Source: a virus
Lineage: Duplodnaviria > Caudoviricetes
IMG/VR virus record: IMGVR_UViG_3300033075_001437
Location: 42,867 to 106,866 of that record
Length of the DNA: 64,000 bases
Strand: one strand, 5' to 3'
In this document: positions 1 to 64,000 of the stretch, piece after piece
Position numbering within the stretch: the stretch's first letter is position 1
Layout: every line of letters begins with the position of its first letter
Notes under the pieces: generated by a model
Databases searched by the model: none
What the model saw: the letters and a program-made list of their open reading frames with translations, nothing else
Told to the model about the DNA's origin: nothing
Translations under genes and position numbers: made by a program

Positions 1-409
1 TGTTAAAAGCTAAATCATTTTTAACCAATTGTTGATCTGCCTCAACAATATTCTTAACTTGATCGACAGATAATTTTACATTTTTGTTCGCAGCCTCCTC
101 TTGGACAATTTTAGTAGCTTCACCACGTCTAATTTTAAGCTGTCTTTCGGCAGCAGTAACCATGAATTTAACTTCAGAATAAACCGCAGCCCAAAAAGCA
201 TATTGAGCTGGTATACTCTCCATTTGCGTTTCTAATATTTCATAATCAAGATCAAGATCAGGCAACATACTAACATCTATAGATTGGCTTTTGCCGTTTT
301 CATCTTTAGATGGTAATGTAATATTAAATTTAAATAATGTTGAACCAGCTAATTCTGGCGGAATATTTTCGTCAACCCAAGAAGGTCGATTTTTATCACT
401 ATCACTCAT
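1..409 (-). CDS. UvsY-like recombination mediator (runs off the window edge)
   Basis: Manual translation from ATG at 409: MSDSDKNRPSW...PDLDLDYEILETQMESIPAQYAFWAAVYSEVK..., a helical pattern like phage UvsY-type proteins. Its start overlaps the polA-like stop (ATGA). Not in the ORF track. Confidence 0.45.
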   Translation of the reverse strand, partial: MSDSDKNRPSWVDENIPPELAGSTLFKFNITLPSKDENGKSQSIDVSMLPDLDLDYEILETQMESIPAQYAFWAAVYSEVKFMVTAAERQLKIRRGEATKIVQEEAANKNVKLSVDQVKNIVEADQQLVKNDLAFN

Positions 410-1608
410 ATTTTTATTACATCAGTCAGATTTGCAACTATTTCAGCTTTGTTTACTTTATGTACTTCACAAAGCTCCCACTCTCTCCATTTTTCACCAA
501 TACTTACTTTTAACGGGAAAAAAACATCAAATTTATCAAAAGGCTTAGACATAATGCTGACTACATTATTGATAATATATCTAATCAAAGTAATATCTTT
601 AGGAACAGATAATATTATAGAGTCATGGATATCGCCTATAATATATTCCGGAAATAATTTAAAAACTTTATAAATCACATTGTGCATAGCGTGTGCTACA
701 GACCCTTGCATGGATGCATTAAAAATAGATAATTTAGAATCAGATCTATACACTTTGCCAAGTATTGATTTAAAATAGTTATTAGAAGCTATAAAATCAT
801 TAGAATTATTGACCCATTTGTATAAATCACTATAAACATCAATTATTGGCTCATATTCAACAGACATCGAATTAATAGACATCAATAAAAATTTCTTGCA
901 TTCATCTCTCATAATGTTTCCGTCGCTATTACTATTTATAATATCGGCTAAATATTGATATGGATCTGACACTTCAAACGATTTATGCAGATTACTATCA
1001 TTTGATAATATAGATGCTATACGAATATCGGCACATATCCAATCAAAATGCAATAGTAACCCGTTCTCTGTTTTAACATTTGATATTTTAGCTTTATCAG
1101 TAAAACCTTGAATATTAAAACCACAAGATTTAGACCTACCAGTGAATGTTTCTAACGACCAATTAGGATAAACTAAATCATAATTGTACATTAAGCCATT
1201 TTTATTTAAATAATTATAAGCAAATGAAGCATTAGCTTTTAATTTGTTATATTCAGTTAATTCAACATTATCGAGTTTATCAAGAAATAAGTTTATAACT
1301 TTTATGTAATCGTCAAAAGACCCGTATTGTTTATCTAATCTTAGACTAATATCATAAAAATTTCCTTCGGCATCAACAATGTCAAACGCATTTATAAATT
1401 TTATAATATCATTGCATATAATATCTATCTTGCCAAAAAACTTTGATACTAACTCCTTAATAGAATTAAAATCATTTATAACATCAATAAGTTTTCTATT
1501 GTTACCTTTACGATATAAATCTTTAAATATTCTTTTACCATTTACAGATATACCTATAACTGCTACACTTTCATTTTCATATACAACAAAAATAGACGCT
1601 CTTAACAT
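406..1608 (-). CDS. Minimal family A DNA polymerase-like protein (no recognisable exonuclease domains)
   Basis: TFTGRSKS; motif A HFDWICADIRIASILSND; motif B RDECKKFLLMSINS; NASMQGSVAH; motif C IHDSIIL; only 400 aa. Confidence 0.8.
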   Translation of the reverse strand: MLRASIFVVYENESVAVIGISVNGKRIFKDLYRKGNNRKLIDVINDFNSIKELVSKFFGKIDIICNDIIKFINAFDIVDAEGNFYDISLRLDKQYGSFDDYIKVINLFLDKLDNVELTEYNKLKANASFAYNYLNKNGLMYNYDLVYPNWSLETFTGRSKSCGFNIQGFTDKAKISNVKTENGLLLHFDWICADIRIASILSNDSNLHKSFEVSDPYQYLADIINSNSDGNIMRDECKKFLLMSINSMSVEYEPIIDVYSDLYKWVNNSNDFIASNNYFKSILGKVYRSDSKLSIFNASMQGSVAHAMHNVIYKVFKLFPEYIIGDIHDSIILSVPKDITLIRYIINNVVSIMSKPFDKFDVFFPLKVSIGEKWREWELCEVHKVNKAEIVANLTDVIKI

Positions 1609-1648
1609 ATATTACGATACATAAAACAATGACAATTTAAAATTAACA

Positions 1649-3247
1649 TTATAAATATTGTTTCGGAATCCTAAACCTCTTATCTATTAATTCATTGCCA
1701 CTCATGTGGCCGTTTGGAAACATTATCGTAGTTTGATAATTCAAATCAACCATGAATTGTAGTCTTTTTCTGGAATGTTCATATAAATATTTATTACATC
1801 TATAATAAAAATCAAATACCCTGCTCATGCCTGATTCATTAACACGTAATGCACGTCCGACCTTTTGCAAAAATTCCGATCTTAATTTACCGCCAGTTGT
1901 TATTATCAAATTGTCACAGCCGCCCTTTAAATCCAACCCTCTATTTATTATTTTTCCACCTATTAAAACGTCTAATTCTTTTCTTTCAAAAGCTCTTAAA
2001 GCTAAATCTCTATTCTTTTTAGATGTTTTGCCATGTATAAAATCGCATCTGATATTATTTTCAGCAAGAATTTTGTTTAGTGATTCTCCAAGATTGTCTC
2101 TATCAACTATTATCAAAGAATTGTTATTTGTTTTAACGAAACTCGAACACATATTTTTAATAAGCGTATGAAAATTATTGTTATTAACTATCCAATCATT
2201 TATTGCTATATCATATGCAGAACAATCTTTAATAGACCCGCTCATGCCAAAAGCTATCATGATATAATGGCACGGTATAATTCTGCCAAGATTTTGAACA
2301 GTCTCAAGATTTTCTTGAAAGACTATAGAACCAAGATGTTCTTGAACAGTTAAAGCTTCAACTGGCTTATCTTCATCTATCGGAGTAGCTGAAAAACCAA
2401 AACGCTTACGCCCAGTAAACCACTTCTTAAAAATATCCTTCCAAACACCGCTGACAGATCTATCACATTCATCGGCAATTATCATTTCAGCATTTAAAAT
2501 ATATTCACGTAATTTCTTAGCATTTAACAATCTAGTTTTATATGCTTTAATCTTAGTCCTATATTTATTCTCAGCTTTAATAAATTCTTCTTCATTCTTA
2601 AATTCGCTCAATTTCGGAGCAGATGGTAATTTGTTTGGCAGCATTAATGATTGCGCCGAACCGACAACTATAAGTTGACCGTTAGGACGCTTGCCAGCAT
2701 AAAACACACCAACATCATCGACAACATCACGTAGTTCAAGCCTTGCCTTTATTTGATCCACTATAACTTTCATATCAGCTAATATAACTGTAGGGCATTT
2801 TATTGCCTTGCATAAACCAGATATGATTTCTGTCTTGCCACTTCCAGTAGGCAATTGATAAATGCCACAATCAATAGAAAGACTTTTTTTAATAGCATTT
2901 ATCTGATATTCTTCCAACTTAATACCTGGGAGATAATCAGAAGTTATTTCACTTTGGTCAGCAATTTTATGCTCAAATTGTTGCCTCTCATCAATCACAA
3001 CAAGAGGTAAATTAAATTTTTCGCACACCTGCCTCAAATATGCAAGCAATGGTCTAGCTATTCTTTTTCTCAATCTGTTATATTTTCGATGTATACCATC
3101 CCATTTAACTTGCATTGGGTCAATATATTTATTATCTTTAGAAACGCTAAAATTATTCCAAATTATATCTTCTTCGTATGTAGTTATATTGTTTAAATAA
3201 ATCCAAACATTATCTCTAATTATAGCATCCATTTTTTCTTTCAACAA
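1649..3247 (-). CDS. SF2 helicase, UvsW-like
   Basis: LPTGSGKT, IADECD, FSATP, RGLDL, QKVGRALR motifs. Confidence 0.85.
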   Translation of the reverse strand: MLKEKMDAIIRDNVWIYLNNITTYEEDIIWNNFSVSKDNKYIDPMQVKWDGIHRKYNRLRKRIARPLLAYLRQVCEKFNLPLVVIDERQQFEHKIADQSEITSDYLPGIKLEEYQINAIKKSLSIDCGIYQLPTGSGKTEIISGLCKAIKCPTVILADMKVIVDQIKARLELRDVVDDVGVFYAGKRPNGQLIVVGSAQSLMLPNKLPSAPKLSEFKNEEEFIKAENKYRTKIKAYKTRLLNAKKLREYILNAEMIIADECDRSVSGVWKDIFKKWFTGRKRFGFSATPIDEDKPVEALTVQEHLGSIVFQENLETVQNLGRIIPCHYIMIAFGMSGSIKDCSAYDIAINDWIVNNNNFHTLIKNMCSSFVKTNNNSLIIVDRDNLGESLNKILAENNIRCDFIHGKTSKKNRDLALRAFERKELDVLIGGKIINRGLDLKGGCDNLIITTGGKLRSEFLQKVGRALRVNESGMSRVFDFYYRCNKYLYEHSRKRLQFMVDLNYQTTIMFPNGHMSGNELIDKRFRIPKQYL

Positions 3248-4221
3248 TTACTTATCACTAAATTAACAAATCCATCTAAATTATTGTAATACCAAAATTC
3301 CTTACCAGCAGTTCTTATAATACGTGACGATATCGCTTCGCTGTTAACAACTTCAAACCATTTGATATCTTTCTTACAATAATTAGAATTACAATAATTA
3401 GATAAACCAGAACTAACACTTATAAACATATCACATTTATTAAACAAACACGCACACTCTCGTAAAGATAAATCTCCTACAAATACTACCTTATTGCCAT
3501 ACCTCTCACTCAACGTCTTAATTTCACCAGTAAATTCTCTCTTACTTATAAAGATAGTAGAATTTTCCTTATGCGACAAGAATCTCTCAACAAAAACCAT
3601 AGTCCAATTACAATCCCATTGTGATTGCCCGCTCTCACCGTGAACCTCCATAAGAACTTTATAACTATTCTTATTTGGCAAACTATTATAATAATTGTCA
3701 ATCTTGTCTATTTCACATTGATATGGATTAAGCACTAATTCTAAAGGCAATTCATATGGTATATCGTGATCTTCTAAACCTCTTATCCATGAGCACATAA
3801 AACTAGTGCCAAGTTCACCATGTTTAATACTAGTCCAACTATCAGGGCAAAACATTGGATGTTTTGATATCACAAACTTATCTTTTAACTTTTCCAATAA
3901 TAAAAGTGTCAAATTTAACGCTTCATTTTTACTACTTGATTGATATTCTACCAATTTGTCTATATATGGATTGTTATAAAACGCTGAAGCATATAAAGTA
4001 GATGTATGAACAACAATATTATTATTTTCATACTTATTTCTTATAGGTTTAAGCATTAATGTAGATATCATATTGTCACCATAACAACCAGTTTGTATAA
4101 TATTTATATCACACAATGGTTTTTTATCGGCGACTGTAGTTTTAGCTACTATCAAGTTGCTATTCCTAGCTCTAAGTATTTTAGGCATCTTTTTAACTAA
4201 AAGTTTTTTGTAATTCGTCAT
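3241..4221 (-). CDS. GT9-like glycosyltransferase (probable start near 4188)
   Basis: YGDNMIST..LKPIR, FYNNPYIDK, LSLRECACLFNKCDMFISVSSG; lies in a glycan gene cluster. Confidence 0.55.
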   Translation of the reverse strand: MTNYKKLLVKKMPKILRARNSNLIVAKTTVADKKPLCDINIIQTGCYGDNMISTLMLKPIRNKYENNNIVVHTSTLYASAFYNNPYIDKLVEYQSSSKNEALNLTLLLLEKLKDKFVISKHPMFCPDSWTSIKHGELGTSFMCSWIRGLEDHDIPYELPLELVLNPYQCEIDKIDNYYNSLPNKNSYKVLMEVHGESGQSQWDCNWTMVFVERFLSHKENSTIFISKREFTGEIKTLSERYGNKVVFVGDLSLRECACLFNKCDMFISVSSGLSNYCNSNYCKKDIKWFEVVNSEAISSRIIRTAGKEFWYYNNLDGFVNLVISNC

Positions 4222-4984
4222 TATTGTGAACCCAAACTAAATTGTTGTGCCACTTCAATGCATTTATTCTATATTCATACTTATAATAAGTATCGACCCA
4301 CATGGCTATTATCATTCTTGGTTGATACTCATGCCGTAACGCTAATGATGCACAAAAGAAACCAGAGCCGACAGAATAAAATTTATCAGCTAACCTCATC
4401 AACATTATAACTTCACGTCTAGTATATTTTGATAAATCAACAGTTCCATTAGGAGCTTTACTATGACTTAACCACAATATCCTATGCGTATTTTTATAAT
4501 TATTTATAATAGATTCTATGTGTTCACTTTTAGTCCAACTTTGCAATGAGTTATAAACAGATTCTATAGCTATCGTAGGAGCATCGTTAAAATCTCTATA
4601 TACATCTAATTCATTTTTAGATGGTATAAATATAGGGCGCTGATCAAAATCGTTTAAACCTAATTCTCTACCAACATATAATGGTGTATCTATTAGCGAA
4701 TGATCAGCATATTTGTCGTTATATTCAACAAACTTTATATTTTGTGTTATTTGATGGTAAACATCATATCCAAGTTGCGTAGCTTTTGTAGATCCATCAT
4801 TTAAATTGTCTATAATTACAATCTTGTTTATAAATTCTATATTTTGTAATGCATCAGCATACTGCTTTCTAATAGCTACGTCAACTTTAATTCCATAATG
4901 TGAACTTATAGATTTTATTAATGGCAAATTAAATAATATATCGCCAAATGAATGCGCTGATTCTACCAATATTTTTTTAGGCAT
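4193..4984 (-). CDS. GT9-like glycosyltransferase
   Basis: SFGDILFNLPLIKSI, VDLSKYTRREVIMLMRLADKFYSVGSG. Confidence 0.55.
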   Translation of the reverse strand: MPKKILVESAHSFGDILFNLPLIKSISSHYGIKVDVAIRKQYADALQNIEFINKIVIIDNLNDGSTKATQLGYDVYHQITQNIKFVEYNDKYADHSLIDTPLYVGRELGLNDFDQRPIFIPSKNELDVYRDFNDAPTIAIESVYNSLQSWTKSEHIESIINNYKNTHRILWLSHSKAPNGTVDLSKYTRREVIMLMRLADKFYSVGSGFFCASLALRHEYQPRMIIAMWVDTYYKYEYRINALKWHNNLVWVHNNDELQKTFS

Positions 4985-5675
4985 TTTTATATTGGTTCAC
5001 TAAAGTATGATATAAGTTCCATTCATGTTCGTTTATCGATTTGTTCCACAAATTTTCACCATTTCTCCACAGATAACAAGCTAAATATTCTCTAACCCAC
5101 ACAAATTTAGCTTGACCTTTATAGTAACATCTGGCCCACCATTCAGCATCTCCAAGTGCTTTAAAATCTTTATTAAAATATCCGTATTTTGTATGTAATT
5201 GGCTCTTCCATAATGGAAAATGGCCGACACCAGACTTATCTAAATCACCACAATAATGTCCTGGGCTGCCTGTTCTGTCTGTTTCTTTCAATTCAGACCA
5301 CTTTTGATTTTCTAAAGCAGTGACTAACCAGCTAGGATATGCAAAGTCACTATTATTCAGCTCTATAGTGGATATTAATTTCTCATAACAATTATTAGAA
5401 ACAATATCATCGGTGTTCGCATTTGTCAGATATTTTGAATTCGATTCTTTAATAGCTATATTCCAAGCTTCATAAACCGACACACGATTGTCTAATTTTA
5501 TATATTTAACATTATATCTCTTCGGTATGATATCATCGTCAACGTCTGGGCTGTCAGCATTTACACATATTATATCCATATCACCTATAATTGACGATTG
5601 AAATAGATTGTGTAATCTATTATCTAACCATCTGCCAGAATTATATAACGAAATGATTGCTGTTAACGATTTCAT
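4977..5675 (-). CDS. GT2 family glycosyltransferase
   Basis: AIISLYN, VYEAWNIAIKES..KYLTNANTDD, GDAEWWAR. Confidence 0.8.
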   Translation of the reverse strand: MKSLTAIISLYNSGRWLDNRLHNLFQSSIIGDMDIICVNADSPDVDDDIIPKRYNVKYIKLDNRVSVYEAWNIAIKESNSKYLTNANTDDIVSNNCYEKLISTIELNNSDFAYPSWLVTALENQKWSELKETDRTGSPGHYCGDLDKSGVGHFPLWKSQLHTKYGYFNKDFKALGDAEWWARCYYKGQAKFVWVREYLACYLWRNGENLWNKSINEHEWNLYHTLVNQYKNA

Positions 5676-6588
5676 CTAGATACCATTTAATTGTTTGTCT
5701 TAAACCATCTCTCAAATTTGTCTTAGCTCTGAAACCAAAATTGCTAAAAGACTTTGATACATCTAAGCATCGTTTTGGTTGACCGTCTGGTTTTGCACTA
5801 TCATATAACACAGTCGTATTATAATCAATTTCTTCTAAAATTATTTCAAGCAAGTTTTTAATAGATATTTCATTTCCAGACCCTAAGTTTACAGGTTCTG
5901 AAGAATTATAATTACATAAAGCTAAATATAACCCTTCGGCAGCATCTTTAGCGTATAAAAATTCACGTGTCGCTGATCCTGTTCCCCAACATTCGACAGC
6001 TTCATTCATCTGTTTCGCTTTAATGCACTTTTTAATCAAAGCTGGAATGACATGTGAAGTGTTTAAATCAAAATTATCATGCTTACCATACAGGTTAACT
6101 GGCAATATAAATATCGCATTAATATTATATTGTTTTCTATACGCTAACGTTCCAAAATATGAGTTTAATTTCGCAACCCCATAACTGGCATTAGATTCTT
6201 CTGGAAAACCATAATGCATTAAGTATTCTTCCTTGAATGGCGTTGGGCAAGAATGTGCGTATGAACACACTGTGCCAAGCATGAGTAATTTTTTCAATCC
6301 TGTTTTAACAGCAGCGTCTAATACGCAAGTCGATATTCTAGTTGTAGCTGACCATAAATCTGCTGGATTTGTTTTATTTAAACCTATTCCACCACATTGT
6401 GCAGCTAAATTTATGACAGCATCTATGTTATTGTTTTGTATCCATTTTACTAATTCTTTTGTATTTTGGGCATCAACGCCTGTGCGTCTGCTGCCAACTA
6501 CATATTCGATATTATTTTCTTTAAAATATTCCGATATATTTGTGCCTAAGAAACCAGTGCCGCCTAAAATGCCTATTTTATTGTACAT
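5641..6588 (-). CDS. fcl: GDP-L-fucose synthase
   Basis: GGTGFLG, GGIGLN..NPAD, LGTVCSY, YGVAK, PVNLYG..DNFD..TSHVIPALIKK, WGTGSATREFLY, KPDGQPKR. Confidence 0.9.
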   Translation of the reverse strand: MYNKIGILGGTGFLGTNISEYFKENNIEYVVGSRRTGVDAQNTKELVKWIQNNNIDAVINLAAQCGGIGLNKTNPADLWSATTRISTCVLDAAVKTGLKKLLMLGTVCSYAHSCPTPFKEEYLMHYGFPEESNASYGVAKLNSYFGTLAYRKQYNINAIFILPVNLYGKHDNFDLNTSHVIPALIKKCIKAKQMNEAVECWGTGSATREFLYAKDAAEGLYLALCNYNSSEPVNLGSGNEISIKNLLEIILEEIDYNTTVLYDSAKPDGQPKRCLDVSKSFSNFGFRAKTNLRDGLRQTIKWYLDEIVNSNHFVI

Positions 6589-6598
6589 GCATTATGTA

Positions 6599-6865
6599 CT
6601 ACTCACCAAGCTTTTTCAAAGCTTCATCCCGTTCTCTTCGCGTAGCCTCTAAATCAAATTGCAAATTTAACACTATCAACCTAATGTCTTCAATAGACAT
6701 AGACACATATTGAGTGTAACCTAAAAATGCCATATTATAATCATTTATAACATTGCAAACTATCTTGCACAATTTAAAAGCTTTGTCTTCGCATATATCA
6801 AGATCTTGACATGTTTTCAACAGTTCTAAAATTATTTCATCGCACTTTTTGTTTAGATCATGCAT
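6599..6865 (-). CDS. Hypothetical protein with coiled-coil C-terminus
   Basis: 88-aa ORF packed between co-oriented genes. Confidence 0.6.
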   Translation of the reverse strand: MHDLNKKCDEIILELLKTCQDLDICEDKAFKLCKIVCNVINDYNMAFLGYTQYVSMSIEDIRLIVLNLQFDLEATRRERDEALKKLGE

Positions 6866-6878
6866 TAGATATGGCCAA

Positions 6879-7259
6879 CTACTTATTGTTTATCATATCT
6901 AAAACTTGAGGGCCAACTACATCCCAATTGACATATGGCCGCCCGCCCATCCTTGGGTTTTCACATATTGGGCAACCAAATGCAGCGTCATCTATATATA
7001 GATGAGCGTAACATTTCGGCGAAGTAGTCCATGTTGATTGTGAAGGATTATTATTATGACCGTCAAATTCAACACCATGTTTTTTACAAAACTCTATAGC
7101 ATCGACTAAATAATCGCCATCGCGCATTGTCCAAAGAAAAAGCGAAGCACCAGCTTGCTTAAAGGCTTTTAACCATTCGAAAGCACCTGGAACTGGCTTG
7201 CCGATTTCTGGATAACAATGGTCAGCTATCGTTCCGTCAAAGTCTACAGCTATTAACAT
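6879..7259 (-). CDS. HAD-family phosphatase (capless type)
   Basis: IAVDFDGTI, LWTMR, PKCYAHLYIDD. Confidence 0.8.
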   Translation of the reverse strand: MLIAVDFDGTIADHCYPEIGKPVPGAFEWLKAFKQAGASLFLWTMRDGDYLVDAIEFCKKHGVEFDGHNNNPSQSTWTTSPKCYAHLYIDDAAFGCPICENPRMGGRPYVNWDVVGPQVLDMINNK

Positions 7260-7277
7260 TTTTTACTCTCTAAATAA

Positions 7278-7349
7278 AGCCGACAATAGGACTTGACCTA
7301 TAACCGGCTAATTACAAATTAGCTGCTCTACCAATTGAGCTATGTTGGT
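7278..7349 (-). tRNA. tRNA-Thr(UGU), possibly degenerate
   Basis: Reverse complement ACCAACA-TAGCTCAATTGGTAGAGC-A-GCTAA-TTTGTAA-TTAGC-CGGTT-ATAGG-TCAAGT-CCTAT-TGTCGGC-T. D and anticodon arms are canonical; the T-loop is 6 nt and the acceptor stem has two A-C mismatches. Confidence 0.8.
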
Positions 7350-7355
7350 GTAATA

Positions 7356-8108
7356 CTATTGTTTTTCAAATCCGTCTTTTACTATTTTTTTACGTTCGAC
7401 ATCTAGGTCTTTAACAGAATACCATATCTTAGCCCTCTTAAAACCATCGATAACTGTATCAGCGATAAATTCATCAACATATAAACTAACTTGCTTTTTG
7501 CCAAGCAGACCATTATATGTGTTGAAACACAACTTTCTAGGGCAATCGCCAACAAATAACAAAATATGTGCTTTAACATCCGTATTTGGATGGTCAAACT
7601 TGATATTGCTTTTAGTATAAAGCTCGCAATTCGGCAAGACTTTTAATGACTCAAAATCTACTGCTATTCTATTTTGTGTGTCGTTTTTCACTGGTGCTTC
7701 CTTAATTTTTTCAGCTTTAATTACTGGCTTTTTAGCATCAATCGAAGCCGGTTTATTTCCAATCCAATATAATTCGTATGAATTACCGCAATTCGGACAA
7801 ACAACGCTGTCAGGTCTGGTTATAGCAATAACGTTCTTACAATTAGAACATATAGCTTTAAAACCATTCGTCGATTCTATAGCGACTATTTTACCTCCAA
7901 CATCGCTTGGCAATACACGCCTTTGATTTACCTTTTGGTGTTTATTCGTCCTAATATTATTTACCAAGACATGCCCTAAACGATCAGATTTAGTAAATCT
8001 TGAATCAGACACTATAGTATATGAATCATCTGAAATCGTACCATTCGGATTTATAACCTTGTATATAAGATTAGAGTCAAATTCTAACCTGCCACCTAAA
8101 TTAGCCAT
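7356..8108 (-). CDS. Hypothetical protein with zinc ribbon
   Basis: CSNC...CPNCG pair; 250-aa ORF. Confidence 0.6.
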   Translation of the reverse strand: MANLGGRLEFDSNLIYKVINPNGTISDDSYTIVSDSRFTKSDRLGHVLVNNIRTNKHQKVNQRRVLPSDVGGKIVAIESTNGFKAICSNCKNVIAITRPDSVVCPNCGNSYELYWIGNKPASIDAKKPVIKAEKIKEAPVKNDTQNRIAVDFESLKVLPNCELYTKSNIKFDHPNTDVKAHILLFVGDCPRKLCFNTYNGLLGKKQVSLYVDEFIADTVIDGFKRAKIWYSVKDLDVERKKIVKDGFEKQ

Positions 8109-8217
8109 GGAAAAACCCTCAGATAAAACACAAGATATATCAAAATCTGTTACATGCGAAGATACAGAAGTTAAAAACGAAAAATACGTTGAATCAGATA
8201 TCTATAAACCGTTCGAA

Positions 8218-8562
8218 TTAACTATTGACATATTCGCTGATACTATACCTAAAATCGCAAATATCACTTAAATCACTAGTTATAGGATATGCATCTATAA
8301 CATAATTTTCAATAGTTTTATCTTCCAATAAAATAGCTTTAAAAACGCTTTTTAAATCCTCAGGCTTCTTACAAACTTGAGAAACAATAGCTGTTGCTTC
8401 ATTGTTATTTTGTAACTCAATTTTTCTAATATCAGCTAAAAATGTGGCTGCCTTACTAAAATTAGTAAAAATAGGTATAACAAATTCATTTCCAATCTTA
8501 ATAGAAAAAATAGATTTAGAATAACCATAAGTTAAGATAGCAACTGGAAATCTAGTAATCAT
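8218..8562 (-). CDS. Hypothetical protein
   Basis: ORF whose start overlaps the nucS stop (ATGA). Confidence 0.55.
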   Translation of the reverse strand: MITRFPVAILTYGYSKSIFSIKIGNEFVIPIFTNFSKAATFLADIRKIELQNNNEATAIVSQVCKKPEDLKSVFKAILLEDKTIENYVIDAYPITSDLSDICDFRYSISEYVNS

Positions 8563-9191
8563 AATTCACCATTGTCAAAATTGTCAAAACCAATTTTCCA
8601 AAAACCAATACCCATACTATTGGCATACTTTTCAGCTTTAGCACCAATATCAGGCGCTGCTAAAATACCTACAACATCGCATATCTTCGAATACTCATCA
8701 ACATATCTCTTAACTTGACTAACATGAGGTGTACTAACTTTTGTCCGTTTAACTTCAATAATATATGTGTTAATATTAGTAAAAACCAAAATATCAACCT
8801 TACCTACACCAACATCTACTTCAGTGCACACATCGATTATATCATATTTAATATAGCTAGTTATATTCCTAACAATTTTATTGACAAGATCACGCTCAGT
8901 ATTGATTATTACAGGTGATTCATTACCCAACAATACATCATTGATCCAATATAATTCATTATAATTAATACATAACTCCTCATTGTTTTTAGCAGCTTTA
9001 ATATGTTTATCATTATGCATAATATTAGCACCAGCAGATAAATAATTAATAGGAGGTGTTAATAAACCATTATGCACCGCTATAGAATTATCATCCTTAA
9101 TGAAAATAATAAGATTAGTGTTATCTATAAAGCTATTAGCTCTACCATCATATTTAACAGAACAATTTGCATAGATCACTTTAGCCATCAA
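8559..9191 (-). CDS. nucS: NucS/EndoMS-like mismatch endonuclease
   Basis: N-terminal ANCSVKYDGRA...IKDDNSIAVH...PINY, then TERDL, GKVDIL, IIEVKR, QVKRY, GILAAPDI (PD-(D/E)XK with RecB-type QxxxY). Confidence 0.75.
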   Translation of the reverse strand: MMAKVIYANCSVKYDGRANSFIDNTNLIIFIKDDNSIAVHNGLLTPPINYLSAGANIMHNDKHIKAAKNNEELCINYNELYWINDVLLGNESPVIINTERDLVNKIVRNITSYIKYDIIDVCTEVDVGVGKVDILVFTNINTYIIEVKRTKVSTPHVSQVKRYVDEYSKICDVVGILAAPDIGAKAEKYANSMGIGFWKIGFDNFDNGEL

Positions 9192-12100
9192 CTAATTACC
9201 AGATCTGCGACTCGGTAAAATATTGCTACTGCCTTTTAAATAATTAGTAGCTTTATTCAAATTAACACCTTTCTGTAATAGCACGACGCTATCGCCATTT
9301 TTCATTAAATAATTATAATCTATCTCAGTTAGAACACCAGTAGTGTAATCTCTAAGAAATGGTGTGTAAAATTCAATATTAACACTTTTATATCTTGCAG
9401 CACTTTTAACAGTAGTGTTATTGTTCTTAGGATCAAACAAATCACGCTTCACATTTAAAACTTTAGAAACATTAGCACTGTCAGACAATGGAACTTTTGG
9501 AAGTATGACAGGAGTTTCACCATCTAATTTGTCATAAACATTATAATTATAAGGACCGCCATCAACATGGCCCAAATTATTACATATTAAATTGCTATAA
9601 TCAACTGTAAATTCTACATCAACACTAAATTCTAAATAGAAAGGATTTACACCAGTTAATGTGAAATTACCATATAAATCAGGTATTTCATATAGCCTAC
9701 TTCTGATATAATCAGCTGGCGAATTGTATGGTATACTCTTAATATACGTATTATTGTTAAAGTTAATAATAATATCATAACTACCAGATGTAGCATTAAT
9801 AACAGTATATTTAAATTTTCTATTATAAATATCACTTTGATTGCTAGACGATTTACAATTGTTTATAACATTTCGATATCTCTTAAATCCATTAGACCGA
9901 TAAACAGAACCGTCTATAACTTGAATTTCATCGCAATCATAATTTGAAGATAAGATAGCTGACAAAATATTGGTAGCGCCAGTTGTAGCATTGATTAATG
10001 TAGACGACATATAAAGCCGTTTGTTAATATAATCAACACTTATAAATGACGACGAAGAATAACACGAAGAATTAGTTAAAACATAATCATTATGAACATT
10101 ATATGGGTAACTGCTAATATTAGGCTTTAAACCTTGCTTTAATAATTCTACAGCATTAGAACCATCTGTATTAATTCTTAATAACATATTTAACTTGGGA
10201 GCCGCTGAGATGTCGATAGGGCTTTGAGTATATTGATTAATTACAGCAGACTCGTATGTATTAGGGTATGGGGCACTAGTGCAAAAAATAATGCCATCAT
10301 GCTTATCAATATCTATAGCTAGTAACCTTGAGGATGACTTATACAAAATTGTCTCATCTAATGTGTCCATATTTATTTTTATAACATATGAGGATATATT
10401 ATCAATTTGATCCTCTAATAGTGATTGAGATATAGCATATATGCAATTGTCAAATTCATTATAAACAAACGATGACGGAGATTGTCTTATAGAAGTATCT
10501 CCTAATTTAGAATATGTATTGTCATTCATATTTAATCGATATAAACCATATGATAAAACACCAAGACCTACATCGATTAAAGAAGCGAGAAAAAATATTC
10601 TATTATTCAGATTGTCAATTGTAAAATTTGAAATATAATTAAAATCACTATTACTTGACAATACTTTCGATGAACTACTATTAGATAGAGATATCTCATA
10701 TAGTTCAGATGGGCTATTAACTATGTCGCTAATATTATTGATGTCAGGCAAATACGGGCTTTTTAGAACGTATAGTTTATTAGTATTAACATTAATGTTC
10801 AAAACATCATACATATGGTTATTAACAGCATGATCTTCAAACATTGTTTTTTCAACTAAATTAGCAACAGAATTCTTATGTATAATCTTATAATCATCCT
10901 CAGCAAAATCCATTTCGCTTATGCTGTTGTATGTTATTGCAGTATTCGCTGCCGTAAATGTTAAGACGCCATCTATAAAACCTGTATTGCCAGAAACAAA
11001 TGTGTAATATAAACTATCAGCTTGAACACCGCCATCGACAGTTATCTCAGCAGGTACTCCAAAATTCTCGACAACCACTGAAGCAGAACACGTTTCTTTA
11101 TTAACAGCATTGCCTGATAATGAAACGTTTAAACCAATACTACCAGACAAAATGTTGGTTATATTGTCACCATCATTAGACGAACATTTGTCCAAACCAC
11201 TAATAGGCGTGCTTAATAAAAATTTAGTCTCTAACCATCTTGCCATATTTGGCGTTCGTCCATATCTGTCATCATATACTTCTGACAGATCTATATCAGC
11301 TTTTAGACTTTTAGATATATTATTAACACCATTGTATCTTTCGTAATCTAACGTAACATTTATATAATCAGCTGAATCGCCATCACATAAATGATCTTCA
11401 TAATCGCCTTCATATCTCATACCCAAGATCAATGAAATACTCTCTACTATAACATCTTCGGCGATATTACCTAAATTATTATAATAATACTCAAGATATT
11501 GTTTACTAGGTGATCTCATTAAGACCCACGCTTCAATTTCACCATTTGTTTGAGAATTCGCAGTATTAAGTGTCACTTGATCGTCATATGATGGAAAATC
11601 TATTGCCAATTCATCGTTAATTGCATTAACGCTTTTAGAAACATTCGGCGAGCATATTACATAAGAATGTTGATACTTGTTATTATTAAAATCAAAACCA
11701 TCTCCATTCTGCAAATTTTGATATAAAACAAACGAACCACCATTCTCAAAAGTTCTTTTAAGATTATGGTTTAAAGCGTTATACTTGAATATAACGTCAC
11801 GATTATCCTGCTTTCTGTAAGCATATGTGGCTGAAATGTCTGTTTCAGAAGATGAAATCGGATGTGCAGTACCGCCTACAATCCAATTGCTACACGTACC
11901 ACCAGTATGTCTTAAACCTTTAGGAACTTGATCTATATTAACATATTCGAATGCATATTTTGATCTAACTTCACTTTTAACTCTAAGTCTATATCTAAGC
12001 ATTGCGCCTACTATTTTAATCTTTCTATCAGGAACACCATTGAATTTCATTTTAATAGAAGGATTTATAATGCTATTGCATAAATCATACTTTATCAAAT

Positions 12101-15100
12101 TATTGTCACTTTCGCAACATTCTATTTTAGAAATAACTAAAGCTGCATTTTCACTAATCTCTATCCTTATCTTTATAATCCCATCAGAATCTGTTCTAGT
12201 GTTTATAGATATCGACCCATTTGATGAATAATTGCCTATGATATTATCATTTATTTTAACTGCAAAATAAAGATCAGTTAATTTTCTAAAAATATCTATT
12301 TTAGATAATTCGGCTACATAGATTATAATTTTTACATCAGAATCAGGTTTAAGTCCTGTAAAATAACTTTCAGCATATAAAAATTTGTCACATAATAATG
12401 GAGAAATAAGTGGTGCGCACCTTGAACTAGATTGCAGTATTAACCCATTTGGTGTCCCAAGACCACCACTTTCTAAAGCGATAAACTTATCAAAACTAAA
12501 ATTATTTATATGCGAATTATCACAGCTATAAGTATTCGATATTGAGCATAGTGTCATGCTAGAAATATCAAATGTAAAATCGATTGGGTCAGACAATTCG
12601 ATTTTCAATTCGATCATAATATCAAACGATTTAAGTTTATTGCCAAATTCGTCTAACCTATCACTTTCTATAAATGGATAATTAATATCATCAAATTTAA
12701 ATCTTACAGGAACTTTAGAGCCACTAGTTATGTTGCTGAAGCTTTTAAACAATGACCAATCATAATTGCCATTGCTAACTTTATTTGGAATATAAATATT
12801 AACAGTAAATGATACATGATCACTTTTTGTATAAAACATAGACAGATAATATTCGAAATTATTTATAACCCATGCTTTTCTATATAAAGTGACGTTCGAA
12901 TTGCCAGTTATAACTCTGTCTTCACTATCAAAATATAATGCGACATCGCCAACAGAAAATTGCGATGCCGCTATAAAGCTACCAACATATATCGCATAAC
13001 TCACACTAGCTGAAACATCATTATTTAGTAAGGCTATCGAATGAATAAGATACTCCCACCCATTTTGCCTAGTATATGATTTATATGTATATGTGGTATT
13101 ATTGTACGATAAATGGCTCAAAGATGAATCAACATCTGCATAATCAGCATTATATGGTATACCAACGCTCGAACCAAATAAACCATTAGCATCAGAAGAA
13201 ACTAACCTTAAAGTAAATGTCCCATAATTAGGATTTTTATTAACTGTAACTTTTTGAAGACCACTATAACTACCGCCAAGCTGCACAACACCATCTTTTG
13301 CATACATATATGCAGCATAATCAAAATAATCAGTGCTAGATGAATAATTATCTAAATCTTGTTGATCGCTTATGCTTAATGGCACTGAATTATCATATAT
13401 GACATTGATCGACCTATTAGTCCATTTACTTATCTTTAAGTATTTATTAGTTCCACATATACTAATAGGACATAATTTATATCCAAGCCTATTCAATGTC
13501 AATGATGTGTCTTGGTTCGCAAACCTACCTCTTGTTTCGATTTCAAAATAATTATAATCTTTAAATGACATATATCTAACATTGCCTGTCCCTAAACTAT
13601 TCATAATCCATAGTCTTAAAGTTATCTCGCTATCAATATTTGTTTCTAAAACATCTGGTGAATAACTTATGAGCAATCTACTATAATCATATACAATATT
13701 AGAATAATCGACAGCATTATAATCCATACCTACATGAACAAAATAATAAGGCGCATCACTTACTGTATACTTAAATGTCGAATTTATTATAGATACAGTA
13801 TGGTCATTGTCGTCTAAAAATTCTATGATAAATGATTGATACGATAATAAATGGATTTTGAAATTATTAATAAGAGATGGGTCTATATTATTTATAGCTT
13901 CTTTAAAATATAATGAATCAAAAGCAAAATATCTAGTGTTAACAACAGCTGTTGTCGTAAAATTGTCTATTTTTATTTCAATATCACCTGAATCAGCATG
14001 CTCATGATTTATAAGCCATGCGCATTTATAGCTACCGCCTAGCTGTTTTAAACCTATAGAATTATAATTGTTAACAGTATTTATAGCTGATATATCTCCA
14101 TTAACAGTGCCTTCGTCCCAACCATGGTGTTCAATTCTTACCCAATATGGTCTTGGTGTTTGCTGTTCTATAAATGGAGAATCGTATAATATTTCATTCA
14201 ACTTCATCCTCATATCTTGTTCAGCATATATCCCTGTGAATTCTATTTCGAAATACTCATAACCATCATGTGTATATCTATTTGCTATGGTGTTTCCAGA
14301 GCCTAAAACATCATCAAGAGCTGTTTGCAAATCAATTGTAGTCCAACCAGAATTTAAAACCATAAATTCTGTGATATTATCATATGGAGAACTAACATAA
14401 TTGCTTGAAAATGGCTTATCTCTATCCAATGTCATAGCTAGCCTTAATGTTGGTTCTTCTATTATATAATTTATATCTTTTTGGGGTATTCTAGCATTTC
14501 TTTTTGGGTTATTATATGTTGTCCATATAAATTTACTATTATATGTCCCGCCATTATTTAATTTTTCTACTGTTATTTTGCTATTTTTTATATCTCCTAT
14601 TCTGCCGACATCGTCATAGTTCAAAACGTATCCAAATTTAGTATTTCTATTACCATGTCTTATTATTGTCTTAACTGTAACATCATTCGCAGATGTTGTA
14701 CTGTCAGTATTAGTATACCTTGGAAATAAATTAGGTTTAACAAGGCTCCAATCTCTATCAGCTGTTGTTAGTTGTAATGATCCGATACTTTCATTATCGC
14801 TATATAATAATTCATAACCATGTTCAGAATTAGAACAAATCACTCTAGTTTGAGTTAACTTTACATCATCTATTGTTATTAATTTGTCAGTATGATAATT
14901 ATATGGGTTATTTGTGACATTGCCAAGATTTGACAATGTTATTTTTAACGTGCCATTAGATGTTAAATATTCTGTAACTGTATCATTAAATTCTAAAGGG
15001 TTCGCAATTTGATCAGTTATGCCATAATCAGTGCTTATCTTATAAATTTTATCTATAATAGACGGATTAGATGCACTTGATATGTTTAATCTTATTCTGC

Positions 15101-15662
15101 CTATATTATTACCTGTAAAATTATTATAATTTAGAACTTTGAAAGTAAATTTTAATTCATATCCAGGCTCTGTTGAGACAGTTGTAGATAAATCTCCATT
15201 GACATATATATCAACATTTTTATTAGTTTCATTATGTTTTATACCAGGGCCATAATATACCTCATCTAAATACTCTTTATTTATTATATTATATGTCCAA
15301 TTTTGAAGATTTTCAAATTCACCATTTATAAGATTATCAGTTAAAACTGTTTGTTTTATTATTCTTTCTGGTGTTATAGAATCAACAGCTATATTTAACT
15401 TTTCATTTGTAAATTTTTGAGACTGTATGCTAGTTGTATCAACCGTATTTTTAGATTTAAATTTTGGATATTCAGAGTAAATTTTATTATGAGCAACTTC
15501 ATAAACAGAATTTTCTACTGGTCTTCCTTGATCGCATTCAAGACCACCATTACCGTCTTGTCTGCAAGTCGCTTTGATTGTTTTTGTAGTTTCTTCATCT
15601 ATCACAATGAGTTCTACAAATGAAGTCTCTGAGACGTTTTGATTTATTTTTCCAATTTCCAT
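9192..15662 (-). CDS. Very large (2156 aa) probable virion/adhesion protein
   Basis: N/S/T/Y-rich beta-type sequence; internal duplication (YEYFEIEFTGIYAEQD vs YNYFEIETRGRFANQD; QLGGSY twice); IPYN motifs; propeller-like repeats near the C-terminus (FTIDNLNNRIFF, IDIDKHDGIIFC, ISVDYINKRLYM). Confidence 0.5.
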   Translation of the reverse strand: MEIGKINQNVSETSFVELIVIDEETTKTIKATCRQDGNGGLECDQGRPVENSVYEVAHNKIYSEYPKFKSKNTVDTTSIQSQKFTNEKLNIAVDSITPERIIKQTVLTDNLINGEFENLQNWTYNIINKEYLDEVYYGPGIKHNETNKNVDIYVNGDLSTTVSTEPGYELKFTFKVLNYNNFTGNNIGRIRLNISSASNPSIIDKIYKISTDYGITDQIANPLEFNDTVTEYLTSNGTLKITLSNLGNVTNNPYNYHTDKLITIDDVKLTQTRVICSNSEHGYELLYSDNESIGSLQLTTADRDWSLVKPNLFPRYTNTDSTTSANDVTVKTIIRHGNRNTKFGYVLNYDDVGRIGDIKNSKITVEKLNNGGTYNSKFIWTTYNNPKRNARIPQKDINYIIEEPTLRLAMTLDRDKPFSSNYVSSPYDNITEFMVLNSGWTTIDLQTALDDVLGSGNTIANRYTHDGYEYFEIEFTGIYAEQDMRMKLNEILYDSPFIEQQTPRPYWVRIEHHGWDEGTVNGDISAINTVNNYNSIGLKQLGGSYKCAWLINHEHADSGDIEIKIDNFTTTAVVNTRYFAFDSLYFKEAINNIDPSLINNFKIHLLSYQSFIIEFLDDNDHTVSIINSTFKYTVSDAPYYFVHVGMDYNAVDYSNIVYDYSRLLISYSPDVLETNIDSEITLRLWIMNSLGTGNVRYMSFKDYNYFEIETRGRFANQDTSLTLNRLGYKLCPISICGTNKYLKISKWTNRSINVIYDNSVPLSISDQQDLDNYSSSTDYFDYAAYMYAKDGVVQLGGSYSGLQKVTVNKNPNYGTFTLRLVSSDANGLFGSSVGIPYNADYADVDSSLSHLSYNNTTYTYKSYTRQNGWEYLIHSIALLNNDVSASVSYAIYVGSFIAASQFSVGDVALYFDSEDRVITGNSNVTLYRKAWVINNFEYYLSMFYTKSDHVSFTVNIYIPNKVSNGNYDWSLFKSFSNITSGSKVPVRFKFDDINYPFIESDRLDEFGNKLKSFDIMIELKIELSDPIDFTFDISSMTLCSISNTYSCDNSHINNFSFDKFIALESGGLGTPNGLILQSSSRCAPLISPLLCDKFLYAESYFTGLKPDSDVKIIIYVAELSKIDIFRKLTDLYFAVKINDNIIGNYSSNGSISINTRTDSDGIIKIRIEISENAALVISKIECCESDNNLIKYDLCNSIINPSIKMKFNGVPDRKIKIVGAMLRYRLRVKSEVRSKYAFEYVNIDQVPKGLRHTGGTCSNWIVGGTAHPISSSETDISATYAYRKQDNRDVIFKYNALNHNLKRTFENGGSFVLYQNLQNGDGFDFNNNKYQHSYVICSPNVSKSVNAINDELAIDFPSYDDQVTLNTANSQTNGEIEAWVLMRSPSKQYLEYYYNNLGNIAEDVIVESISLILGMRYEGDYEDHLCDGDSADYINVTLDYERYNGVNNISKSLKADIDLSEVYDDRYGRTPNMARWLETKFLLSTPISGLDKCSSNDGDNITNILSGSIGLNVSLSGNAVNKETCSASVVVENFGVPAEITVDGGVQADSLYYTFVSGNTGFIDGVLTFTAANTAITYNSISEMDFAEDDYKIIHKNSVANLVEKTMFEDHAVNNHMYDVLNINVNTNKLYVLKSPYLPDINNISDIVNSPSELYEISLSNSSSSKVLSSNSDFNYISNFTIDNLNNRIFFLASLIDVGLGVLSYGLYRLNMNDNTYSKLGDTSIRQSPSSFVYNEFDNCIYAISQSLLEDQIDNISSYVIKINMDTLDETILYKSSSRLLAIDIDKHDGIIFCTSAPYPNTYESAVINQYTQSPIDISAAPKLNMLLRINTDGSNAVELLKQGLKPNISSYPYNVHNDYVLTNSSCYSSSSFISVDYINKRLYMSSTLINATTGATNILSAILSSNYDCDEIQVIDGSVYRSNGFKRYRNVINNCKSSSNQSDIYNRKFKYTVINATSGSYDIIINFNNNTYIKSIPYNSPADYIRSRLYEIPDLYGNFTLTGVNPFYLEFSVDVEFTVDYSNLICNNLGHVDGGPYNYNVYDKLDGETPVILPKVPLSDSANVSKVLNVKRDLFDPKNNNTTVKSAARYKSVNIEFYTPFLRDYTTGVLTEIDYNYLMKNGDSVVLLQKGVNLNKATNYLKGSSNILPSRRSGN

Positions 15663-15692
15663 TTATTTCACCTTTTTCTCATTTATATTTAT

Positions 15693-16043
15693 ATGGCTAA
15701 AACTTTTGAAAAGTCAAAACAAATGAAAACTGAAAATGATAATTTCAAACAATATAGTAAATACGATTATAAAGGTTTACAAAAAGAAATAGAAGCTGAT
15801 ATAATAAGACATAAAGACAAGTTTGATTTTAAAGAAATATTGAGTTCAATATTATCAAGATATTCTGATACAATATTGAACAATAGTTTGCATCATCAAA
15901 CATTCTTGATATCTAAAATAGCAGAATCACATGAGGAACTTGACAACTCTCTAAAAAATGAAGCAAGATCGCTATCAAAAGTAAGTTCATTATCAGCAGA
16001 AATAAAAAAATTATCAAATAAATTGGACAAAAATGATAAATGA
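15693..16043 (+). CDS. Hypothetical protein
   Basis: ATG at 15693 within track ORF 15639..16043; helical, K/E-rich. Confidence 0.55.
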   Translation: MAKTFEKSKQMKTENDNFKQYSKYDYKGLQKEIEADIIRHKDKFDFKEILSSILSRYSDTILNNSLHHQTFLISKIAESHEELDNSLKNEARSLSKVSSLSAEIKKLSNKLDKNDK

Positions 16044-16296
16044 TAAAGATGTATTAATATCAATAATAATTGACAATATTAAAAAATCAACATCTCTATT
16101 AATTGAAAAACAAGGAAGAGATACTATAAAAATTTATGCGAAAACACATTATATAGATATTCACGTCTGTTCTATAAGATTATTTGAAACTTATCTTGGC
16201 ATATTGCGTGTTTATAAACACAATGTGACTAATATAGATTATAGTGATTTAGATATGGACGAATTAATGCTCCATATTAAAAAGTTTGAAGAATAA
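16033..16296 (+). CDS. Small paralogous-family protein
   Basis: DVLISIIIDNI...NIDYSDLDMDELM pattern shared with about 10 other small ORFs in the window. Confidence 0.55.
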   Translation: MINDKDVLISIIIDNIKKSTSLLIEKQGRDTIKIYAKTHYIDIHVCSIRLFETYLGILRVYKHNVTNIDYSDLDMDELMLHIKKFEE

Positions 16297-16297
16297 A

Positions 16298-16525
16298 TCA
16301 CCCTCCTGGTGAAACTGTAGCACGAACAGCGGCATCTTTCGATTCCAATAACTTGCGTAAAGCCACAGTCCGCTCAGGCCCAGGTTCGATCAACGCACAT
16401 AATGACACAGCTAATTCGTAAAACTTAGAAGAAACCACTTTCAAATGATCAGGCAAATGTTCGAAAGCGAACCATTTCAACATTCTGTCTTCAACAACAA
16501 CCGTTCCCATTTCATCGGATTCCAT
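16298..16525 (-). CDS. Small two-helix hairpin protein, Acb2/Tad1-like
   Basis: WFAFEHLPDHLKVVSSKFYELA...PGPERTVALRKLLESKDAAVRA resembles the helical hairpin of cyclic-nucleotide sponge proteins. Confidence 0.4.
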   Translation of the reverse strand: MESDEMGTVVVEDRMLKWFAFEHLPDHLKVVSSKFYELAVSLCALIEPGPERTVALRKLLESKDAAVRATVSPGG

Positions 16526-16672
16526 TGAACATCGGCTTTCGATAGGGTCACTTGCTATTACAACACCAGATTACCCTAATGGGCTATTCGCTAATTCGGT
16601 TAAAAGGTTAGTATGAACAATCGTAGCAGAACTAATCTTATCGCAGCTACTAGACGGTTTCTTTTTTCATAA

Positions 16673-17059
16673 TTATGTAAAATGTTTTTTAGTATCTGGG
16701 CCTTTTTTATTTAATTTATCTTTTAAATAGTCAACTTCACCAGGCTGTCTATATTGTGCGTATGGGTCTTCTTTAGTTAAATGATATTTGGACATATCTC
16801 TCTTGCAACCAGCGATGTCAAGATATCCATTTCCTGCGACATAACCTATAATTTCAAGACCGTGCATATACTTATAAGTATCATTAGAGCCGCATCTAGG
16901 GCATTTAGTTGTATTTAATAACTCATCCTCAGTGGGATGCATTTGATGTTTTGTTTCAAACACAGCGTCAATCATCATGAGATCTGAAAGCTCTTCAACA
17001 GCATGTTCAGATCTTAATTTGTTTTCGCAAACCTTACAAGCATAATTATACAGTGGCAT
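16673..17059 (-). CDS. FmdB-like zinc-ribbon protein
   Basis: MPLYNYACKVC...KCPRCGS. Confidence 0.65.
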   Translation of the reverse strand: MPLYNYACKVCENKLRSEHAVEELSDLMMIDAVFETKHQMHPTEDELLNTTKCPRCGSNDTYKYMHGLEIIGYVAGNGYLDIAGCKRDMSKYHLTKEDPYAQYRQPGEVDYLKDKLNKKGPDTKKHFT

Positions 17060-17513
17060 CTTCTATGATCACATATTTTACAGGGGTAGTTTTCAAAATC
17101 AATGATCGCTCTGACATAATAATTACTCTTTGATCTTTATATACACCACTGTCAGTGTTAATCATATGGACAACTTGCCTATCATTAAACACGACAGTGT
17201 CTCCAACTTTAATATCAGATTTACATAATGAACTAACACCTACAACGATACCTTCATTTTTATATCCTTGATCATTAGATAACAATATACTACCAGCTGC
17301 CATTTTAAATTGAATAACAGCTATATAATCATTATAACAAACTAAAGGCTTTATCGATATGATATCATTCTTGGTATAACTCTTATTCTCGACCAAAACA
17401 GTCTTTACGGTGCTGTTTTCATCCAATGCCTTTTCTTCTGCCAACAACGTTGCGCTTTTCATTTCATTCTTTCTATTAGAGTTTTTCTTTAACCAACATT
17501 TTATCGTACTCAA
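17046..17513 (-). CDS. GroES-like co-chaperonin (true start probably downstream, MKSATLL)
   Basis: IKPL...DYIAV...AGSILL...EGIVVGV...IKVGDTVVF...IMSERSL. Confidence 0.6.
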   Translation of the reverse strand: MSTIKCWLKKNSNRKNEMKSATLLAEEKALDENSTVKTVLVENKSYTKNDIISIKPLVCYNDYIAVIQFKMAAGSILLSNDQGYKNEGIVVGVSSLCKSDIKVGDTVVFNDRQVVHMINTDSGVYKDQRVIIMSERSLILKTTPVKYVIIEDATV

Positions 17514-18798
17514 TCGTGCATTCTACAGTTTGATTTTTAGGCCCATTTCTGTTTTTTGCAACGAACATTCTTAATTGTGCAGGTTTTTGTCTTGCTTCTG
17601 CGTCAGATTGATTTAAACTTATAACATAATCAAGAGGAAACTGCTTGCCGAAGCTCTCAGCAGCTTTTGTCATGTCAATGCTCTCACTGCCAGTAGAAGC
17701 GCCAGCTCTATTTGTTTGAGTGGCAGTAAAAATAAGAACATTCTCGTTTTTAGCCAACCCACGAACCTCAGTAGCTACGTGCTTTTGTCTCGTATAATCG
17801 TCAGAATTATAAGCGTCATGCCTGCTAACCATCAAATCCAAATAATCAAGTATTATGACATCAGGTTTCCAACCTTCCATGCGTTTTGTATTATCTATCA
17901 AGGAATATATATGGTTAACACTGCATTCATCTGGAGGGTATTCATATATCAATAATCTTTTATTATAAGTTGCTTTCATATTTTCCATGATTCTTTCAAT
18001 ATGTTCTTTATGATCGCTAACCGCATTGACTGGAACAGCAGTTGTTATACCTAAACATCTTAGAGCAGTTTTAACAGTGTCTAATTCGAAAGTGACCAGC
18101 AGAACATTTTGGCCTATAGAACCCTCAGCACCCATGCCTTTCAAAGATGCTATTGCATTATTACATAATAACATCGACTTTCCAGAGTTCGTTGGTGCTA
18201 GCCAGCAAACTACTTCTTTTGGTGATGGGCCTCCATTGTTTAATATTTTGTCTAATTTAGGAAAACCAGTTGTTCTATGTTCAACAGACGATGGTTCTAA
18301 CAAAAATTTGTAGTTCTCTAAGAACCAAAACCCTTTAGATCCAACATCTGCTATTCTATTGGCAGTATTTACTACTTCTTCAAGTTTACTGTAATCGCCA
18401 CGATGATATGCTTCTATTGACTCTTCGCTATATAATAAACCGAATGCTTTTATTTTGGCCCATTTCAATAGAGAATCTTTTACTATAGGCACTTCTCTTG
18501 GGTTCGATTTTTTATTAACTATATCTAATATGATTTTATAGTCGCTGCTTGTGTCTAATTCAGATGTAATTTTATCTAATAATATATCCCTAGTAGGTAT
18601 TACACTATAGCTTTCATAACAATTTAATATATGCGCTATAATATATCTACATTCATTTCTTGTAAACATCTCTGGCTTCATGAATCGGCCAACAGATGTA
18701 AAAAATTCTGGATGATCTATTGCTAATGATATTATCGCTTCTTCTTCAAATTCGCTAAATTCTGATTTTTCTTTTATTAATTTATCGAATGTTCCCAT
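17476..18798 (-). CDS. dnaB: Replicative SF4 helicase (DnaB/gp41-like)
   Basis: TTGFPKLD, APTNSGKS, VTFEL, IILDYLDL, TATQTNR, VAKNRNGP. Confidence 0.9.
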   Translation of the reverse strand: MGTFDKLIKEKSEFSEFEEEAIISLAIDHPEFFTSVGRFMKPEMFTRNECRYIIAHILNCYESYSVIPTRDILLDKITSELDTSSDYKIILDIVNKKSNPREVPIVKDSLLKWAKIKAFGLLYSEESIEAYHRGDYSKLEEVVNTANRIADVGSKGFWFLENYKFLLEPSSVEHRTTGFPKLDKILNNGGPSPKEVVCWLAPTNSGKSMLLCNNAIASLKGMGAEGSIGQNVLLVTFELDTVKTALRCLGITTAVPVNAVSDHKEHIERIMENMKATYNKRLLIYEYPPDECSVNHIYSLIDNTKRMEGWKPDVIILDYLDLMVSRHDAYNSDDYTRQKHVATEVRGLAKNENVLIFTATQTNRAGASTGSESIDMTKAAESFGKQFPLDYVISLNQSDAEARQKPAQLRMFVAKNRNGPKNQTVECTIEYDKMLVKEKL

Positions 18799-19097
18799 TA
18801 TTCATCACATATAGTTTCGTTGTGTTGTTTTAATTTATCATACATTCGTTTAGCGTAAGCTTCAGCTAGTATTGTTGCGTCGCAATAACTAACAAATTCG
18901 TCTTCTGAATAATATAATGTCGATTTGTTAACAGTTGAAACTCTATTAATAGAAGTATCTCTACTAAATGTCGTAGTGTACAACCATGTTGTGTTGTATA
19001 TATGAATACCATTTACTCTTACAGCTTCTAAATGGCCAATCGCAGCCGATTCTCTCAGATAAACCAAACTGCCGATTGAAAATTTAGGCTGATTCAT
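18798..19097 (-). CDS. Hypothetical protein
   Basis: ORF between recA and dnaB; PKFSIGSLVY N-terminus. Confidence 0.6.
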   Translation of the reverse strand: MNQPKFSIGSLVYLRESAAIGHLEAVRVNGIHIYNTTWLYTTTFSRDTSINRVSTVNKSTLYYSEDEFVSYCDATILAEAYAKRMYDKLKQHNETICDE

Positions 19098-19101
19098 ATG
19101 A

Positions 19102-20271
19102 TCATTCTTCGATTGGGAAGTCTTCTAAAGAATCGTCATCAATTTCTTCTAGAATATCTTCTTGATCTATCATAGTATTTTTGACAGATATTTGTGAATA
19201 TACTAATTTCTTTATTTCATCGAAAGTTTCTTTATTTTGATTTAGAAATTTAGAAGCATTGCTTTCACCATTACCTAAAATAACATCATTATATCTATAA
19301 TGACTACCATTTCTAGTAACCAATTTAAAATCAACAGCTGTCTTTAATAAAGCAGAAGCTTCATCTATACCATATCTTCCATCTTGACCAACATATATAG
19401 TATATAACGCATTAGTAAATGGAGGTGCAACTTTATTCTTGATAAAGCTTAATTTAGGAGTAAAACCGACAACTGTGTCACCATCTTTAAGCTGTGAACC
19501 TTTTGTTATTTTACATCTAACTGAAGAATAAAATCTCAACGCTCTGCCGCCCGGCGTTGTTTCATTGTCACCAAACATCACTCCGATTTTTTCTCTAACT
19601 TGATTGACGAATAAAACAGTAGTGTCGCATGTGCTACATTTACCCTTCAAAGCATTCAATCCCTTGCTCATAAGCCTAGCTTGGTCACCTATAGTATTAT
19701 CTGATATATCACCTTCAAGTTGTTTTTTAGGTATTAAAGCAGCGACAGAATCCACAACAACCATATCTATAAGCTTAGATTGAACCAATGTTTTAATGAT
19801 ATCGAAAGCCTGATCACCATTATCAGGTTGTGAAATAATCAATTTATTGATATCAACCCCAATCTTCGAAGCCCATTCTATATCAAGAGCATGCTCTGCA
19901 TCTATAAATGCAACCACTCCGTATCGTTTCTTATCTTCAAAATAATGTTTTTGGCAGGCTTTAATTAATTGCAGACACGTAGTTGTCTTACCACTACTTT
20001 CTGCGCCAAATATTTCAATTATTCTTCCTCTTGGTATTCCTCCGCATCCTATCGCTATGTCTATTGTTGGTATTCCTGTCGGTATAGATTTAATATTTAA
20101 CACAGTATTATTCCTGCCTAAAATTATAGTCCCATCTCCAAAATTTTGATCAACCATTTTTAACAATTCTTCTATATTATTAACCTGCGGTTGCTTTTTA
20201 ACTTTAACAGAATCTTCTTGACCATCTTCAGTTTTCTTATTCTTTGCCATCTCTAAACCTCCTAAAATCAT
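19102..20271 (-). CDS. recA: Recombinase RecA (probable start 20250)
   Basis: GIPRGRIIEIFGAESSGKTT, AFIDAEHALD, VVDSVAAL, QARLMS, NQVREKIGVMFG, PGGRALRFYSSVR, KNKVAPPF. Confidence 0.95.
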   Translation of the reverse strand: MILGGLEMAKNKKTEDGQEDSVKVKKQPQVNNIEELLKMVDQNFGDGTIILGRNNTVLNIKSIPTGIPTIDIAIGCGGIPRGRIIEIFGAESSGKTTTCLQLIKACQKHYFEDKKRYGVVAFIDAEHALDIEWASKIGVDINKLIISQPDNGDQAFDIIKTLVQSKLIDMVVVDSVAALIPKKQLEGDISDNTIGDQARLMSKGLNALKGKCSTCDTTVLFVNQVREKIGVMFGDNETTPGGRALRFYSSVRCKITKGSQLKDGDTVVGFTPKLSFIKNKVAPPFTNALYTIYVGQDGRYGIDEASALLKTAVDFKLVTRNGSHYRYNDVILGNGESNASKFLNQNKETFDEIKKLVYSQISVKNTMIDQEDILEEIDDDSLEDFPIEE

Positions 20272-20494
20272 TTAAAAAATCGATGTTATAACCTAAAACT
20301 TTAAAAACGTCTTTTGCCGGAATTTTAATTACAACATTGTTTTTGCATAGCATTAACTCGTCATCGATTGCTGATGATACTATCCATGGCCCATCTGGTT
20401 TAACTTCATAATCAGGCGGTGCTGACAAATACGAAACATTCTTGGTAGTTAAAATTATAACCTGATCTAAAATTCCAATTCTATTAGTCATCAA
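20237..20494 (-). CDS. Hypothetical protein
   Basis: 85-aa ORF overlapping the recA start. Confidence 0.5.
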   Translation of the reverse strand: MMTNRIGILDQVIILTTKNVSYLSAPPDYEVKPDGPWIVSSAIDDELMLCKNNVVIKIPAKDVFKVLGYNIDFLNDFRRFRDGKE

Positions 20495-20514
20495 AATTAA
20501 AATGGAGTAAAATT

Positions 20515-21033
20515 ATGTTAGACACAAATGAAAAAACATTGGTCGAAGCTATCAAATCAATGCTAAATTCAGATGATGAAATAGGTTTAGCATTCCATAA
20601 AGATGATGAAGAAAACAGATCTGAAAGAGGTTATGAATATCTACATAACAACATCGATCAACTAGTAGAATTAAAAACAGCAGAATTAACACATGCAACA
20701 AGTATTATGGCTGGGTTCAGAAAAGTACATGATTATAAATACATTGATGACCCAACATTTAAAACAGCATTAAAAAAAGAAATGACAGCAATGGCTGTCC
20801 CAGCAGATGAAAGAGCTAAAATAGAAACTATTATAGACAAAGTCATAGATGAAGTAAAAAACGAACAAAAAGAATGGTCAGAAAAAGATAGCGGTTTTAA
20901 CCCGCACTTAGATGAAATAATAGATATGAGCAAACCAGAACAACCTATAGAATGCGAAATTATTGATAGCGATTTAAATGATGAAAATGTAGAATTTGAA
21001 CTTGGAGATGCATCGCCAGGGCATATGAACTAA
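20515..21033 (+). CDS. Hypothetical acidic protein
   Basis: GGAG RBS upstream; 172 aa. Confidence 0.65.
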   Translation: MLDTNEKTLVEAIKSMLNSDDEIGLAFHKDDEENRSERGYEYLHNNIDQLVELKTAELTHATSIMAGFRKVHDYKYIDDPTFKTALKKEMTAMAVPADERAKIETIIDKVIDEVKNEQKEWSEKDSGFNPHLDEIIDMSKPEQPIECEIIDSDLNDENVEFELGDASPGHMN

Positions 21034-21575
21034 ATTTTTGACACTATAGAAGCTAATGCTGAATTAATCTCTACAGTGGTGTTATTACATTCGACATACT
21101 TCTTAATTTGTTCTAATTCTATCTTTTTGAGCTTTATCTTATTAATTTTACGATTTAATTCATGCAATTTATTATTTATATAATCCATAAGACCAACCTT
21201 GTTAACATATGTGTCATATTCATATGAACGCTCATTATCAGGCCCCCAAGAATTGCATATTTTTGTAGAACATGCTCGGTTATCATCGTCGTCAACTATA
21301 TCATGAATAATATTGTCAGACTCATATTTCTTAATATGTTCAACATCAAGACCAACCATAAAATCTTCAGTATAACTTGCATAAAAACTGCAATTATCAC
21401 CATGCACATATAAACCGTCGCATGTAAATCTAATATAACCAAATTTATAATTATTAGTAAGTCTTATACAATTATCCTTAACCAAACACTTAATATTATT
21501 TTCAGATAAAAACCCCGCAACAGCATGAATAATATCTTTCCAAATTTCAGATTGCGCCATTACTTGGTCATGCAT
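21030..21575 (-). CDS. Hypothetical protein
   Basis: 181-aa ORF; N-terminal half weakly resembles the small paralog family. Confidence 0.55.
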   Translation of the reverse strand: MHDQVMAQSEIWKDIIHAVAGFLSENNIKCLVKDNCIRLTNNYKFGYIRFTCDGLYVHGDNCSFYASYTEDFMVGLDVEHIKKYESDNIIHDIVDDDDNRACSTKICNSWGPDNERSYEYDTYVNKVGLMDYINNKLHELNRKINKIKLKKIELEQIKKYVECNNTTVEINSALASIVSKI

Positions 21576-21578
21576 ATA

Positions 21579-22340
21579 TTAACCTATAACTATAGATCCA
21601 GAACCGTGACACTTAGCACAAACTGATTCAATACCTTTAGAAACAACAAAGCATGATCCATCGCACATTGGGCATTTGCGTAAAGAATCGTCATAACCAT
21701 TTCTAAAATCTGGCATTTGGTCGTTTTTAGATTTATCAGCCATATTTTTAAATCTATTTTGCAAAGTAGTATCATTCTCGCGTTTTGATATAGATATTCT
21801 CGTAGTACCAGTAGAATCTACTCTTTTAGTAGGTATCACTATATTCATACCAGACCTACCTTCCACATTTACAAGTTTAACCTTGCCAGAAGTGTCTATC
21901 TTATCAGTCAACTGCGATTTGCTCAATCCGCCGTTAGCTCCTCTGTAAGCAGCAGCATCGCCAGAAGCATTGATTTTAATATTGTTTTTAGCATTGTCAT
22001 AAATTTCAGATGAAACCATATCATCGTCTATTGTGACTTCTGGTTCTGGTTGTCTTTGTGGCTGTCTTATATCATCTTGTTTAGTTGGTTTAGAAACAAT
22101 CGTTAAATTGTTAGACTCGCTAATATTAAGACCATATGCTTTAGCCATTTCGAGAATCTTATCAATTTCAACCTTTTTAGCTAAGTATGCTTCTCTAACA
22201 GTTTTAACTGTGGCATCTTCAGCATGATCGTCACAAACCATGACTGTAACCTTACTATTATCATCTAGTGTTACAGTCATAGATGTATTTAAATTTTCGC
22301 TACATGTACAGAAAACGCACTTATTCATCGGAACCTCCAA
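21579..22340 (-). CDS. Zinc-finger protein with DnaJ-like CxxCxGxG C-terminus (probable start 22328)
   Basis: CVFC...CDDH at the N-terminus; CPMCDGSC...CAKCHGSG at the C-terminus. Confidence 0.55.
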   Translation of the reverse strand: MEVPMNKCVFCTCSENLNTSMTVTLDDNSKVTVMVCDDHAEDATVKTVREAYLAKKVEIDKILEMAKAYGLNISESNNLTIVSKPTKQDDIRQPQRQPEPEVTIDDDMVSSEIYDNAKNNIKINASGDAAAYRGANGGLSKSQLTDKIDTSGKVKLVNVEGRSGMNIVIPTKRVDSTGTTRISISKRENDTTLQNRFKNMADKSKNDQMPDFRNGYDDSLRKCPMCDGSCFVVSKGIESVCAKCHGSGSIVIG

Positions 22341-22736
22341 ATGACAGACAGAATATTTGTTATCGACATTGATTTAGATGATAAAGTTGAAAAAATCATA
22401 TCTAATGAAATACATGATTTATCATTAGAATCTAAAGATAAATTAAATTCAGCAATAGCAATGGCAGAATCCTTGCAAAAACTTAAGAATGATAAAGAAA
22501 AAACAAAAACAGAAAAAGAAGAATTTGTTAAGTCGATAACAGAAGAACTTATAAACGCCGGTGCGACAGGGATGCCATGCCAAACAATATATGACAAAGC
22601 TAAAACGGTTGATATAACATCGTCAGTGATAAGCACTAAAATAAAACTTTCACTGATCGAAAACCATGAAGATAAATACGAATTATGCAAAGAAACAATA
22701 AATAAAGAAAAAATATTTGTGATCAAGTCAAAATGA
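22341..22736 (+). CDS. Hypothetical protein
   Basis: 131-aa ORF filling the gap between minus-strand genes. Confidence 0.55.
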   Translation: MTDRIFVIDIDLDDKVEKIISNEIHDLSLESKDKLNSAIAMAESLQKLKNDKEKTKTEKEEFVKSITEELINAGATGMPCQTIYDKAKTVDITSSVISTKIKLSLIENHEDKYELCKETINKEKIFVIKSK

Positions 22737-23351
22737 TTATTTTGCATTTTCTAAAACATCTATAAAAACATTTAATTTATTTAAGTATACATTAAACATT
22801 GTGTCATCAAATTCGGGTAAAGAAAATACTTTATATTCTCTTCCTTTAACAATTTTACCAATTGAAGAATTATAATCGCATTCACAAAAATGATTAAAAA
22901 CAATTTTACCTACTGTAGCAATTAACACTGGCTTAACAATATTTAATTCTATTTGAATCAATGGGTTACATAATTTGATATCTTCTTTAGTTATATCGTC
23001 AGTATAACACTTCAATAAAGAAGTTTTATAATATCTATAATCTGATGCAACACCTTTGCATAAATCATTCCAATCCGGTTTTGATTTGACAATCATATAT
23101 TTAGACAATCTCATATTGCTAAACGCATGCGGATCTCTAATTTCATTTCCTATTATAATTGGCCTTGTCCCATTTTGGCACATAGAGCATGCCATACAAG
23201 TTTTTGAAACTTGTCTAAGCATTCGCAATTTACGATCATCATCTGTTTCATTCTTTGGTGTATCAAACAAAGAAATCTTTTCCAATTTTGGAATTTCAGT
23301 AGGTTGGTAATTAAACCACTCAAAATCTAATAATTCTTGTATATTTGACAT
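22737..23351 (-). CDS. Family 4 uracil-DNA glycosylase-like protein (divergent)
   Basis: CMACSMC, YKTSLLKC, CNPLIQIELNIVKPVLIATVGK; canonical GEAPG and HP motifs not seen. Confidence 0.55.
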   Translation of the reverse strand: MSNIQELLDFEWFNYQPTEIPKLEKISLFDTPKNETDDDRKLRMLRQVSKTCMACSMCQNGTRPIIIGNEIRDPHAFSNMRLSKYMIVKSKPDWNDLCKGVASDYRYYKTSLLKCYTDDITKEDIKLCNPLIQIELNIVKPVLIATVGKIVFNHFCECDYNSSIGKIVKGREYKVFSLPEFDDTMFNVYLNKLNVFIDVLENAK

Positions 23352-23352
23352 A

Positions 23353-24300
23353 TTATAATTTTATGGTTCTCATTATTTTACCATCTATTGAATATCTAAA
23401 AGCATGCAAAATAGCCGAACCAACATCTATTGACATGTTACTTGAGCTAGTGGCTCCTATGTTTGTTATACCTATTTTATCATAATTAATCTGAGGAGCA
23501 CCTATTGGCCATGCGTCTTTTATGTATGTCCCATCTAAAATATCAAACTTCTTAATGAAAGGCATTAATATAACGCCAGGATTATCTATCTCGCCGACGA
23601 AATAAAACAAATACCTTTTAGGTGCTATACACGAAACCTTAAAAAATGGTATAGCAGCGTCGGCAACCATTACCTGATTAGCACCTTCAAAATCTAATTC
23701 TTCTGTTGCTAAATGGACATAACTAACATCTACCGATTTATATATTTTATTAATTCCCAGCAATTTTGACAAATATGTAGCTGGGATAGTGGAAACTATA
23801 TTATCATAATCAAACCTTTTGTTATTAGCTGTGAAATACCTTTCAGACATATTTATTACTTTTGGTAAACCATCGCTCCAGCTTTTTAAATCTTCACGAT
23901 ATTCATTAACTAAAGATTCATATATCTTATTTAACCTTGCATTATAAATAGCAAACGTCATTTTAGTAGATATCTGTCTATCAACACTATCATCATATTG
24001 GCCGAACACTTTATTGTGCCACTGTTTAGCTAGGTCCTCATTATACTCACTTATAAGTTGCCCATTTATAGACCACGATTTTTTATAAAAAAGAATATTA
24101 TTGCTAGAAAGCGGTTTATCAGCTTCATTTAAGTTTTTGACAAATTCATCTAATCTTTCATCTCTTATTATAAAATTATCTGATAACGCTGGGTTATAAC
24201 TAAAGTACCTGCTATTTCCAAATGGTACTATTTTCCATTTATCGCCAAGTATTTTACGGGTTAATAAAGCTATAATACCAGATCCGAATATATAATTCAT
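23353..24300 (-). CDS. FAD-binding oxidoreductase-like fold (divergent)
   Basis: N-terminal YIFGSGIIAL, YDNIVSTIP, IPFFKVS. Confidence 0.4.
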   Translation of the reverse strand: MNYIFGSGIIALLTRKILGDKWKIVPFGNSRYFSYNPALSDNFIIRDERLDEFVKNLNEADKPLSSNNILFYKKSWSINGQLISEYNEDLAKQWHNKVFGQYDDSVDRQISTKMTFAIYNARLNKIYESLVNEYREDLKSWSDGLPKVINMSERYFTANNKRFDYDNIVSTIPATYLSKLLGINKIYKSVDVSYVHLATEELDFEGANQVMVADAAIPFFKVSCIAPKRYLFYFVGEIDNPGVILMPFIKKFDILDGTYIKDAWPIGAPQINYDKIGITNIGATSSSNMSIDVGSAILHAFRYSIDGKIMRTIKL

Positions 24301-24776
24301 AATTCTTCAATTTTTATGTTAGTGTTCTTTTTACTTTCTTTAATATTTACAACATTTATTATAAAATCGTCTAGGTCATTCTCAAAATCATCTAGATTTT
24401 CGATCTTATCATTATTAATATTAGAATTTGGAAATTTAATTGGAACAAATGGGTCTTTGAAAGCAAAACATTCGCAACTAATATTTAAAACTTCAAATGG
24501 ATAACTTTGAAAGTCAACATTAACTTCTAACAATTTACCGCATTTATTGCATGTCGCTAATATAGAAGTTGGAACTATCAACCTTCCTAACGAGTCATAA
24601 CAACCACTTATAATAGATGCTGAAAAGTTAGCTGGTCTTGCTAATATTTCCTCGTCATTTAATTTAATCTTTATTAAATCGTATGGATTATAATTTATTT
24701 TGTTTTTCATGTTCTTTTGAATGTAGATATAGCCCAATCGGCTATTAAATCTCGGAGAAACTGCTCGTCTGTCCAA
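24297..24776 (-). CDS. Hypothetical zinc-binding protein (probable start 24710)
   Basis: CNKCG...CEC. Confidence 0.5.
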   Translation of the reverse strand: MDRRAVSPRFNSRLGYIYIQKNMKNKINYNPYDLIKIKLNDEEILARPANFSASIISGCYDSLGRLIVPTSILATCNKCGKLLEVNVDFQSYPFEVLNISCECFAFKDPFVPIKFPNSNINNDKIENLDDFENDLDDFIINVVNIKESKKNTNIKIEEL

Positions 24777-24967
24777 CTCATAAGACTACAGGCACTTGCA
24801 AGATTTAGCTTATCAATTGCTCTTCTAACCTTATCTGGTATAAACAATGCTTCAATAAGGTTATTCTTTATTTCGCTTATTTCACAAGATTCCAAAACAT
24901 TATTACAAAAAGAACATCCATTTGGTTCGATTGTAGACCCACATAGTTTACAATTAGCCGCATTCAT
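24707..24967 (-). CDS. Hypothetical zinc-finger protein
   Basis: CKLCG...CSFC. Confidence 0.55.
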   Translation of the reverse strand: MNAANCKLCGSTIEPNGCSFCNNVLESCEISEIKNNLIEALFIPDKVRRAIDKLNLASACSLMSWTDEQFLRDLIADWAISTFKRT

Positions 24968-25007
24968 TTTTAATTTCTAAAAAAGCGTTTAAAATAGTAA
25001 ATACGAT

Positions 25008-25217
25008 ATGATAAATTTAAATGAAGTGACAAATAGAATAAAAGCCGCTGGAAGAAAAAACGTCCGTCTAATAGTAATGGATGGGCAAGATATAGCAACT
25101 GGCGACTATAAAATTGAAGTGTTCGATGGTCAATGGATAACTATCGCAGAAGGTGTTAAGAAAAACATCGCTGAATCAATGATAACCCAAGCACTAAACA
25201 AAATAATTCTCGGTTAG
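25008..25217 (+). CDS. Hypothetical protein
   Basis: 69-aa ORF paired with the next gene. Confidence 0.55.
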   Translation: MINLNEVTNRIKAAGRKNVRLIVMDGQDIATGDYKIEVFDGQWITIAEGVKKNIAESMITQALNKIILG

Positions 25218-25220
25218 ACA

Positions 25221-25523
25221 ATGATAAAATCAGCATTAGATTTATCAAAATATAATATTGGCGATAAGGTATACTACATAGCAAACGAATCTAAACTGAT
25301 ACAATCACGTATAACCATGAAAGTATCATCTCCAAAGTTAATAATAAAATCGTCGATTATAGCAAATAAAACAAGAATAGAAGGAAGATATTATTACGAT
25401 ATAAATGAAGACCTTTGGATAGACCAAAAAGACATATTTGAAACAATACAAGGTGCTAAACACCATGTAGAAAAAGTGCTAAAAACAATATTAAAGAATA
25501 TCAAACAACAGTTGAATTACTAA
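25221..25523 (+). CDS. Hypothetical protein
   Basis: KYNIGDKVYY N-terminus. Confidence 0.55.
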   Translation: MIKSALDLSKYNIGDKVYYIANESKLIQSRITMKVSSPKLIIKSSIIANKTRIEGRYYYDINEDLWIDQKDIFETIQGAKHHVEKVLKTILKNIKQQLNY

Positions 25524-25995
25524 GCAAAGCTTTGAACTCAATATATTTAGTTTTAAGCCTATCAAATTCTAAATCACAGATATTTATACTTAAGTAATTA
25601 GTATCAGACAACACATTTGGTATATTAACAAAAGAATTAGACCCGCACTCACATAATTTATTGTTATACTGTTTATCGCATCGCTTACAAACTACCTTAA
25701 GACCTTCCGAAGACACGTTAACTTTAGCTATAGAAACAGAAAAATAATTTGACACAATAGGCTTCCCAGTTATCTCACATATCAATTTACCACTGCTATT
25801 CTTATTATTATTTAATATAGAAACAAGCATATTTTCAACACATTTGCTACATACATCCAATGAAAATATCTTATCCGATTGCGTATTAAATTTAAAATCA
25901 ACTTCTTTAAAATCAAAAGAATAGTATATAAAATTATCTCTATAAACAGAACCACATTGGTCGCATGATATAGCAATAGCATTTTTAATTTGCAT
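25501..25995 (-). CDS. Cys-rich zinc-binding protein
   Basis: CDQC, CSKC, CKRC, CECG. Confidence 0.55.
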   Translation of the reverse strand: MQIKNAIAISCDQCGSVYRDNFIYYSFDFKEVDFKFNTQSDKIFSLDVCSKCVENMLVSILNNNKNSSGKLICEITGKPIVSNYFSVSIAKVNVSSEGLKVVCKRCDKQYNNKLCECGSNSFVNIPNVLSDTNYLSINICDLEFDRLKTKYIEFKALLSNSTVV

Positions 25996-25998
25996 GTT

Positions 25999-27594
25999 TT
26001 ACCTTCTCTTTGGAACTCTTATAATTACTTCATTTCTTAATAAACTAAAAGAATTTCTCTTTTCATCATATTTAACCATCATTCTAACACAATTTCCAAC
26101 AGCTAGAGCTGTGCTTATCTTTAAATTAGAATTCATTTCTTTTTCCCATATAAAGACAGTAGCCGATTCAACACCATCAAAAACATTAAGCCTCATATAT
26201 GAAGTTTCAGATTTAGTTTTAGCAGATGTTATCTCTGTTATAATGACCTCAATATCAGCTGCTTTCTCATGTTCACATATTTCTATAGCACTTCTAATAG
26301 ATAGACTATTGTGTTGATAAACATCCATAGGTGAATGAATATAGTAACCTAAAAACTCTTTCTCAAAATTTAATAATTCTTCTAAAGTATAATCTTCTTC
26401 CTCCTCAAAAACCCGCATTAGTTTATCAAAACTTTCATCTGGTTCAGGTTTAAAATTCGCTAATTTGTTTGGTATCTTATTCCTTTTAGGATAAATTGAT
26501 TTATATTCTGCTATTAATTCTTTAGATTTCTGCGATATTTTATCATCTGTCCAGCCATCAAGCAACAAAAGCTTTTTCTTTACTTCTTTAGCATGTTCAT
26601 AAGAAGTATATTTATATTGATAATAATTCCAAAGAGCCTTTGAATGGCCATGTTTCGGGATATGCTTAAAAGCACCTAGCTTTATAAATCTTTCTAGAAC
26701 CTTTTTATCCTTTTTATCATCAGCGACAAATTCATCTAAAGTTTTATAATCTCCCTTACCAGCAAATTTTTGTGCAGCTACCTCACCTATGCCTTTAACA
26801 CCAATTAACCCCTGGTTAATAACACTGCCTGTAACAGTATATTTATTTGTAAGATTATTGATATTAACAATTCCTAAATCTAGCTTATCATCGTTTTTAT
26901 AACGGCCCAATTTTGTTATATCTGTTGGAACCCACCCCTCATTGCGTGCTGTTTGAATATATCTTTCTAATTTATCTGGATGGCATGAACTCATAACAGC
27001 CGCCCAATACTCTGGTGCAAAATGAGCCTTTAACCATAATGTTCTATACGCAACTAAACAATATGAAACAGAATGTGAAGCGTTAAAAGCATATCTAGCA
27101 AATCCTGACATCATATCCCACCATCTTAAAGCTTCACTTTCTCCAATGGTTTTAGTAGCACCTTCAATCCACTTACTTTTAACAGCTTTGAGTTGTTCTC
27201 CCCATTTCTTAGCAACAGCTTTCCTTGCATTTTGCGCCTCCGTAGAAGAAAACCCTCCAAACGATTGCCACATAGCAGCAAGTTGCTCTTGATAAACAAG
27301 ATAACCATATGTCTTGTTTAATATTTTAAGCATTCTATCATTCAATTTAGTCTTCCATATCTGATTCTTATCATCTCTATTAGCTATAATTTCAGGTATA
27401 AAATCGATAGGACCAGGATGCCCACAAGCATTCAATATCATTAAATCGTAAAAATTATTAACACCATGCTTTAGAATAGAATTATGGACAACCAACCCGT
27501 CTATTACAAAATTACCTTCTGATAAACCATTTGCAAAATTATGTATATCATATGTCTTTGCTTTGTGATGCTTTTTTATGCTTTTGATCTTCAT
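25999..27594 (-). CDS. dnaE: DNA polymerase III alpha piece 5: split-intein C-half (38 aa) plus fingers/HhH/OB region
   Basis: MKIKSIKK...TYDI...NFVIDGLVVHN then S; HPGP, TYGYLVYQEQ, GFARYAFNASHSVSY, WLKAHF, GVKGIG, FEKEFLGYYIHSP, OB-like end. Confidence 0.93.
   Translation of the reverse strand: MKIKSIKKHHKAKTYDIHNFANGLSEGNFVIDGLVVHNSILKHGVNNFYDLMILNACGHPGPIDFIPEIIANRDDKNQIWKTKLNDRMLKILNKTYGYLVYQEQLAAMWQSFGGFSSTEAQNARKAVAKKWGEQLKAVKSKWIEGATKTIGESEALRWWDMMSGFARYAFNASHSVSYCLVAYRTLWLKAHFAPEYWAAVMSSCHPDKLERYIQTARNEGWVPTDITKLGRYKNDDKLDLGIVNINNLTNKYTVTGSVINQGLIGVKGIGEVAAQKFAGKGDYKTLDEFVADDKKDKKVLERFIKLGAFKHIPKHGHSKALWNYYQYKYTSYEHAKEVKKKLLLLDGWTDDKISQKSKELIAEYKSIYPKRNKIPNKLANFKPEPDESFDKLMRVFEEEEDYTLEELLNFEKEFLGYYIHSPMDVYQHNSLSIRSAIEICEHEKAADIEVIITEITSAKTKSETSYMRLNVFDGVESATVFIWEKEMNSNLKISTALAVGNCVRMMVKYDEKRNSFSLLRNEVIIRVPKRR
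27481..27594 (-). mobile_element. Split intein C-half (pair B)
   Basis: Basic N-terminus, block F TYDI, block G VHN, followed by Ser +1 at 27478-27480. Confidence 0.9.
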
Positions 27595-27596
27595 AC

Positions 27597-27917
27597 TTAC
27601 GATAATACGTCATAAGGAGTTTTCGACATATCAAGTATATTATTAACTACAAACTCAACATCAAAATTTTCATCTATATTAAAAATTATAGCATGTCTAA
27701 GCGGTGGTTTAATAGATACTTCTTTATTAGTCACCACAACTGTGCAACGATATAAATAATCGCAATAAATCATAATACGACGAGGAATCAACGGATTTCC
27801 TTTCACATTTATATTCACATTCTCAGCCATAAGCCTACGTATTATATTGCCCAATATGCATGAAGAAATATCATCTCCTAACCATGGAGGAAGATGGCCA
27901 TTACGCTCAAACTTCAT
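27597..27917 (-). CDS. Small paralogous-family protein
   Basis: FNIDENFDVEFVV C-terminal motif, similar to the neighbouring gene. Confidence 0.55.
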   Translation of the reverse strand: MKFERNGHLPPWLGDDISSCILGNIIRRLMAENVNINVKGNPLIPRRIMIYCDYLYRCTVVVTNKEVSIKPPLRHAIIFNIDENFDVEFVVNNILDMSKTPYDVLS

Positions 27918-28173
27918 TATAATACACCATTATATATTGCACAATTAACGAAACATCAAAATTATCATCTATATCAAAACAAACATCAAAATTGTCACTT
28001 GGCAATATAAAAGATTTTGACAAATATATCGCTTGGCGATCAATTTTAAGAACACATTTGAATCTTTGATAATAATAGATAGAAACACGATATTTTAAAA
28101 AATGTCTAATTATACTAATACCATCAAAGCTCACAATTTCTTGCACTACAGTATCTAATATATCGTCGATCAT
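27907..28173 (-). CDS. Small paralogous-family protein
   Basis: MIDDILDTVVQEI...FDIDDNFDVSLIV. Confidence 0.55.
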   Translation of the reverse strand: MIDDILDTVVQEIVSFDGISIIRHFLKYRVSIYYYQRFKCVLKIDRQAIYLSKSFILPSDNFDVCFDIDDNFDVSLIVQYIMVYYNEV

Positions 28174-28640
28174 GCAAATGTCTTATAAATCTTAGAATCT
28201 TTAACTTCTGGAAACATTTCAGCAGCAAAAGCAAGATACTCACTAGCTTGACAATGCTGTGAAAGTTCATCCCATAAAAGGCCATAAGCAGGGCGTTGCG
28301 AGTTTGCAGGACAACCTTCGCGTTTCTCATACTCGCAAATAGCTGCTATTATTTTACGACAGCCCTCACAAAACTGGATATCAAAGCTTTCTCCATAATC
28401 ATGATCACACTCCGCATCTAAATCATAACAAATTTCACATGTTTCACGTTCACGCATAAACACTTTAGTTCTTGGCTCATTCTCTTCAATAATTGACCCA
28501 CACTCACCGCATGTGCATTTATCGCCGTTAGACAATAAATCTTCTTTAATAATTTCTGCAAACCAATCTGGATCATAATCAAAGCACATATCTATATCCT
28601 TAAGCGGGTTTTCTTCCAGGTTCAGAATTCCAATTGGCAA
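28170..28640 (-). CDS. Cys-rich zinc-finger protein (probable start MCFDYD)
   Basis: CGECG, CEIC, CEGC. Confidence 0.55.
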   Translation of the reverse strand: MPIGILNLEENPLKDIDMCFDYDPDWFAEIIKEDLLSNGDKCTCGECGSIIEENEPRTKVFMRERETCEICYDLDAECDHDYGESFDIQFCEGCRKIIAAICEYEKREGCPANSQRPAYGLLWDELSQHCQASEYLAFAAEMFPEVKDSKIYKTFA

Positions 28641-29160
28641 ACTTTATAAATTCTTTCCTCTTATTAATAACAACAATGTTTGAATCTTTATAATGGAATT
28701 GTATAGTATCTAACCAACCAACCCTGTCTAACGTCAATAGCAACTCTGACAACATATGATGAACAGTTGGAACAGTGCCAGTATCGCCTAAACTATCATG
28801 AAATAACATTTTATCGCAACTAGTTAAGAATTTGGCCCATTTCAATCTATGGTCGCCTAAACCATCTATAAACAATACATCACATGTTGGTATTGTATCT
28901 GGAACTTCATATATCATTTTAAGATCTGGTTTGCATGATTTATCTATAAGGTCTAACCTACCTTTAGTTTTATCAAACCATTTCTGATCTGTCTCATATG
29001 ATGTAAACTCTTTAGCTATCTGAGATATTAGTAATGTTGAACCACCCATACCAAACTCAACAACTGATTTACCTAAGCACAACTCATATAATACAACTAC
29101 ATCAGATCTACTAATATCACCCTGGATTTCAACTGTTTGTGGATTGAACATATAACTCAT
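28600..29160 (-). CDS. Class I SAM-dependent methyltransferase
   Basis: VVEFGMGGSTL, SYETDQKW, DVLFIDG, LFHD. Confidence 0.7.
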   Translation of the reverse strand: MSYMFNPQTVEIQGDISRSDVVVLYELCLGKSVVEFGMGGSTLLISQIAKEFTSYETDQKWFDKTKGRLDLIDKSCKPDLKMIYEVPDTIPTCDVLFIDGLGDHRLKWAKFLTSCDKMLFHDSLGDTGTVPTVHHMLSELLLTLDRVGWLDTIQFHYKDSNIVVINKRKEFIKFANWNSEPGRKPA

Positions 29161-29785
29161 GTTTTCTCATGTTACAATGTTTTATCATTTCATCTTTATC
29201 ATTATGATCAGGATTTTGTTCTAACCATAGTGATAAATACGCATCATACCAATTCCAAATTTCAACACCATCACGCCAAATACTTTTGCAAGAAAAAACT
29301 GATGCATAATTTGTCTCTTCAGGTAAATCAGTTTTAGTTCTAAATGAAAATTCGCTACAATTATCAGAATACAATTCTGTAATAGCATATCTTTTCCATT
29401 TAGTTAAATATTGAATCCCACTAAATGTATATGTTTTAGTCTCATCACAAAGCCATTCATCGCCGACTTCGATCAACGATTTCAATCTATAATTAATCAA
29501 ATCGCTAAAATCAGCTTCAATTAATGCTTCTTGCCAAAGTTTATACTCTTCATTTATGTCGTCTTCTGACAATTGCAACCTACTAGCAGCATCTCTTATT
29601 TTACCAATAAATTCCGAATCTCCTCTTTTTATAATATTACAAAAATCTTTAAAATCAATACAACGCCAAAATGTGTCAATATACACTTTGCGGGCGATTA
29701 CAAAATTCAATCCAATACTATTGGCTAATTCACGCCATTGCTGATTTTTTATAATTGAAATTTTAATATATGGTTCAGTTTTCAT
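29129..29785 (-). CDS. Hypothetical protein
   Basis: 218-aa ORF in a co-oriented run. Confidence 0.6.
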   Translation of the reverse strand: MKTEPYIKISIIKNQQWRELANSIGLNFVIARKVYIDTFWRCIDFKDFCNIIKRGDSEFIGKIRDAASRLQLSEDDINEEYKLWQEALIEADFSDLINYRLKSLIEVGDEWLCDETKTYTFSGIQYLTKWKRYAITELYSDNCSEFSFRTKTDLPEETNYASVFSCKSIWRDGVEIWNWYDAYLSLWLEQNPDHNDKDEMIKHCNMRKHELYVQSTNS

Positions 29786-29808
29786 GTAAATCTGTTACCA
29801 AAGCATAT

Positions 29809-30033
29809 TTAAAAATAAACTAAACAATCATATATCATTTTATCTACATCAAGATCGCAATAATTAATTTTCAATACACCATTGTCATTTAAAATAGATA
29901 AATAATCATCGCGTATTTGTATTATACAAATATTAAACCCACATTTATATACATATATATTTAATCCTGAAATTATGATTTCACATTTATTTAATTTAAA
30001 TCCAAACGATATAATATTTATTAAATCTTCCAT
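29809..30033 (-). CDS. Small paralogous-family protein
   Basis: MEDLINIIS...KINYCDLDVDKMI. Confidence 0.55.
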   Translation of the reverse strand: MEDLINIISFGFKLNKCEIIISGLNIYVYKCGFNICIIQIRDDYLSILNDNGVLKINYCDLDVDKMIYDCLVYF

Positions 30034-30266
30034 GTCATTACATCTAATATCAAACTGTCAATGTCAAGATCACTATAATTAATATAAGTAGTATGACTCT
30101 TTGTAGTCAATGCTAAAAAATTATTGTGTACACTTATAACTCCAACGGAATAAAAATCATCTTTAAACACATATATATCATTTCCGCCAGATACACGCAC
30201 TTTGCAGCCATTTCTATCTAATCTTGATAAAATTAAATCAGTTATTTCATCGACAATTGGTATCAT
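30021..30266 (-). CDS. Small paralogous-family protein
   Basis: DEITDLILSRL...YINYSDLDIDSLI. Confidence 0.55.
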   Translation of the reverse strand: MIPIVDEITDLILSRLDRNGCKVRVSGGNDIYVFKDDFYSVGVISVHNNFLALTTKSHTTYINYSDLDIDSLILDVMTWKI

Positions 30267-30715
30267 TGAAAAACCTTATGATGAAAACTCATAGCGTATG
30301 CGGCAGAATCTGTATCTTCATAAGTATTATATAAAATAGAAAAAGCCTTGAAACCAACAGCTTTAAAAAATAATTGTGCGCCTAAGTTAGTTTCTACAAC
30401 ATTTAAATATATATTATCACGGTTTCCAGTTAATAATTTATCAACTAATTTTTTAATTAGCTTAGCGCCAAACCCACGCCTTCTAAAATCAGGATGTATA
30501 GCCAAATTTTTTAAATAATATTCAGACTTACGTAATTTATAAACCATATAACCTATGACAATATTATCACACTCGATAACCATACCAAGTGTTTTACGTT
30601 GTCTTAAAAAATAAATGAAATCCTGTTCTGTCCATGGATTTTCAAAACTCGCTTTTTCTATTTTTAAGACATCTGGTAGATCAGAACGAGCTATCCATCT
30701 AATTGTCATAGCCAC
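30263..30715 (-). CDS. rimI: RimI-like GNAT acetyltransferase
   Basis: IEKASFENPW, NLAIHPDFRRRGFG, VVETNLGAQLFFKAVGF, YEDTDSAAYAM. Confidence 0.8.
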   Translation of the reverse strand: MAMTIRWIARSDLPDVLKIEKASFENPWTEQDFIYFLRQRKTLGMVIECDNIVIGYMVYKLRKSEYYLKNLAIHPDFRRRGFGAKLIKKLVDKLLTGNRDNIYLNVVETNLGAQLFFKAVGFKAFSILYNTYEDTDSAAYAMSFHHKVFQ

Positions 30716-30963
30716 CGCCTGACGACAAAATCGACAAATCTATCGATATCAAACTCACAATAATCTAAACGTTCAGGATAATTTGGCCATGTATTATTGC
30801 TATTTATATAAATATAATACCCGTCTTTGCTAAATAAAACAGTACAAACATGTTTATTTTTAACATGGATAGCACAACTTGAATGAAGAGATTTAGCTGA
30901 TATGTTCGGCATCGAACTGAGAGTTTGAGCCACAATATCAGCTAAATCTATTGTTATCCCCAT
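30706..30963 (-). CDS. Small paralogous-family protein
   Basis: IDLADIVAQTL...RLDYCEFDIDRFV. Confidence 0.55.
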   Translation of the reverse strand: MGITIDLADIVAQTLSSMPNISAKSLHSSCAIHVKNKHVCTVLFSKDGYYIYINSNNTWPNYPERLDYCEFDIDRFVDFVVRRWL

Positions 30964-30975
30964 TTTATATAATCG

Positions 30976-31005
30976 TTAACGGTAAATTATAACTGTTACC
31001 GTTAA
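30976..31005. terminator. Intergenic hairpin (perfect 10-bp inverted repeat)
   Basis: ttaacggtaa (30976-30985) and ttaccgttaa (30996-31005), just downstream of 31024..31437; no clear U tract. Confidence 0.35.
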
Positions 31006-31023
31006 TGACCGCATATCCCAGTA

Positions 31024-31437
31024 TCATTTGTCAAGTTCAGCAAGTTGCTTTTCTAATTCTTCCATAGACGCCGCTGTTAATTGTTGATCCTTTTTAGCAG
31101 CAATCGCATCCAACAGCTTCTTTCGCTCTGCTGCACGAACATTGCGTGCTACAACAGCTCGATTCTCTTCTTGTTTTGTCTTAATAACATCTTTGACAAT
31201 ATCAAGAGCAACAGTCAATGCTGTTTTCAAAGGATCTGATGAAGTGTCTTCAACAAACGACTCAACATCCATGCTTTTCAATTTCTCATTGATAGCGACC
31301 GCCACAGAATTAAGATCAAACCCAGATTGATTTTTAAGTTGCAATTGAAACAATTGCTCAACAGTAAGATCGCCTCTTGTAGACGGAAACCGCAAACCAT
31401 TCTTAGCCGCAAACTTATAAATATCACTCACAACCAT
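31024..31437 (-). CDS. Conserved phage coiled-coil protein
   Basis: AAKNGLRFPSTRGDLTVEQLFQL...SFV; from recollection this type occurs paired with the upstream 660-aa gene in many phages. Confidence 0.55.
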   Translation of the reverse strand: MVVSDIYKFAAKNGLRFPSTRGDLTVEQLFQLQLKNQSGFDLNSVAVAINEKLKSMDVESFVEDTSSDPLKTALTVALDIVKDVIKTKQEENRAVVARNVRAAERKKLLDAIAAKKDQQLTAASMEELEKQLAELDK

Positions 31438-31471
31438 TCTCCTTAAAAATAAAACACGCTAAACAACATTC

Positions 31472-33454
31472 TTAAAACAATAACGTATATGGCCGCTTGC
31501 CATCAACCACAACAGTAACAGAATCTCCACGTGCCGCTGTAAACCCAACACCAGATATCTGATCATCAACCGATTGGCATTTCGTTTTAGCGCCCAATAC
31601 CTCAAAAACTTTACGATGTTTTTCGAGATCATGACGTAAAAATTCGTTGTAAACGCCACGAACTGAATTTGGATTTTTGCAGCCCTTAAGAGCAAAAATC
31701 AAGTGCTTAGCACCAACTTTATTATCACCCCAATAATTTGGACTATTCATTATAGCAGTGACGGGTATCAATGTCTCAGTCTTTACCCCCCATTTTTCCT
31801 GCGACACTGAACCGCCTATAAGCTTAGTCTTAATATTGGTTAGCATTTTATTCTTTATAACCAATTCAAAACACTCAACATCACTTGAAACTGCTTTGTT
31901 ATAACTATATTGGTGAATTTGCCCGCCAAACTCAACCTCAATTGCAAACCCAACATCAATCGTCTCACGACGATTAAACTGATTAACCCAAATAGCATAT
32001 GTGCCATCGATAAGTTTATTAAATGCTAAATTCTCTACCGGATTTCGACATTGCCCTGAACCAGCGTTCATATCAACATCAAGAATGCCAAATTTATCGC
32101 CATAATATATATGTTTAGAATCCGGCGTTTCAGCATGTAAATCTAAATCGTCGAAATTAAACCAACTTAGACTGACACGTAGTAAAGCATTGATGTTACC
32201 ACCAGCAGCTTTAACACGCTCCTTCACGCTATCAGTAACATCACCGTCATAACTCCAAGCGAAATTATTATCCCAACGAAATAATCTCTCTGGACCATCA
32301 GCTCCAGTAAGGCAAATAAAGTTAGATTGATGCTTATTCTCGACAAACACTTCCACAGACTTGGCTGTAGGAAGAACAGAAGCTACAAAATCGTCGGCTG
32401 ATAATTTTGTAGCTTTAGATAGATTAAATGGCTGACGATTTATACTATCTTCAAGCAAAGCAGCAACGCCATCCTTCATTTTACCTCTTTCATTATTATC
32501 GACAAATAAGACATCATTTACCGATACATCTGATAGTTTAGCATATCGACGAGCAATTGCACCATGTAGCCCAAGATCAGTTAATGTTTGAACCGCCGAT
32601 TCTACCATTTTTTGTGTAATAATTGCTGTTGGCCGTTTATAATTCATAGGCGCAACTTTAGATTCAAAAGACTTTACAGCAACTTCAATGTCTTTACCTT
32701 CTGCCATATCAGTCAATAAAGTACCGATAACAGTGTTGCGAAATCTGGCAGATCGGTCATTAAGATTCTCCCATATAAACAAATTCTTATTAACAGCTTG
32801 CTTAAATCTTTGCAGTAATGATACAAATCCTTGTACTGCTGGTTTATGCTCTTCACCACGATATAATCCATTTGAATTTATAAGATCAAGCACTGCTTCA
32901 AGGTCTGCTTCTTTAATTTCAGTAAGACCGCGATTGCATACTTGAAAGATAGCGTCTTGCTCGCTGCGTTTGGTTTCTGGATCAGCTGTACGATGCTTAG
33001 CTGCAACTACTCCATAGAAGTGATCGTATCGCGCATTTGTCTTTGAATCATAGTTATACTCTTGGCCAAATTTTAATTCTTTAGTGCGAAACACAGTTTT
33101 AATAGTTGCAGATTGAACTAAAGCGTCCAAAGCATCAGCGACTTGTTTATAAGGATAAGGCAAATTTAAACCGCCCCAAACAGTAATAATCTTACCGTCT
33201 TTGATGTTTACAAGATGGCCTAACCGACGAATAAATTGTTTGCAGCATTGACAATCGTGTGTAGTGCGTGTTCTAAATATAGGATTAGTATCTTCTGGAA
33301 ACGAAGCTATATATTTATCATAGATTGTGTCACTAACGTCTGTTACATATAGCTCATTTTTTGACATTTCATTAAAACGAGCATGAACTGCCGCAGAAAA
33401 TTGCGAAAAATCAGTGCACACAATAGGCTTTTGTTGAGTCGCAGCCATAATCAT
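31472..33454 (-). CDS. Conserved phage protein with YfaP/TerD-like C-terminal motifs
   Basis: HDCQCCKQFIR, YRGEEH, FRNTVIGTLL, LRVSLSWFNFDDLDLH, LDVDMNAG, PVEN; GGAG RBS. Confidence 0.55.
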   Translation of the reverse strand: MIMAATQQKPIVCTDFSQFSAAVHARFNEMSKNELYVTDVSDTIYDKYIASFPEDTNPIFRTRTTHDCQCCKQFIRRLGHLVNIKDGKIITVWGGLNLPYPYKQVADALDALVQSATIKTVFRTKELKFGQEYNYDSKTNARYDHFYGVVAAKHRTADPETKRSEQDAIFQVCNRGLTEIKEADLEAVLDLINSNGLYRGEEHKPAVQGFVSLLQRFKQAVNKNLFIWENLNDRSARFRNTVIGTLLTDMAEGKDIEVAVKSFESKVAPMNYKRPTAIITQKMVESAVQTLTDLGLHGAIARRYAKLSDVSVNDVLFVDNNERGKMKDGVAALLEDSINRQPFNLSKATKLSADDFVASVLPTAKSVEVFVENKHQSNFICLTGADGPERLFRWDNNFAWSYDGDVTDSVKERVKAAGGNINALLRVSLSWFNFDDLDLHAETPDSKHIYYGDKFGILDVDMNAGSGQCRNPVENLAFNKLIDGTYAIWVNQFNRRETIDVGFAIEVEFGGQIHQYSYNKAVSSDVECFELVIKNKMLTNIKTKLIGGSVSQEKWGVKTETLIPVTAIMNSPNYWGDNKVGAKHLIFALKGCKNPNSVRGVYNEFLRHDLEKHRKVFEVLGAKTKCQSVDDQISGVGFTAARGDSVTVVVDGKRPYTLLF

Positions 33455-33531
33455 TCTCCTTCGAATTCAGTTAATAATAGACAATTTCGTATCAATAACA
33501 AATACGTCGCACGATTTCAAAAAGTTTATCT

Positions 33532-35181
33532 TTACGACCACTTTTTAATATATCTAAAGTTGCCAGCATCCCAAATTCTTCTATAGCCATTGTTAAACAT
33601 ATTGACCGATTCAGTCTCGTTTTGGTCAAAAACATCTAAAACATTTGGCAATTTATGCTTTTGAAACTTATGCCTAGAATAAACCTTTTGTTTTTTAAAA
33701 TACATATAATTAGGACTAGTAATACCATCTAAAACAAACCCAACCTTTTCATATGAATTTCCGTTAAAGTACCTTCTATTCGCATATGAAATCATAGATT
33801 TAGGCTTATATTTATCAACAAAATAATCCATCAATTTAGATAATCCGCCAACAACAACAGTGTTTAAACGATTGCAATACCTCATCATCTCATATTGATA
33901 CTTGTTATGCTTAGATATTGTTAATAACGCCACTAGCTCACCATCATAAGACAAACCAAATGAATATGGCGCACTTCTATATCCTTGTATATGATTGTTA
34001 TTTAAAAAGCTTACTACCTGTGTAACAGATGGTGTTATAATATAGCATTTTCTAGCATAAATCCTGTTGGCTTTCCTAAAACAACTTGAAAGTATAGATT
34101 TAACAATGTCTCTTTTATCGTTCCATTCATGCTCGAAAATCTGTAACAATCTGATATTGTTGTTATGACATAAATCATGTTTATAAGAACACATGTTGAT
34201 TTGATCTAATGTTTCTTTTTCACAATATGAATGCCAATAATCACCATGACACTCTATGCCGACATTTCCTGCTAAAAAATCTATTTCCTTAACTAAAGAC
34301 CTATCATACAATTTAATTTCATCATCAGCTATAGTTAAAAGAAAATCATAAACAGATTTTTCAAATAAATTCATTTTACATTTTTTACATTTAGCCCCAA
34401 CTATGTGAGATTTTGGGCAAACTGTAAAAACGCCATGTTCTGGACAAATAACATCAACCGTATGCTCGCATCCAGTGTATGATTCTTTAATATAAGAATA
34501 CTTACCACCATATATTTCATTTGCTTTTAAAACAAAATTGTCAAACTTATAAGCACTTTCCGCCGCACATTTTGAACATCCTTTACCAGCTAAATGCGCA
34601 TATCTAGATTGTATAAATTCGCCGTGTTTGTCGCATATTACTTTAACAATCGTTTTTTTGTGATTTATCGAATTACTATACCCACCAATGTCAACATATT
34701 GATATTTATTATCGTGTATAGTATTAGCTTGTTTTACGAAATCGTCAAAACCTGTTTTTAAATTATTGTTTCTAGCAATTACAGCACATTTTGGGCAGCC
34801 AGACTTATTAGAGATATGATTAGCTGGTATCGTGTTAAATTCACCATGCTCTTTGCATATAACGATCACTTTTTTACGCATACCATTATATATTGTCTTG
34901 TCATAATTATATTTATAACTATGCACGATATTAGCTTCGTTTATAAAATCAGATAGTGTTTTTAACTGTTCCCTCGACCTGCAAGCATTCTTTTCACAAC
35001 CGCATTTATTGCAACCTTGTTTTCTTACGCCTGCGTGTAATGATGGCAATTGCCAAAACGAACCATGTTTTAGGCAAATTATTTCTACTTTTGTTTTACT
35101 ATCTATATAATTCGACTTGCTATAGTCATATTTATCGTTATGTTTTAATATTGCTTTCTTTATAAACTCTTGTGTGTTCAT
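33532..35181 (-). mobile_element. Free-standing homing endonuclease, Hef-like (Zn repeats + Vsr-like nuclease + GNAT-like C-domain)
   Basis: Four F..A..H..KY.Y...IC..HG.F...H...GC..C repeats; EIDF...IECHGDYWHS; YARKC, NHIQG, GGLSK, SYANRR, IWDAG. Confidence 0.75.
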
Positions 35182-35674
35182 AGTCTTTTATTTCTATTAT
35201 TTCGTCATGTTCTGTTAAATCACAAACTTGAACATATCCTCTTGGTGTCAACACTCGATGTTCTTCTGTCAGATACAGTTGTTGTCCATTTTCTAAAGTT
35301 ATTTCTATCAGTTCTTTTTCGCCTGAACAAATAACATTATATTCTGATGTGTAATCTATTTTGTTATCATTGTTTAGATATTGGATTTTATGCTTATTAG
35401 GATCTAAATGTTGTATTTCAATATAACCATTATCTGTCATTATCTTTGAATCGAACCGACAGCATTTAGCAGTATTTGTATCGAATTGAAATATACCATC
35501 TGTCTTTTGTTGATTCGCTAGATTTAATGCGTGTTTGTCATTTAACGATATGTAATGCTTATTTCCGTCATTATCAATAAAATAACCTGCTCTATCTAAT
35601 TCTGGGTCTATATCGTCCCATCCTGATATGTCATTTATTTCTTCTATGCTTTCAATATCTTCGAAGTTTATCAT
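35138..35674 (-). CDS. dnaE: DNA polymerase III alpha piece 4: 70-aa extein plus split-intein N-half
   Basis: ISLND...KTDGIFQFDTNTAK (equivalent to DnaE TxGVFQLES), then CCRFDSKIMTDNG...ITLENGQQLYLTEEHRVLT. Confidence 0.9.
   Translation of the reverse strand: MINFEDIESIEEINDISGWDDIDPELDRAGYFIDNDGNKHYISLNDKHALNLANQQKTDGIFQFDTNTAKCCRFDSKIMTDNGYIEIQHLDPNKHKIQYLNNDNKIDYTSEYNVICSGEKELIEITLENGQQLYLTEEHRVLTPRGYVQVCDLTEHDEIIEIKDYEHTRVYKESNIKT
35141..35464 (-). mobile_element. Split intein N-half (pair B), 108 aa
   Basis: Cys1 at 35462-35464, block B TEEH, no C-terminal splicing block. Confidence 0.9.
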
Positions 35675-35808
35675 TGTTTTATAATACGTTTTAAAATTTA
35701 GTATATAACATTGTTGTTACGTATAATGGCAGATGTTTTTGCTGTTTCCTATCTCGGTATACGTTTAATAAAAAGATGAAGATTAACAGCGACAGTCTTT
35801 TTAACAAC

Positions 35809-35843
35809 ACAGGGAGCTACAAAATCAAATTGTAGTTCCCTGT
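35809..35843. terminator. Intergenic stem-loop
   Basis: acagggagctacaa / ttgtagttccctgt, 14-bp stem with one G-T pair, downstream of 35860..37182. Confidence 0.5.
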
Positions 35844-35859
35844 TTATTTTCAATACTTA

Positions 35860-37182
35860 TTATTTCTTATTCTCAGGCCGTGTAATAGTAGGGACAGGAA
35901 CTTGAAGCAAAAAATCAGGCGAGCTATTCCCATTGCCACCCATATAATAACTTGGAAAATGGCCATCCCATGTTTTAAGTTTATCTTTCTCCAACTCTAA
36001 TCGTTTGAGAAATGTATAAAGCTCAACATCTAATTTAGCTTTTTCAAGTTCATAAGCTTTAGCGTCGGCTACAAGCTTAATCATTTCAGCTTCTGTCTCT
36101 TTCTCCAGCTTAATAGCTTGAGCTTTGCCATCAGCTTCAAGTCTAACTTTCTTATTAACTTCTTCTTGTGCAGCAGTTTCTGCCCTAGCGATTGCTACTT
36201 TCTGATCTGCATTAAAAACTTCAACTAATTTATCCATGATTGTCTTATCTTTATATACAAACCCTCCAGAAATACCTAGATTTGTGATAGTTATGCCACG
36301 GCCTTCAAAAAATTCTGTAACTTCATCAACAACTTTCTTCAAGTGTGGTGTAGCCGCAGTTCTTAATTTCTCCATTTTTTGATCAGTCACTTCTAAACCA
36401 AACGTAGTCTGAATTTTAGCTCTGATTTCAGTATCCATAGCCATCTTTAAAGAACCAGCCGGATAATTATGTAAAAATTTGACAGCAGCGTCTCTATTAG
36501 CAATGCGAGCAGTGCATGTCCAACCAGTTGAAAACTCAACTTGGTCAGCAGTCATAACCCAAATAGCCTCATTTTTATTACTAGTTCCAGAATTCTCATC
36601 AGCTGTCCATTCGCGAGTTACAGGTGATGTGTCAACACGTATAAGCAAAGCAGCATCGCGCCATTCTCCGCGCCAAAACACAGTTTCATAATCAAGCGGA
36701 ACCCATTGTTGCGGGATTTTAACTTGCTGAGTATAGACAAGATTGGCTTTAAGGTATTCCTCAGAATTAGTTGAAGACTGATCTAAAGGATTAGCACCAG
36801 CCTTTAATGGCAATAAAAAAGCTTCCTCTGTGTTGCTGATAATCTCCAATTTAACAGGTTCAAAAGGTTTATAACACCCACTCCCAAATAGTATAAATAA
36901 CACTGGAGTAAACCTACATGATTTAACGCATAAATTGAAAAAACTCTTTATACTGTCAAAAAACAAAACAAAACCTAAAACAATCACACAACTAGGAACG
37001 GCCCATCTAGTTAAATCTATCATTTGTTTGTCATGCTGAATAGAACTATCGCCGCTAGGATTATCTAACTGATGCACTTGGGTCTTCAATTGTTGCTCTA
37101 CTATAACATCATCAGCCCATTTAACATATGTCATAGATGCGATAATAACCAACATAAATACAACTACTCTAATCGCGAACAT
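35860..37182 (-). CDS. Membrane-anchored SPFH/band-7-like protein
   Basis: Two hydrophobic segments plus lipobox-like LFGSGC; GITITNLG; Ala/Glu-rich coiled coil; WDGHFP end; GGAG RBS. Confidence 0.5.
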   Translation of the reverse strand: MFAIRVVVFMLVIIASMTYVKWADDVIVEQQLKTQVHQLDNPSGDSSIQHDKQMIDLTRWAVPSCVIVLGFVLFFDSIKSFFNLCVKSCRFTPVLFILFGSGCYKPFEPVKLEIISNTEEAFLLPLKAGANPLDQSSTNSEEYLKANLVYTQQVKIPQQWVPLDYETVFWRGEWRDAALLIRVDTSPVTREWTADENSGTSNKNEAIWVMTADQVEFSTGWTCTARIANRDAAVKFLHNYPAGSLKMAMDTEIRAKIQTTFGLEVTDQKMEKLRTAATPHLKKVVDEVTEFFEGRGITITNLGISGGFVYKDKTIMDKLVEVFNADQKVAIARAETAAQEEVNKKVRLEADGKAQAIKLEKETEAEMIKLVADAKAYELEKAKLDVELYTFLKRLELEKDKLKTWDGHFPSYYMGGNGNSSPDFLLQVPVPTITRPENKK

Positions 37183-37229
37183 AAAACTCTCCTAGGTTAA
37201 ACATACAAAAGATTTAAAATACAATAAGC

Positions 37230-38489
37230 TTACAAATCGAAACTATTTTTGTATCCTTCACGAAAATGGCTAACAGAGAAAATAATCGGTTCTGCTTCAG
37301 GCCATCTTTTGCCAAGAACATCACACGCATAATAATAGGCCCACTGAGGGCTTCGTAGAAGCACAGGTTCACCTTCAGGCCATCTTTTGCCAAGAACATC
37401 ACACGCATAAAGATAAGTATATTCAGGACTAGTTAATATTTTAGGCTCCGCCGCTGGCCAACCATTTTTAACTTCGGAAGGTTTAAAAGTATATTTAATA
37501 TAATTAAGTATAGCCTTATTATCCTGCAAAATAACACTCTCGCCTCTAGGCCATCTGTGGTGTAAACAATATTGTGCATACATAGAAGCCCAAGATGGTT
37601 TCTTCAACATAATATGCTCAGCTTCACGCCATCTCCCTCTAACAACATCAACAGCATACTTAAAAGCAGTATGATCGTCTTGTAAAATAAACGGTTCAGC
37701 TTCTGGCCAACGATCCTTTATAAATTTTTTAGCATAATGATACAAATCGATAGGATTAGAATCTAAACCCGGTTTAGGAACTAAATCTATGATCGTTTTA
37801 TTATCAATAGCACGATCATTTACATCCATAACTTGGTCATAATCTGGCGTAAATTGCACAAATGGTTTACCATCTTTATAAATAACACCGATCCAACCAT
37901 ATTGTTCGATGTAATATTCTGCTTGACAGTCTGGATAGCTCCTCCTGGTACACCACTTAGTCCCCTCACCGATATCCTTAAGAGACTCAACATCTGTTAC
38001 CTTATAAGTCTTATAATTGTTAACAGTATCTTGTACAAATCCGTCCCAACTCCATTCTGCGTTAGCATCCCAATTTGGATCTAAATAATTGTTTACAACA
38101 TTATTATTTGTATCAGTTTGATTAATCAGCTCTACGCCAGGCAATTTAGATGGATTTAAATTATTCCCACCCTGCCTCTTGCTAATGCTCCCAACAACTG
38201 GTTCTAAAACTGTTTCAAGTTCATGCAATGAATTGTACTTTAATATGTCTTTTATTGCTAGGTTGCGTTGATATTTCTGAAAATTATTCAGTGTTTCTTT
38301 TATTCTATAATTGTCTTCTGGAAGTCTAATATCATTTTTATTTAACAATTTTAATATAAATAGTTTGTATTTTCTTCCTGTTGGGTCTGCATCGGTTAAT
38401 AATTTATTTAACTCATCTATTGATATATTGAGTTTTTCTGCTGTTTGTTGTAGTATCTGGTTATTTTCTGTTATTAATGTTAATTTCAT
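37230..38489 (-). CDS. MKL..E / GTKWCT / RWPEAE-repeat protein, paralog 1
   Basis: N-terminal half highly similar to 56058..57386; about 25-aa YA..V...RWPEAEP.I repeats. Confidence 0.7.
   Translation of the reverse strand: MKLTLITENNQILQQTAEKLNISIDELNKLLTDADPTGRKYKLFILKLLNKNDIRLPEDNYRIKETLNNFQKYQRNLAIKDILKYNSLHELETVLEPVVGSISKRQGGNNLNPSKLPGVELINQTDTNNNVVNNYLDPNWDANAEWSWDGFVQDTVNNYKTYKVTDVESLKDIGEGTKWCTRRSYPDCQAEYYIEQYGWIGVIYKDGKPFVQFTPDYDQVMDVNDRAIDNKTIIDLVPKPGLDSNPIDLYHYAKKFIKDRWPEAEPFILQDDHTAFKYAVDVVRGRWREAEHIMLKKPSWASMYAQYCLHHRWPRGESVILQDNKAILNYIKYTFKPSEVKNGWPAAEPKILTSPEYTYLYACDVLGKRWPEGEPVLLRSPQWAYYYACDVLGKRWPEAEPIIFSVSHFREGYKNSFDL
37297..37409. repeat. Intragenic direct repeat, 75-nt period
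   Basis: ttcaggccatcttttgccaagaacatcacacgcataa occurs twice and encodes YACDVLGKRWPE. Confidence 0.8.
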
Positions 38490-38492
38490 GTT

Positions 38493-38765
38493 TTATATTT
38501 TACTGCCACTATAAAGTATCCTGCATATTATGTTGCCGACAAAAACGTCAGTATCTACAAATTCATCATAATTAGTAACTATAGGTATACAATCGCCTAT
38601 AAAGCTCTTAATCTTATCATTATGGAAAATAATATCTGCATATATGCCGCCATCTATAGTTATAAATCTACGACCACGTATGAAGGTTATATTGTTTATA
38701 TTGTCAAGTCTGTTAGCAATAATATCTATCAAATCATCGATCATAAAGCACAAAATAAAGCACAA
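38493..38765 (-). CDS. Small paralogous-family protein
   Basis: MIDDLIDIIANRL...VTNYDEFVDTD. Confidence 0.55.
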   Translation of the reverse strand: MCFILCFMIDDLIDIIANRLDNINNITFIRGRRFITIDGGIYADIIFHNDKIKSFIGDCIPIVTNYDEFVDTDVFVGNIICRILYSGSKI

Positions 38766-39001
38766 AATAAATCATCTTTTAATTCGTGATTGGCCCTTGA
38801 TATGGTTCGTTCGACAAATTTTCAGCAAACTCCTCAGCAGCGTCACGACTGTCGAACCACCGACACCATCCAGTTTTGGTATTGGTGGTTAACGAATGAC
38901 GAACAATCCAGTCAGAACCTGATCCATATACAATAACTTCAGATACCCCACAAAAAACCGTTGTATAATCATAACGATAAACATATATCATATTAATTGC
39001 C

Positions 39002-39520
39002 CTATTTTGAATTTTCAAACATTTGTTTTTTGAAATCTTCAAGTTCCTTGTTTGATAGCGGACAATTTGGGCAAACCGCAACGTCCTTTGATGGTTTATC
39101 GCTAATGAATTTTGCCCCACAACCCAAGCATTGGATACGAATGCCAGCAGCTTTCTCTAACCTTTCAAGCCTAGATAATATATCAAAAACTGGCTCGCCA
39201 TAACTGCCAATTCCAATTTGTTCTGCTTCTATTAAATATGCTGGTATTTTACCATCTTTGAAATCATTTAAAAACCAACATAAATCGTGTAAAAAACCTG
39301 TACTTATTGAAGATAGAATAATATTATAGTTTTCATCTCGTATTTTGCCACAATCGCCATCATATACTCCACTTATTTCGTTTTCTGGAATATTTTTAAA
39401 TCGAATAAAAAACTGGCGATAACACGGCATAAGACCACTGAGACTGCTATTGGTGTTTTTGACGTTTGTGGTTTCTATATTCATTCGTTTAACATACCGA
39501 TTCTGATTTTCATATGTCAA
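39002..39520 (-). CDS. Hypothetical protein with zinc ribbon
   Basis: CLGCG...CPNC. Confidence 0.5.
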   Translation of the reverse strand: MTYENQNRYVKRMNIETTNVKNTNSSLSGLMPCYRQFFIRFKNIPENEISGVYDGDCGKIRDENYNIILSSISTGFLHDLCWFLNDFKDGKIPAYLIEAEQIGIGSYGEPVFDILSRLERLEKAAGIRIQCLGCGAKFISDKPSKDVAVCPNCPLSNKELEDFKKQMFENSK

Positions 39521-39570
39521 ATCCTTGGAAAACCTTACACTCTCAAAACTAAGAATTTAGTGGCTCCAAT

Positions 39571-40122
39571 TCATTGCCCTATCTTTTTCAAAACTTCCTT
39601 AGGTTTTACCACTTCTCTTAGTGTATATTGCCGAGCATAATAAGGAATCTGGGAAGCTATAATCCGAGAATACTCAGATCGAGAAACTGAATAAATCCAT
39701 TCTTTATCTGAAAGAGCATTCGCTTCTTCAATCTCTTGGCGAAAACGCTGCACAAAACCATGAGATTCATAACCACGATGAATACGATCTAGGTTCTCAG
39801 GATCATTCTTATAAATTTCAACCACCCAGGCGGGACACTTATGCGAGCGAATTAAGTGTGTACCAAGTAGAACATTCTCCCCTAAAATTGTAATAGATTT
39901 TCTGGCTTCATCATGTTCTTCACTGGTAAAATCTCCGGCTTCTAATTGCCACTGTTCTTTTGGGATTCTTTCATTAGCAAAGGGTATCAAAACTCTTTCC
40001 TGAGAGAATAATGGTATCACTAATAAGTTAAAAAGCATAATAAAAAAGAGATAAAACTGTATGTTACAACGATTCATTCGCATTAACTTTCTCCCTACAG
40101 TGCAATTCATTAAAAATATCAA
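39571..40122 (-). CDS. Hypothetical protein with signal-peptide-like N-terminus
   Basis: Hydrophobic FYLFFIMLFNLLVIPLFSQ stretch. Confidence 0.45.
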   Translation of the reverse strand: MIFLMNCTVGRKLMRMNRCNIQFYLFFIMLFNLLVIPLFSQERVLIPFANERIPKEQWQLEAGDFTSEEHDEARKSITILGENVLLGTHLIRSHKCPAWVVEIYKNDPENLDRIHRGYESHGFVQRFRQEIEEANALSDKEWIYSVSRSEYSRIIASQIPYYARQYTLREVVKPKEVLKKIGQ

Positions 40123-41966
40123 TTAGACTTGTATACAAATCTAAAATTACCACAATCAAACAATAACCTAAAACCATTTAACAACATTATTTCTCTTTCA
40201 GACAAATCTTTATCGTAAAACAATATAGATTTTTTATCAAAAAGGCTTTTTAATTTATGCTTTTGAAATGTTTGCCTTGAATAAATCTTATTATTCTTAA
40301 CATAACAATACCCTGGTCTAGTCACACCATCAAATTTCATACCAAGTTTGTTATAAACACCGCCAGTCGCATACCTAGCATCGGCATATGTTATAACCTC
40401 ATTCGGCTTAATCTTATTAATAAATTCTTTAAACATTTTAGACGCACCACCAACTATATTATAGCCAATTTTGGTTGCTAATCTGTCAATTTTAAACTTA
40501 CCATTTCTACCTATAAACGACATAACTGAAAATACATCATGTCCATCAGTTAAAGCGACACCAAAATTGCACGAACCAGATCCTTTTAAATGGTTCTCAC
40601 TTAAAAATTTCCTGATAACTTTAGAGTCTGCAGTAATGACCTTCAATTTCCTAGCATAAATCGTTTCACTTAACATTAAAGCATTTTTGATCATACTTTT
40701 GACAATTTCGAATTTATTTTTAATTTCATAATCTGTAAACTGAAACAGTCTTAAATTATTATTCTCGCATAATTTAAGCTTATTAATATGTCTATTAGAA
40801 TCAATATCTGATAAATTATCGTATGAATGCCAATATAAGCCATTTACCTCTATACCAATTTTATGTTTATCGATATATGTGTCTATCTCATATGGGTTAA
40901 TAATGCTCCTGTCGTTTACAATATAATCTATATTTAATTGGTCTAACAAATTATTTATAGCAACATGAGCATTTGAAACATTGCATGATTTGCAACCGTG
41001 GCCTAAAAAATGATATCTTGGTATCTGATAGAATTCACCATGCGATGGGCAGATTATTTTAACTTTAGTTTCAACATTTTCATAATCTACAAACGAATAA
41101 TCGTATTTATCGCCGTGAATAGTTTTAGATTTTAGTATAAATTCTTCAAAGCTCAACTTATAATTATCTTTATATCTATCTATGGCACACTCCTTACATG
41201 CTTTTCCTTTTGAAATGTTGCACCACCTACCTGATTTCAAACCATGTTTCTTACATTCATATGTTAACACACCTTTTTCATACTTTAAATATTTAAAACT
41301 ATCGCCAAACAATATTTCAAATTGTTTTTTTCTAGAGATTTCTTCTACATTTCTTCTATCGTTTAATGTGCGTTCTTTAATTATAGGTTTAAATTTTTCA
41401 TTTTTACAACCTTGACATCCAACAAGGCCGCGTAGATGCCTGCGAAAATGAACAGAAAATTTACCATGTTTTGAACAAACAACATCAATATTACTATCCC
41501 TATTGTTGTAGACGGCATTGCTATAATTATAATTTGGATACATGTTATTTAAAGTTGATTGAAAATGCTCTGGTATTTTACCACCATTACATATAGGACA
41601 TTGCCATTTATTTAATATAAGATTAGCTGTAGATACAAATTTGCCATGTTTAGAACATACAAAAGTAAATTTAAGATTCTCAAGAAAGCTTTTTGGTTCA
41701 ATTAAATCATGTTCTGGATACAGCCGTTTAAATTCTTTTTTAAAACTATCAAATTTATTAGCCATATCAACTTTAATAGTTTGGATACTACATAGTTTAC
41801 ATTCGCTTTTATTCTTAACATGAGATTGTGGCGTTTGCCAAAACGAACCATGTTTTGGACAAATTATTTCTACTTTTGAACAATTGTTAACATATGTGAC
41901 TTTAGAATAATCATATTTATCGCCATGTATTAGCTTGGCATTTACTATAAATTGCTCTGTATTCAT
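40119..41966 (-). mobile_element. Free-standing homing endonuclease, Hef-like (paralog of 33532..35181)
   Basis: HGDKYDYS...ICPKHG.F.Q repeats; YEIDTY...IEVNGLYWHS; YARK, NHLKG, GGASK, TYADARY, FDCG. Confidence 0.75.
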
Positions 41967-42002
41967 ACACTTATTTTTGCACTTATAATCGATATTTCGG
42001 GT

Positions 42003-43154
42003 CTAGAACTTCTTCAAAACATCTTGAACATCAACTTCTTGTCCATTGTATAATATCTTATCGCCATGATTAAGTAAAAGTATCTCCCCATTCTTTAATT
42101 TGACAGCATACTTTTTAACAATTGGACCAAACGATATACCTCTATTTTCTTTTATCAATCTGCAAGCACTGTATATATATTCTAATGTCTTCAAACCCAA
42201 TATATCGAGCTTGCAATAGCCAAGCTTGCTTAAGTGTGTGTTGCGCCCTTCTGGCCACATTGTTGACCATGGATTTTTATTGCTACTTCTGGTTAAAGGA
42301 ACATTGCCGAACAGTGGTTTATTAGCTATAACTATAGCCCCAGCATGAACACCAGCGTTCCTAACCTTGCCGATCATTTTAATAGCATATTCAAATAAAT
42401 CTGGATGATTATCCTTGAATGCTTGCAATTGCTGATACTCAAATAAAGCCCTTCCTATCGTTATATTGTCATATTCATCAGATCCACATCTAGGGCATTT
42501 TAATTCAGCATGTACAAATTTGCATTCTTTCTCTTCTTCACTATCAACTTCTTTATACTTCCCTTTGCAAGTTGACTGCCCAAACTCTCTTAAATCATCA
42601 ACATCTTCAGGTAAAGTTGTTGTTAACGCATGAATTTCAGATTGATGTACCTTACCAATCGCTCTAGCAACATCCAATAATGCTGATTTGAATTTATATG
42701 TCTGCCAAGTTCCGACATTGCAAACATTGCCGTACTCATCATTAATATCAATATTAAATCTTGTAGCCGCATATTTTTTAATATCATCACGTGCTTCTGG
42801 TAAACAATCTATATCTATGTCAGGCATGTCCATATCTTTAGTAAAATCAGATGGTAAGTTGCCATATTGATCTAAAAATTTATGAACCTGCGTATATGAT
42901 GCATTATTCAACAATGGTTCTGTTCTTGTAGCTATTGGGTCTATATCAACCATACCAAGAAGCCACGGCAGAACCAACATACTTGGATTACTAGAAAACT
43001 TCCTGTTTTCTATATATAAATTAATCCAATATGTTTCATATCCTTGTTTTTCTATTTCTGAGAATTCGAATTTAAGTCTATCTATATAAACTTGATCTTT
43101 ATTTTTACTATTTAAATTATTTAAAGCTATTTCTTTTAATTCTTCCCAAATCAT
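42003..43154 (-). CDS. dnaE: DNA polymerase III alpha piece 3: catalytic palm/thumb
   Basis: MPDIDID, KSALLDVARA, RNAGVHAGAIVI, KLDILGLKTL (all three catalytic aspartates). Confidence 0.93.
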   Translation of the reverse strand: MIWEELKEIALNNLNSKNKDQVYIDRLKFEFSEIEKQGYETYWINLYIENRKFSSNPSMLVLPWLLGMVDIDPIATRTEPLLNNASYTQVHKFLDQYGNLPSDFTKDMDMPDIDIDCLPEARDDIKKYAATRFNIDINDEYGNVCNVGTWQTYKFKSALLDVARAIGKVHQSEIHALTTTLPEDVDDLREFGQSTCKGKYKEVDSEEEKECKFVHAELKCPRCGSDEYDNITIGRALFEYQQLQAFKDNHPDLFEYAIKMIGKVRNAGVHAGAIVIANKPLFGNVPLTRSSNKNPWSTMWPEGRNTHLSKLGYCKLDILGLKTLEYIYSACRLIKENRGISFGPIVKKYAVKLKNGEILLLNHGDKILYNGQEVDVQDVLKKF

Positions 43155-43564
43155 TTGCCGCCTGCACCTGGATGTATAGCGTTCATATGGTTAGTCAGCC
43201 CAAATTGTTTTTTAAACTTTTTATTACATATTGGGCAAGTAATGTCTTTAGTTGATTCTTCTATTAGCGACTGTGCCGGTTCTTGATCCAATACTGGCGC
43301 AGTTTGAATTTGCGGCACTTGCGGCGTAATTTTATCTTGTTTTACCGGTTTACTTTGATGATTTATATAATTTTCTTTCAATTTCCAAGGCTGCATAGCG
43401 TATGTAAAGCCATCTTTCTCATATGTATCAGCTTGATAAACAAGAGCTTTTTTAGATTTGGCAATATCTGTTGCGACATCATTCTTCAAAACTGTAGCTA
43501 AAACCTTAGCAGGTGGGTGTACGACAATATACGCTACTTTATTCATTACAAGTACCACTGTCAA
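43151..43564 (-). CDS. Protein with C-terminal C2H2 zinc finger
   Basis: CPICNKKFKKQFGLTNHMNAIH. Confidence 0.65.
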   Translation of the reverse strand: MTVVLVMNKVAYIVVHPPAKVLATVLKNDVATDIAKSKKALVYQADTYEKDGFTYAMQPWKLKENYINHQSKPVKQDKITPQVPQIQTAPVLDQEPAQSLIEESTKDITCPICNKKFKKQFGLTNHMNAIHPGAGGK

Positions 43565-43973
43565 AAGTGTCTTTGCCTAGTATGACTTTATCGCAAATAC
43601 TTTCTAAGAACGTTTGTTTATATTGGTTAATATAAACATGATCAAACTTCATAAGTAATAAACGAATATTCCGTAATAACAACTTATTCTTATTAGATTC
43701 ATACTTCCAAGTATTACCATCTTTAATAAAAAAATTTATTACATCAGCGTTGCAATATAAATACAAAGTATTACAATAAACATTATTATAATTATATGAG
43801 GTCAAAGCAGATAGAATCGATTGCAATTTTACAAATTCAGCAGTTTTATTATATAGCTGATAAGCATAATATCTATGATAATTGCAATATACAGATTTAA
43901 TAGCTACAGTTGATACAGTGTTATCTACCTTTTCATAACAATATAATTTACAATTTATTGCCATGGACGTCAC
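43539..43973 (-). CDS. Degenerate RNase HI-like fold
   Basis: NKTAEFVKL..IL.AL, LYLYCN, GNTWKY...LL..IRLLLMKFDHV echo the RNase HI pattern without the catalytic aspartates. Confidence 0.3.
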   Translation of the reverse strand: MTSMAINCKLYCYEKVDNTVSTVAIKSVYCNYHRYYAYQLYNKTAEFVKLQSILSALTSYNYNNVYCNTLYLYCNADVINFFIKDGNTWKYESNKNKLLLRNIRLLLMKFDHVYINQYKQTFLESICDKVILGKDTFDSGTCNE

Positions 43974-44370
43974 ATATTGTAGGATATTCTGATTTTGTAG
44001 CTGCCGCTAATGCGTTTAATAATTTAGATATTATTCTTAATAAATTATATTTCGCCTGTATCTTATCTATTTTCCTTAATTTAATTATAGCTATCAATAA
44101 TTCGTCATTTAAATTCATGATTTCTTCGGTAAGACCTTTCGCCGCATTAATAGATGCTACATGTTTCGACACATGATTTGCAACTGATTCGATAATTGCA
44201 TATGATAAGCCTATTAATTCTCTCGTCGGATCATTATTAATAATCAATGAATCTATAATATCTATAGATTTAATAAGATATGCGGCCAATTCCGAAGTTG
44301 GGCCATTATATATTAGCAAGTATATTCTAATTGAATGTTTAAATTCTGAATTTGCATCTATTTTATTCAT
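43948..44370 (-). CDS. Hypothetical helical protein
   Basis: 140-aa ORF whose start overlaps the dnaE piece 2 stop. Confidence 0.55.
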   Translation of the reverse strand: MNKIDANSEFKHSIRIYLLIYNGPTSELAAYLIKSIDIIDSLIINNDPTRELIGLSYAIIESVANHVSKHVASINAAKGLTEEIMNLNDELLIAIIKLRKIDKIQAKYNLLRIISKLLNALAAATKSEYPTICDVHGNKL

Positions 44371-44690
44371 TATTTTTCCGGCATTGTCACTTTTAAAAGG
44401 TATCCGCCACGGCTGCTTGACAAGAATCTGTCAAAACTCAAATCCCATTTCATTGGGTCATAATTTGAAATTCCTAATAAATAACATACTAAACTTCCGC
44501 CAGCCGAATTAGAACTGAACACTCCATTTAATTGATATGTGTTAGTGGCGCTAACTTGTAAATCATATACTTTACCGGTGTATTTCTTCTTTGTTATCTT
44601 GTTTATTCTTATTCTCTTTATAGTATTTTTTGTAACCAATTTCTGCAATTCTTTTATGTTTTTGATCTGTGAAGGTAATAGTTGATTCAT
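44370..44690 (-). CDS. dnaE: DNA polymerase III alpha piece 2: split-intein C-half plus 45-aa extein
   Basis: YTGKVYDLQV...NGVFSSN, then SAGGSLVCYLLGISNYDPMKWDLSFDRFL (equivalent to DnaE SAAGSLVAYxLGITxxDPLxxxLLFERFL). Confidence 0.92.
   Translation of the reverse strand: MNQLLPSQIKNIKELQKLVTKNTIKRIRINKITKKKYTGKVYDLQVSATNTYQLNGVFSSNSAGGSLVCYLLGISNYDPMKWDLSFDRFLSSSRGGYLLKVTMPEK
44508..44690 (-). mobile_element. Split intein C-half (pair A)
   Basis: Block F VYDL; terminal Ser-Asn (Asn at 44508-44510); Ser +1. Confidence 0.88.
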
Positions 44691-45055
44691 TGAAAATAAC
44701 CCTAATTTGCCGCCACATGTGACTTCCGCCTGTTCCTCTTAAAATACCTTCGGAAAGCAATCTCTCCGTTGTATATAATACATAATTATCAGCAACGCCA
44801 GTTTCTATGATATATCTTTCAGCGGCTGCCTGTTTTTCGCCAACTTTGTTTTGGTAAAATCCTTTTATTTCTATTATCGATTTAACATTTTTATCATCTA
44901 TGACACAGAAATCTGGATGATAAAAATGTTTATCATATGCTATACTAAAATCGCACCTTCTGATGGTTTTATAATTGTTTCTAACGTGCCAAATATATAT
45001 GTTGAATATTTCCGCACTTATTGCAATTATATGTTATTTTGGTTTTTTTCGACAT
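44572..45055 (-). pseudogene. Broken PD-(D/E)XK homing-endonuclease remnant between the intein halves
   Basis: ATG 45055 gives MSKKTKITYNCNKCG...AR* (24 aa). A second frame, open 45033-44572, reads FYHPDFCVIDDKNVKSIIEIKG with no standard start upstream of the motif. Confidence 0.6.
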
Positions 45056-46643
45056 TAGCGATTAAATCCGAGATACCACCGATGATTTCATCAGTATCTT
45101 TGATTTCATATGCTTTCAGTAAACATACAATATTATCTCTTATGACATATAGCTTATGGTCAGAAGTTAATTCCAAAACGCATCCGTCAACTTCAATAAC
45201 AAACAACTCTTCAGATACATCATAAATGAATTTATTTTCAACTACTTGTTTATCACCGAATCCGTCAATTATCTCATCGCCTATAGATATGTCAGATATT
45301 TTTTGGCAACTGTTAACGGACACATTAACTAAAGCGTCTGGTGTAGTGCAGCCACGGGGGGCAAATGGGAAGCCCCTATTTTTGCCATAATCTATTAAAT
45401 CTTTAGTTATTAAAAAATAACTAGCAAAACCTTTTTCAATAAATCTGCTTAATTCTAATTTAGCCTGATCTAAATAAGTTACCTCTTTGCCATCAACAAC
45501 AAATTTCCTATCACACTTATCTAAACCAAGCTCCTTCAATCTATTCTTAACAATTGTTATAAGCTTCTTATCAGCATCTTCAATACTCGGTATCTTAGGC
45601 GATAAATCGAATTTAACATTGTCGCACTTGTCAGCTATTTCAATAGAGTTATCACATGCCTCATGAAACCTTCTATCATCTATACCATCAGAATATGTAT
45701 TATTCTTGAATCTTGTCCATAATTCAGCACGTGTTTTAAAATATTGTTCATCGCTATTAACATGAAACAAATCTGGCGAATCAACAGTTGTTTCTTGATC
45801 TATTGCCATCATGATTTTTTGGATCATTGAATCTTCTCTTTTCATATAATGACAATCATTAGTTATAACTGGTTTAATTTTAAATTTATCAGCTATCATA
45901 TTTAATATTTTAAAAACTCTGTCATCGCCATCAACCCCAGGCATTTGAAGTTCAATATAATAATCATCGCCGAATATTTGTTTATATGATTTTATAATAT
46001 TCACAGCGGAATTAAGACATTCACTGTCTGTGCGTTCCTTTAAAATATTGCCTTCTCTGTCCTTTATTTGCTTAGTTCTTAACTCGTGTGATACTGGGCC
46101 ATTTAAACAACCAGATAAAACTATTAATCCTTCTTTATATTTAAACAATTTTTCAGTCCAAGACCTGTTATATTTTGCTCTACCCATTCCAAATAAACCA
46201 TCTTTATAAGCTTCTGTAGTTAACTTTATGAGGTTTTCAACTCCTTGTCTGTTTTTACATAAGACAGTAAGATGTCTATTTCTAGTTATTTTAAAATAAT
46301 CTTCAATATTTTGTTTTTTCCATTCTTCAGATCTCCATTTTATCCCTTTAGATTCTAACTCTTGTCTTATCGGCTCATGGTCATTCAGATAAATTTCGCT
46401 ACCAGCGATATATTTAAGACCGCTTTTCTTGCACTCAAAAAAACCATCAGGCACTGATGCCATGTGGCCATGTTCAGTTAGAGCCAATGCACGGTAGCCT
46501 CTTTTCTTGCTTTCAGAGGCATATTGCTGGACATAAGCAACACCGTCTAACATTGAAGCAATACTGTGATTGTGTAAATGTATTATCTCTGAATCACCAA
46601 CATAATCCTCGCAAGTATAAATCTTATTCATGATAACATTCAA
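45027..46643 (-). CDS. dnaE: DNA polymerase III alpha piece 1: PHP domain plus split-intein N-half
   Basis: HLHNHS..SMLDG, ALTEHG, GSEIY, HLTVL, LSGCLNG, TNDCHY, GFASYFLI, APRG then CTTPD...LTSDH. Confidence 0.93.
   Translation of the reverse strand: MNVIMNKIYTCEDYVGDSEIIHLHNHSIASMLDGVAYVQQYASESKKRGYRALALTEHGHMASVPDGFFECKKSGLKYIAGSEIYLNDHEPIRQELESKGIKWRSEEWKKQNIEDYFKITRNRHLTVLCKNRQGVENLIKLTTEAYKDGLFGMGRAKYNRSWTEKLFKYKEGLIVLSGCLNGPVSHELRTKQIKDREGNILKERTDSECLNSAVNIIKSYKQIFGDDYYIELQMPGVDGDDRVFKILNMIADKFKIKPVITNDCHYMKREDSMIQKIMMAIDQETTVDSPDLFHVNSDEQYFKTRAELWTRFKNNTYSDGIDDRRFHEACDNSIEIADKCDNVKFDLSPKIPSIEDADKKLITIVKNRLKELGLDKCDRKFVVDGKEVTYLDQAKLELSRFIEKGFASYFLITKDLIDYGKNRGFPFAPRGCTTPDALVNVSVNSCQKISDISIGDEIIDGFGDKQVVENKFIYDVSEELFVIEVDGCVLELTSDHKLYVIRDNIVCLLKAYEIKDTDEIIGGISDLIANVEKNQNNI
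45030..45350 (-). mobile_element. Split intein N-half (pair A), 107 aa
   Basis: Cys1 at 45348-45350 directly after RG; block B TSDH; acidic. Confidence 0.88.
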
Positions 46644-47355
46644 ATCATTAGGATCATTAGGTAGACTAGGAAATCAAATTTTCCAATACGCTATGATCAA
46701 AAATTTAGCTACAACAAATAAATATGAATACGGAATACCAAAAAATTGTGATCTAAGGAATTGTTTTAAAATAGATTGTAAAGAAAGCGATAATATTCAT
46801 ACAGATTATAAATATGAAGAAGAATTCAAAAATTTCTCGACATACGACAAAAACATATTCAATATCAAAGACAATACTGACATTAGCGGATACTTTCAAT
46901 CATATAAATATATAGAAAGTGATTTTAAATTAGAATTTAAACAAGATTATTTTTTTCAATATAACAAAGATTCCGTTGGTGTTCACATTAGAAGAACTGA
47001 TTATGTCGATAATAAGTTTAATAAAGAACAACCAATAGAATATTATAATAAAGCAATGGATTTATTCGGTAATAATTATAATTTTTATATAATATCAGAT
47101 GATATAAACTGGTGCAAACAAAACTTTAAAGGCGACAATATTTTATTTTCAAATAATATATCAAGCTATGAAGATTTATACTGTTACTCCAAATGCGACA
47201 ATCAAATAATTTCAGCTAGCTCATTTAGTTGGTGGGGAGCATGGTTTAATGCTAAAGCAGATAAAACAATAATATATCCATATTATTGGCTACACGACAA
47301 CTTCATGAATATGGTTAAAGACTTAATCCCACCAACTTGGCTACCAATTAAATAA
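46630..47355 (+). CDS. GT11 alpha-1,2-fucosyltransferase
   Basis: GRLGNQIFQYA, GYFQSYKY, VGVHIRRTDY, ISDDINW, SSFSWWGAW. Confidence 0.85.
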   Translation: MITFKSLGSLGRLGNQIFQYAMIKNLATTNKYEYGIPKNCDLRNCFKIDCKESDNIHTDYKYEEEFKNFSTYDKNIFNIKDNTDISGYFQSYKYIESDFKLEFKQDYFFQYNKDSVGVHIRRTDYVDNKFNKEQPIEYYNKAMDLFGNNYNFYIISDDINWCKQNFKGDNILFSNNISSYEDLYCYSKCDNQIISASSFSWWGAWFNAKADKTIIYPYYWLHDNFMNMVKDLIPPTWLPIK

Positions 47356-47658
47356 CCTACATAGCCAACAAGAGCAATTAACTTTTACCTGTTTTTCTAT
47401 TATCCTGTCAACAATCTTTTCGACTGGTACTTCAACAATCTTAACAACTTCTTTTTCAACCTCAACGATTTTCTCAACTGGCACTTCCACTTTGACAACT
47501 TCATTGACACCGCTATAAACAGCTTTATAAATAGCGTCAAGATCTCTTAATGCTCTTTCAACAAACTTATGCTTTAAAACAAATTTCTTATTGTCATAAG
47601 CTTTTAAATCGTCTGCAAATTTTGCAATTAATTGCAATTGATCAGATTTGGTGCTCAT
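47341..47658 (-). CDS. Protein with VEVPVEK low-complexity repeats
   Basis: KVEVPVEKIVEVEKEVVKIVEVPVEKIV. Confidence 0.6.
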   Translation of the reverse strand: MSTKSDQLQLIAKFADDLKAYDNKKFVLKHKFVERALRDLDAIYKAVYSGVNEVVKVEVPVEKIVEVEKEVVKIVEVPVEKIVDRIIEKQVKVNCSCWLCRLFNW

Positions 47659-47671
47659 AATACCCTCGTTG

Positions 47672-48073
47672 TTATCTTATATTTGCTATTGGCATTTTAA
47701 TAAAATTGCCATGCTCATTTGTATACCATATATCATTAATATTTAAATCTAAAAGCAACTTGCAACATACATCACATGGTTTAGAAATCCCAAAAGAACC
47801 ATCTTTAAATATTCTAACATTGGCCAACTTTATTTTATCAAGTCTTATATCTCTTCTATACAAATTATTAATGGCATGCAGCTCAGCGTGTATGCAATGA
47901 TATCTATGTCCATAAATCTTCGCAATAGGATGTGACTTCCTAGCATTGTTCCAGCCAAAACTTATTATTTTATTCTTATAGATTATAAAACTAAAATGCA
48001 AAGTCCTACAATTAGACAATGAAAAATCATTTACACACTTTTTAAAAATGCGATTCTGAAGCTTACTATTCAT
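47672..48073 (-). CDS. Zn-dependent cytidine-deaminase-fold protein
   Basis: HAE ... SKPCDVC. Confidence 0.75.
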   Translation of the reverse strand: MNSKLQNRIFKKCVNDFSLSNCRTLHFSFIIYKNKIISFGWNNARKSHPIAKIYGHRYHCIHAELHAINNLYRRDIRLDKIKLANVRIFKDGSFGISKPCDVCCKLLLDLNINDIWYTNEHGNFIKMPIANIR

Positions 48074-48087
48074 AATGATATATACAA

Positions 48088-48870
48088 ATGAGCAATAAAA
48101 TCATTCAAATAAACAAGTTTGCAAAATTGCATAACGGCAAAACAATAATATTCTCAAAAACAGATTTTCTAGAAGAAACATTTGAAAAAATACGAAAAAT
48201 AAAAAACAATGTCATACTAATAACAGGAAACAGTGATTACGAAATAACAGATAATACACTAAAAACATCACCAAAGAACATCAAAAAATGGTACGCACAA
48301 AATGCAAATACAAATAAAATAAATTGTATACCAATAGGCATAGAAAACCATGAAAATTGCATATTAGAAGGACATGGCATGGGCCATGCCCATGCCAAAA
48401 TAAAAATAGAACTATTAAACAAAAATTATGAAATACAGCCGACAAAAGAAATATATGCAAACTTCGCGACAAATACAAACCATACAAGAAACAAGATTAT
48501 AAATATATGTAAACATTTAAATAATGTCACTGACCATACATCTAACAGCCACATAGATAACATAAACAGAAATTATGAAATATATATAAACAATATATTA
48601 GACCACAAAATGGTTATAAGTCCAAACGGCAATGGCATAGACTGCCATAGGACATGGGAGACATTATATCTAAATAGAGTGCCAATAGTTGAAGAAAACG
48701 CAGTAACAATCCACTTCAAAAGCTTACCGATAATATATTTAAAAAACTGGGAGCAGTTAAATGATACACAATATATCAATGATCAATATAACAAAGTGAT
48801 AAGAAACACTAAAGAAATGCTAGATATAAATTATTGGACTAATGAAATATTAAGTCAAAATATGAACTAA
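48088..48870 (+). CDS. Exostosin/GT47-like glycosyltransferase
   Basis: KWYAQN, IPIGIEN, MVISPNGNGIDCHRTWETLYLNRVPIV. Confidence 0.6.
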   Translation: MSNKIIQINKFAKLHNGKTIIFSKTDFLEETFEKIRKIKNNVILITGNSDYEITDNTLKTSPKNIKKWYAQNANTNKINCIPIGIENHENCILEGHGMGHAHAKIKIELLNKNYEIQPTKEIYANFATNTNHTRNKIINICKHLNNVTDHTSNSHIDNINRNYEIYINNILDHKMVISPNGNGIDCHRTWETLYLNRVPIVEENAVTIHFKSLPIIYLKNWEQLNDTQYINDQYNKVIRNTKEMLDINYWTNEILSQNMN

Positions 48871-49533
48871 AAAATCTACTAATTTGTCACAATCATCCTC
48901 ATTATACCAATTAGCAATTGTGTCATCAGCACTATGGCATTTCACCCACCTATCACAATATCCATAACCATCTAATTGTTTAATATCATTGTCAGACACC
49001 ATAGTAACACAAGCACTTTTGGTAATATTATTGTTATACCTTTGAAGCATATCTAATGCAGAGGCACAATTATATGGCATATTATAAACGGGAATCTTAA
49101 ATAAATCAAAATTGTTATATTTTGACATAATTAACCGATTACCAGATGCAGTTAATTCTAAATCTATTAAATAATCAGTAAACGGTATATAATTAATACC
49201 ACATTTATATATATCGCATGTTTCTTCAGCATCTATAAAAGCTAATGAAACATTATATTTTAATTCTTTGAATTTCAACTTTTGATACAATTTTATAAGA
49301 TTAATAACGCTCGCAGAATTGTCTAAACAATTCTCATAATTGTTAAACACAACATCATAGTGCGCACTAATTGTTATAGATATATCATTGCCAGCTGACA
49401 ACATTGAATATATATTCACATATTGCGTGTTCTTTATATTATATGGTATATTAAATGAATTTATAACCTTGTCGCTGATAAATTCCCTCTTATCAGCGGC
49501 ATTATTCAATTTACAATATTCATTAATCAGCAT
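48850..49533 (-). CDS. M28-family metallopeptidase-like protein
   Basis: ISAHYD, DNSASV, FIDAEE, CHSADD. Confidence 0.7.
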   Translation of the reverse strand: MLINEYCKLNNAADKREFISDKVINSFNIPYNIKNTQYVNIYSMLSAGNDISITISAHYDVVFNNYENCLDNSASVINLIKLYQKLKFKELKYNVSLAFIDAEETCDIYKCGINYIPFTDYLIDLELTASGNRLIMSKYNNFDLFKIPVYNMPYNCASALDMLQRYNNNITKSACVTMVSDNDIKQLDGYGYCDRWVKCHSADDTIANWYNEDDCDKLVDFLVHILT

Positions 49534-49764
49534 AACAAACTTGATCTAAACGCGGACCTGTTCCAACCATGTTACTGGTATAGATGTATCATCCTCGATC
49601 ATCTTTATAAAATCTAACACTTTTGCTGGCAAATTGTCATAATTGTTACAACCAAAACATTCCCAATCAATATAATTAGCAAAATTAAATGCTAGTTTTG
49701 TAACCCCATTTATAATACAAGCTTCTTTCATCTGACGTTTACTATATGTGAAAACTCTACGCAA
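49523..49764 (-). pseudogene. Displaced original 3' end of purZ (1-nt frameshift)
   Basis: LRRVFTYSKRQ...NFANYIDW...PVT then, after a 1-nt shift, MVGTGPRLDQVCYAD*; 51/79 identical to the purZ C-terminus by manual alignment. Confidence 0.85.
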
Positions 49765-50047
49765 TATGCTTAAACGGCTATGGGACGAACAATCTGGCAT
49801 ATGTCCAATAACTGGTTGGAGTATGGAAAAAAGAAAAACAGGTTCTGGTTTAACAGCTAGAACAGTCACCGTCGATAGAGTCGACCAAACCATTGGGTAT
49901 ATCGAAAATAACATACGATTAGTATGCTTCGCTGCAAATAATGCAAGATATGTTTGGAGTGATTATGATCTTGTATTATTTTGTAAGGCTGTTATTAAAA
50001 CTAACGGAAACACACATGATTGTTGCGAGGACCAGTCCCAACAATAG
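49748..50047 (+). mobile_element. His-Me/HNH-like homing endonuclease domain (probably truncated; ATG at 49766)
   Basis: LWDEQSGICPITG...TVDRVDQTIGYIENNIRLVCFAANNAR. Confidence 0.7.
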
Positions 50048-51152
50048 TGACTGGAACACTAGTTATATCTTCTAACATACTAATAAAATCAAGCACTTTT
50101 CGTGGTAATTTATCCCATTCATTTGTTTTGTAACATGACCAGTCAATATAATTAGCAAAATTTAACACTATTTTAGTAGCTCCATTAATAGCTGCAGCTT
50201 CAATTATTTGTTGCTTAGAAAAAGTAAAGACTCTACGTAATCGTTTAGTAACTGTTGTCAACTCGCCTTTCATAACATCTTCTGGCGCGCCAGCATTTTT
50301 TGCTATATCAGACCATGATGTTTCTTCATGGTCTGAATAGCAACCGCCAGAATAACCTGTAATTTCGTCATTTTCTGTAATATTGCCTACACGTATTGGT
50401 GCTGGCCTTATAACAAGATATACATCCCCGACATATGCTGGAGGGATACCCATATCAGCGGCGTTTTGTAGTGAAGTCGTACTACGACTCGTACAAAACG
50501 GATAGTGTGACCCATGATTAATACAAAGACTAAACCCTTGAGATCCTTCATGTAAAATAGTATATGTGTTATCCATGATTGACATTAATAACCTAGGCAT
50601 TGATAATTGGTTATTTTCGATATCAAAAGCTTTTGCCAACTCATCTAAATTGCATAAATTTGGTACGATGTCCCTAGCCAATTGTAAACCGGCTTTACGC
50701 ATTATTTTATCAGACATAAAAGCTCCACACCCCTGCATAGTGCTAGCTATATGCTTAGTACCGATATCCAGTTGTGACTCAATATCTTTATGACGCTGCA
50801 GGATTATACCAGCTCTTGGATGAACAAAAGATTTTTTAACATTACATTCTTTTAATTCTTCAAGCAATCTTTCAACAAAAAATGACGCTGTCGGGCCAAT
50901 TACCACAAAAGGATTATATTCGCCATCTCTCCAAGCATTTAAAACCGCTGGTGTTGGCAATACTTTGCCAATAAATGATCTATCTGATAATCCCTCACTA
51001 TCAATACTTGTATGTCCAGCATTAGCTTGATTAGTTGTTGAAACAATCTCTGGTCGATAACGATCAGCCAGGGCTGTTGAAATAAGTCCTTTACCACATG
51101 AACCCCATTGCCCATCAACAACAACATTGAACTTACCGCGTTGCATTGTCAA
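50001..51152 (-). CDS. purZ: PurZ-type 2-amino-deoxyadenylosuccinate synthase
   Basis: DGQWGSCGKG (Ser for PurA Asp13), NAGHT, EGSQGFSL, YPFCTSR, PIRVGN, SGGCYSD, TTVTKRLRRVFTFS, LNFANY (for PurA TKLD), VGTGP. Confidence 0.8.
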   Translation of the reverse strand: MTMQRGKFNVVVDGQWGSCGKGLISTALADRYRPEIVSTTNQANAGHTSIDSEGLSDRSFIGKVLPTPAVLNAWRDGEYNPFVVIGPTASFFVERLLEELKECNVKKSFVHPRAGIILQRHKDIESQLDIGTKHIASTMQGCGAFMSDKIMRKAGLQLARDIVPNLCNLDELAKAFDIENNQLSMPRLLMSIMDNTYTILHEGSQGFSLCINHGSHYPFCTSRSTTSLQNAADMGIPPAYVGDVYLVIRPAPIRVGNITENDEITGYSGGCYSDHEETSWSDIAKNAGAPEDVMKGELTTVTKRLRRVFTFSKQQIIEAAAINGATKIVLNFANYIDWSCYKTNEWDKLPRKVLDFISMLEDITSVPVTIVGTGPRNNHVCFR

Positions 51153-51165
51153 TCTCTCTTTCTTA

Positions 51166-51456
51166 TTAAGTCAAATCGTCAAAAAGCATTCTTAAATTAG
51201 CGTCTGAAATATCATCCGGTATTATATTAGACACAAGTATTTCTTCGACTGAACCGTCGCATTTATAAATTGTGAATAAATTCCTAGATGATAATTCTTC
51301 TTTAAATTCCCTAACTATTCTAACAGCCCTAAGTTCTTCAAGCTTTTCATTAATGGTTGATGATAACAAATTTTCCTGATTAGCAAGCCACTTATCGCTC
51401 TTAACCAACAAATTAGGAAATTCTTTCATCGAATTCATTAGTGATATAAAAGCCAT
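51166..51456 (-). CDS. Hypothetical protein
   Basis: 96-aa ORF directly upstream of purZ. Confidence 0.55.
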   Translation of the reverse strand: MAFISLMNSMKEFPNLLVKSDKWLANQENLLSSTINEKLEELRAVRIVREFKEELSSRNLFTIYKCDGSVEEILVSNIIPDDISDANLRMLFDDLT

Positions 51457-51461
51457 GGTGT

Positions 51462-52091
51462 TTATTTTTCTGAAAGTAAGTTAAACTCATTTATTATTGT
51501 CTTAGCTTGATGTAAATTAACAGCATATCTATCAGCTTTTGTCTCAATAATTGATTTAACATCATTAATATTACCAGAAACTTTAATTTTAAATGTTCCA
51601 GCGTTCGAATTAAAAAAATCATTATACTTATTATTTTTAATTTTATTATCGATACAATTTCTAATAAAATTAGGTGTATAAACACCAGAAAATAAACTTC
51701 TCATAGAAGAAAAATCATTCGTAAGAACAACATATCTAATTTCATATAATTTATCAATCTTATTAATAATAAATTCTGACATATTTATAAGATCAATATT
51801 TGTAGTAGCATTATTGATAGCTATTTCATAACCGTCACTATCCATACCATCAACAGGAACACCTCTAAATTTATTTAAGCAATGATTATTACCATTTGGC
51901 CAATCAATCTGTGTTATGATCTTGTATTTGCCTTGTTGTTTGCCACGTAATATTATAGCTTGGTTTATAAGATTAGGATGTACAACCAAAGCTGGTATAT
52001 TATACTTAACAGCTAAAGCAGAAGCATCTTTTAATTCATTAACCTGAGAAATATCTATTTCAAGCTTACTAACAGGCGAACCGTTTAACAT
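51462..52091 (-). CDS. DeoC-like TIM-barrel protein (divergent)
   Basis: AVKYNIPALVVHP..I..A...KIITQIDWPNG, IKVSGNI, ADRYA; FIRN at the position of DeoC FVKT. Confidence 0.5.
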   Translation of the reverse strand: MLNGSPVSKLEIDISQVNELKDASALAVKYNIPALVVHPNLINQAIILRGKQQGKYKIITQIDWPNGNNHCLNKFRGVPVDGMDSDGYEIAINNATTNIDLINMSEFIINKIDKLYEIRYVVLTNDFSSMRSLFSGVYTPNFIRNCIDNKIKNNKYNDFFNSNAGTFKIKVSGNINDVKSIIETKADRYAVNLHQAKTIINEFNLLSEK

Positions 52092-52492
52092 TTAAAACCT
52101 TTCTTAAAATTAATTATAAATTTGTAAACAGCATCAAGATTGTCGAATTTACGAACACAATCTAACTGATAAAAAGTCTTAAATTCGATATTTTCGTCTG
52201 TCAAAAAAACAATTTCTGGCGAACCACGTAAAATACGTGACGCCAACGCAGCACCAAGTTCCACATGCGCACCAAGTTTAGCAGGAGCGACTAACAACAA
52301 CAAGTCGCAATCTATAGCACCAAGTAATTCATTTAACGCAACATTTTTAATCTCGTCAATATTAGTATCATCTTTTGTAAAATGAAAACTAGTCCAATCA
52401 TACGATATCTCAATACCAAAACTTTTTAATTTATCATATATCTTTCTAACATTGTCAGCATTGCTAAGAGTAGAAGCGACATAAACTTTCAT
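52085..52492 (-). CDS. Nucleoside 2-deoxyribosyltransferase / dNMP N-glycosidase family
   Basis: MKVYVAS, YDWT, ELLGAIDCDLLL, GAHVELGAA. Confidence 0.7.
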   Translation of the reverse strand: MKVYVASTLSNADNVRKIYDKLKSFGIEISYDWTSFHFTKDDTNIDEIKNVALNELLGAIDCDLLLLVAPAKLGAHVELGAALASRILRGSPEIVFLTDENIEFKTFYQLDCVRKFDNLDAVYKFIINFKKGFKC

Positions 52493-52495
52493 GTT

Positions 52496-53419
52496 TTAAC
52501 CTTTCAATGATGACAATAAATGACTAACAGCTTCATTTTCATTCAAATTATGAAATTTATTTACAAATGGCCATTTATTCCTACTAGAACAAAATACAAA
52601 CTTATTTAACGTGTCATTATCCAAATTTTCGCTAGCATATAAATAATGCGCAGCTTCATTAGCGAACCTTTTCTTTCTGTCATCAGATTTAATATCAGGA
52701 TTTTGACCATAAAAATATAACTTATTATTATCTTCATCAACATTCATATCAACACCAAATATATAGACCTTATCATAATTCATCCAAACAGCAAATTGCA
52801 TTGACGCATAAACTGTAGAATTACCAATATGTAAACCTTTTAACAAATCAAAGCTAAAACCTTTACCACCTATACTCTTAACTTGTAATGAATTCGCTTT
52901 TTGTCTTTTAACCCCAGTGCCATTGATTATAGTACCATTGTAACTTTCCCATAAATCTTGATGTCTTCTAAATTGAGATGGGTCGTAAAAACTCCAATAT
53001 TTAGTAGGCCAAAGTTTATGGTACGGTTTATTTATAGACATAACATCTATTCTATCATCATTTAACAATTCAATATTTTTAACATCTAATACTGATGGTC
53101 CATTAGCAACAATAGCCAACACTTTACCAACACCTATATTTCTAAGTCTTTTTATCTTTTGTATAGATTCAGCTGTAGTTTCTTCATGTATAAATTTAAC
53201 TATACTCTTATTAGATGCTTTTGGTTTGCTTTGTATAAATTTTGGTTTAGATACAGCTATATTAGATTGTTTTATAACCGGTGTATTGTTTTGTATTTTT
53301 ATTGCTACATTTTGTTTAATAGGATATTGTTGAGTTTTAACTTTTGTTATTTTGTTCCTATTTAATTGTTCTGGAAAATTTATGGCTGTCTTCTTCGGTT
53401 GTAATGGTTTGTATTTCAT
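52496..53419 (-). CDS. DUF115/Maf-like (sialyltransferase-like fold) protein
   Basis: IVANGPSV, MSIN, YWSFYD, STVYASMQFAVWMNYDKVYIFGVD. Confidence 0.6.
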   Translation of the reverse strand: MKYKPLQPKKTAINFPEQLNRNKITKVKTQQYPIKQNVAIKIQNNTPVIKQSNIAVSKPKFIQSKPKASNKSIVKFIHEETTAESIQKIKRLRNIGVGKVLAIVANGPSVLDVKNIELLNDDRIDVMSINKPYHKLWPTKYWSFYDPSQFRRHQDLWESYNGTIINGTGVKRQKANSLQVKSIGGKGFSFDLLKGLHIGNSTVYASMQFAVWMNYDKVYIFGVDMNVDEDNNKLYFYGQNPDIKSDDRKKRFANEAAHYLYASENLDNDTLNKFVFCSSRNKWPFVNKFHNLNENEAVSHLLSSLKG

Positions 53420-54171
53420 TTTATCAATGGTATTCTTAGACTTCTAAATTCGCTATGTATAACGCCATTTTGTATTCCTTCTATCAGCTTATTTAAATTT
53501 TGTTTCTTATTCTTTTTTCTATTTAATATACTAAACATGCATCTATGTATAGTCGTTGTCAGCAAATTAAAGACTGGTGCTTTACCAGGTGTATAAACTA
53601 ACTTATATCTAGTCAATTTACCTATAACTTGCATTAAAGCATCAGTTGCTAAATCTTTTTGATCTTCATCAGGCAAAGTGAATTTTTTAGATATTCCAGA
53701 ACACATTAAATTAATATCAGATAGTATTTTTTGCCAGCTCTCAGTAACAGGTTCTTCTAATAAATAACCTTCATTCTTAATATTGCTAATAACTTCTAAT
53801 ATAATAAAAGGATCGCAAATGTCAGATTCTAAGCTATAAAACCCACTCTCTTTTAAATCATTCAATCTCTTTAAGACAGACTCTTCTATTTCACCATCAT
53901 TAGATTGAAAAAATATCGGTTCTGGACCTATAATACAATGCTGTCTTATACTATACGATGGGTCCATGGCTGTCACACCATTTTTGATTATTGGTCTTCC
54001 ATTATTATCAAGAACTGGTCCTATTACTTTAGTCCACAAAGACTTTTGTGATCTAAAATACTCTAATTTTGGTACTTTGCTTGACAATAACCAATTATAC
54101 CAATTTTTTTCCAATACCTTCGAATCGCAATATTGTGCCATTTTGTTTACTTTAAAGTGTGTACTTGTCAC
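53416..54171 (-). CDS. Phage sigma factor-like protein (T4 gp55-like)
   Basis: YCDSKVL; KKF...DQKDLATDALM...APVFNLLTTTIHRCMFSILNRKK resembles sigma region 2 of gp55. Confidence 0.5.
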   Translation of the reverse strand: MTSTHFKVNKMAQYCDSKVLEKNWYNWLLSSKVPKLEYFRSQKSLWTKVIGPVLDNNGRPIIKNGVTAMDPSYSIRQHCIIGPEPIFFQSNDGEIEESVLKRLNDLKESGFYSLESDICDPFIILEVISNIKNEGYLLEEPVTESWQKILSDINLMCSGISKKFTLPDEDQKDLATDALMQVIGKLTRYKLVYTPGKAPVFNLLTTTIHRCMFSILNRKKNKKQNLNKLIEGIQNGVIHSEFRSLRIPLIK

Positions 54172-54238
54172 AAACTGAAACGAATGTTAAAATTTTGACG
54201 CTGACGTATTCGTTGTTTATTGACTCACCGGAGGAATC

Positions 54239-55519
54239 ATGCCGACTATTAGACAATTGCCAAAATTACATCTAAGAGGATCATTAGCCAATATTACAAT
54301 GGCTAACTTAAACAACGAAGAAAAGGAAAAAGTTAACCAAATTACGCAATACGTAGCAGATCATCCATCATTAATTAGTAAAAAACACAGATTATTAAAA
54401 AAATTACGGGAGACAATACGTGGAGACTACTCAAACATTGAAGAAGCACATAACGAATATTGCATAGCAATATGGAGAGGAGTTGTAGAGCTTTATTACA
54501 ATTACACATACAATTTTAAATGCCAAGCTTGCGGGTCATCAGAATACACAACATTAAGACATAAATCGACACCAATTGATAGAATCCAAATACCATGTCC
54601 AAACTGCAAATGTGTAAAAATCGTCAACCCAAGCAACACATCATTTGAAAAAGACTCATATGTCAATATTGATGTAGTGCAAAACGCAAACTATGACGAT
54701 AATTTTAAATATGAAAGTACAATCACAGCCGTTAAAAATAAGAAAAAATATGATAATCCAGATACCATTATAAATGATCCAAAACAACTAGTAAAATTCT
54801 TTGGCGAATTTATAAATAATTATTACAGACAGATTATAAACGAAAATTTACGACAAAAAGTAATAACACAGGCTACAATTATTAAACCAGCAGATGAATT
54901 ATTTGTGGATAAAACAATAGAGGTTTTTCAAAAATTACGTATACAACATTTAAATGCTGGCTTAATAAACGGGTTTTATACTATCAATTCAAATATTATG
55001 CAATCGCAGCCAGAACTTAGCAATGAGCTAAATTTATTAAAAGTAGATTGTGAGAAATACAATATCGATTATGAAATATGTGAAAGTGGCGTTTTAATAA
55101 AACAAAACCCAACAGCAGAATTGATTGCAGCTACGATCACGAAATATGATTATATTACGACTGTCTCTAATCAATGTATTAATGAAGATGGTGACAATAC
55201 TGATAACTTAGAAAATATTCTTCAATCAAGGGCTGATAATATGGATCTAGAAAACCATGTTGACTCAATAGAATCTATAGATTATCTAAATAAAATAAGA
55301 CAATCTATAGAAGACAAAGACTGCAGAGACATTTTTGACATCTTAACAAATCAAGGAAGACATATAGAATTCACAAACGTAGGCTATGATGGCGAAAAAC
55401 CAAAATTATCACACCTAGCGAAATTTCTAAATATAAATGTGAAAATAGTAAAATCACATATCGATTTTATAAGATTACAAGTATTAGCAAAACGGTGTAA
55501 ACAACTAAAAAGCACCTGA
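54239..55519 (+). CDS. Sigma-like/HTH transcription factor with zinc ribbon
   Basis: EYCIAIWRG, CQACG...CPNC, C-terminal DIFDIL...KLSHLAKFLNINVKIVKSH HTH; GGAGG RBS. Confidence 0.4.
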   Translation: MPTIRQLPKLHLRGSLANITMANLNNEEKEKVNQITQYVADHPSLISKKHRLLKKLRETIRGDYSNIEEAHNEYCIAIWRGVVELYYNYTYNFKCQACGSSEYTTLRHKSTPIDRIQIPCPNCKCVKIVNPSNTSFEKDSYVNIDVVQNANYDDNFKYESTITAVKNKKKYDNPDTIINDPKQLVKFFGEFINNYYRQIINENLRQKVITQATIIKPADELFVDKTIEVFQKLRIQHLNAGLINGFYTINSNIMQSQPELSNELNLLKVDCEKYNIDYEICESGVLIKQNPTAELIAATITKYDYITTVSNQCINEDGDNTDNLENILQSRADNMDLENHVDSIESIDYLNKIRQSIEDKDCRDIFDILTNQGRHIEFTNVGYDGEKPKLSHLAKFLNINVKIVKSHIDFIRLQVLAKRCKQLKST

Positions 55520-56044
55520 TCTACCAACTTGTTGTGGTATACCAGTAAGAGGAACACGACCAGTTACATAAGGATCATCATATAGATTCTTTAACGATTT
55601 ATTAGGTGCTGATAAGTCAACATAACCAGCATCAACCTTTGATAATATCCGCAAAATGAAAACAATAACATTTTTAGGTGTTGTTTGTTTTCTAGCATGT
55701 GAATTTTCACAATTTATGAGGTTTTTAGATCTTATCTGTCTAGCAAGATCAACAAGATTATTATGAAAAGTATCGCCAAGATACATTCTATGACTACCAA
55801 GTACAAATAAGTTCCAACTTATCGTAGCTTTACCAATAGCTTGATCGATATCATAAACATGCGGCGTCACTTCTAATTTGTTAAATAATATTGGAATAGT
55901 ATACGGCAAATCTTGTAATAATGCAGGATGCATCTGACTGTTAAAGCTATTAAACCCTTTGTCTATAAAATATTTTATGAGTAATCTTTTTATTACTTCA
56001 TTGTTAGAAATATGCTTGATTTTGTTTATAGATATGCTATCCAT
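55505..56044 (-). CDS. Hypothetical protein
   Basis: 179-aa ORF. Confidence 0.6.
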   Translation of the reverse strand: MDSISINKIKHISNNEVIKRLLIKYFIDKGFNSFNSQMHPALLQDLPYTIPILFNKLEVTPHVYDIDQAIGKATISWNLFVLGSHRMYLGDTFHNNLVDLARQIRSKNLINCENSHARKQTTPKNVIVFILRILSKVDAGYVDLSAPNKSLKNLYDDPYVTGRVPLTGIPQQVGRSGAF

Positions 56045-56057
56045 GCTTTATGTTTGT

Positions 56058-57386
56058 TTATAAATTAGTCCCAAACAACTTGTTGTATTGATGTATATTA
56101 ACAGGTCTCTTTTTCGATATTATAGATTCTGCTTCAGGCCATCTATCTTTAATAACGTAACAAGCATATTGACAAGCAGAAAATGCATTTGCTAAAACAT
56201 ATTTTTCAGCCGCAAACCATCTACCACGTATAACCAACAAGCAATAATCACATATAAATTTAGACGCAATGCCTGCCAATTCATGATTTTCATTGCTATA
56301 TATCCACGATAAAACAGCTCTTTCTACTTGAACCCACCTGCCATACTCACGTAATGAACTAATAGAGTAACAAATTATTGCCGATAACGCATCTGTCACA
56401 CTGTCCGAACTCATAATTTTATTAATATTATTGACGAAGTTATTTTCAGCAGGAACCCATCTATCTTTAATAACAAATTCAGCATATTTTAAAGCTTCAA
56501 TTGGGTAATCTAAAAGCATATTTTCAGCTTCAGGCCATCTTCCTTTAACAACATAACAAGAATAAGATGTAGAATAAACAGGATCGGTTAAAATTATTGG
56601 TTCTGCCTCAGGCCATCTATGCTTGATGACATCACAAGCATAACGATAAATATAATAAGGATCAGTCATAATTATTGGTTCTACTTCAGGCCACCTACGT
56701 TTAATAATATTAATAGCATATGTAAGTATGGTATCGATATTTTCAATATTGATATCCGGCTCTGGAAAAGCAAAATCATAATTATCACAGTCCTCAAAAC
56801 CCTCATCATTCACATCCATAACTTGACTATAATCTGGCGTAAATTGTATAAATGGCTTACCATCTTTATAAATAACACCGATCCAATTATATTGCTCGAT
56901 ATAATGCTCAGCTTGACAATCAGGATAACTACGTCTAGTACACCACTTAGTCCCCTCACCCATATCTTTAAGAGACTCAACATCTGATATCTGATAAGTC
57001 TTAATATTGCCCTTATCTATTAATAATTTTACCCCTGGTAAACCAAATGGGTTAATATTATTACCACCTTGTCGTTTGCTGATACTACCTAGAAATGGTT
57101 CCAATGCTGTTTCTAAACCATGTAAAGAATCGTATTTTAATATGTCCTTTATTACCAAATTGCGTTGATATTTTATGAAATTATTTAATGCCTCCTTGAC
57201 TCTATAATTATCTTCTGGTAGTCTGATATTGTTCTTGTTTAACAGTTTTAATATGAATAGCCTGTATTTTCTTCCTGTTGGGTCTGCGTCTGTTACTAAC
57301 TTATTTAAATAATCTAATTCTAGCCCTAATTTTTCTGCTGTTTGTTGCAATATCTGGTTGTTTTCAATTATTAATGATAATTTCAT
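56058..57386 (-). CDS. MKL..E / GTKWCT / RWPEAE-repeat protein, paralog 2
   Basis: Paralog of 37230..38489 at both protein and DNA level. Confidence 0.7.
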   Translation of the reverse strand: MKLSLIIENNQILQQTAEKLGLELDYLNKLVTDADPTGRKYRLFILKLLNKNNIRLPEDNYRVKEALNNFIKYQRNLVIKDILKYDSLHGLETALEPFLGSISKRQGGNNINPFGLPGVKLLIDKGNIKTYQISDVESLKDMGEGTKWCTRRSYPDCQAEHYIEQYNWIGVIYKDGKPFIQFTPDYSQVMDVNDEGFEDCDNYDFAFPEPDINIENIDTILTYAINIIKRRWPEVEPIIMTDPYYIYRYACDVIKHRWPEAEPIILTDPVYSTSYSCYVVKGRWPEAENMLLDYPIEALKYAEFVIKDRWVPAENNFVNNINKIMSSDSVTDALSAIICYSISSLREYGRWVQVERAVLSWIYSNENHELAGIASKFICDYCLLVIRGRWFAAEKYVLANAFSACQYACYVIKDRWPEAESIISKKRPVNIHQYNKLFGTNL

Positions 57387-57399
57387 GCTTTATTTTTAA

Positions 57400-59214
57400 C
57401 TAAACATCGCTAATATAAGAAAACCTGTTAACCCTCTTAATCTTAATTTCATTAGTAAACACATCATGCATCATATTACGATGTGATATAACAAAAACAG
57501 TGCTACATTTATGGGACAAATCATTTTTTATAATATTTATAAGACAATCAACACCAGAATCATCTAATCTACCATCAACCTCATCTAGAAAAATAATATT
57601 AGACTGACGTTCATACATATATTCATGAAAATCATAAATAGCAAACATAAAAGCTAAATCCGTGCGTTTACGCTCACCACCACTTTCATAATCATAACCC
57701 CACATACTACTATTAACCGACAAATTATTCGTAAGTTCTATCTTAATATCTAAACCAAAAACATCAAGATAATACTTCAAACGTTTATTAATAAATGGAA
57801 CATGATCGGCAAAAACAAAACTTTTAATCTTGTTTCTATCATTATAACTTTTATAAATATATGAATAATGAGTACTTAATATATTATTTTCATTTATAGA
57901 ATATTTTAACTTATTAATCTCCAATTGAATTTCAGTCAATTTATTATTAAAATTATCAGCGCTAGCTGTATATGGGTTCTCCTCATTTAAAATGGACACA
58001 CTTAAATTTTTCAATCGTTTAATCTCATTCTCATATTGTTTATTTCTTTCATACAAAGATTTCGCATCCTCATAAGAAATCTCAGGTTTTTTAGTATTAA
58101 GCATTTTAATAGCTGTCAATATCGTATCATTAAGCTTATTCTTATCAAATATCAAATCATTTAAAACCTTATTCTCTTCAAGCAATTTATTCATAATAGG
58201 CTGAATCTTATTTCCAGTAAAGTCGTTTGATATTTTCTGTTTACACGAAACACAAATGGTCCCAGCCATACGCTTCCACTCATCAACCTCATCACTATAT
58301 TTCTTAATATTAAAATTTATTTTAGATATCTGGAGTTCAATATCTCTAACTTTGTCTTTAAATGAGTTAATTTTAACTTCGATCTTTCTAATATTATCCC
58401 ACCGTTCAAACAACGCTTCTATATCTGGCAAATTCAATTCACTCTGTTTTTTCTCAATCTCTTTAATCTTCAATAATATCTCATCTGACCTAAGTTTTTT
58501 CTCACTGTCATGCTTAATAAAATTCAACTTATTATTCTCAATTTCGTTATTTATACGTATAACTTCACTTTCTAATAATTTCAACTTATTTCTAGATCTA
58601 TCAGTAGCAGATGTAATATTGTCAAATTTACTCTTAGCAGCATCAGCATAATATTGAAACTTATCAATATGCAACATCCTCTCTAAAGTCTTCTTCCTAA
58701 CAGAATCGGCCATTTCAAGCCACGGTTTGCCATATTGATTAAAAAACACTGAACCAGTAAACAAATCCCAATCTAAATTAAATGTTTTATTTAATATTCT
58801 CTGCTGATTTTGAGCTGTCGAAACAGTGTCAGCCACAAGCTTATGTTCTTCACCATTTTTAGTATAAAGAAGTTCAGTGTGGCCAGATGTTCTTCTTATC
58901 CTAGTAATACTATCGCCAGATTTAAGCTCTAAAGTAGCAACACAATCCTTGCCAGTAAAATAATTTATAACTTTATCGCCAGGCCTATTATTATGCATAG
59001 TCCTACCAAATAACACCCATTGTATAACATTAGATATTGTGCTTTTGCCGCAACCATTATTCGATTTTTTAGAAGATAATGTCTCATCATACTCATTTTC
59101 ACATATATTCTCACCAGTTATAAGGCACTGGCCCAACCCATCTACAACTAGCTCACTTACATAATCACCATATGATAAAAAATTAGAAAATTTTATTTTA
59201 TGTATTTCTAACAT
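57400..59214 (-). CDS. SbcC/gp46-like SMC ATPase
   Basis: NFLSYG, NGCGKST, coiled coil with CVSCKQ hook, SGGERKR, IFLDE, VISH. Confidence 0.88.
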   Translation of the reverse strand: MLEIHKIKFSNFLSYGDYVSELVVDGLGQCLITGENICENEYDETLSSKKSNNGCGKSTISNVIQWVLFGRTMHNNRPGDKVINYFTGKDCVATLELKSGDSITRIRRTSGHTELLYTKNGEEHKLVADTVSTAQNQQRILNKTFNLDWDLFTGSVFFNQYGKPWLEMADSVRKKTLERMLHIDKFQYYADAAKSKFDNITSATDRSRNKLKLLESEVIRINNEIENNKLNFIKHDSEKKLRSDEILLKIKEIEKKQSELNLPDIEALFERWDNIRKIEVKINSFKDKVRDIELQISKINFNIKKYSDEVDEWKRMAGTICVSCKQKISNDFTGNKIQPIMNKLLEENKVLNDLIFDKNKLNDTILTAIKMLNTKKPEISYEDAKSLYERNKQYENEIKRLKNLSVSILNEENPYTASADNFNNKLTEIQLEINKLKYSINENNILSTHYSYIYKSYNDRNKIKSFVFADHVPFINKRLKYYLDVFGLDIKIELTNNLSVNSSMWGYDYESGGERKRTDLAFMFAIYDFHEYMYERQSNIIFLDEVDGRLDDSGVDCLINIIKNDLSHKCSTVFVISHRNMMHDVFTNEIKIKRVNRFSYISDV

Positions 59215-59312
59215 ATTAATTAATTTAGAATGTACTCCAACCCAAATACGCTAAAATACATTCTAAATTAATTATAAAAAACAAAAATCCTGTAAACATA
59301 AGGGATTTAAAC

Positions 59313-59513
59313 ATGACATACGAAAATGCCATGCTGTCAGTTATAACAACATTTATAATAGCAGTATTAATATGGGATGCATTCGCATATTATTGTGGAG
59401 GGTACAAAGCTACAATAAGTGGAGTAATATGGAATGCACAACGAAAAGTATGGTGGATCAAATACTTAGCCGCAATAATATTCGCATTTATGTGGTGGCA
59501 TTGGTTTTGGTAA
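59313..59513 (+). CDS. Small two-TM membrane protein
   Basis: Two hydrophobic helices, Trp-rich end. Confidence 0.5.
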   Translation: MTYENAMLSVITTFIIAVLIWDAFAYYCGGYKATISGVIWNAQRKVWWIKYLAAIIFAFMWWHWFW

Positions 59514-59707
59514 TAGGAAAATACGCTCCAGGCCACATACCAACACCATCTGGTGGTATACTATCATCATCGATGATAGCTGGGGCAATAAACCAACGCT
59601 CATTACGACATTGTTTAATAGCCTTAGCTTCAGTCGTAAAAACACCATGAAACGACCAATCATTAGTTTCTAACACCTGCCCAACAATCCACACTTGCAT
59701 AAAACAC

Positions 59708-60298
59708 CTATTTCTTGTACCAATGCCTAGCTCTAATAAAACTGATAACATATTTAAGATTATCAAATTTCTTTAAAACATTATGGCTACCATATGCTAA
59801 CGAATTTACAGTGATCTCATTATCATTATAAACAGACATAGAATAACAAGCATACTGACTAAGCGTTCTCTCTAAAATAGAAACATGCTTTGCTTTCCTA
59901 TCACCCCTGCCATTTTCATCTACAGACGGACGAATATGTGGCAACCACATTTGCAATTCTTCTAATTGTTCTTCAATAGGGTCTTTCTTATACGCAGCAA
60001 ATCGTATAGCTGACTGCAACGTTCCACAATTATAACCAGCGATACCTATATATTTAAAATTAGCATGCACAGCACAATGCCAAGAGCTATAAACTTCTTG
60101 CGATGTTTCAATACAATTCGTTGGAGTATACACATTCATCCACCAGTGAATAATAGCTTCTTTGTCAAAAACAGGGTCGATAGACTTAAACCGCGTACGT
60201 CGCAAAGTAGCGTCGTCGTCTTTGAAAAGAAATTGCTGTCCAGGCATAATAACGTTATATTCTTTAACAATTTCAGAACTGTTCATCATAACTTCCAA
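59708..60298 (-). CDS. Hypothetical protein
   Basis: 196-aa ORF. Confidence 0.55.
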   Translation of the reverse strand: MEVMMNSSEIVKEYNVIMPGQQFLFKDDDATLRRTRFKSIDPVFDKEAIIHWWMNVYTPTNCIETSQEVYSSWHCAVHANFKYIGIAGYNCGTLQSAIRFAAYKKDPIEEQLEELQMWLPHIRPSVDENGRGDRKAKHVSILERTLSQYACYSMSVYNDNEITVNSLAYGSHNVLKKFDNLKYVISFIRARHWYKK

Positions 60299-61971
60299 TC
60301 AATAACACTCTCTTTGAACCAACTTGGAATCATAGAGCCAGCGTCTTTGATAAATTTATCAAAACTCTCATCTAGCACATATGTATCAGCATAATCATCA
60401 ACACTTCGAACTGACCGGCCAATAGATTGTAATAATTTGCAAGCAGTTTGCCAAGTATAAAATCTGTTATCAAGTTCAATTCTGCGTTTAAGTTGTTTAT
60501 CATCATAAAAATTAGCATAAGGAACTTTACAAATAATCTGAAAACGACTCAAATCACCGAATAAGTCAACACCCTCATGCATAGCAGGAGCAATGATAAC
60601 TGAATTGTCAGATTCACTATGGTGTTTCAACAAATGTGATTTGTCATTAAAATCGCGTTGATTAATGAATCTGTCAGCATACTTACAATTCTTATTCAAA
60701 TAATCCATAATAGCAAAATTATGAGTATGGATAATACCTTTTTTGTCAGGGTACTTCTTCAATATTTTATCAACACCAGCAGCTAATTTAGGCATCCAAA
60801 CATCAGATTTGTCTTTACCACCAACCATCTTAGCAACAGGTGCAAAATAAATCGGCCTATTCTTGACATCAAATCGATTCTTAAGTCTAATAGCCGCAAC
60901 CTTATCATCGCTAATACCCAATGACCGCTTAAAAATGTTGACATCTAATATTGTGGCGCTCATAATAAGTTTAAATTTACTATGTTTAAACATTAAATCA
61001 TAAGAAAAATCGTTAACGAAAATAGGTTTAAAAACAACAGAATTGCAATTTAAACCACCATAAGTAAATTGCCTATATTCAAACACCCATTCAGCAGTGT
61101 CATAAGTATTAATAAATTTATTATATTTAGCTAAAACATCCTCTAGCTCTTGTATTAATTTCAACCGTTCTTTATCATTAGAGTTCTTATCCATCTTCAT
61201 AGTAGCAATAGCGCTAGTGATAGAGTTATGAAAATTGGAATCGATTAACCACTCATAATATTCTTTAACAGTATCAAACTTAGGTATAAACCAATTAATA
61301 TGCCTTAAATATTGATCGTTTAATGTAAGGCTCATAAAATCTAATAATTGGCCTTCAGCATTATGTCCTTCATCTAATATTAAAAGATCCTTAATATCGC
61401 TAAAATTAGAAGTATAATTAGCATGACATAAAAAATTGTTATAATTCATAGTAACATATTTAGAGAATTTAGCAATATTTAACGCTTCATGATAATCACA
61501 ATCACTATATCTGTTAAACCCAGCTGCTGTTTGTTTAACAGTATCCTTGAAACAATAATTGCAAATCTCAGAAGACAATTTACACAAACCGACAGAACAA
61601 TTATTATGTGTTCTTTTTAAAGTCTCTAGATTAGTACCAAGCATGCTAGAAAATAAACTTCTATGCCTGTCAATAACATCGCATGGATATGCATTCTTGC
61701 CCTTTAAAGACGCTAGTGTTTTGCCAAATTCATTAGAGAGCTGATCTTGTAATTGTTTAGTAGATGTCAGATAATAAGCACTCCCAAGCATCTTAGCAAC
61801 AGTCATAGCTATAGCTGTTTTGCCGCTGCCAGTAGGAGCTTCAACTATAACATACTCTTTGCCATTATTAAATGCATCAATTATAAATTTAATGCACTCC
61901 TTTTGCCCAGGTCTATATTCGTCTTTTACAAAGTATTTGTCAATATCTGTTTTCATATGTTCTAAATACAT
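60286..61971 (-). CDS. DinG/XPD-like helicase
   Basis: YRPGQ, EAPTGSGKT, KGKNAYPC with a Cys cluster, DEGHN, MSAT, EGVDL, QSIGRSVRSVDDY. Confidence 0.88.
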   Translation of the reverse strand: MYLEHMKTDIDKYFVKDEYRPGQKECIKFIIDAFNNGKEYVIVEAPTGSGKTAIAMTVAKMLGSAYYLTSTKQLQDQLSNEFGKTLASLKGKNAYPCDVIDRHRSLFSSMLGTNLETLKRTHNNCSVGLCKLSSEICNYCFKDTVKQTAAGFNRYSDCDYHEALNIAKFSKYVTMNYNNFLCHANYTSNFSDIKDLLILDEGHNAEGQLLDFMSLTLNDQYLRHINWFIPKFDTVKEYYEWLIDSNFHNSITSAIATMKMDKNSNDKERLKLIQELEDVLAKYNKFINTYDTAEWVFEYRQFTYGGLNCNSVVFKPIFVNDFSYDLMFKHSKFKLIMSATILDVNIFKRSLGISDDKVAAIRLKNRFDVKNRPIYFAPVAKMVGGKDKSDVWMPKLAAGVDKILKKYPDKKGIIHTHNFAIMDYLNKNCKYADRFINQRDFNDKSHLLKHHSESDNSVIIAPAMHEGVDLFGDLSRFQIICKVPYANFYDDKQLKRRIELDNRFYTWQTACKLLQSIGRSVRSVDDYADTYVLDESFDKFIKDAGSMIPSWFKESVIDWKL

Positions 61972-61989
61972 TTAGCATGATTTTACAAC

Positions 61990-62358
61990 TCAACCTGGAT
62001 ATGGTTGATATTTAACTTTACAAATAGAAATTCTACATAAATCAGTAATAATATTTAAAACATAATCTAAATTTTCATATTGGATAACTTCAACCCACTC
62101 TCTATCATCAAAACAACTCCTTGGAACATTACGGTCAGATATAAATATCACTTCATCCGATAAACAAATATAAATGTCAACCGTGTTCATTGCAGGCTTT
62201 TCACGTACTGAAAATTTAAAGAAATAACAATGGCCATGTTTAGATTCTACGAATTCATTCTGAATTTCGAATTTAATGTAATATACTTCTTCTACATCTC
62301 TATCATTCGACCTAATATGATCGATAATCAATTCTGATATAGTTTCTAAAGTGCTCAT
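61990..62358 (-). CDS. Small paralogous-family-like protein
   Basis: LETISELIIDHI...IQYENLDYVL. Confidence 0.5.
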   Translation of the reverse strand: MSTLETISELIIDHIRSNDRDVEEVYYIKFEIQNEFVESKHGHCYFFKFSVREKPAMNTVDIYICLSDEVIFISDRNVPRSCFDDREWVEVIQYENLDYVLNIITDLCRISICKVKYQPYPG

Positions 62359-62370
62359 TATTCGCCTAAA

Positions 62371-62667
62371 TTATAAATTCTTAATTAGTTGTATAATATC
62401 ATCTATATCAATTATATCATTATAAGCAATATTATTAGTATCGAACATATTAATGTTATAATTAAATGTGCCGATTGATAGTTTATCATTATAAAAATTA
62501 ATTGCACATATATATTTATGTTGATTAGAAATATGATGATATATAGCCAATGATATAACAACATTATGATAATGGCATTGATTATGAAGTAGGGCTTTAT
62601 CAACAACACAACAATATGACGGCCCTAACTTATCAATAATAACATTTTTAAGATCTTCTAATATCAT
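62371..62667 (-). CDS. Small paralogous-family protein
   Basis: LEDLKNVIIDKL...IAYNDIIDIDDII. Confidence 0.55.
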   Translation of the reverse strand: MILEDLKNVIIDKLGPSYCCVVDKALLHNQCHYHNVVISLAIYHHISNQHKYICAINFYNDKLSIGTFNYNINMFDTNNIAYNDIIDIDDIIQLIKNL

Positions 62668-63782
62668 AGATTATCAATATCATCAACTTCAAGAGAATAT
62701 GATTCATCACCGATAAAAACAATCTCATTATGAAGATTATTCAACAAGTCAAAATCCAAACCTTTATTGTTTTTATAATCATGATCTATCCAAGATTTAA
62801 AAAGATCCTTCTTTCTAAGAAATTCATCTGGAGTCATAATCTTGTTCTCAGATTGTTTAAATAACTCCATCCACCTCACAGATTTAGTACCAAGACTTAA
62901 CAATTTATCCTTAATAACACGCTTCTCATCTTCAGTCAATTCAGAACTCAAAGCAACTCTTATCAAATTACCACCAACATCATCAACAGTAAGCTCATCA
63001 ATTAAATCGCTCAAAACAGTCATATATTTAGGAGGACAAACAAGATCAGAAAAATATTCTCTGCCAAGTTTAACAATATCATGAAATTTAACCTCACTTG
63101 TTTCAAGATCAAACGTTAAAAAACCATGATCAGAATCGCCTTCATCAAACTTAAAAGGAATTATAGATCCAGGATATATTACCTTATCACCAACTTTCTG
63201 ATGTATATGAAAATGGCCAGTGAATACAAATTCATAAGGTGTATGTCTAAAACTTACTTTACCCCAATCCTTAAGTAAAAAACAACTGTTTAATATCGAG
63301 TCAGCTACACCTATATGAGTTAATAATACATCACCTTTTTCATAATGTCTGCTTAACTCTGCTAAAACTGACATATATGAATTTTCAAACGTTATAAATG
63401 GCAGTATATGAAACCTTCTGTCATTTATCGATAATATTCTAACTTTATTTATTATTTTCAAAGACCCTTTAAACGGATCTAATGAATTAATATCCCAACT
63501 ATGCCTTAAAAACATATCATGATTGCCTAATAAAGCAATCCATGTTTGTTCGCTTTCTTTACAACTTTCAAAAAATCTTATAGCTTTGTTAGCGACATCA
63601 ATAGCTATCGATTCTCTATTATGAAATGTATCTCCTAGTATTATAACTGTCGATATATTATTTAACTCACAATATTTTTTAACAACATTGCACCCATATA
63701 ATATGTCATCTGTTCTATCCTGAACGCCAAAGTGCAAATCTGCACATAATGCTATTTTTTTGCCCATTAATACAAAATACAT
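62664..63782 (-). CDS. SbcD/Mre11/gp47-like metallophosphoesterase nuclease
   Basis: ADLHFG, LGDTFH, GNHD, TGHFH, YPGS. Confidence 0.88.
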   Translation of the reverse strand: MYFVLMGKKIALCADLHFGVQDRTDDILYGCNVVKKYCELNNISTVIILGDTFHNRESIAIDVANKAIRFFESCKESEQTWIALLGNHDMFLRHSWDINSLDPFKGSLKIINKVRILSINDRRFHILPFITFENSYMSVLAELSRHYEKGDVLLTHIGVADSILNSCFLLKDWGKVSFRHTPYEFVFTGHFHIHQKVGDKVIYPGSIIPFKFDEGDSDHGFLTFDLETSEVKFHDIVKLGREYFSDLVCPPKYMTVLSDLIDELTVDDVGGNLIRVALSSELTEDEKRVIKDKLLSLGTKSVRWMELFKQSENKIMTPDEFLRKKDLFKSWIDHDYKNNKGLDFDLLNNLHNEIVFIGDESYSLEVDDIDNL

Positions 63783-63997
63783 TTTTTAATATCAGCAATA
63801 AACTTTTCAATATCAAAATTATCTAAGAGCAATACAAATCTACGATCATGTCTATCAGTGAATATCATAAACATATCACCACACTTATGCGTTAATGTAC
63901 CAACAAAATATATTTTATATATGTATATATATTCTAACCCATCACCGATAGAATAATCATTCCATGATGAGCTATAATAAAAATCATTTTGCGACAA
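63767..63997 (-). CDS. Small paralogous-family-like protein (may extend past the window)
   Basis: LLLDNFDIEKFIADI C-terminal motif. Confidence 0.45.
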   Translation of the reverse strand: MSQNDFYYSSSWNDYSIGDGLEYIYIYKIYFVGTLTHKCGDMFMIFTDRHDRRFVLLLDNFDIEKFIADIKKCILY

Positions 63998-64000
63998 TTC

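Follow-up and report, generated by a model that had tools for sequence, protein, structure and literature searches.

Fractured genes are known for DnaE: in three such loci, split inteins occur together with free-standing endonucleases, and one of the three carries part of a second intein (Dassa, London, Stoddard, Schueler-Furman, Pietrokovski 2009, PMC2677866). Genes can also be broken in the absence of an intein. In Aeromonas phage Aeh1, the essential nrdA gene is cut by the homing endonuclease gene mobE, and the enzyme works only with the new C- and N-terminal tails that arose at the break (Crona et al. 2010, PMC3045599). In group 2.2 jumbo phages, the catalytic module of a minimal Pol III alpha is split over two genes, one for an NTP-binding and one for an Mg/template-binding protein (Iyer, Anantharaman, Krishnan, Burroughs, Aravind 2021, PMC7824862).

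The locus analysed here lies in the window, i.e. the whole stretch of 64,000 nucleotides under study. We consider it probable that an uncultured jumbo phage encodes its family C (DnaE-type) DNA polymerase here in five genes, broken up in successive events by selfish DNA elements and most likely working as three polypeptides. The sequence-only reading had named no precedent for this architecture in a family C polymerase, but the DnaE loci of Dassa et al. (PMC2677866) provide one; moreover, the DnaE of two relatives of the phage, L006 and L013, also has two split inteins. Each part of the layout belongs to a known kind (fractured genes including DnaE, endonuclease-split genes with tails, split jumbo-phage Pol III alpha) and has a published precedent. 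The layout itself is real and extreme, and what is new is the combination of break types and the degree of fragmentation.

As in the loci of Dassa et al., a split intein interrupts a replication gene, the N half is followed by a Vsr-like or other free-standing endonuclease gene, and all parts lie on one strand. Those loci likewise came from phage-like environmental DNA, with DnaE among the listed hosts. Unlike them, however, the present locus has an ancestral split and an intein-less fission in the same enzyme as two unrelated split inteins; one of its endonuclease genes has decayed, and six and eleven unrelated genes separate the intact ones from the next DnaE piece downstream. As for the cyanobacterial Ssp and Npu DnaE, the likeness is that a family C polymerase would be assembled by protein trans-splicing from genes possibly far apart. 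Nevertheless, the cyanobacterial intein is inserted before CFNKSH with a Cys at +1, whereas the inteins described here occupy other sites with a Ser at +1, and the similarity between them is weak (E 0.16 or worse). The cyanobacterial case also concerns a cellular host and a single split, in contrast with a phage and multiple breaks.

Layout of the five-gene DnaE

In an NCBIfam profile search, five minus-strand ORFs cover TIGR00594 colinearly from position 2 to 1021, which bears out the order first read from the letters; the coordinates and motifs given there are right as well.

45351..46643, minus strand: piece 1, extein 1 (431 aa), PHP domain and start of the palm/NTP-binding region, ending ...APRG; TIGR00594 2-362
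44370..44507, minus strand: piece 2, extein 2 (45 aa), SAGGSLV...FDRFL; TIGR00594 363-395
43151..44370, minus strand: small ORFs of 140, 144 and 137 aa that separate the two ancestral DnaE genes
42003..43154, minus strand: piece 3 (383 aa), N-terminal helical region of ~105 aa, catalytic palm (PDIDID, KLDILG), Cys4 insert, 40-aa tail; TIGR00594 397-580
35465..35674, minus strand: piece 4, extein 4 (70 aa), acidic head, then SGWDDIDP...GIFQFDTNTAK
25999..27480, minus strand: piece 5, extein 5 (493 aa), fingers (HPGP, YQEQ, FNASH), HhH, OB-like C terminus; TIGR00594 582-1021

Chance matches to DnaE models are excluded, with E-values of 1e-7 to 1e-68. Between them, the pieces contain the full family C domain set in order (PHP, a palm that has the three catalytic Asp, fingers, HhH and OB), with Pfam PHP (E 2.9e-35) in piece 1, PF07733 (E 4e-26) in piece 3, and PF17657 (E 9e-23), HHH_6 and NF004226 positions 591-1059 in piece 5; PF14579 was detected as well. 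Piece 4 matches the finger domain; it also matches intein_Nterm (TIGR01445) with 35.9 bits against a cut-off of 24.5. Every single piece misses the whole-protein cut-off, as expected of fragments. The AF2 model of piece 3 (pLDDT 79) finds Pol III alpha 3e0d in Foldseek with an E-value of 7e-12. Outside the canonical DnaE alignment lie the N-terminal ~105 residues of piece 3, its tail and the head of piece 4. The ORF of piece 1 stands at 45027-46643 as originally read, but its start is more likely the ATG at 46631 than the TTG at 46643.

Identity to the nearest relatives is 50-70% at the amino-acid level, a divergence beyond the range of dN/dS. All pieces are similarly close to their orthologues in L010 (49-70%; 57% for piece 1), and piece 5 shares ~50% identity with roughly 100 relatives.

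The four junctions are of three kinds: split inteins at 1/2 and 4/5, a clade-wide split at 2/3 and an intein-less fission at 3/4. The five colinear pieces of the sequence-only reading stand. Beyond that reading, 2/3 is common to the whole clade, and 3/4 is a conserved fission with a dedicated tail and head rather than a bare break. Junction 2/3 is ancestral to the clade and is no recent break. The ground state is seen in L005, with two genes of 472 aa and 920 aa, and the ancestor would have had a PHP/NTP-binding subunit of ~475 aa and a palm-fingers-HhH-OB subunit of ~900 aa, with a few small ORFs between them. L005 likewise has three such ORFs. The 140-aa ORF of our locus has a same-place homologue there, and the 137-aa ORF, which contains a C2H2 zinc finger, has one in L009. 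The piece 2 extein closes the N-terminal subunit. Junction 2/3 falls at the same domain boundary as the split Pol III alpha of Iyer et al. (2021); that version is devoid of PHP and other DnaE domains and occurs alongside a family B polymerase, whereas the full domain set is present here.

The two split inteins

The intein halves and the endonuclease genes associated with them are as follows.

45030..45350, minus strand: intein A N half (107 aa), Cys1, block B TSDH, net charge -13
44665..45055, minus strand: decayed free-standing endonuclease gene between the intein A halves
44508..44690, minus strand: intein A C half (61 aa), ending ...FSSN, then Ser+1; net charge +10
35141..35464, minus strand: intein B N half (108 aa), Cys1, block B TEEH, net charge -9; the TIGR01445 match of piece 4
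33532..35181, minus strand: free-standing homing endonuclease gene (549 aa), overlapping the end of the intein B N half by 44 bp
27481..27594, minus strand: intein B C half (38 aa), ending ...VVHN, then Ser+1

Both inteins keep the Cys1, TxxH, terminal Asn and Ser+1 of class 1 Hint split inteins, in the contexts PRG/C... and ...SSN/S for A and TAK/C... and ...VHN/S for B, and each has same-site alleles in related phage contigs. Their N halves share 18% identity; as the two inteins are unrelated, cross-reaction between them is unlikely, in line with the mutual orthogonality that the first reading required. The earlier description of two independent split inteins that restore contiguous sequence at PRG/SAGGS and AK/SIL is confirmed by unsplit relatives, which are unbroken at both sites. 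It had overlooked the homing endonuclease genes and the remnant.

The N half of intein A shares 53-63% identity with same-site N halves in L009 and L010, and its weak PDB matches are all inteins except one. A single Hint match to PF14890 (35.2 bits, profile positions 38-154) runs across both halves. The C half has no penultimate His, nor do the L009 and L010 alleles. In this it resembles the Npu DnaE C half, which ends in ASN (SSN in intein A). Homologous piece-2 proteins in the database (n=23) are 65-125 aa long and 53-76% identical. PRGSAGGS is unbroken in the unsplit protein P0127 of L006, and removal of intein A leaves no gap or loss. Compared with L010, the halves of intein A are kept as well as the exteins (63-70% and 49-70% identity, respectively).

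The 336 bp between pieces 1 and 2 are no empty gap; they hold a decayed endonuclease gene. It keeps its first 15 and last ~112 codons in different frames, with ~180 codons lost. At the same place, L013 carries an intact PD-(D/E)xK-like ORF of 333 aa, which in tblastn matches the remnant with 61% identity over 112 aa (E 1e-51) and at 10/15 of the first residues. The remnant also gives weak DUF790 and TnsA-like matches.

As for intein B, its N and C halves share 47% and 53% identity, respectively, with the same-site allele of L006, and the PDB matches of the N half are the gp41-1, NrdJ-1, DnaE and DnaB inteins. P0015 shares the intein B site, with GNFVIDGLVVHN identical. The 549-aa endonuclease matches PHROG 559 and 3339 (E 2e-119), has the motif IECHGDYWHS and is 36-39% identical to two L006 endonucleases found between intein halves. 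FQFDTxLAKSIL is unbroken in ~97 relatives of at least 800 aa, and removal of intein B yields a sequence that matches unsplit P0006, P0008, P0011 and others, with no gap or loss.

Intein A interrupts the GS motif encoded by the first gene (PRG/SAGGS), and its PD-(D/E)xK-like endonuclease gene has since decayed; intein B, unrelated to it, lies at FQFDTxxAK/SIL with a second Vsr-like endonuclease gene. Judging from their conserved residues, we infer that both inteins splice. Trans-splicing by A would join pieces 1 and 2 into a chain of 476 aa, and that by B pieces 4 and 5 into one of 563 aa. The mature replicase is therefore likely to consist of the three chains proposed at the outset (1+2, 3 and 4+5).

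The intein-less fission between pieces 3 and 4

Three further features surround junction 3/4.

42006-42125, minus strand: piece 3 tail (40 aa), kept in P0129, P0143, P0147, P0156, P0159, P0167 and P0128
40119..41966, minus strand: free-standing gene of a 615-aa homing endonuclease, immediately behind piece 3
35627-35674, minus strand: piece 4 acidic head (16 aa)

At least seven other cluster representatives share this fission. Within the 55 short representatives of the piece-3 type it occurs in seven, counting P0003 of the window itself, and small piece-4-type genes are also found in P0221, P0222 and P0223. The tail and head are missing from most 900-aa relatives. In L007 the two fission genes adjoin, 25 bp apart; in L010 an orthologous endonuclease gene lies between them, 49% identical to the 615-aa endonuclease. 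The latter matches PHROG 559 and 3339 (homing/HNH endonuclease, E 3e-110) and has DUF723-type zinc-ribbon repeats and the Vsr-type motif IEVNGLYWHS.

The junction has neither Cys1 nor a terminal Asn, and the tail has Asn and Asp in place of the block B Thr and His. With an endonuclease gene in the break, no intein catalytic residues and extra tails, it is arranged like Aeh1 nrdA/mobE, which is the best model for it. Unlike in Aeh1, another enzyme and another endonuclease family are involved, and the tail and head are conserved in the subclade and weakly resemble intein interface strands. The cut in the second ancestral gene would have fallen behind the palm, in a variable loop; the gap has a Vsr-like/DUF723 homing endonuclease gene but no active intein. 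The beta-rich tail and the acidic head would probably hold the two chains together non-covalently.

The tail and head may be what is left of a third split intein, now dead, from which both catalytic ends (block A including Cys1, blocks F/G including Asn) would have disappeared and which would have kept only its docking strands as a subclade-conserved non-covalent clasp between the palm chain and the fingers chain. We regard this as possible, at somewhat less than an even chance. Scored against an N-intein profile built from 83 N-intein halves of this clade, seven of eight real tails reach 8.1-14.8 bits, compared with at most 5.4 for 160 composition-matched shuffles. Six tails share one alignment register, onto block B and the strands that follow. 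Similarly, when heads are scored on the first strand of a C-intein profile of the clade, 5/11 exceed every one of 220 shuffles. If this origin is correct, one replicase would display every stage in the life of a split intein: one still active and accompanied by an intact endonuclease gene, one active with a decayed endonuclease gene, and one dead but domesticated.

Alternatively, the tail and head might not derive from an intein but from a small beta mini-domain in a variable loop, ancestral as in P0128 and later cut by a homing endonuclease gene inside or beside it, in the manner of Aeh1 nrdA/mobE. This origin, too, is a real possibility that we would place a little below even. Unsplit P0128 holds the same segment in frame within a contiguous protein, where its AF2 model (pLDDT 82-89) consists of four short strands followed by a helix and one more strand. 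Pfam gives no Hint signal in the piece 3 tail or the P0128 insert, even at E 10, and no family for the tail or for the insert including its head-equivalent segment. None of the 55 representatives has an intact intein at the 3/4 site (GISFG/SGWDD), and intein-less endonuclease fractures with novel tails have been described (Dassa 2009, PMC2677866; Crona 2010, PMC3045599). However, the profile scores above all shuffles and the shared register are at odds with this origin.

Endonuclease genes, inserted blocks and spacing

A homing-endonuclease gene or its decayed remnant lies behind pieces 1, 3 and 4, and these elements explain the layout. In fractured genes, the two intein halves flank a free-standing homing endonuclease gene of the same strand; for intein B this gene is intact, while for A only a deleted remnant is left. 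Intein B departs from the compact fractured type by eleven more genes behind its endonuclease gene. Two blocks of genes separate the pieces.

35860..40122, minus strand: six-ORF block (183, 172, 113, 90, 419, 440 aa) between the 615-aa endonuclease gene and piece 4
27597..33454, minus strand: eleven-ORF block between the 549-aa endonuclease gene and piece 5, including a phage protein of 660 aa that is widely conserved and a GNAT acetyltransferase

The six-ORF block is specific to this genome, as the DnaE loci of L005-L014 contain nothing homologous to it; its PHROG search gave only a weak 'lipoprotein' match. A hairpin with a 14-bp stem lies at 35809-35843. The eleven-ORF block has no homologue in the relatives' DnaE loci either. 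Its 660-aa protein matches phrog_1735 (E 1e-224), is 46-50% identical to hypothetical proteins and has matches in 553 phage records; the acetyltransferase match has an E-value of 2e-16. The distance of 7.5 kb and 12 genes given earlier for the intein B halves was accurate, as 7,543 bp with 12 ORFs of at least 50 aa separate pieces 4 and 5. Presumably, unrelated gene blocks were inserted later downstream of each intact endonuclease gene, spacing the pieces 6.3 and 7.5 kb apart. Such wide spacing is harmless, since proteins act in trans.

The spacing is read from a single metagenomic assembly, and the inserted blocks have no counterpart in the relatives' DnaE loci, so that a chimeric assembly of a genome as compact as its relatives might be suspected. 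We consider this improbable: strand, GC content and GC skew are even across the region, and ORFs abut or overlap over the block borders (40119-40122, 27594-27597). In addition, six non-endonuclease genes lie between intein halves in L013/L014, two independent assemblies of ~355 kb, and eleven ORFs separate pieces 2 and 3 in L010.

It is likewise improbable that the fragments are a decaying, non-functional dnaE, with replication left to a family A enzyme, an intact dnaE in the other 70% of the genome or the host: the load of selfish elements is heavy, one endonuclease gene is already a pseudogene, the window has a PolA-like ORF (406-1608) and the genome is incomplete, but all five ORFs are open, their catalytic motifs are unbroken in every piece, the intein motifs are kept, similarity to the L010 orthologues is even among the pieces, and the break types recur across many independent contigs, which would be unexpected under random decay. 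There is no second DnaE match, as far as the 106.9-kb viral contig (~30% of the genome) shows.

The PolA-like ORF encodes a small family A polymerase-like protein, and DnaE therefore need not be the sole replicase. Downstream of the locus lies a replication module (UDG, RecA, DnaB) whose synteny is kept in relatives.

A replicase spread over five genes

In this phage one enzyme is distributed over five genes with four junctions and three repair strategies, which shows how far selfish elements can fragment an essential, still retained replicase. The five ORFs, all of them present as claimed in the sequence-only reading, are as follows:

45027-46643, minus strand: piece 1, DnaE segment ending in APRG, then the N half of split intein A
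44370-44690, minus strand: piece 2, C half of split intein A, then a short DnaE segment
42003-43154, minus strand: piece 3, DnaE segment with a 40-residue C-terminal tail
35138-35674, minus strand: piece 4, 16-residue acidic N-terminal head, DnaE segment, then the N half of split intein B
25999-27594, minus strand: piece 5, C half of split intein B, then the last DnaE segment

The DnaE model TIGR00594 (NCBIfam) places four of the pieces at 2-362, 363-395, 397-580 and 582-1021; the short stretch left over is covered by piece 4, which matches the finger domain and intein_Nterm. The large spacing noted between pieces 4 and 5 amounts to 7,543 bp with twelve ORFs on the contig as assembled. A six-frame search of the entire contig, about 30% of the genome, found no DnaE match beyond the five pieces. 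Among all loci examined this one has the highest piece count, yet it is part of a broad pattern. We infer splicing, chain assembly and polymerase activity for this five-piece DnaE.

That junctions 1|2 and 4|5 are two split inteins is borne out by halves with catalytic motifs, by alleles in relatives and by contiguous, unsplit relatives. The N half of intein A (107 aa) starts with Cys after APRG and contains TSDH, and its C half (61 aa) ends in SSN before Ser; for intein B, the N half (108 aa) starts with Cys after NTAK and contains TEEH, and the C half (38 aa) ends in VHN before Ser. Since their N halves are only 18% identical and their C halves differ in length, the two inteins are unrelated. 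Net charges are opposite between the halves of each (-13/+10 for A, -9/+3 for B). Sequence matches in the PDB are weak for both N halves, but inteins make up four of five for A and 19 of 20 for B, including the gp41-1, NrdJ-1, DnaE, DnaB and RecA inteins. When read through stops from the N half to the C half of intein A, PF14890 gives one match (35.2 bits, profile positions 38-154).

Splicing would rebuild contiguous sequence at both sites, as had been proposed: PRGSAGGS is unbroken in protein P0127 of the related locus L006, and FQFDTxLAKSIL in 900-aa proteins of relatives. Same-site alleles of intein A occur in the related loci L009, L010 and L013 and in 23 small piece-2-like proteins, and those of intein B in L006 and in the homologous proteins P0015 and P0221 to P0223. 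As the intein A halves are 63-70% identical to those of L010 and the exteins 49-70%, the intein is conserved as well as the enzyme. Joining of the pieces at the RNA level, by splicing or bypass, is unsupported, an Rfam scan of 25000-47500 (E up to 1) having found no group I or group II intron.

Junctions without an active intein

Junction 2|3 is ancestral, as homologous genes show. Of the 120 best piece-5 homologues, about 97 are at least 800 aa long, start exactly as piece 3 does and extend to the OB end. In the related locus L005, three small ORFs, as between pieces 2 and 3, separate a PHP gene of 472 aa from a polymerase gene of 920 aa. The boundary divides the NTP-binding part (GS/FDRFL) from the Mg-binding part (PDIDID), and other jumbo phages have a minimal Pol III alpha split at the same place (Iyer et al. 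2021, PMC7824862). Piece 3 has about 105 additional N-terminal residues (42831-43154), which are helical and kept in all 900-aa relatives. Their residues 4-44 align weakly (Pfam, E 0.019) to the PF07733 region matched by the end of piece 1; BLASTP paired the expected regions without significance, and a profile of the region had no match among PHP-gene products. As a weak lead, this N terminus could stem from a duplication at the ancestral fission and have degenerated since.

Junction 3|4, in turn, is a conserved fission without an intein. Its site is a variable loop (GISFG...SGWDD) at which most relatives are unbroken. A tail homologous to that of piece 3 ends six other cluster representatives, and the acidic head of piece 4 (MIxxxDIxSIE) is conserved in at least nine other proteins. 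In the related locus L007, the piece-3-type and piece-4-type genes are just 25 bp apart.

There is weak but coherent support for the idea that tail and head may be the relic of a dead split intein. Against a clade N-half profile (n=83), seven of eight tails score above all 160 shuffles, and six share one register, which takes in block B (its Thr and His lost) and the strands that come next; on the first strand of the C-half profile, five of 11 heads outscore every one of 220 shuffles. Alternatively, tail and head could represent a mini-domain of the loop that was later cut by an endonuclease gene. The tail segment is found in frame within the unsplit homologue P0128, and a DUF723/Vsr-like endonuclease gene sits between pieces 3 and 4 both in the window and in L010 (the two are 49% identical). 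In AF2 models the tail forms four short strands and a helix (pLDDT 83-87), and P0128 has an additional strand at the position of the head (pLDDT 82-89); Pfam detects a Hint domain neither in the tail nor in the P0128 insert.

Under either reading, relic or mini-domain, Aeh1 NrdA offers the nearest working model: that split enzyme requires the tails that arose when mobE was inserted (Crona 2010, PMC3045599). A Vsr-like endonuclease also splits an SbcD-like gene, with tails of 25 and 9 aa (Dassa 2009, PMC2677866). If confirmed, a clasp between tail and head would be the second case of assembly tails after Aeh1 NrdA and possibly a design principle.

Endonuclease genes and inserted blocks

Selfish elements explain the dnaE layout. 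Immediately 3' of pieces 3 and 4 lie ORFs of 615 and 549 aa that match PHROGs 559 and 3339 (homing endonucleases; E about 1e-110 or better) and combine zinc-ribbon repeats with a Vsr-type (I/V)E..G..WHS motif. The 336-bp space 3' of piece 1 is a wrecked PD-(D/E)xK-like endonuclease gene whose intact counterpart lies between the same intein A halves in L013: the first 15 codons are retained, about 180 codons are deleted, and the last 112 residues are 61% identical. Behind the two intact endonuclease genes are blocks of six and eleven ORFs without counterparts in the DnaE loci of relatives. In PMC10448857, nuclease genes are proposed to mark the borders of genetic exchange; by our own inference, block insertion beside nuclease genes fits this idea.

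Between the intein B halves, 31472-33454 encodes a 660-aa protein (phrog_1735, E 1e-224) found in 553 phage records and 46-50% identical to hypothetical proteins of phages as diverse as roseophage DSS3 phages, Pseudomonas phage Zuri, Aeromonas phiA8-29 and Salmonella phage Arash. Upstream of piece 4, a spacer of 185 bp contains a strong hairpin (35809-35843) with a 14-bp stem and a T run after it, which suggests that the inserted block's own transcript may end there and that piece 4 would be transcribed separately. A promoter scan was not above shuffles (120 versus 111).

Fragmented dnaE genes among relatives

Breaks at several sites are also found among 55 short piece-3-type representatives, tallied by the end of the protein. 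Two of them carry both FNx|C and GPMx|C motifs, and the counts sum to 56.

Protein ends of short piece-3-type representatives
N half at FNx|C: 27 representatives
N half at GPMx|C: 13 representatives
N half at site B: 9 representatives
3|4 fission: 7 representatives

A full-length LAGLIDADG intein interrupts the PHP domain of L006 (704-3310) and L009 (1905-4679) at FIAG|C...HN|CEIY, a site that is empty in the window (KYIAGSEIY). Furthermore, one DnaE of L006 (4596-11590; Logan SRR26786855) contains two paralogous split inteins separated by only 26 residues; the product of the middle gene (166 aa) consists of a C half, an extein of 26 aa and an N half. Their N halves are 43% identical and their C halves 51%, and a DUF723 endonuclease gene accompanies each. 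L013 has two split inteins with genes other than an endonuclease between the halves. Orthogonal split-intein pairs are wanted for multi-fragment protein ligation. Two new Cys1/Ser+1 split inteins, unrelated to each other, are available as tools from the window, and L006 adds a paralogous pair in which orthogonality, a sharper problem for such close paralogues than for the window inteins, is a real biological requirement.

Split inteins occupy at least four sites in the surrounding phage clade, which also has a full LAGLIDADG intein, a fission without an intein, and endonuclease genes in both intact and decayed states. This clade offers a natural evolutionary series for comparing the homing cycle and the steps by which a contiguous intein becomes split and then a relic. 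The architecture had been put forward as unfamiliar. This does not hold for fractured DnaE as such, for which split inteins together with Vsr-like endonucleases have been described at three sites, in one case with part of a second intein (Dassa et al. 2009, PMC2677866); it does hold for a DnaE in five genes and for this combination of junction types, of which we found no description in the literature searched.

The window is the final 64 kb of a 106,866-bp IMG/VR viral contig (completeness about 30% by CheckV), with a GC content of about 31% and nearly all genes on the minus strand. As relatives sit on contigs of 150-408 kb, the source is an uncultured jumbo phage. A pattern scan found no close relatives in IMG/VR; the nearest relative has an amino-acid identity of only 50-70%, and identity to isolate phages is 33% at most. 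G000, the whole contig, has more Intein_splicing matches upstream of the window (16425-16838 and 24305-26308), within open frames of 813 and 1830 aa, and inteins appear to be present in further genes of this phage.

The dnaE neighbourhood is a replication and recombination module with RecA, DnaB, UDG, SbcCD-like proteins, a helicase, a PurA/PurZ-like enzyme and a small family A polymerase-like ORF. The latter (406-1608, 400 aa; 34.4 bits in Pfam, at the cut-off) is relevant to the question whether the phage has a replicase besides DnaE, and the adenylosuccinate-synthetase-like ORF of PurA/PurZ type (50001-51152) to possible base modification. The DnaB-like gene is single in the window (440 aa), whereas DnaB of L006 (19150-21184) is encoded in two genes, of 285 aa with the DnaB N domain and of 370 aa with DnaB_C.

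Follow-up and report, generated by a model that had tools for sequence, protein, structure and literature searches.

The window analysed here, which is the whole stretch of 64,000 nucleotides (positions 42,867 to 106,866 of the IMG/VR record IMGVR_UViG_3300033075_001437), carries a purZ gene on the minus strand at 50001..51146, and its 381-aa product is assigned as a PurZ-type synthetase by family matches, motifs and tree. In small phages, PurZ is the enzyme through which the adenine of the DNA is exchanged for 2-aminoadenine (Z). The reading frame as listed, 50001-51152 (-), is intact and would specify 383 aa from a TTG codon at 51152. This TTG lies very near a GAGAGA ribosome-binding site, which it crowds, and the homologues open with MQxGKF; therefore, translation most probably begins at the ATG of position 51146. 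The frame contains the motifs GQWGSCGKG, PIRVGN, SGGCYSD, TTVTKRLRRVFTFS and LNFANY, and all five, together with an adenylosuccinate-synthetase fold, had been pointed out in a preliminary description of this DNA. The fold is confirmed by Pfam PF00709 (E 1.4e-31), by PHROG 1211 ('2-aminooxy adenylosuccinate synthetase', 1.4e-51) and by PDB matches, the closest solved structure by sequence being the S-2L PurZ (7odx, 1.9e-36), followed by the Pyrococcus PurA and the phiVC8 PurZ.

The purZ gene closes a tightly packed run on one strand, in the order NDT-fold gene, DERA-fold gene, small ORF and purZ. The first encodes a 135-aa NDT-superfamily nucleotide N-glycosidase-like protein (52085..52492, minus strand), recognized through profile and fold matches, and the second a 209-aa DERA/DeoC-fold TIM barrel (51462..52091, minus strand), recognized through its predicted structure and Foldseek. 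Between the latter and purZ lies a small conserved ORF of 96 aa (51166..51456, minus strand), whose homologues are about 125 aa long with a C-terminal GWxxDGYD that is missing in the query's copy; it was considered as a MazG-like enzyme and rejected, having neither the acidic metal-binding motifs nor any family match. At the head of the run stands a conserved 307-aa protein (52496..53419, minus strand) with faint MptE/DUF115 and CstII-sialyltransferase-like signals, which is a possible member of the module. Scans for promoters and terminators around the operon returned nothing above chance. Immediately downstream of purZ, a decayed duplicate of its 3′ end (codons ~305-381) occupies 49540..49765 on the minus strand, with 67% DNA identity to 50015-50241 and a frameshift, due to the loss of 1 nt, ahead of the VGTGP motif. 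It is accompanied by a 99-aa ORF (49748..50047, plus strand) for a homing endonuclease of the endonuclease VII/HNH type, which is truncated and aligns with its family over the C-terminal half alone; in a related locus, L005, purZ is directly followed by a homologue of 161 aa with 65% identity.

The residues at the active site are those of PurZ. Ser18 replaces the catalytic Asp13 of PurA, and a Ser is found at this position in 219 of 219 aligned relatives. The guanine-specifying (N/T)KxD is exchanged for N-F-x-(N/Q)-Y, the swap that goes with ATP use and discriminates PurZ from PurZ0, here as N331-F332-A333-N334-Y335 (NFANY), equivalent to the adenine-stacking site N294-Y298 of phiVC8; this stretch is TMLDQ or SFADQ in PurZ0 and TKLDV in PurA. 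Both marks by which the preliminary description had recognized an ATP-type PurZ, Ser for Asp13 and NF for TK, are hence present. Additionally, all of 32 jumbo homologues share Thr299, the counterpart of T273 in S-2L and T262 in phiVC8 and the residue by which the 2-amino group is accommodated, as well as the metaGPA-flagged residues P252, Y272, W280 and G288, just as they share Ser18 and NFANY; the query also has the loop insertion behind PIRV that is specific to PurZ. The Ser, the Thr and the N-F-A-N-Y have been tied to dGMP and ATP use by structural and metagenomic work (PMC8342488; bioRxiv 10.1101/2025.10.22.683976), and the S-2L study associates the post-PIRV insertion with ribose discrimination (PMC8342488). 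Based on these features, 50001..51146 (-) encodes a PurZ-type enzyme with the predicted reaction dGMP + Asp + ATP -> N6-succino-2-amino-2′-deoxyadenylate. The position of PurA Arg303, which touches the ribose 2′-OH (PMC8342488), reads R304 in the query, Leu in S-2L and Lys in phiVC8. The Arg noted there previously is thus real, but the hint of a different substrate drawn from it is weakened, because most of 222 PurZ-type homologues have Arg/Lys at this site, as does, with its Lys, the characterised enzyme of phiVC8; the retained Arg is therefore no warning sign.

The phylogeny, which had been proposed earlier as a check against PurA, PurZ and PurZ0, groups the query with PurZ and with neither of the other two. 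In the maximum-likelihood tree (IQ-TREE, 78 rows), the query falls inside a clade with the S-2L, phiVC8 and SH-Ab PurZ enzymes with support of 100/99, PurZ0 lies outside the PurZ clade (99/95), and a FastTree with 208 rows concurs on the placement. Bacterial PurA is also apart from the query, and the Ser-type enzymes as a whole have the archaeal short PurA as their sister group (100/99); the archaeal sequences were collected by a separate genome search and the cellular Ser-type set is a biased sample, as the Ser-containing P-loop pattern used to gather it returned only Ser-type genes. Within the PurZ clade, the jumbo sequences make up a branch separate from the three assayed enzymes.

The purZ gene belongs to the core genes of an uncultured phage lineage with genomes of 355-408 kb, among them complete relative genomes with terminal repeats; the query phage itself is of about 350 kb. 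The purZ homologues comprise 305 clusters at 50% identity (E<=1e-30), and more than 120 clusters with 53-66% identity reside on contigs up to 408 kb. The IMG/VR loci were found by an alignment-based scan of viral contigs. The gene run is syntenic in about 18 loci, and the DERA-fold gene adjoins purZ in 25 of 25 IMG/VR loci. One subgroup of these loci has a PurZ of no more than 28% identity, in which the Ser and the NF motif are nevertheless retained. Synteny over one lineage is in part a matter of inheritance, not independent evidence. Intein-size inserts at catalytic motifs are frequent in the purZ homologues. Homing endonucleases and intein-type selfish elements typically target essential, conserved genes, and the inserts suggest strong purifying selection on purZ.

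The query's contig, 106.9 kb, is only about 30% complete; the genome is of ~31% G+C, roughly 69% A+T, and the closest isolate match to a core gene of the lineage is ~25% identical. A PurZ-type gene is also present in a phage in culture, the 168-kb Flavobacterium phage MaF61. DnaE (Pol III alpha), named in the preliminary description as the main polymerase of the window, was indeed found, though split over several genes: on the minus strand within 42003..46643, the PHP domain and the start of the NTPase domain lie at 45027-46643, the NTPase domain itself occupies 42003-43154, and a fragment is found between them at 44370-44690, while a finger and HhH piece stands separately at 25999-27594. A minimal family-A polymerase-like ORF of 400 aa (406..1608, minus strand) is conserved across the clade and is not a DpoZ-type full PolA; such PolA-like matches score 25-55 bits in the core clade, beside DnaE, and a DpoZ-type full-length family-A polymerase was not found there. 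The preliminary description mentioned neither this ORF nor the two neighbours of NDT and aldolase fold, nor the duplicated 3′ end of purZ.

The absence of datZ and mazZ, reported before for the window, extends to the 106.9-kb contig and to the complete relative genomes, where a wider search had been recommended. Because PF01966 detects DatZ only marginally (23 bits for each of S-2L and phiVC8, SH-Ab 15497 missed), a dedicated DatZ profile with a positive control was built, and it had no match in genomes G000-G009 while SH-Ab 15497 was matched at 3e-17; PF01966 itself matched 3 of 15 records, none conserved across the clade. For MazZ, DUF550 and DUF5664, PF04447, which recovered the positive controls S-2L and SH-Ab, matched none of the 15 records, and PF03819 and PF18909 matched one record each of the 15; in the complete genomes of the lineage, none of the three was identified. 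A dATP-specific triphosphatase was likewise not found in the core clade, so that host dATP may persist and the substitution could be only partial. A PurB-like lyase is present in just 2 of 15 records; therefore, the lyase step is presumably the host's. Most complete relatives have two dUTPase-family genes, and the second paralogue was examined as a candidate DutZ and set aside as undiagnostic, with similarity at the level of ordinary dUTPases, all canonical motifs and an insert of ~40 aa. Nevertheless, the helpers are not simply absent, since the conserved run that purZ closes also encodes the NDT-fold N-glycosidase and the DERA-fold protein.

The NDT-like protein has an invariant Tyr4 and an invariant nucleophile motif, G-x-H-x-E78-x-G-x-A. 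Its profile matches CMP N-glycosidases at 8e-7, in an alignment that pairs the catalytic Glu, and its AF2 model (pLDDT 91) retrieves BcmB, NDT and DNPH1 in Foldseek. It has the fold, the catalytic Glu motif and the N-terminal Tyr in common with BcmB, MilB, BlsM and DNPH1/Rcl, but is only 12-21% identical to them. An NDT-family dAMP hydrolase / deoxyribose-phosphate transferase, DmtZ, is known from Z phages (PMC12884076). However, between the query protein and DmtZ (Ghobes gp53, N-terminal domain of Wayne gp53), hhalign gave a probability of 1.4% and BLASTP an E of 0.5-2.4, namely no detectable sequence kinship. Members of the NDT-like family are also encoded at ~14 viral loci that have no purZ, and of 5 such records none contains a PF00709 gene. 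Because of these relatives in phages without purZ, the family is no marker of Z, and we argue that as a whole it is not dedicated to dAMP.

The DERA-fold protein has no Pfam DeoC (PF01791) match and no sequence match to a PDB chain, but its AF2 model (pLDDT 83.7, pTM 0.83) is a TIM barrel for which Foldseek returned DERA at 1e-8, with TM 0.73-0.77 to DERA/DeoC enzymes such as Bacillus halodurans BH1352 (PDB 6D33); an Atlas structure gave TM 0.79. The beta1 Asp, the beta4 acid and the beta7 K-x-S-G, resembling K-A-S-G-G, are common to both, and the equivalent of E. coli K201 is kept as K170 in IKVSGN. In contrast, by a strand register taken from the model's strands and a weak hhalign anchor at beta2-beta3, the Schiff-base Lys position (strand beta6, E. 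coli K167) appears to read an invariant Arg144 and the beta5 Lys position an invariant Arg119. The aldolase step is doubtful, because the protein appears to be without the Schiff-base lysine.

Compared with the PurZ enzymes of phiVC8 (PDB 6FM1/6FKO), S-2L (PDB 7ODX) and Acinetobacter SH-Ab 15497, the query shares the fold, the Ser, the Thr, the N-F-x-(N/Q)-Y and the post-PIRV insertion within one well-supported clade, at an identity of only 32-38%, whereas its C-terminal region is complete, resembles that of PurA and has an additional AGAPxxVMxGE insertion. The small Z phages have genomes of 38-67 kb with DpoZ or PrimPol, whereas this lineage has 350-410 kb and DnaE and lacks the DatZ, MazZ and DUF550 of the canonical cluster. 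There is also a likeness with the PurZ0/DmtZ actinophages, wherein a Ser-type synthetase also stands beside an NDT-superfamily enzyme without DatZ or MazZ, and the paired dUTPase-family genes of the relatives are a further likeness. However, the query synthetase is of the ATP-motif PurZ type and not PurZ0, the NDT-fold protein, without detectable kinship to DmtZ by sequence, fits an independent recruitment, the NDT-Dut fusion is lacking, and the DERA-fold partner is absent from the actinophages. To our knowledge, the Z-genome phages characterised so far all have small genomes of 38-67 kb, with either DpoZ or PrimPol plus DatZ/MazZ-type editors or, in the PurZ0 actinophages, DutZ plus DmtZ. The literature searched contained no jumbo DnaE lineage having PurZ and lacking DatZ and MazZ.

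From the fold, the residues, the phylogeny, the synteny and the lack of canonical helpers, all of which are observed, we infer the enzymatic activities, what both neighbours act on and that the DNA contains Z, and we propose, as the probable reading, that a working PurZ feeds Z into the phage DNA and that editing of the purine pool takes place on monophosphates instead of through DatZ and MazZ. The dGMP and dAMP would come from the breakdown of host DNA. PurZ would join dGMP with aspartate, using ATP, to give N6-succino-2-amino-2′-deoxyadenylate, which the host adenylosuccinate lyase and kinases could convert to dZTP, and the fractured DnaE replisome would then insert Z for some or all of the adenine. 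Meanwhile, the NDT-fold N-glycosidase could cleave dAMP, releasing adenine and deoxyribose 5-phosphate, in the manner of DmtZ, which work of 2026 has reportedly shown to destroy dAMP in PurZ0 actinophages, and the DERA-fold neighbour may process the sugar phosphate or a pathway intermediate. More tentatively, and with somewhat less than even expectation, the whole lineage of 355-410 kb may replicate a 2-aminoadenine-substituted genome of ~69% A+T by DnaE, with helpers unrelated to DatZ and MazZ, including the purZ-linked DERA-fold protein with its apparent Lys->Arg exchanges, which might perform an undescribed step on deoxyribose 5-phosphate or the succino intermediate.

It is also conceivable, though rather unlikely, that the PurZ chemistry serves another substrate or purpose, in that the enzyme acts on GMP or another nucleotide, that Z nucleotides do not enter the DNA in bulk, or that surplus dGMP of a GC-richer host is turned into an adenine-like nucleotide for the A+T-rich genome with low or no stable substitution. 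The genome composition would suit this, as would Arg304 at the position of the ribose 2′-OH contact, the own branch of the jumbo clade and a core clade without DatZ, MazZ, DUF550, DUF5664 and DpoZ; against it, most PurZ homologues have Arg/Lys at that position, the enzyme of phiVC8, with Lys there, is itself dGMP-specific, the loop insertion tied to ribose discrimination is present, and none of the residues associated with the 2-amino group or with ATP is changed.

An ordinary adenylosuccinate synthetase, using IMP, GTP and Asp as an auxiliary purine-synthesis gene, is close to refuted by the universal Ser, by the NFANY in place of (T/N)KxD and by the tree, which excludes PurA at 100/99, even though the Pfam match names the general family only and the C-terminal third is closer to archaeal PurA than in the small-phage enzymes. 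Equally improbable is that purZ is a decaying passenger, spread by homing endonucleases and of no present function: the truncated endonuclease and the pseudo-duplicate downstream, as well as the frequent inserts in homologues, might be taken that way, but the frame is open at full length with all catalytic motifs, and its place in a conserved gene run is maintained over a deep lineage.

If the proposed working PurZ is true, the range of Z-DNA would widen to giant phages with a Pol III-type replicase, a major and abundant class of environmental viruses, and the question would arise of how a family-C polymerase treats dZTP versus dATP. The independent NDT-fold glycosidase and the DERA-fold protein with its apparently altered active site are new enzyme candidates. 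Furthermore, the basal position of the archaeal short PurA and the PurA-like C-terminus of the jumbo clade bear on the origin of PurZ.

A PurZ-type enzyme ends a gene run with a nucleoside deoxyribosyltransferase (NDT)-fold glycosidase and a deoxyribose-5-phosphate aldolase (DERA)-fold protein in a jumbo-phage lineage without DatZ, MazZ and DpoZ. The source IMG/VR viral contig, of which the window covers bases 42867-106866, comprises 106,866 bp with a CheckV completeness of about 30%, so the genome should be roughly 350 kb, and the G+C content ranges from 28 to 37% (about 31% overall). The purZ ORF (50001-51152, minus strand) is present with every motif quoted for it in the preliminary description, and matched Pfam Adenylsucc_synt (E 1.4e-31) and PHROG 1211 ('2-aminooxy adenylosuccinate synthetase'; E 1.4e-51), while its top solved-structure match was S-2L PurZ (7odx, 1.9e-36), followed by Pyrococcus PurA and phiVC8 PurZ. 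The upstream sequence, GAGAGATTGACAATG, and the homologue N-termini, which read MQxGKF, point to the ATG at 51146 as the most likely true start, which would yield a product of 381 aa.

The product was aligned with the PurZ of S-2L, phiVC8 and SH-Ab 15497, the PurZ0 of Wayne and Ghobes, and Salmonella PurA (annotated records; PurA residues in the E. coli convention), with the residue map based on PMC8342488 and bioRxiv 10.1101/2025.10.22.683976. S18 corresponds to PurA Asp13, T299 to phiVC8 T262 and S-2L T273, and N331-F332-A333-N334-Y335 to phiVC8 N294-Y298 and S-2L N305-Y309, where PurA reads TKLDV and PurZ0 TMLDQ or SFADQ; P252, Y272, W280 and G288 fall at the positions that separate PurZ from PurA in the metagenomic dZ-association study (bioRxiv 10.1101/2025.10.22.683976). 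None of these residues varies among 32 jumbo-phage homologues. At the PurA Arg303 position the arginine is indeed retained, as R304, and had been read as a hint of a different substrate; however, since phiVC8 carries Lys there and K-R or K-K is the majority state across 222 homologues, the S-2L-type K-L being rare, R304 is no sign of an unusual substrate.

For the phylogeny, an exhaustive HMMER search (305 representatives at E<=1e-30) supplied 150 cluster representatives, to which we added the IMG/VR homologues, Ser-type genes of cellular genomes, and both canonical long and archaeal short PurA. Two trees, one from FastTree (208 rows) and one from a careful IQ-TREE analysis (78 rows), were concordant. 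Archaeal short PurA is the sister of all Ser-type enzymes (ultrafast bootstrap/SH-aLRT, 100/99), and the Ghobes and Wayne PurZ0 lie outside the clade of the remaining Ser-type enzymes (99/95). The query, within a jumbo core clade supported at 100/83, falls in a 100/99 clade together with the three biochemically characterised PurZ, the Bacillus phage vB_BpsS-140 group and the other jumbo-phage clades, which agrees with the preliminary proposal of a PurZ; inside this PurZ clade, the placement of the core clade relative to the characterised enzymes has support of only 53/37. By sequence and descent, we consider the query very probably a PurZ-type enzyme. Cellular genomes (L099, L101, L104-L127; e.g. 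Rhizobium, Streptosporangiaceae, Acidobacteriaceae) also encode Ser-type PurA homologues, about 530-560 aa long and N-terminally extended by about 190 aa, on chromosome-size contigs also bearing canonical purA, and these form a separate clade outside phage PurZ.

The nearest GenBank isolates to the query PurZ are small phages with at most 37% identity, and the 202 phage records with a match all measure 67 kb or less except for three: a Salmonella genome contig, an uncultured phage of 735 kb (24% identity) and Flavobacterium phage MaF61. Metagenomic homologues with 53-66% identity fall into more than 120 clusters, their contigs reaching 408 kb, and the IMG/VR carriers of PurZ homologues include genomes of 355-408 kb that are complete and bear terminal repeats. 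In the core clade (G000-G009), the DnaE polymerase is divided among several genes, and a minimal family-A polymerase (PolA)-like ORF of about 400 aa occurs clade-wide (in the window, 406-1608, minus strand, 400 aa, with motif A D-W-I-C-A-D and motif C H-D-S). Two records of a more distant jumbo lineage (G010 and G011; 38-40% identity) encode a full PolA and no DnaE. The best isolate relative of the SbcC/gp46-like core-gene protein reaches about 25% identity, and therefore the lineage is uncultured; our literature search found no paper connecting PurZ with jumbo phages. The cultured MaF61 (PQ858689.1, 167.8 kb, lake water) carries a PurZ-type gene (L201:2983-4326) with the motifs DGSFGSSGKG, TTLTKLPRRVASFS and MNFVNY, flanked by scaffold and terminase genes and annotated merely as adenosuccinate synthetase, on which the paper describing the phage is silent; MaF61 could serve for dZ testing.

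Directly downstream of purZ and on the same strand, 49540-49765 holds a decayed copy of the last ~77 purZ codons, which shares 67% DNA identity with 50015-50241, carries a frameshifting 1-nt deletion and begins exactly at the most conserved motif of the family, TTVTKR|LRRVF. On the opposite strand between the two copies (region 49540-50047) lies the C-terminal half of a 5′-truncated endonuclease VII/HNH-type homing endonuclease, a full 161-aa homologue of which directly follows purZ in another locus, L005. The region 49540-50047 is probably a scar left by homing or gene conversion, by which a foreign 3′ end entered and the resident one was displaced. In Bacillus phage vB_BpsS-140, a homing endonuclease likewise follows purZ immediately. 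Additionally, PurZ homologues of 710-1197 aa (P0121, P0122, P0124, P0129, P0133, P0135, P0136, P0143 and others) contain inserts the size of inteins (about 350-420 aa). These recur at two catalytic motifs, one around query residues 47-59 (after NAGHT) and the other around residue 220 (at YPxC|TSR), and P0129 has an insert at each. The genes downstream of purZ, among them a dCMP-deaminase-like gene (47672-48073) and an M28-peptidase-like gene, are not syntenic in relatives, and sugar-related genes (GT11 fucosyltransferase-like, RXYLT1-like, GT2, and NAD-dependent epimerase/dehydratase) surround the replication genes at 46630-49533 and 4977-6588.

Upstream, purZ is the last gene of a tightly packed same-strand run, preceded by genes for proteins of 307, 135, 209 and 96 aa, and this order is syntenic in about 18 loci. 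The 96-aa ORF (51166-51456, minus strand) is about 30 aa shorter than ten homologues, whose conserved C-terminal GWxxDGYD it lacks. The profile of the 135-aa protein matched the CMP N-glycosidases BcmB, BlsM and MilB (8e-7 to 3e-5) as well as NDTs; its nucleophile motif G-x-H-x-E-x-G-x-A aligned with the N-glycosidases, Tyr4 is unvarying, and its AlphaFold model (pLDDT 91) resembled BcmB, NDTs and DNPH1. By profile and predicted fold, therefore, it is a member of the NDT superfamily. DmtZ, reported in 2026 from PurZ0 phages as both a dAMP hydrolase and a transferase (PMC12884076), belongs to the same enzyme class, but no sequence relation between the two is detectable. Because about 14 viral loci contain relatives of the 135-aa family but no purZ, in records without any PF00709 gene, a dAMP role is suggested by gene context and not by family membership. 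In a sister group (L187-L190 and L193; IMG/VR contigs of 93-388 kb), an NDT-like gene extended N-terminally by a zinc ribbon (about 210 aa overall) is accompanied by a divergent PurZ and then a conserved 269-aa gene.

At the sequence level, Pfam, PHROGs and the PDB contain no relatives of the 209-aa protein, which is predicted as a TIM barrel (pLDDT 84, pTM 0.83) whose best structural matches are all DERAs (Foldseek 1e-8, TM 0.73-0.77; Atlas TM 0.79). In a strand register with a weak hhalign match across beta2-beta3 as its sole anchor, Asp on beta1, the acidic residue on beta4 and Lys on beta7 (K170, in I-K-V-S-G-N, similar to the K-A-S-G-G of DERA) are retained, whereas the Schiff-base position on beta6 and the Lys position on beta5 are occupied by arginines, an invariant Arg144 and Arg119, respectively, and thus the Schiff-base lysine has likely been lost. 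This gene adjoins a PurZ-type gene in all 25 IMG/VR loci, including a subgroup in which PurZ shares only 28% identity with the query, yet keeps GGAGSSGKG, TSVTKKVRR and LNFxNF.

Among 15 jumbo records, Pfam searches found HD (PF01966) in three, MazG (PF03819) in one, DUF550 (PF04447) in none, DUF5664 (PF18909) in one, Lyase_1 (PurB-like) in two and dUTPase (PF00692) in ten, often in two copies; PF04447 detected both positive controls, S-2L MazZ and the SH-Ab DUF550 protein. As PF01966 was marginal for DatZ, we built a profile from the S-2L and phiVC8 proteins, which recovered the SH-Ab DatZ control at 3e-17 and gave no match in the core clade and only weak matches in G010 and G011. The lack of datZ and mazZ, noted for the window in the preliminary description, thereby extends to five complete or near-complete core-clade genomes in these controlled profile searches; as the window's own contig is incomplete, we infer from these relatives that the canonical helpers are absent from this phage too. 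The second dUTPase paralogue of relatives (184-191 aa; L195:303-878; L196:369-929, minus strand; L197:382-936, minus strand) has complete canonical motifs, the first and second of which are separated by an insert of about 40 aa; its gene is 13-33 kb away from purZ and was not found in the window's own, incomplete contig.

Based on these findings, we propose that dNMPs could come from the breakdown of host DNA, that PurZ would convert dGMP to the succino intermediate, with dZTP finished by host PurB and kinases, and that the NDT-fold glycosidase would remove dAMP ahead of its re-phosphorylation. Deoxyribose 5-phosphate or another phosphorylated intermediate could be the substrate of the DERA-fold protein, and Z would be incorporated by the DnaE replisome. 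That the purZ gene feeds Z into the phage DNA at all seems to us somewhat the better bet, and, without a dATPase, the substitution may be partial. Relative to the literature, the PurZ pathway is known and its jumbo-phage version is new.
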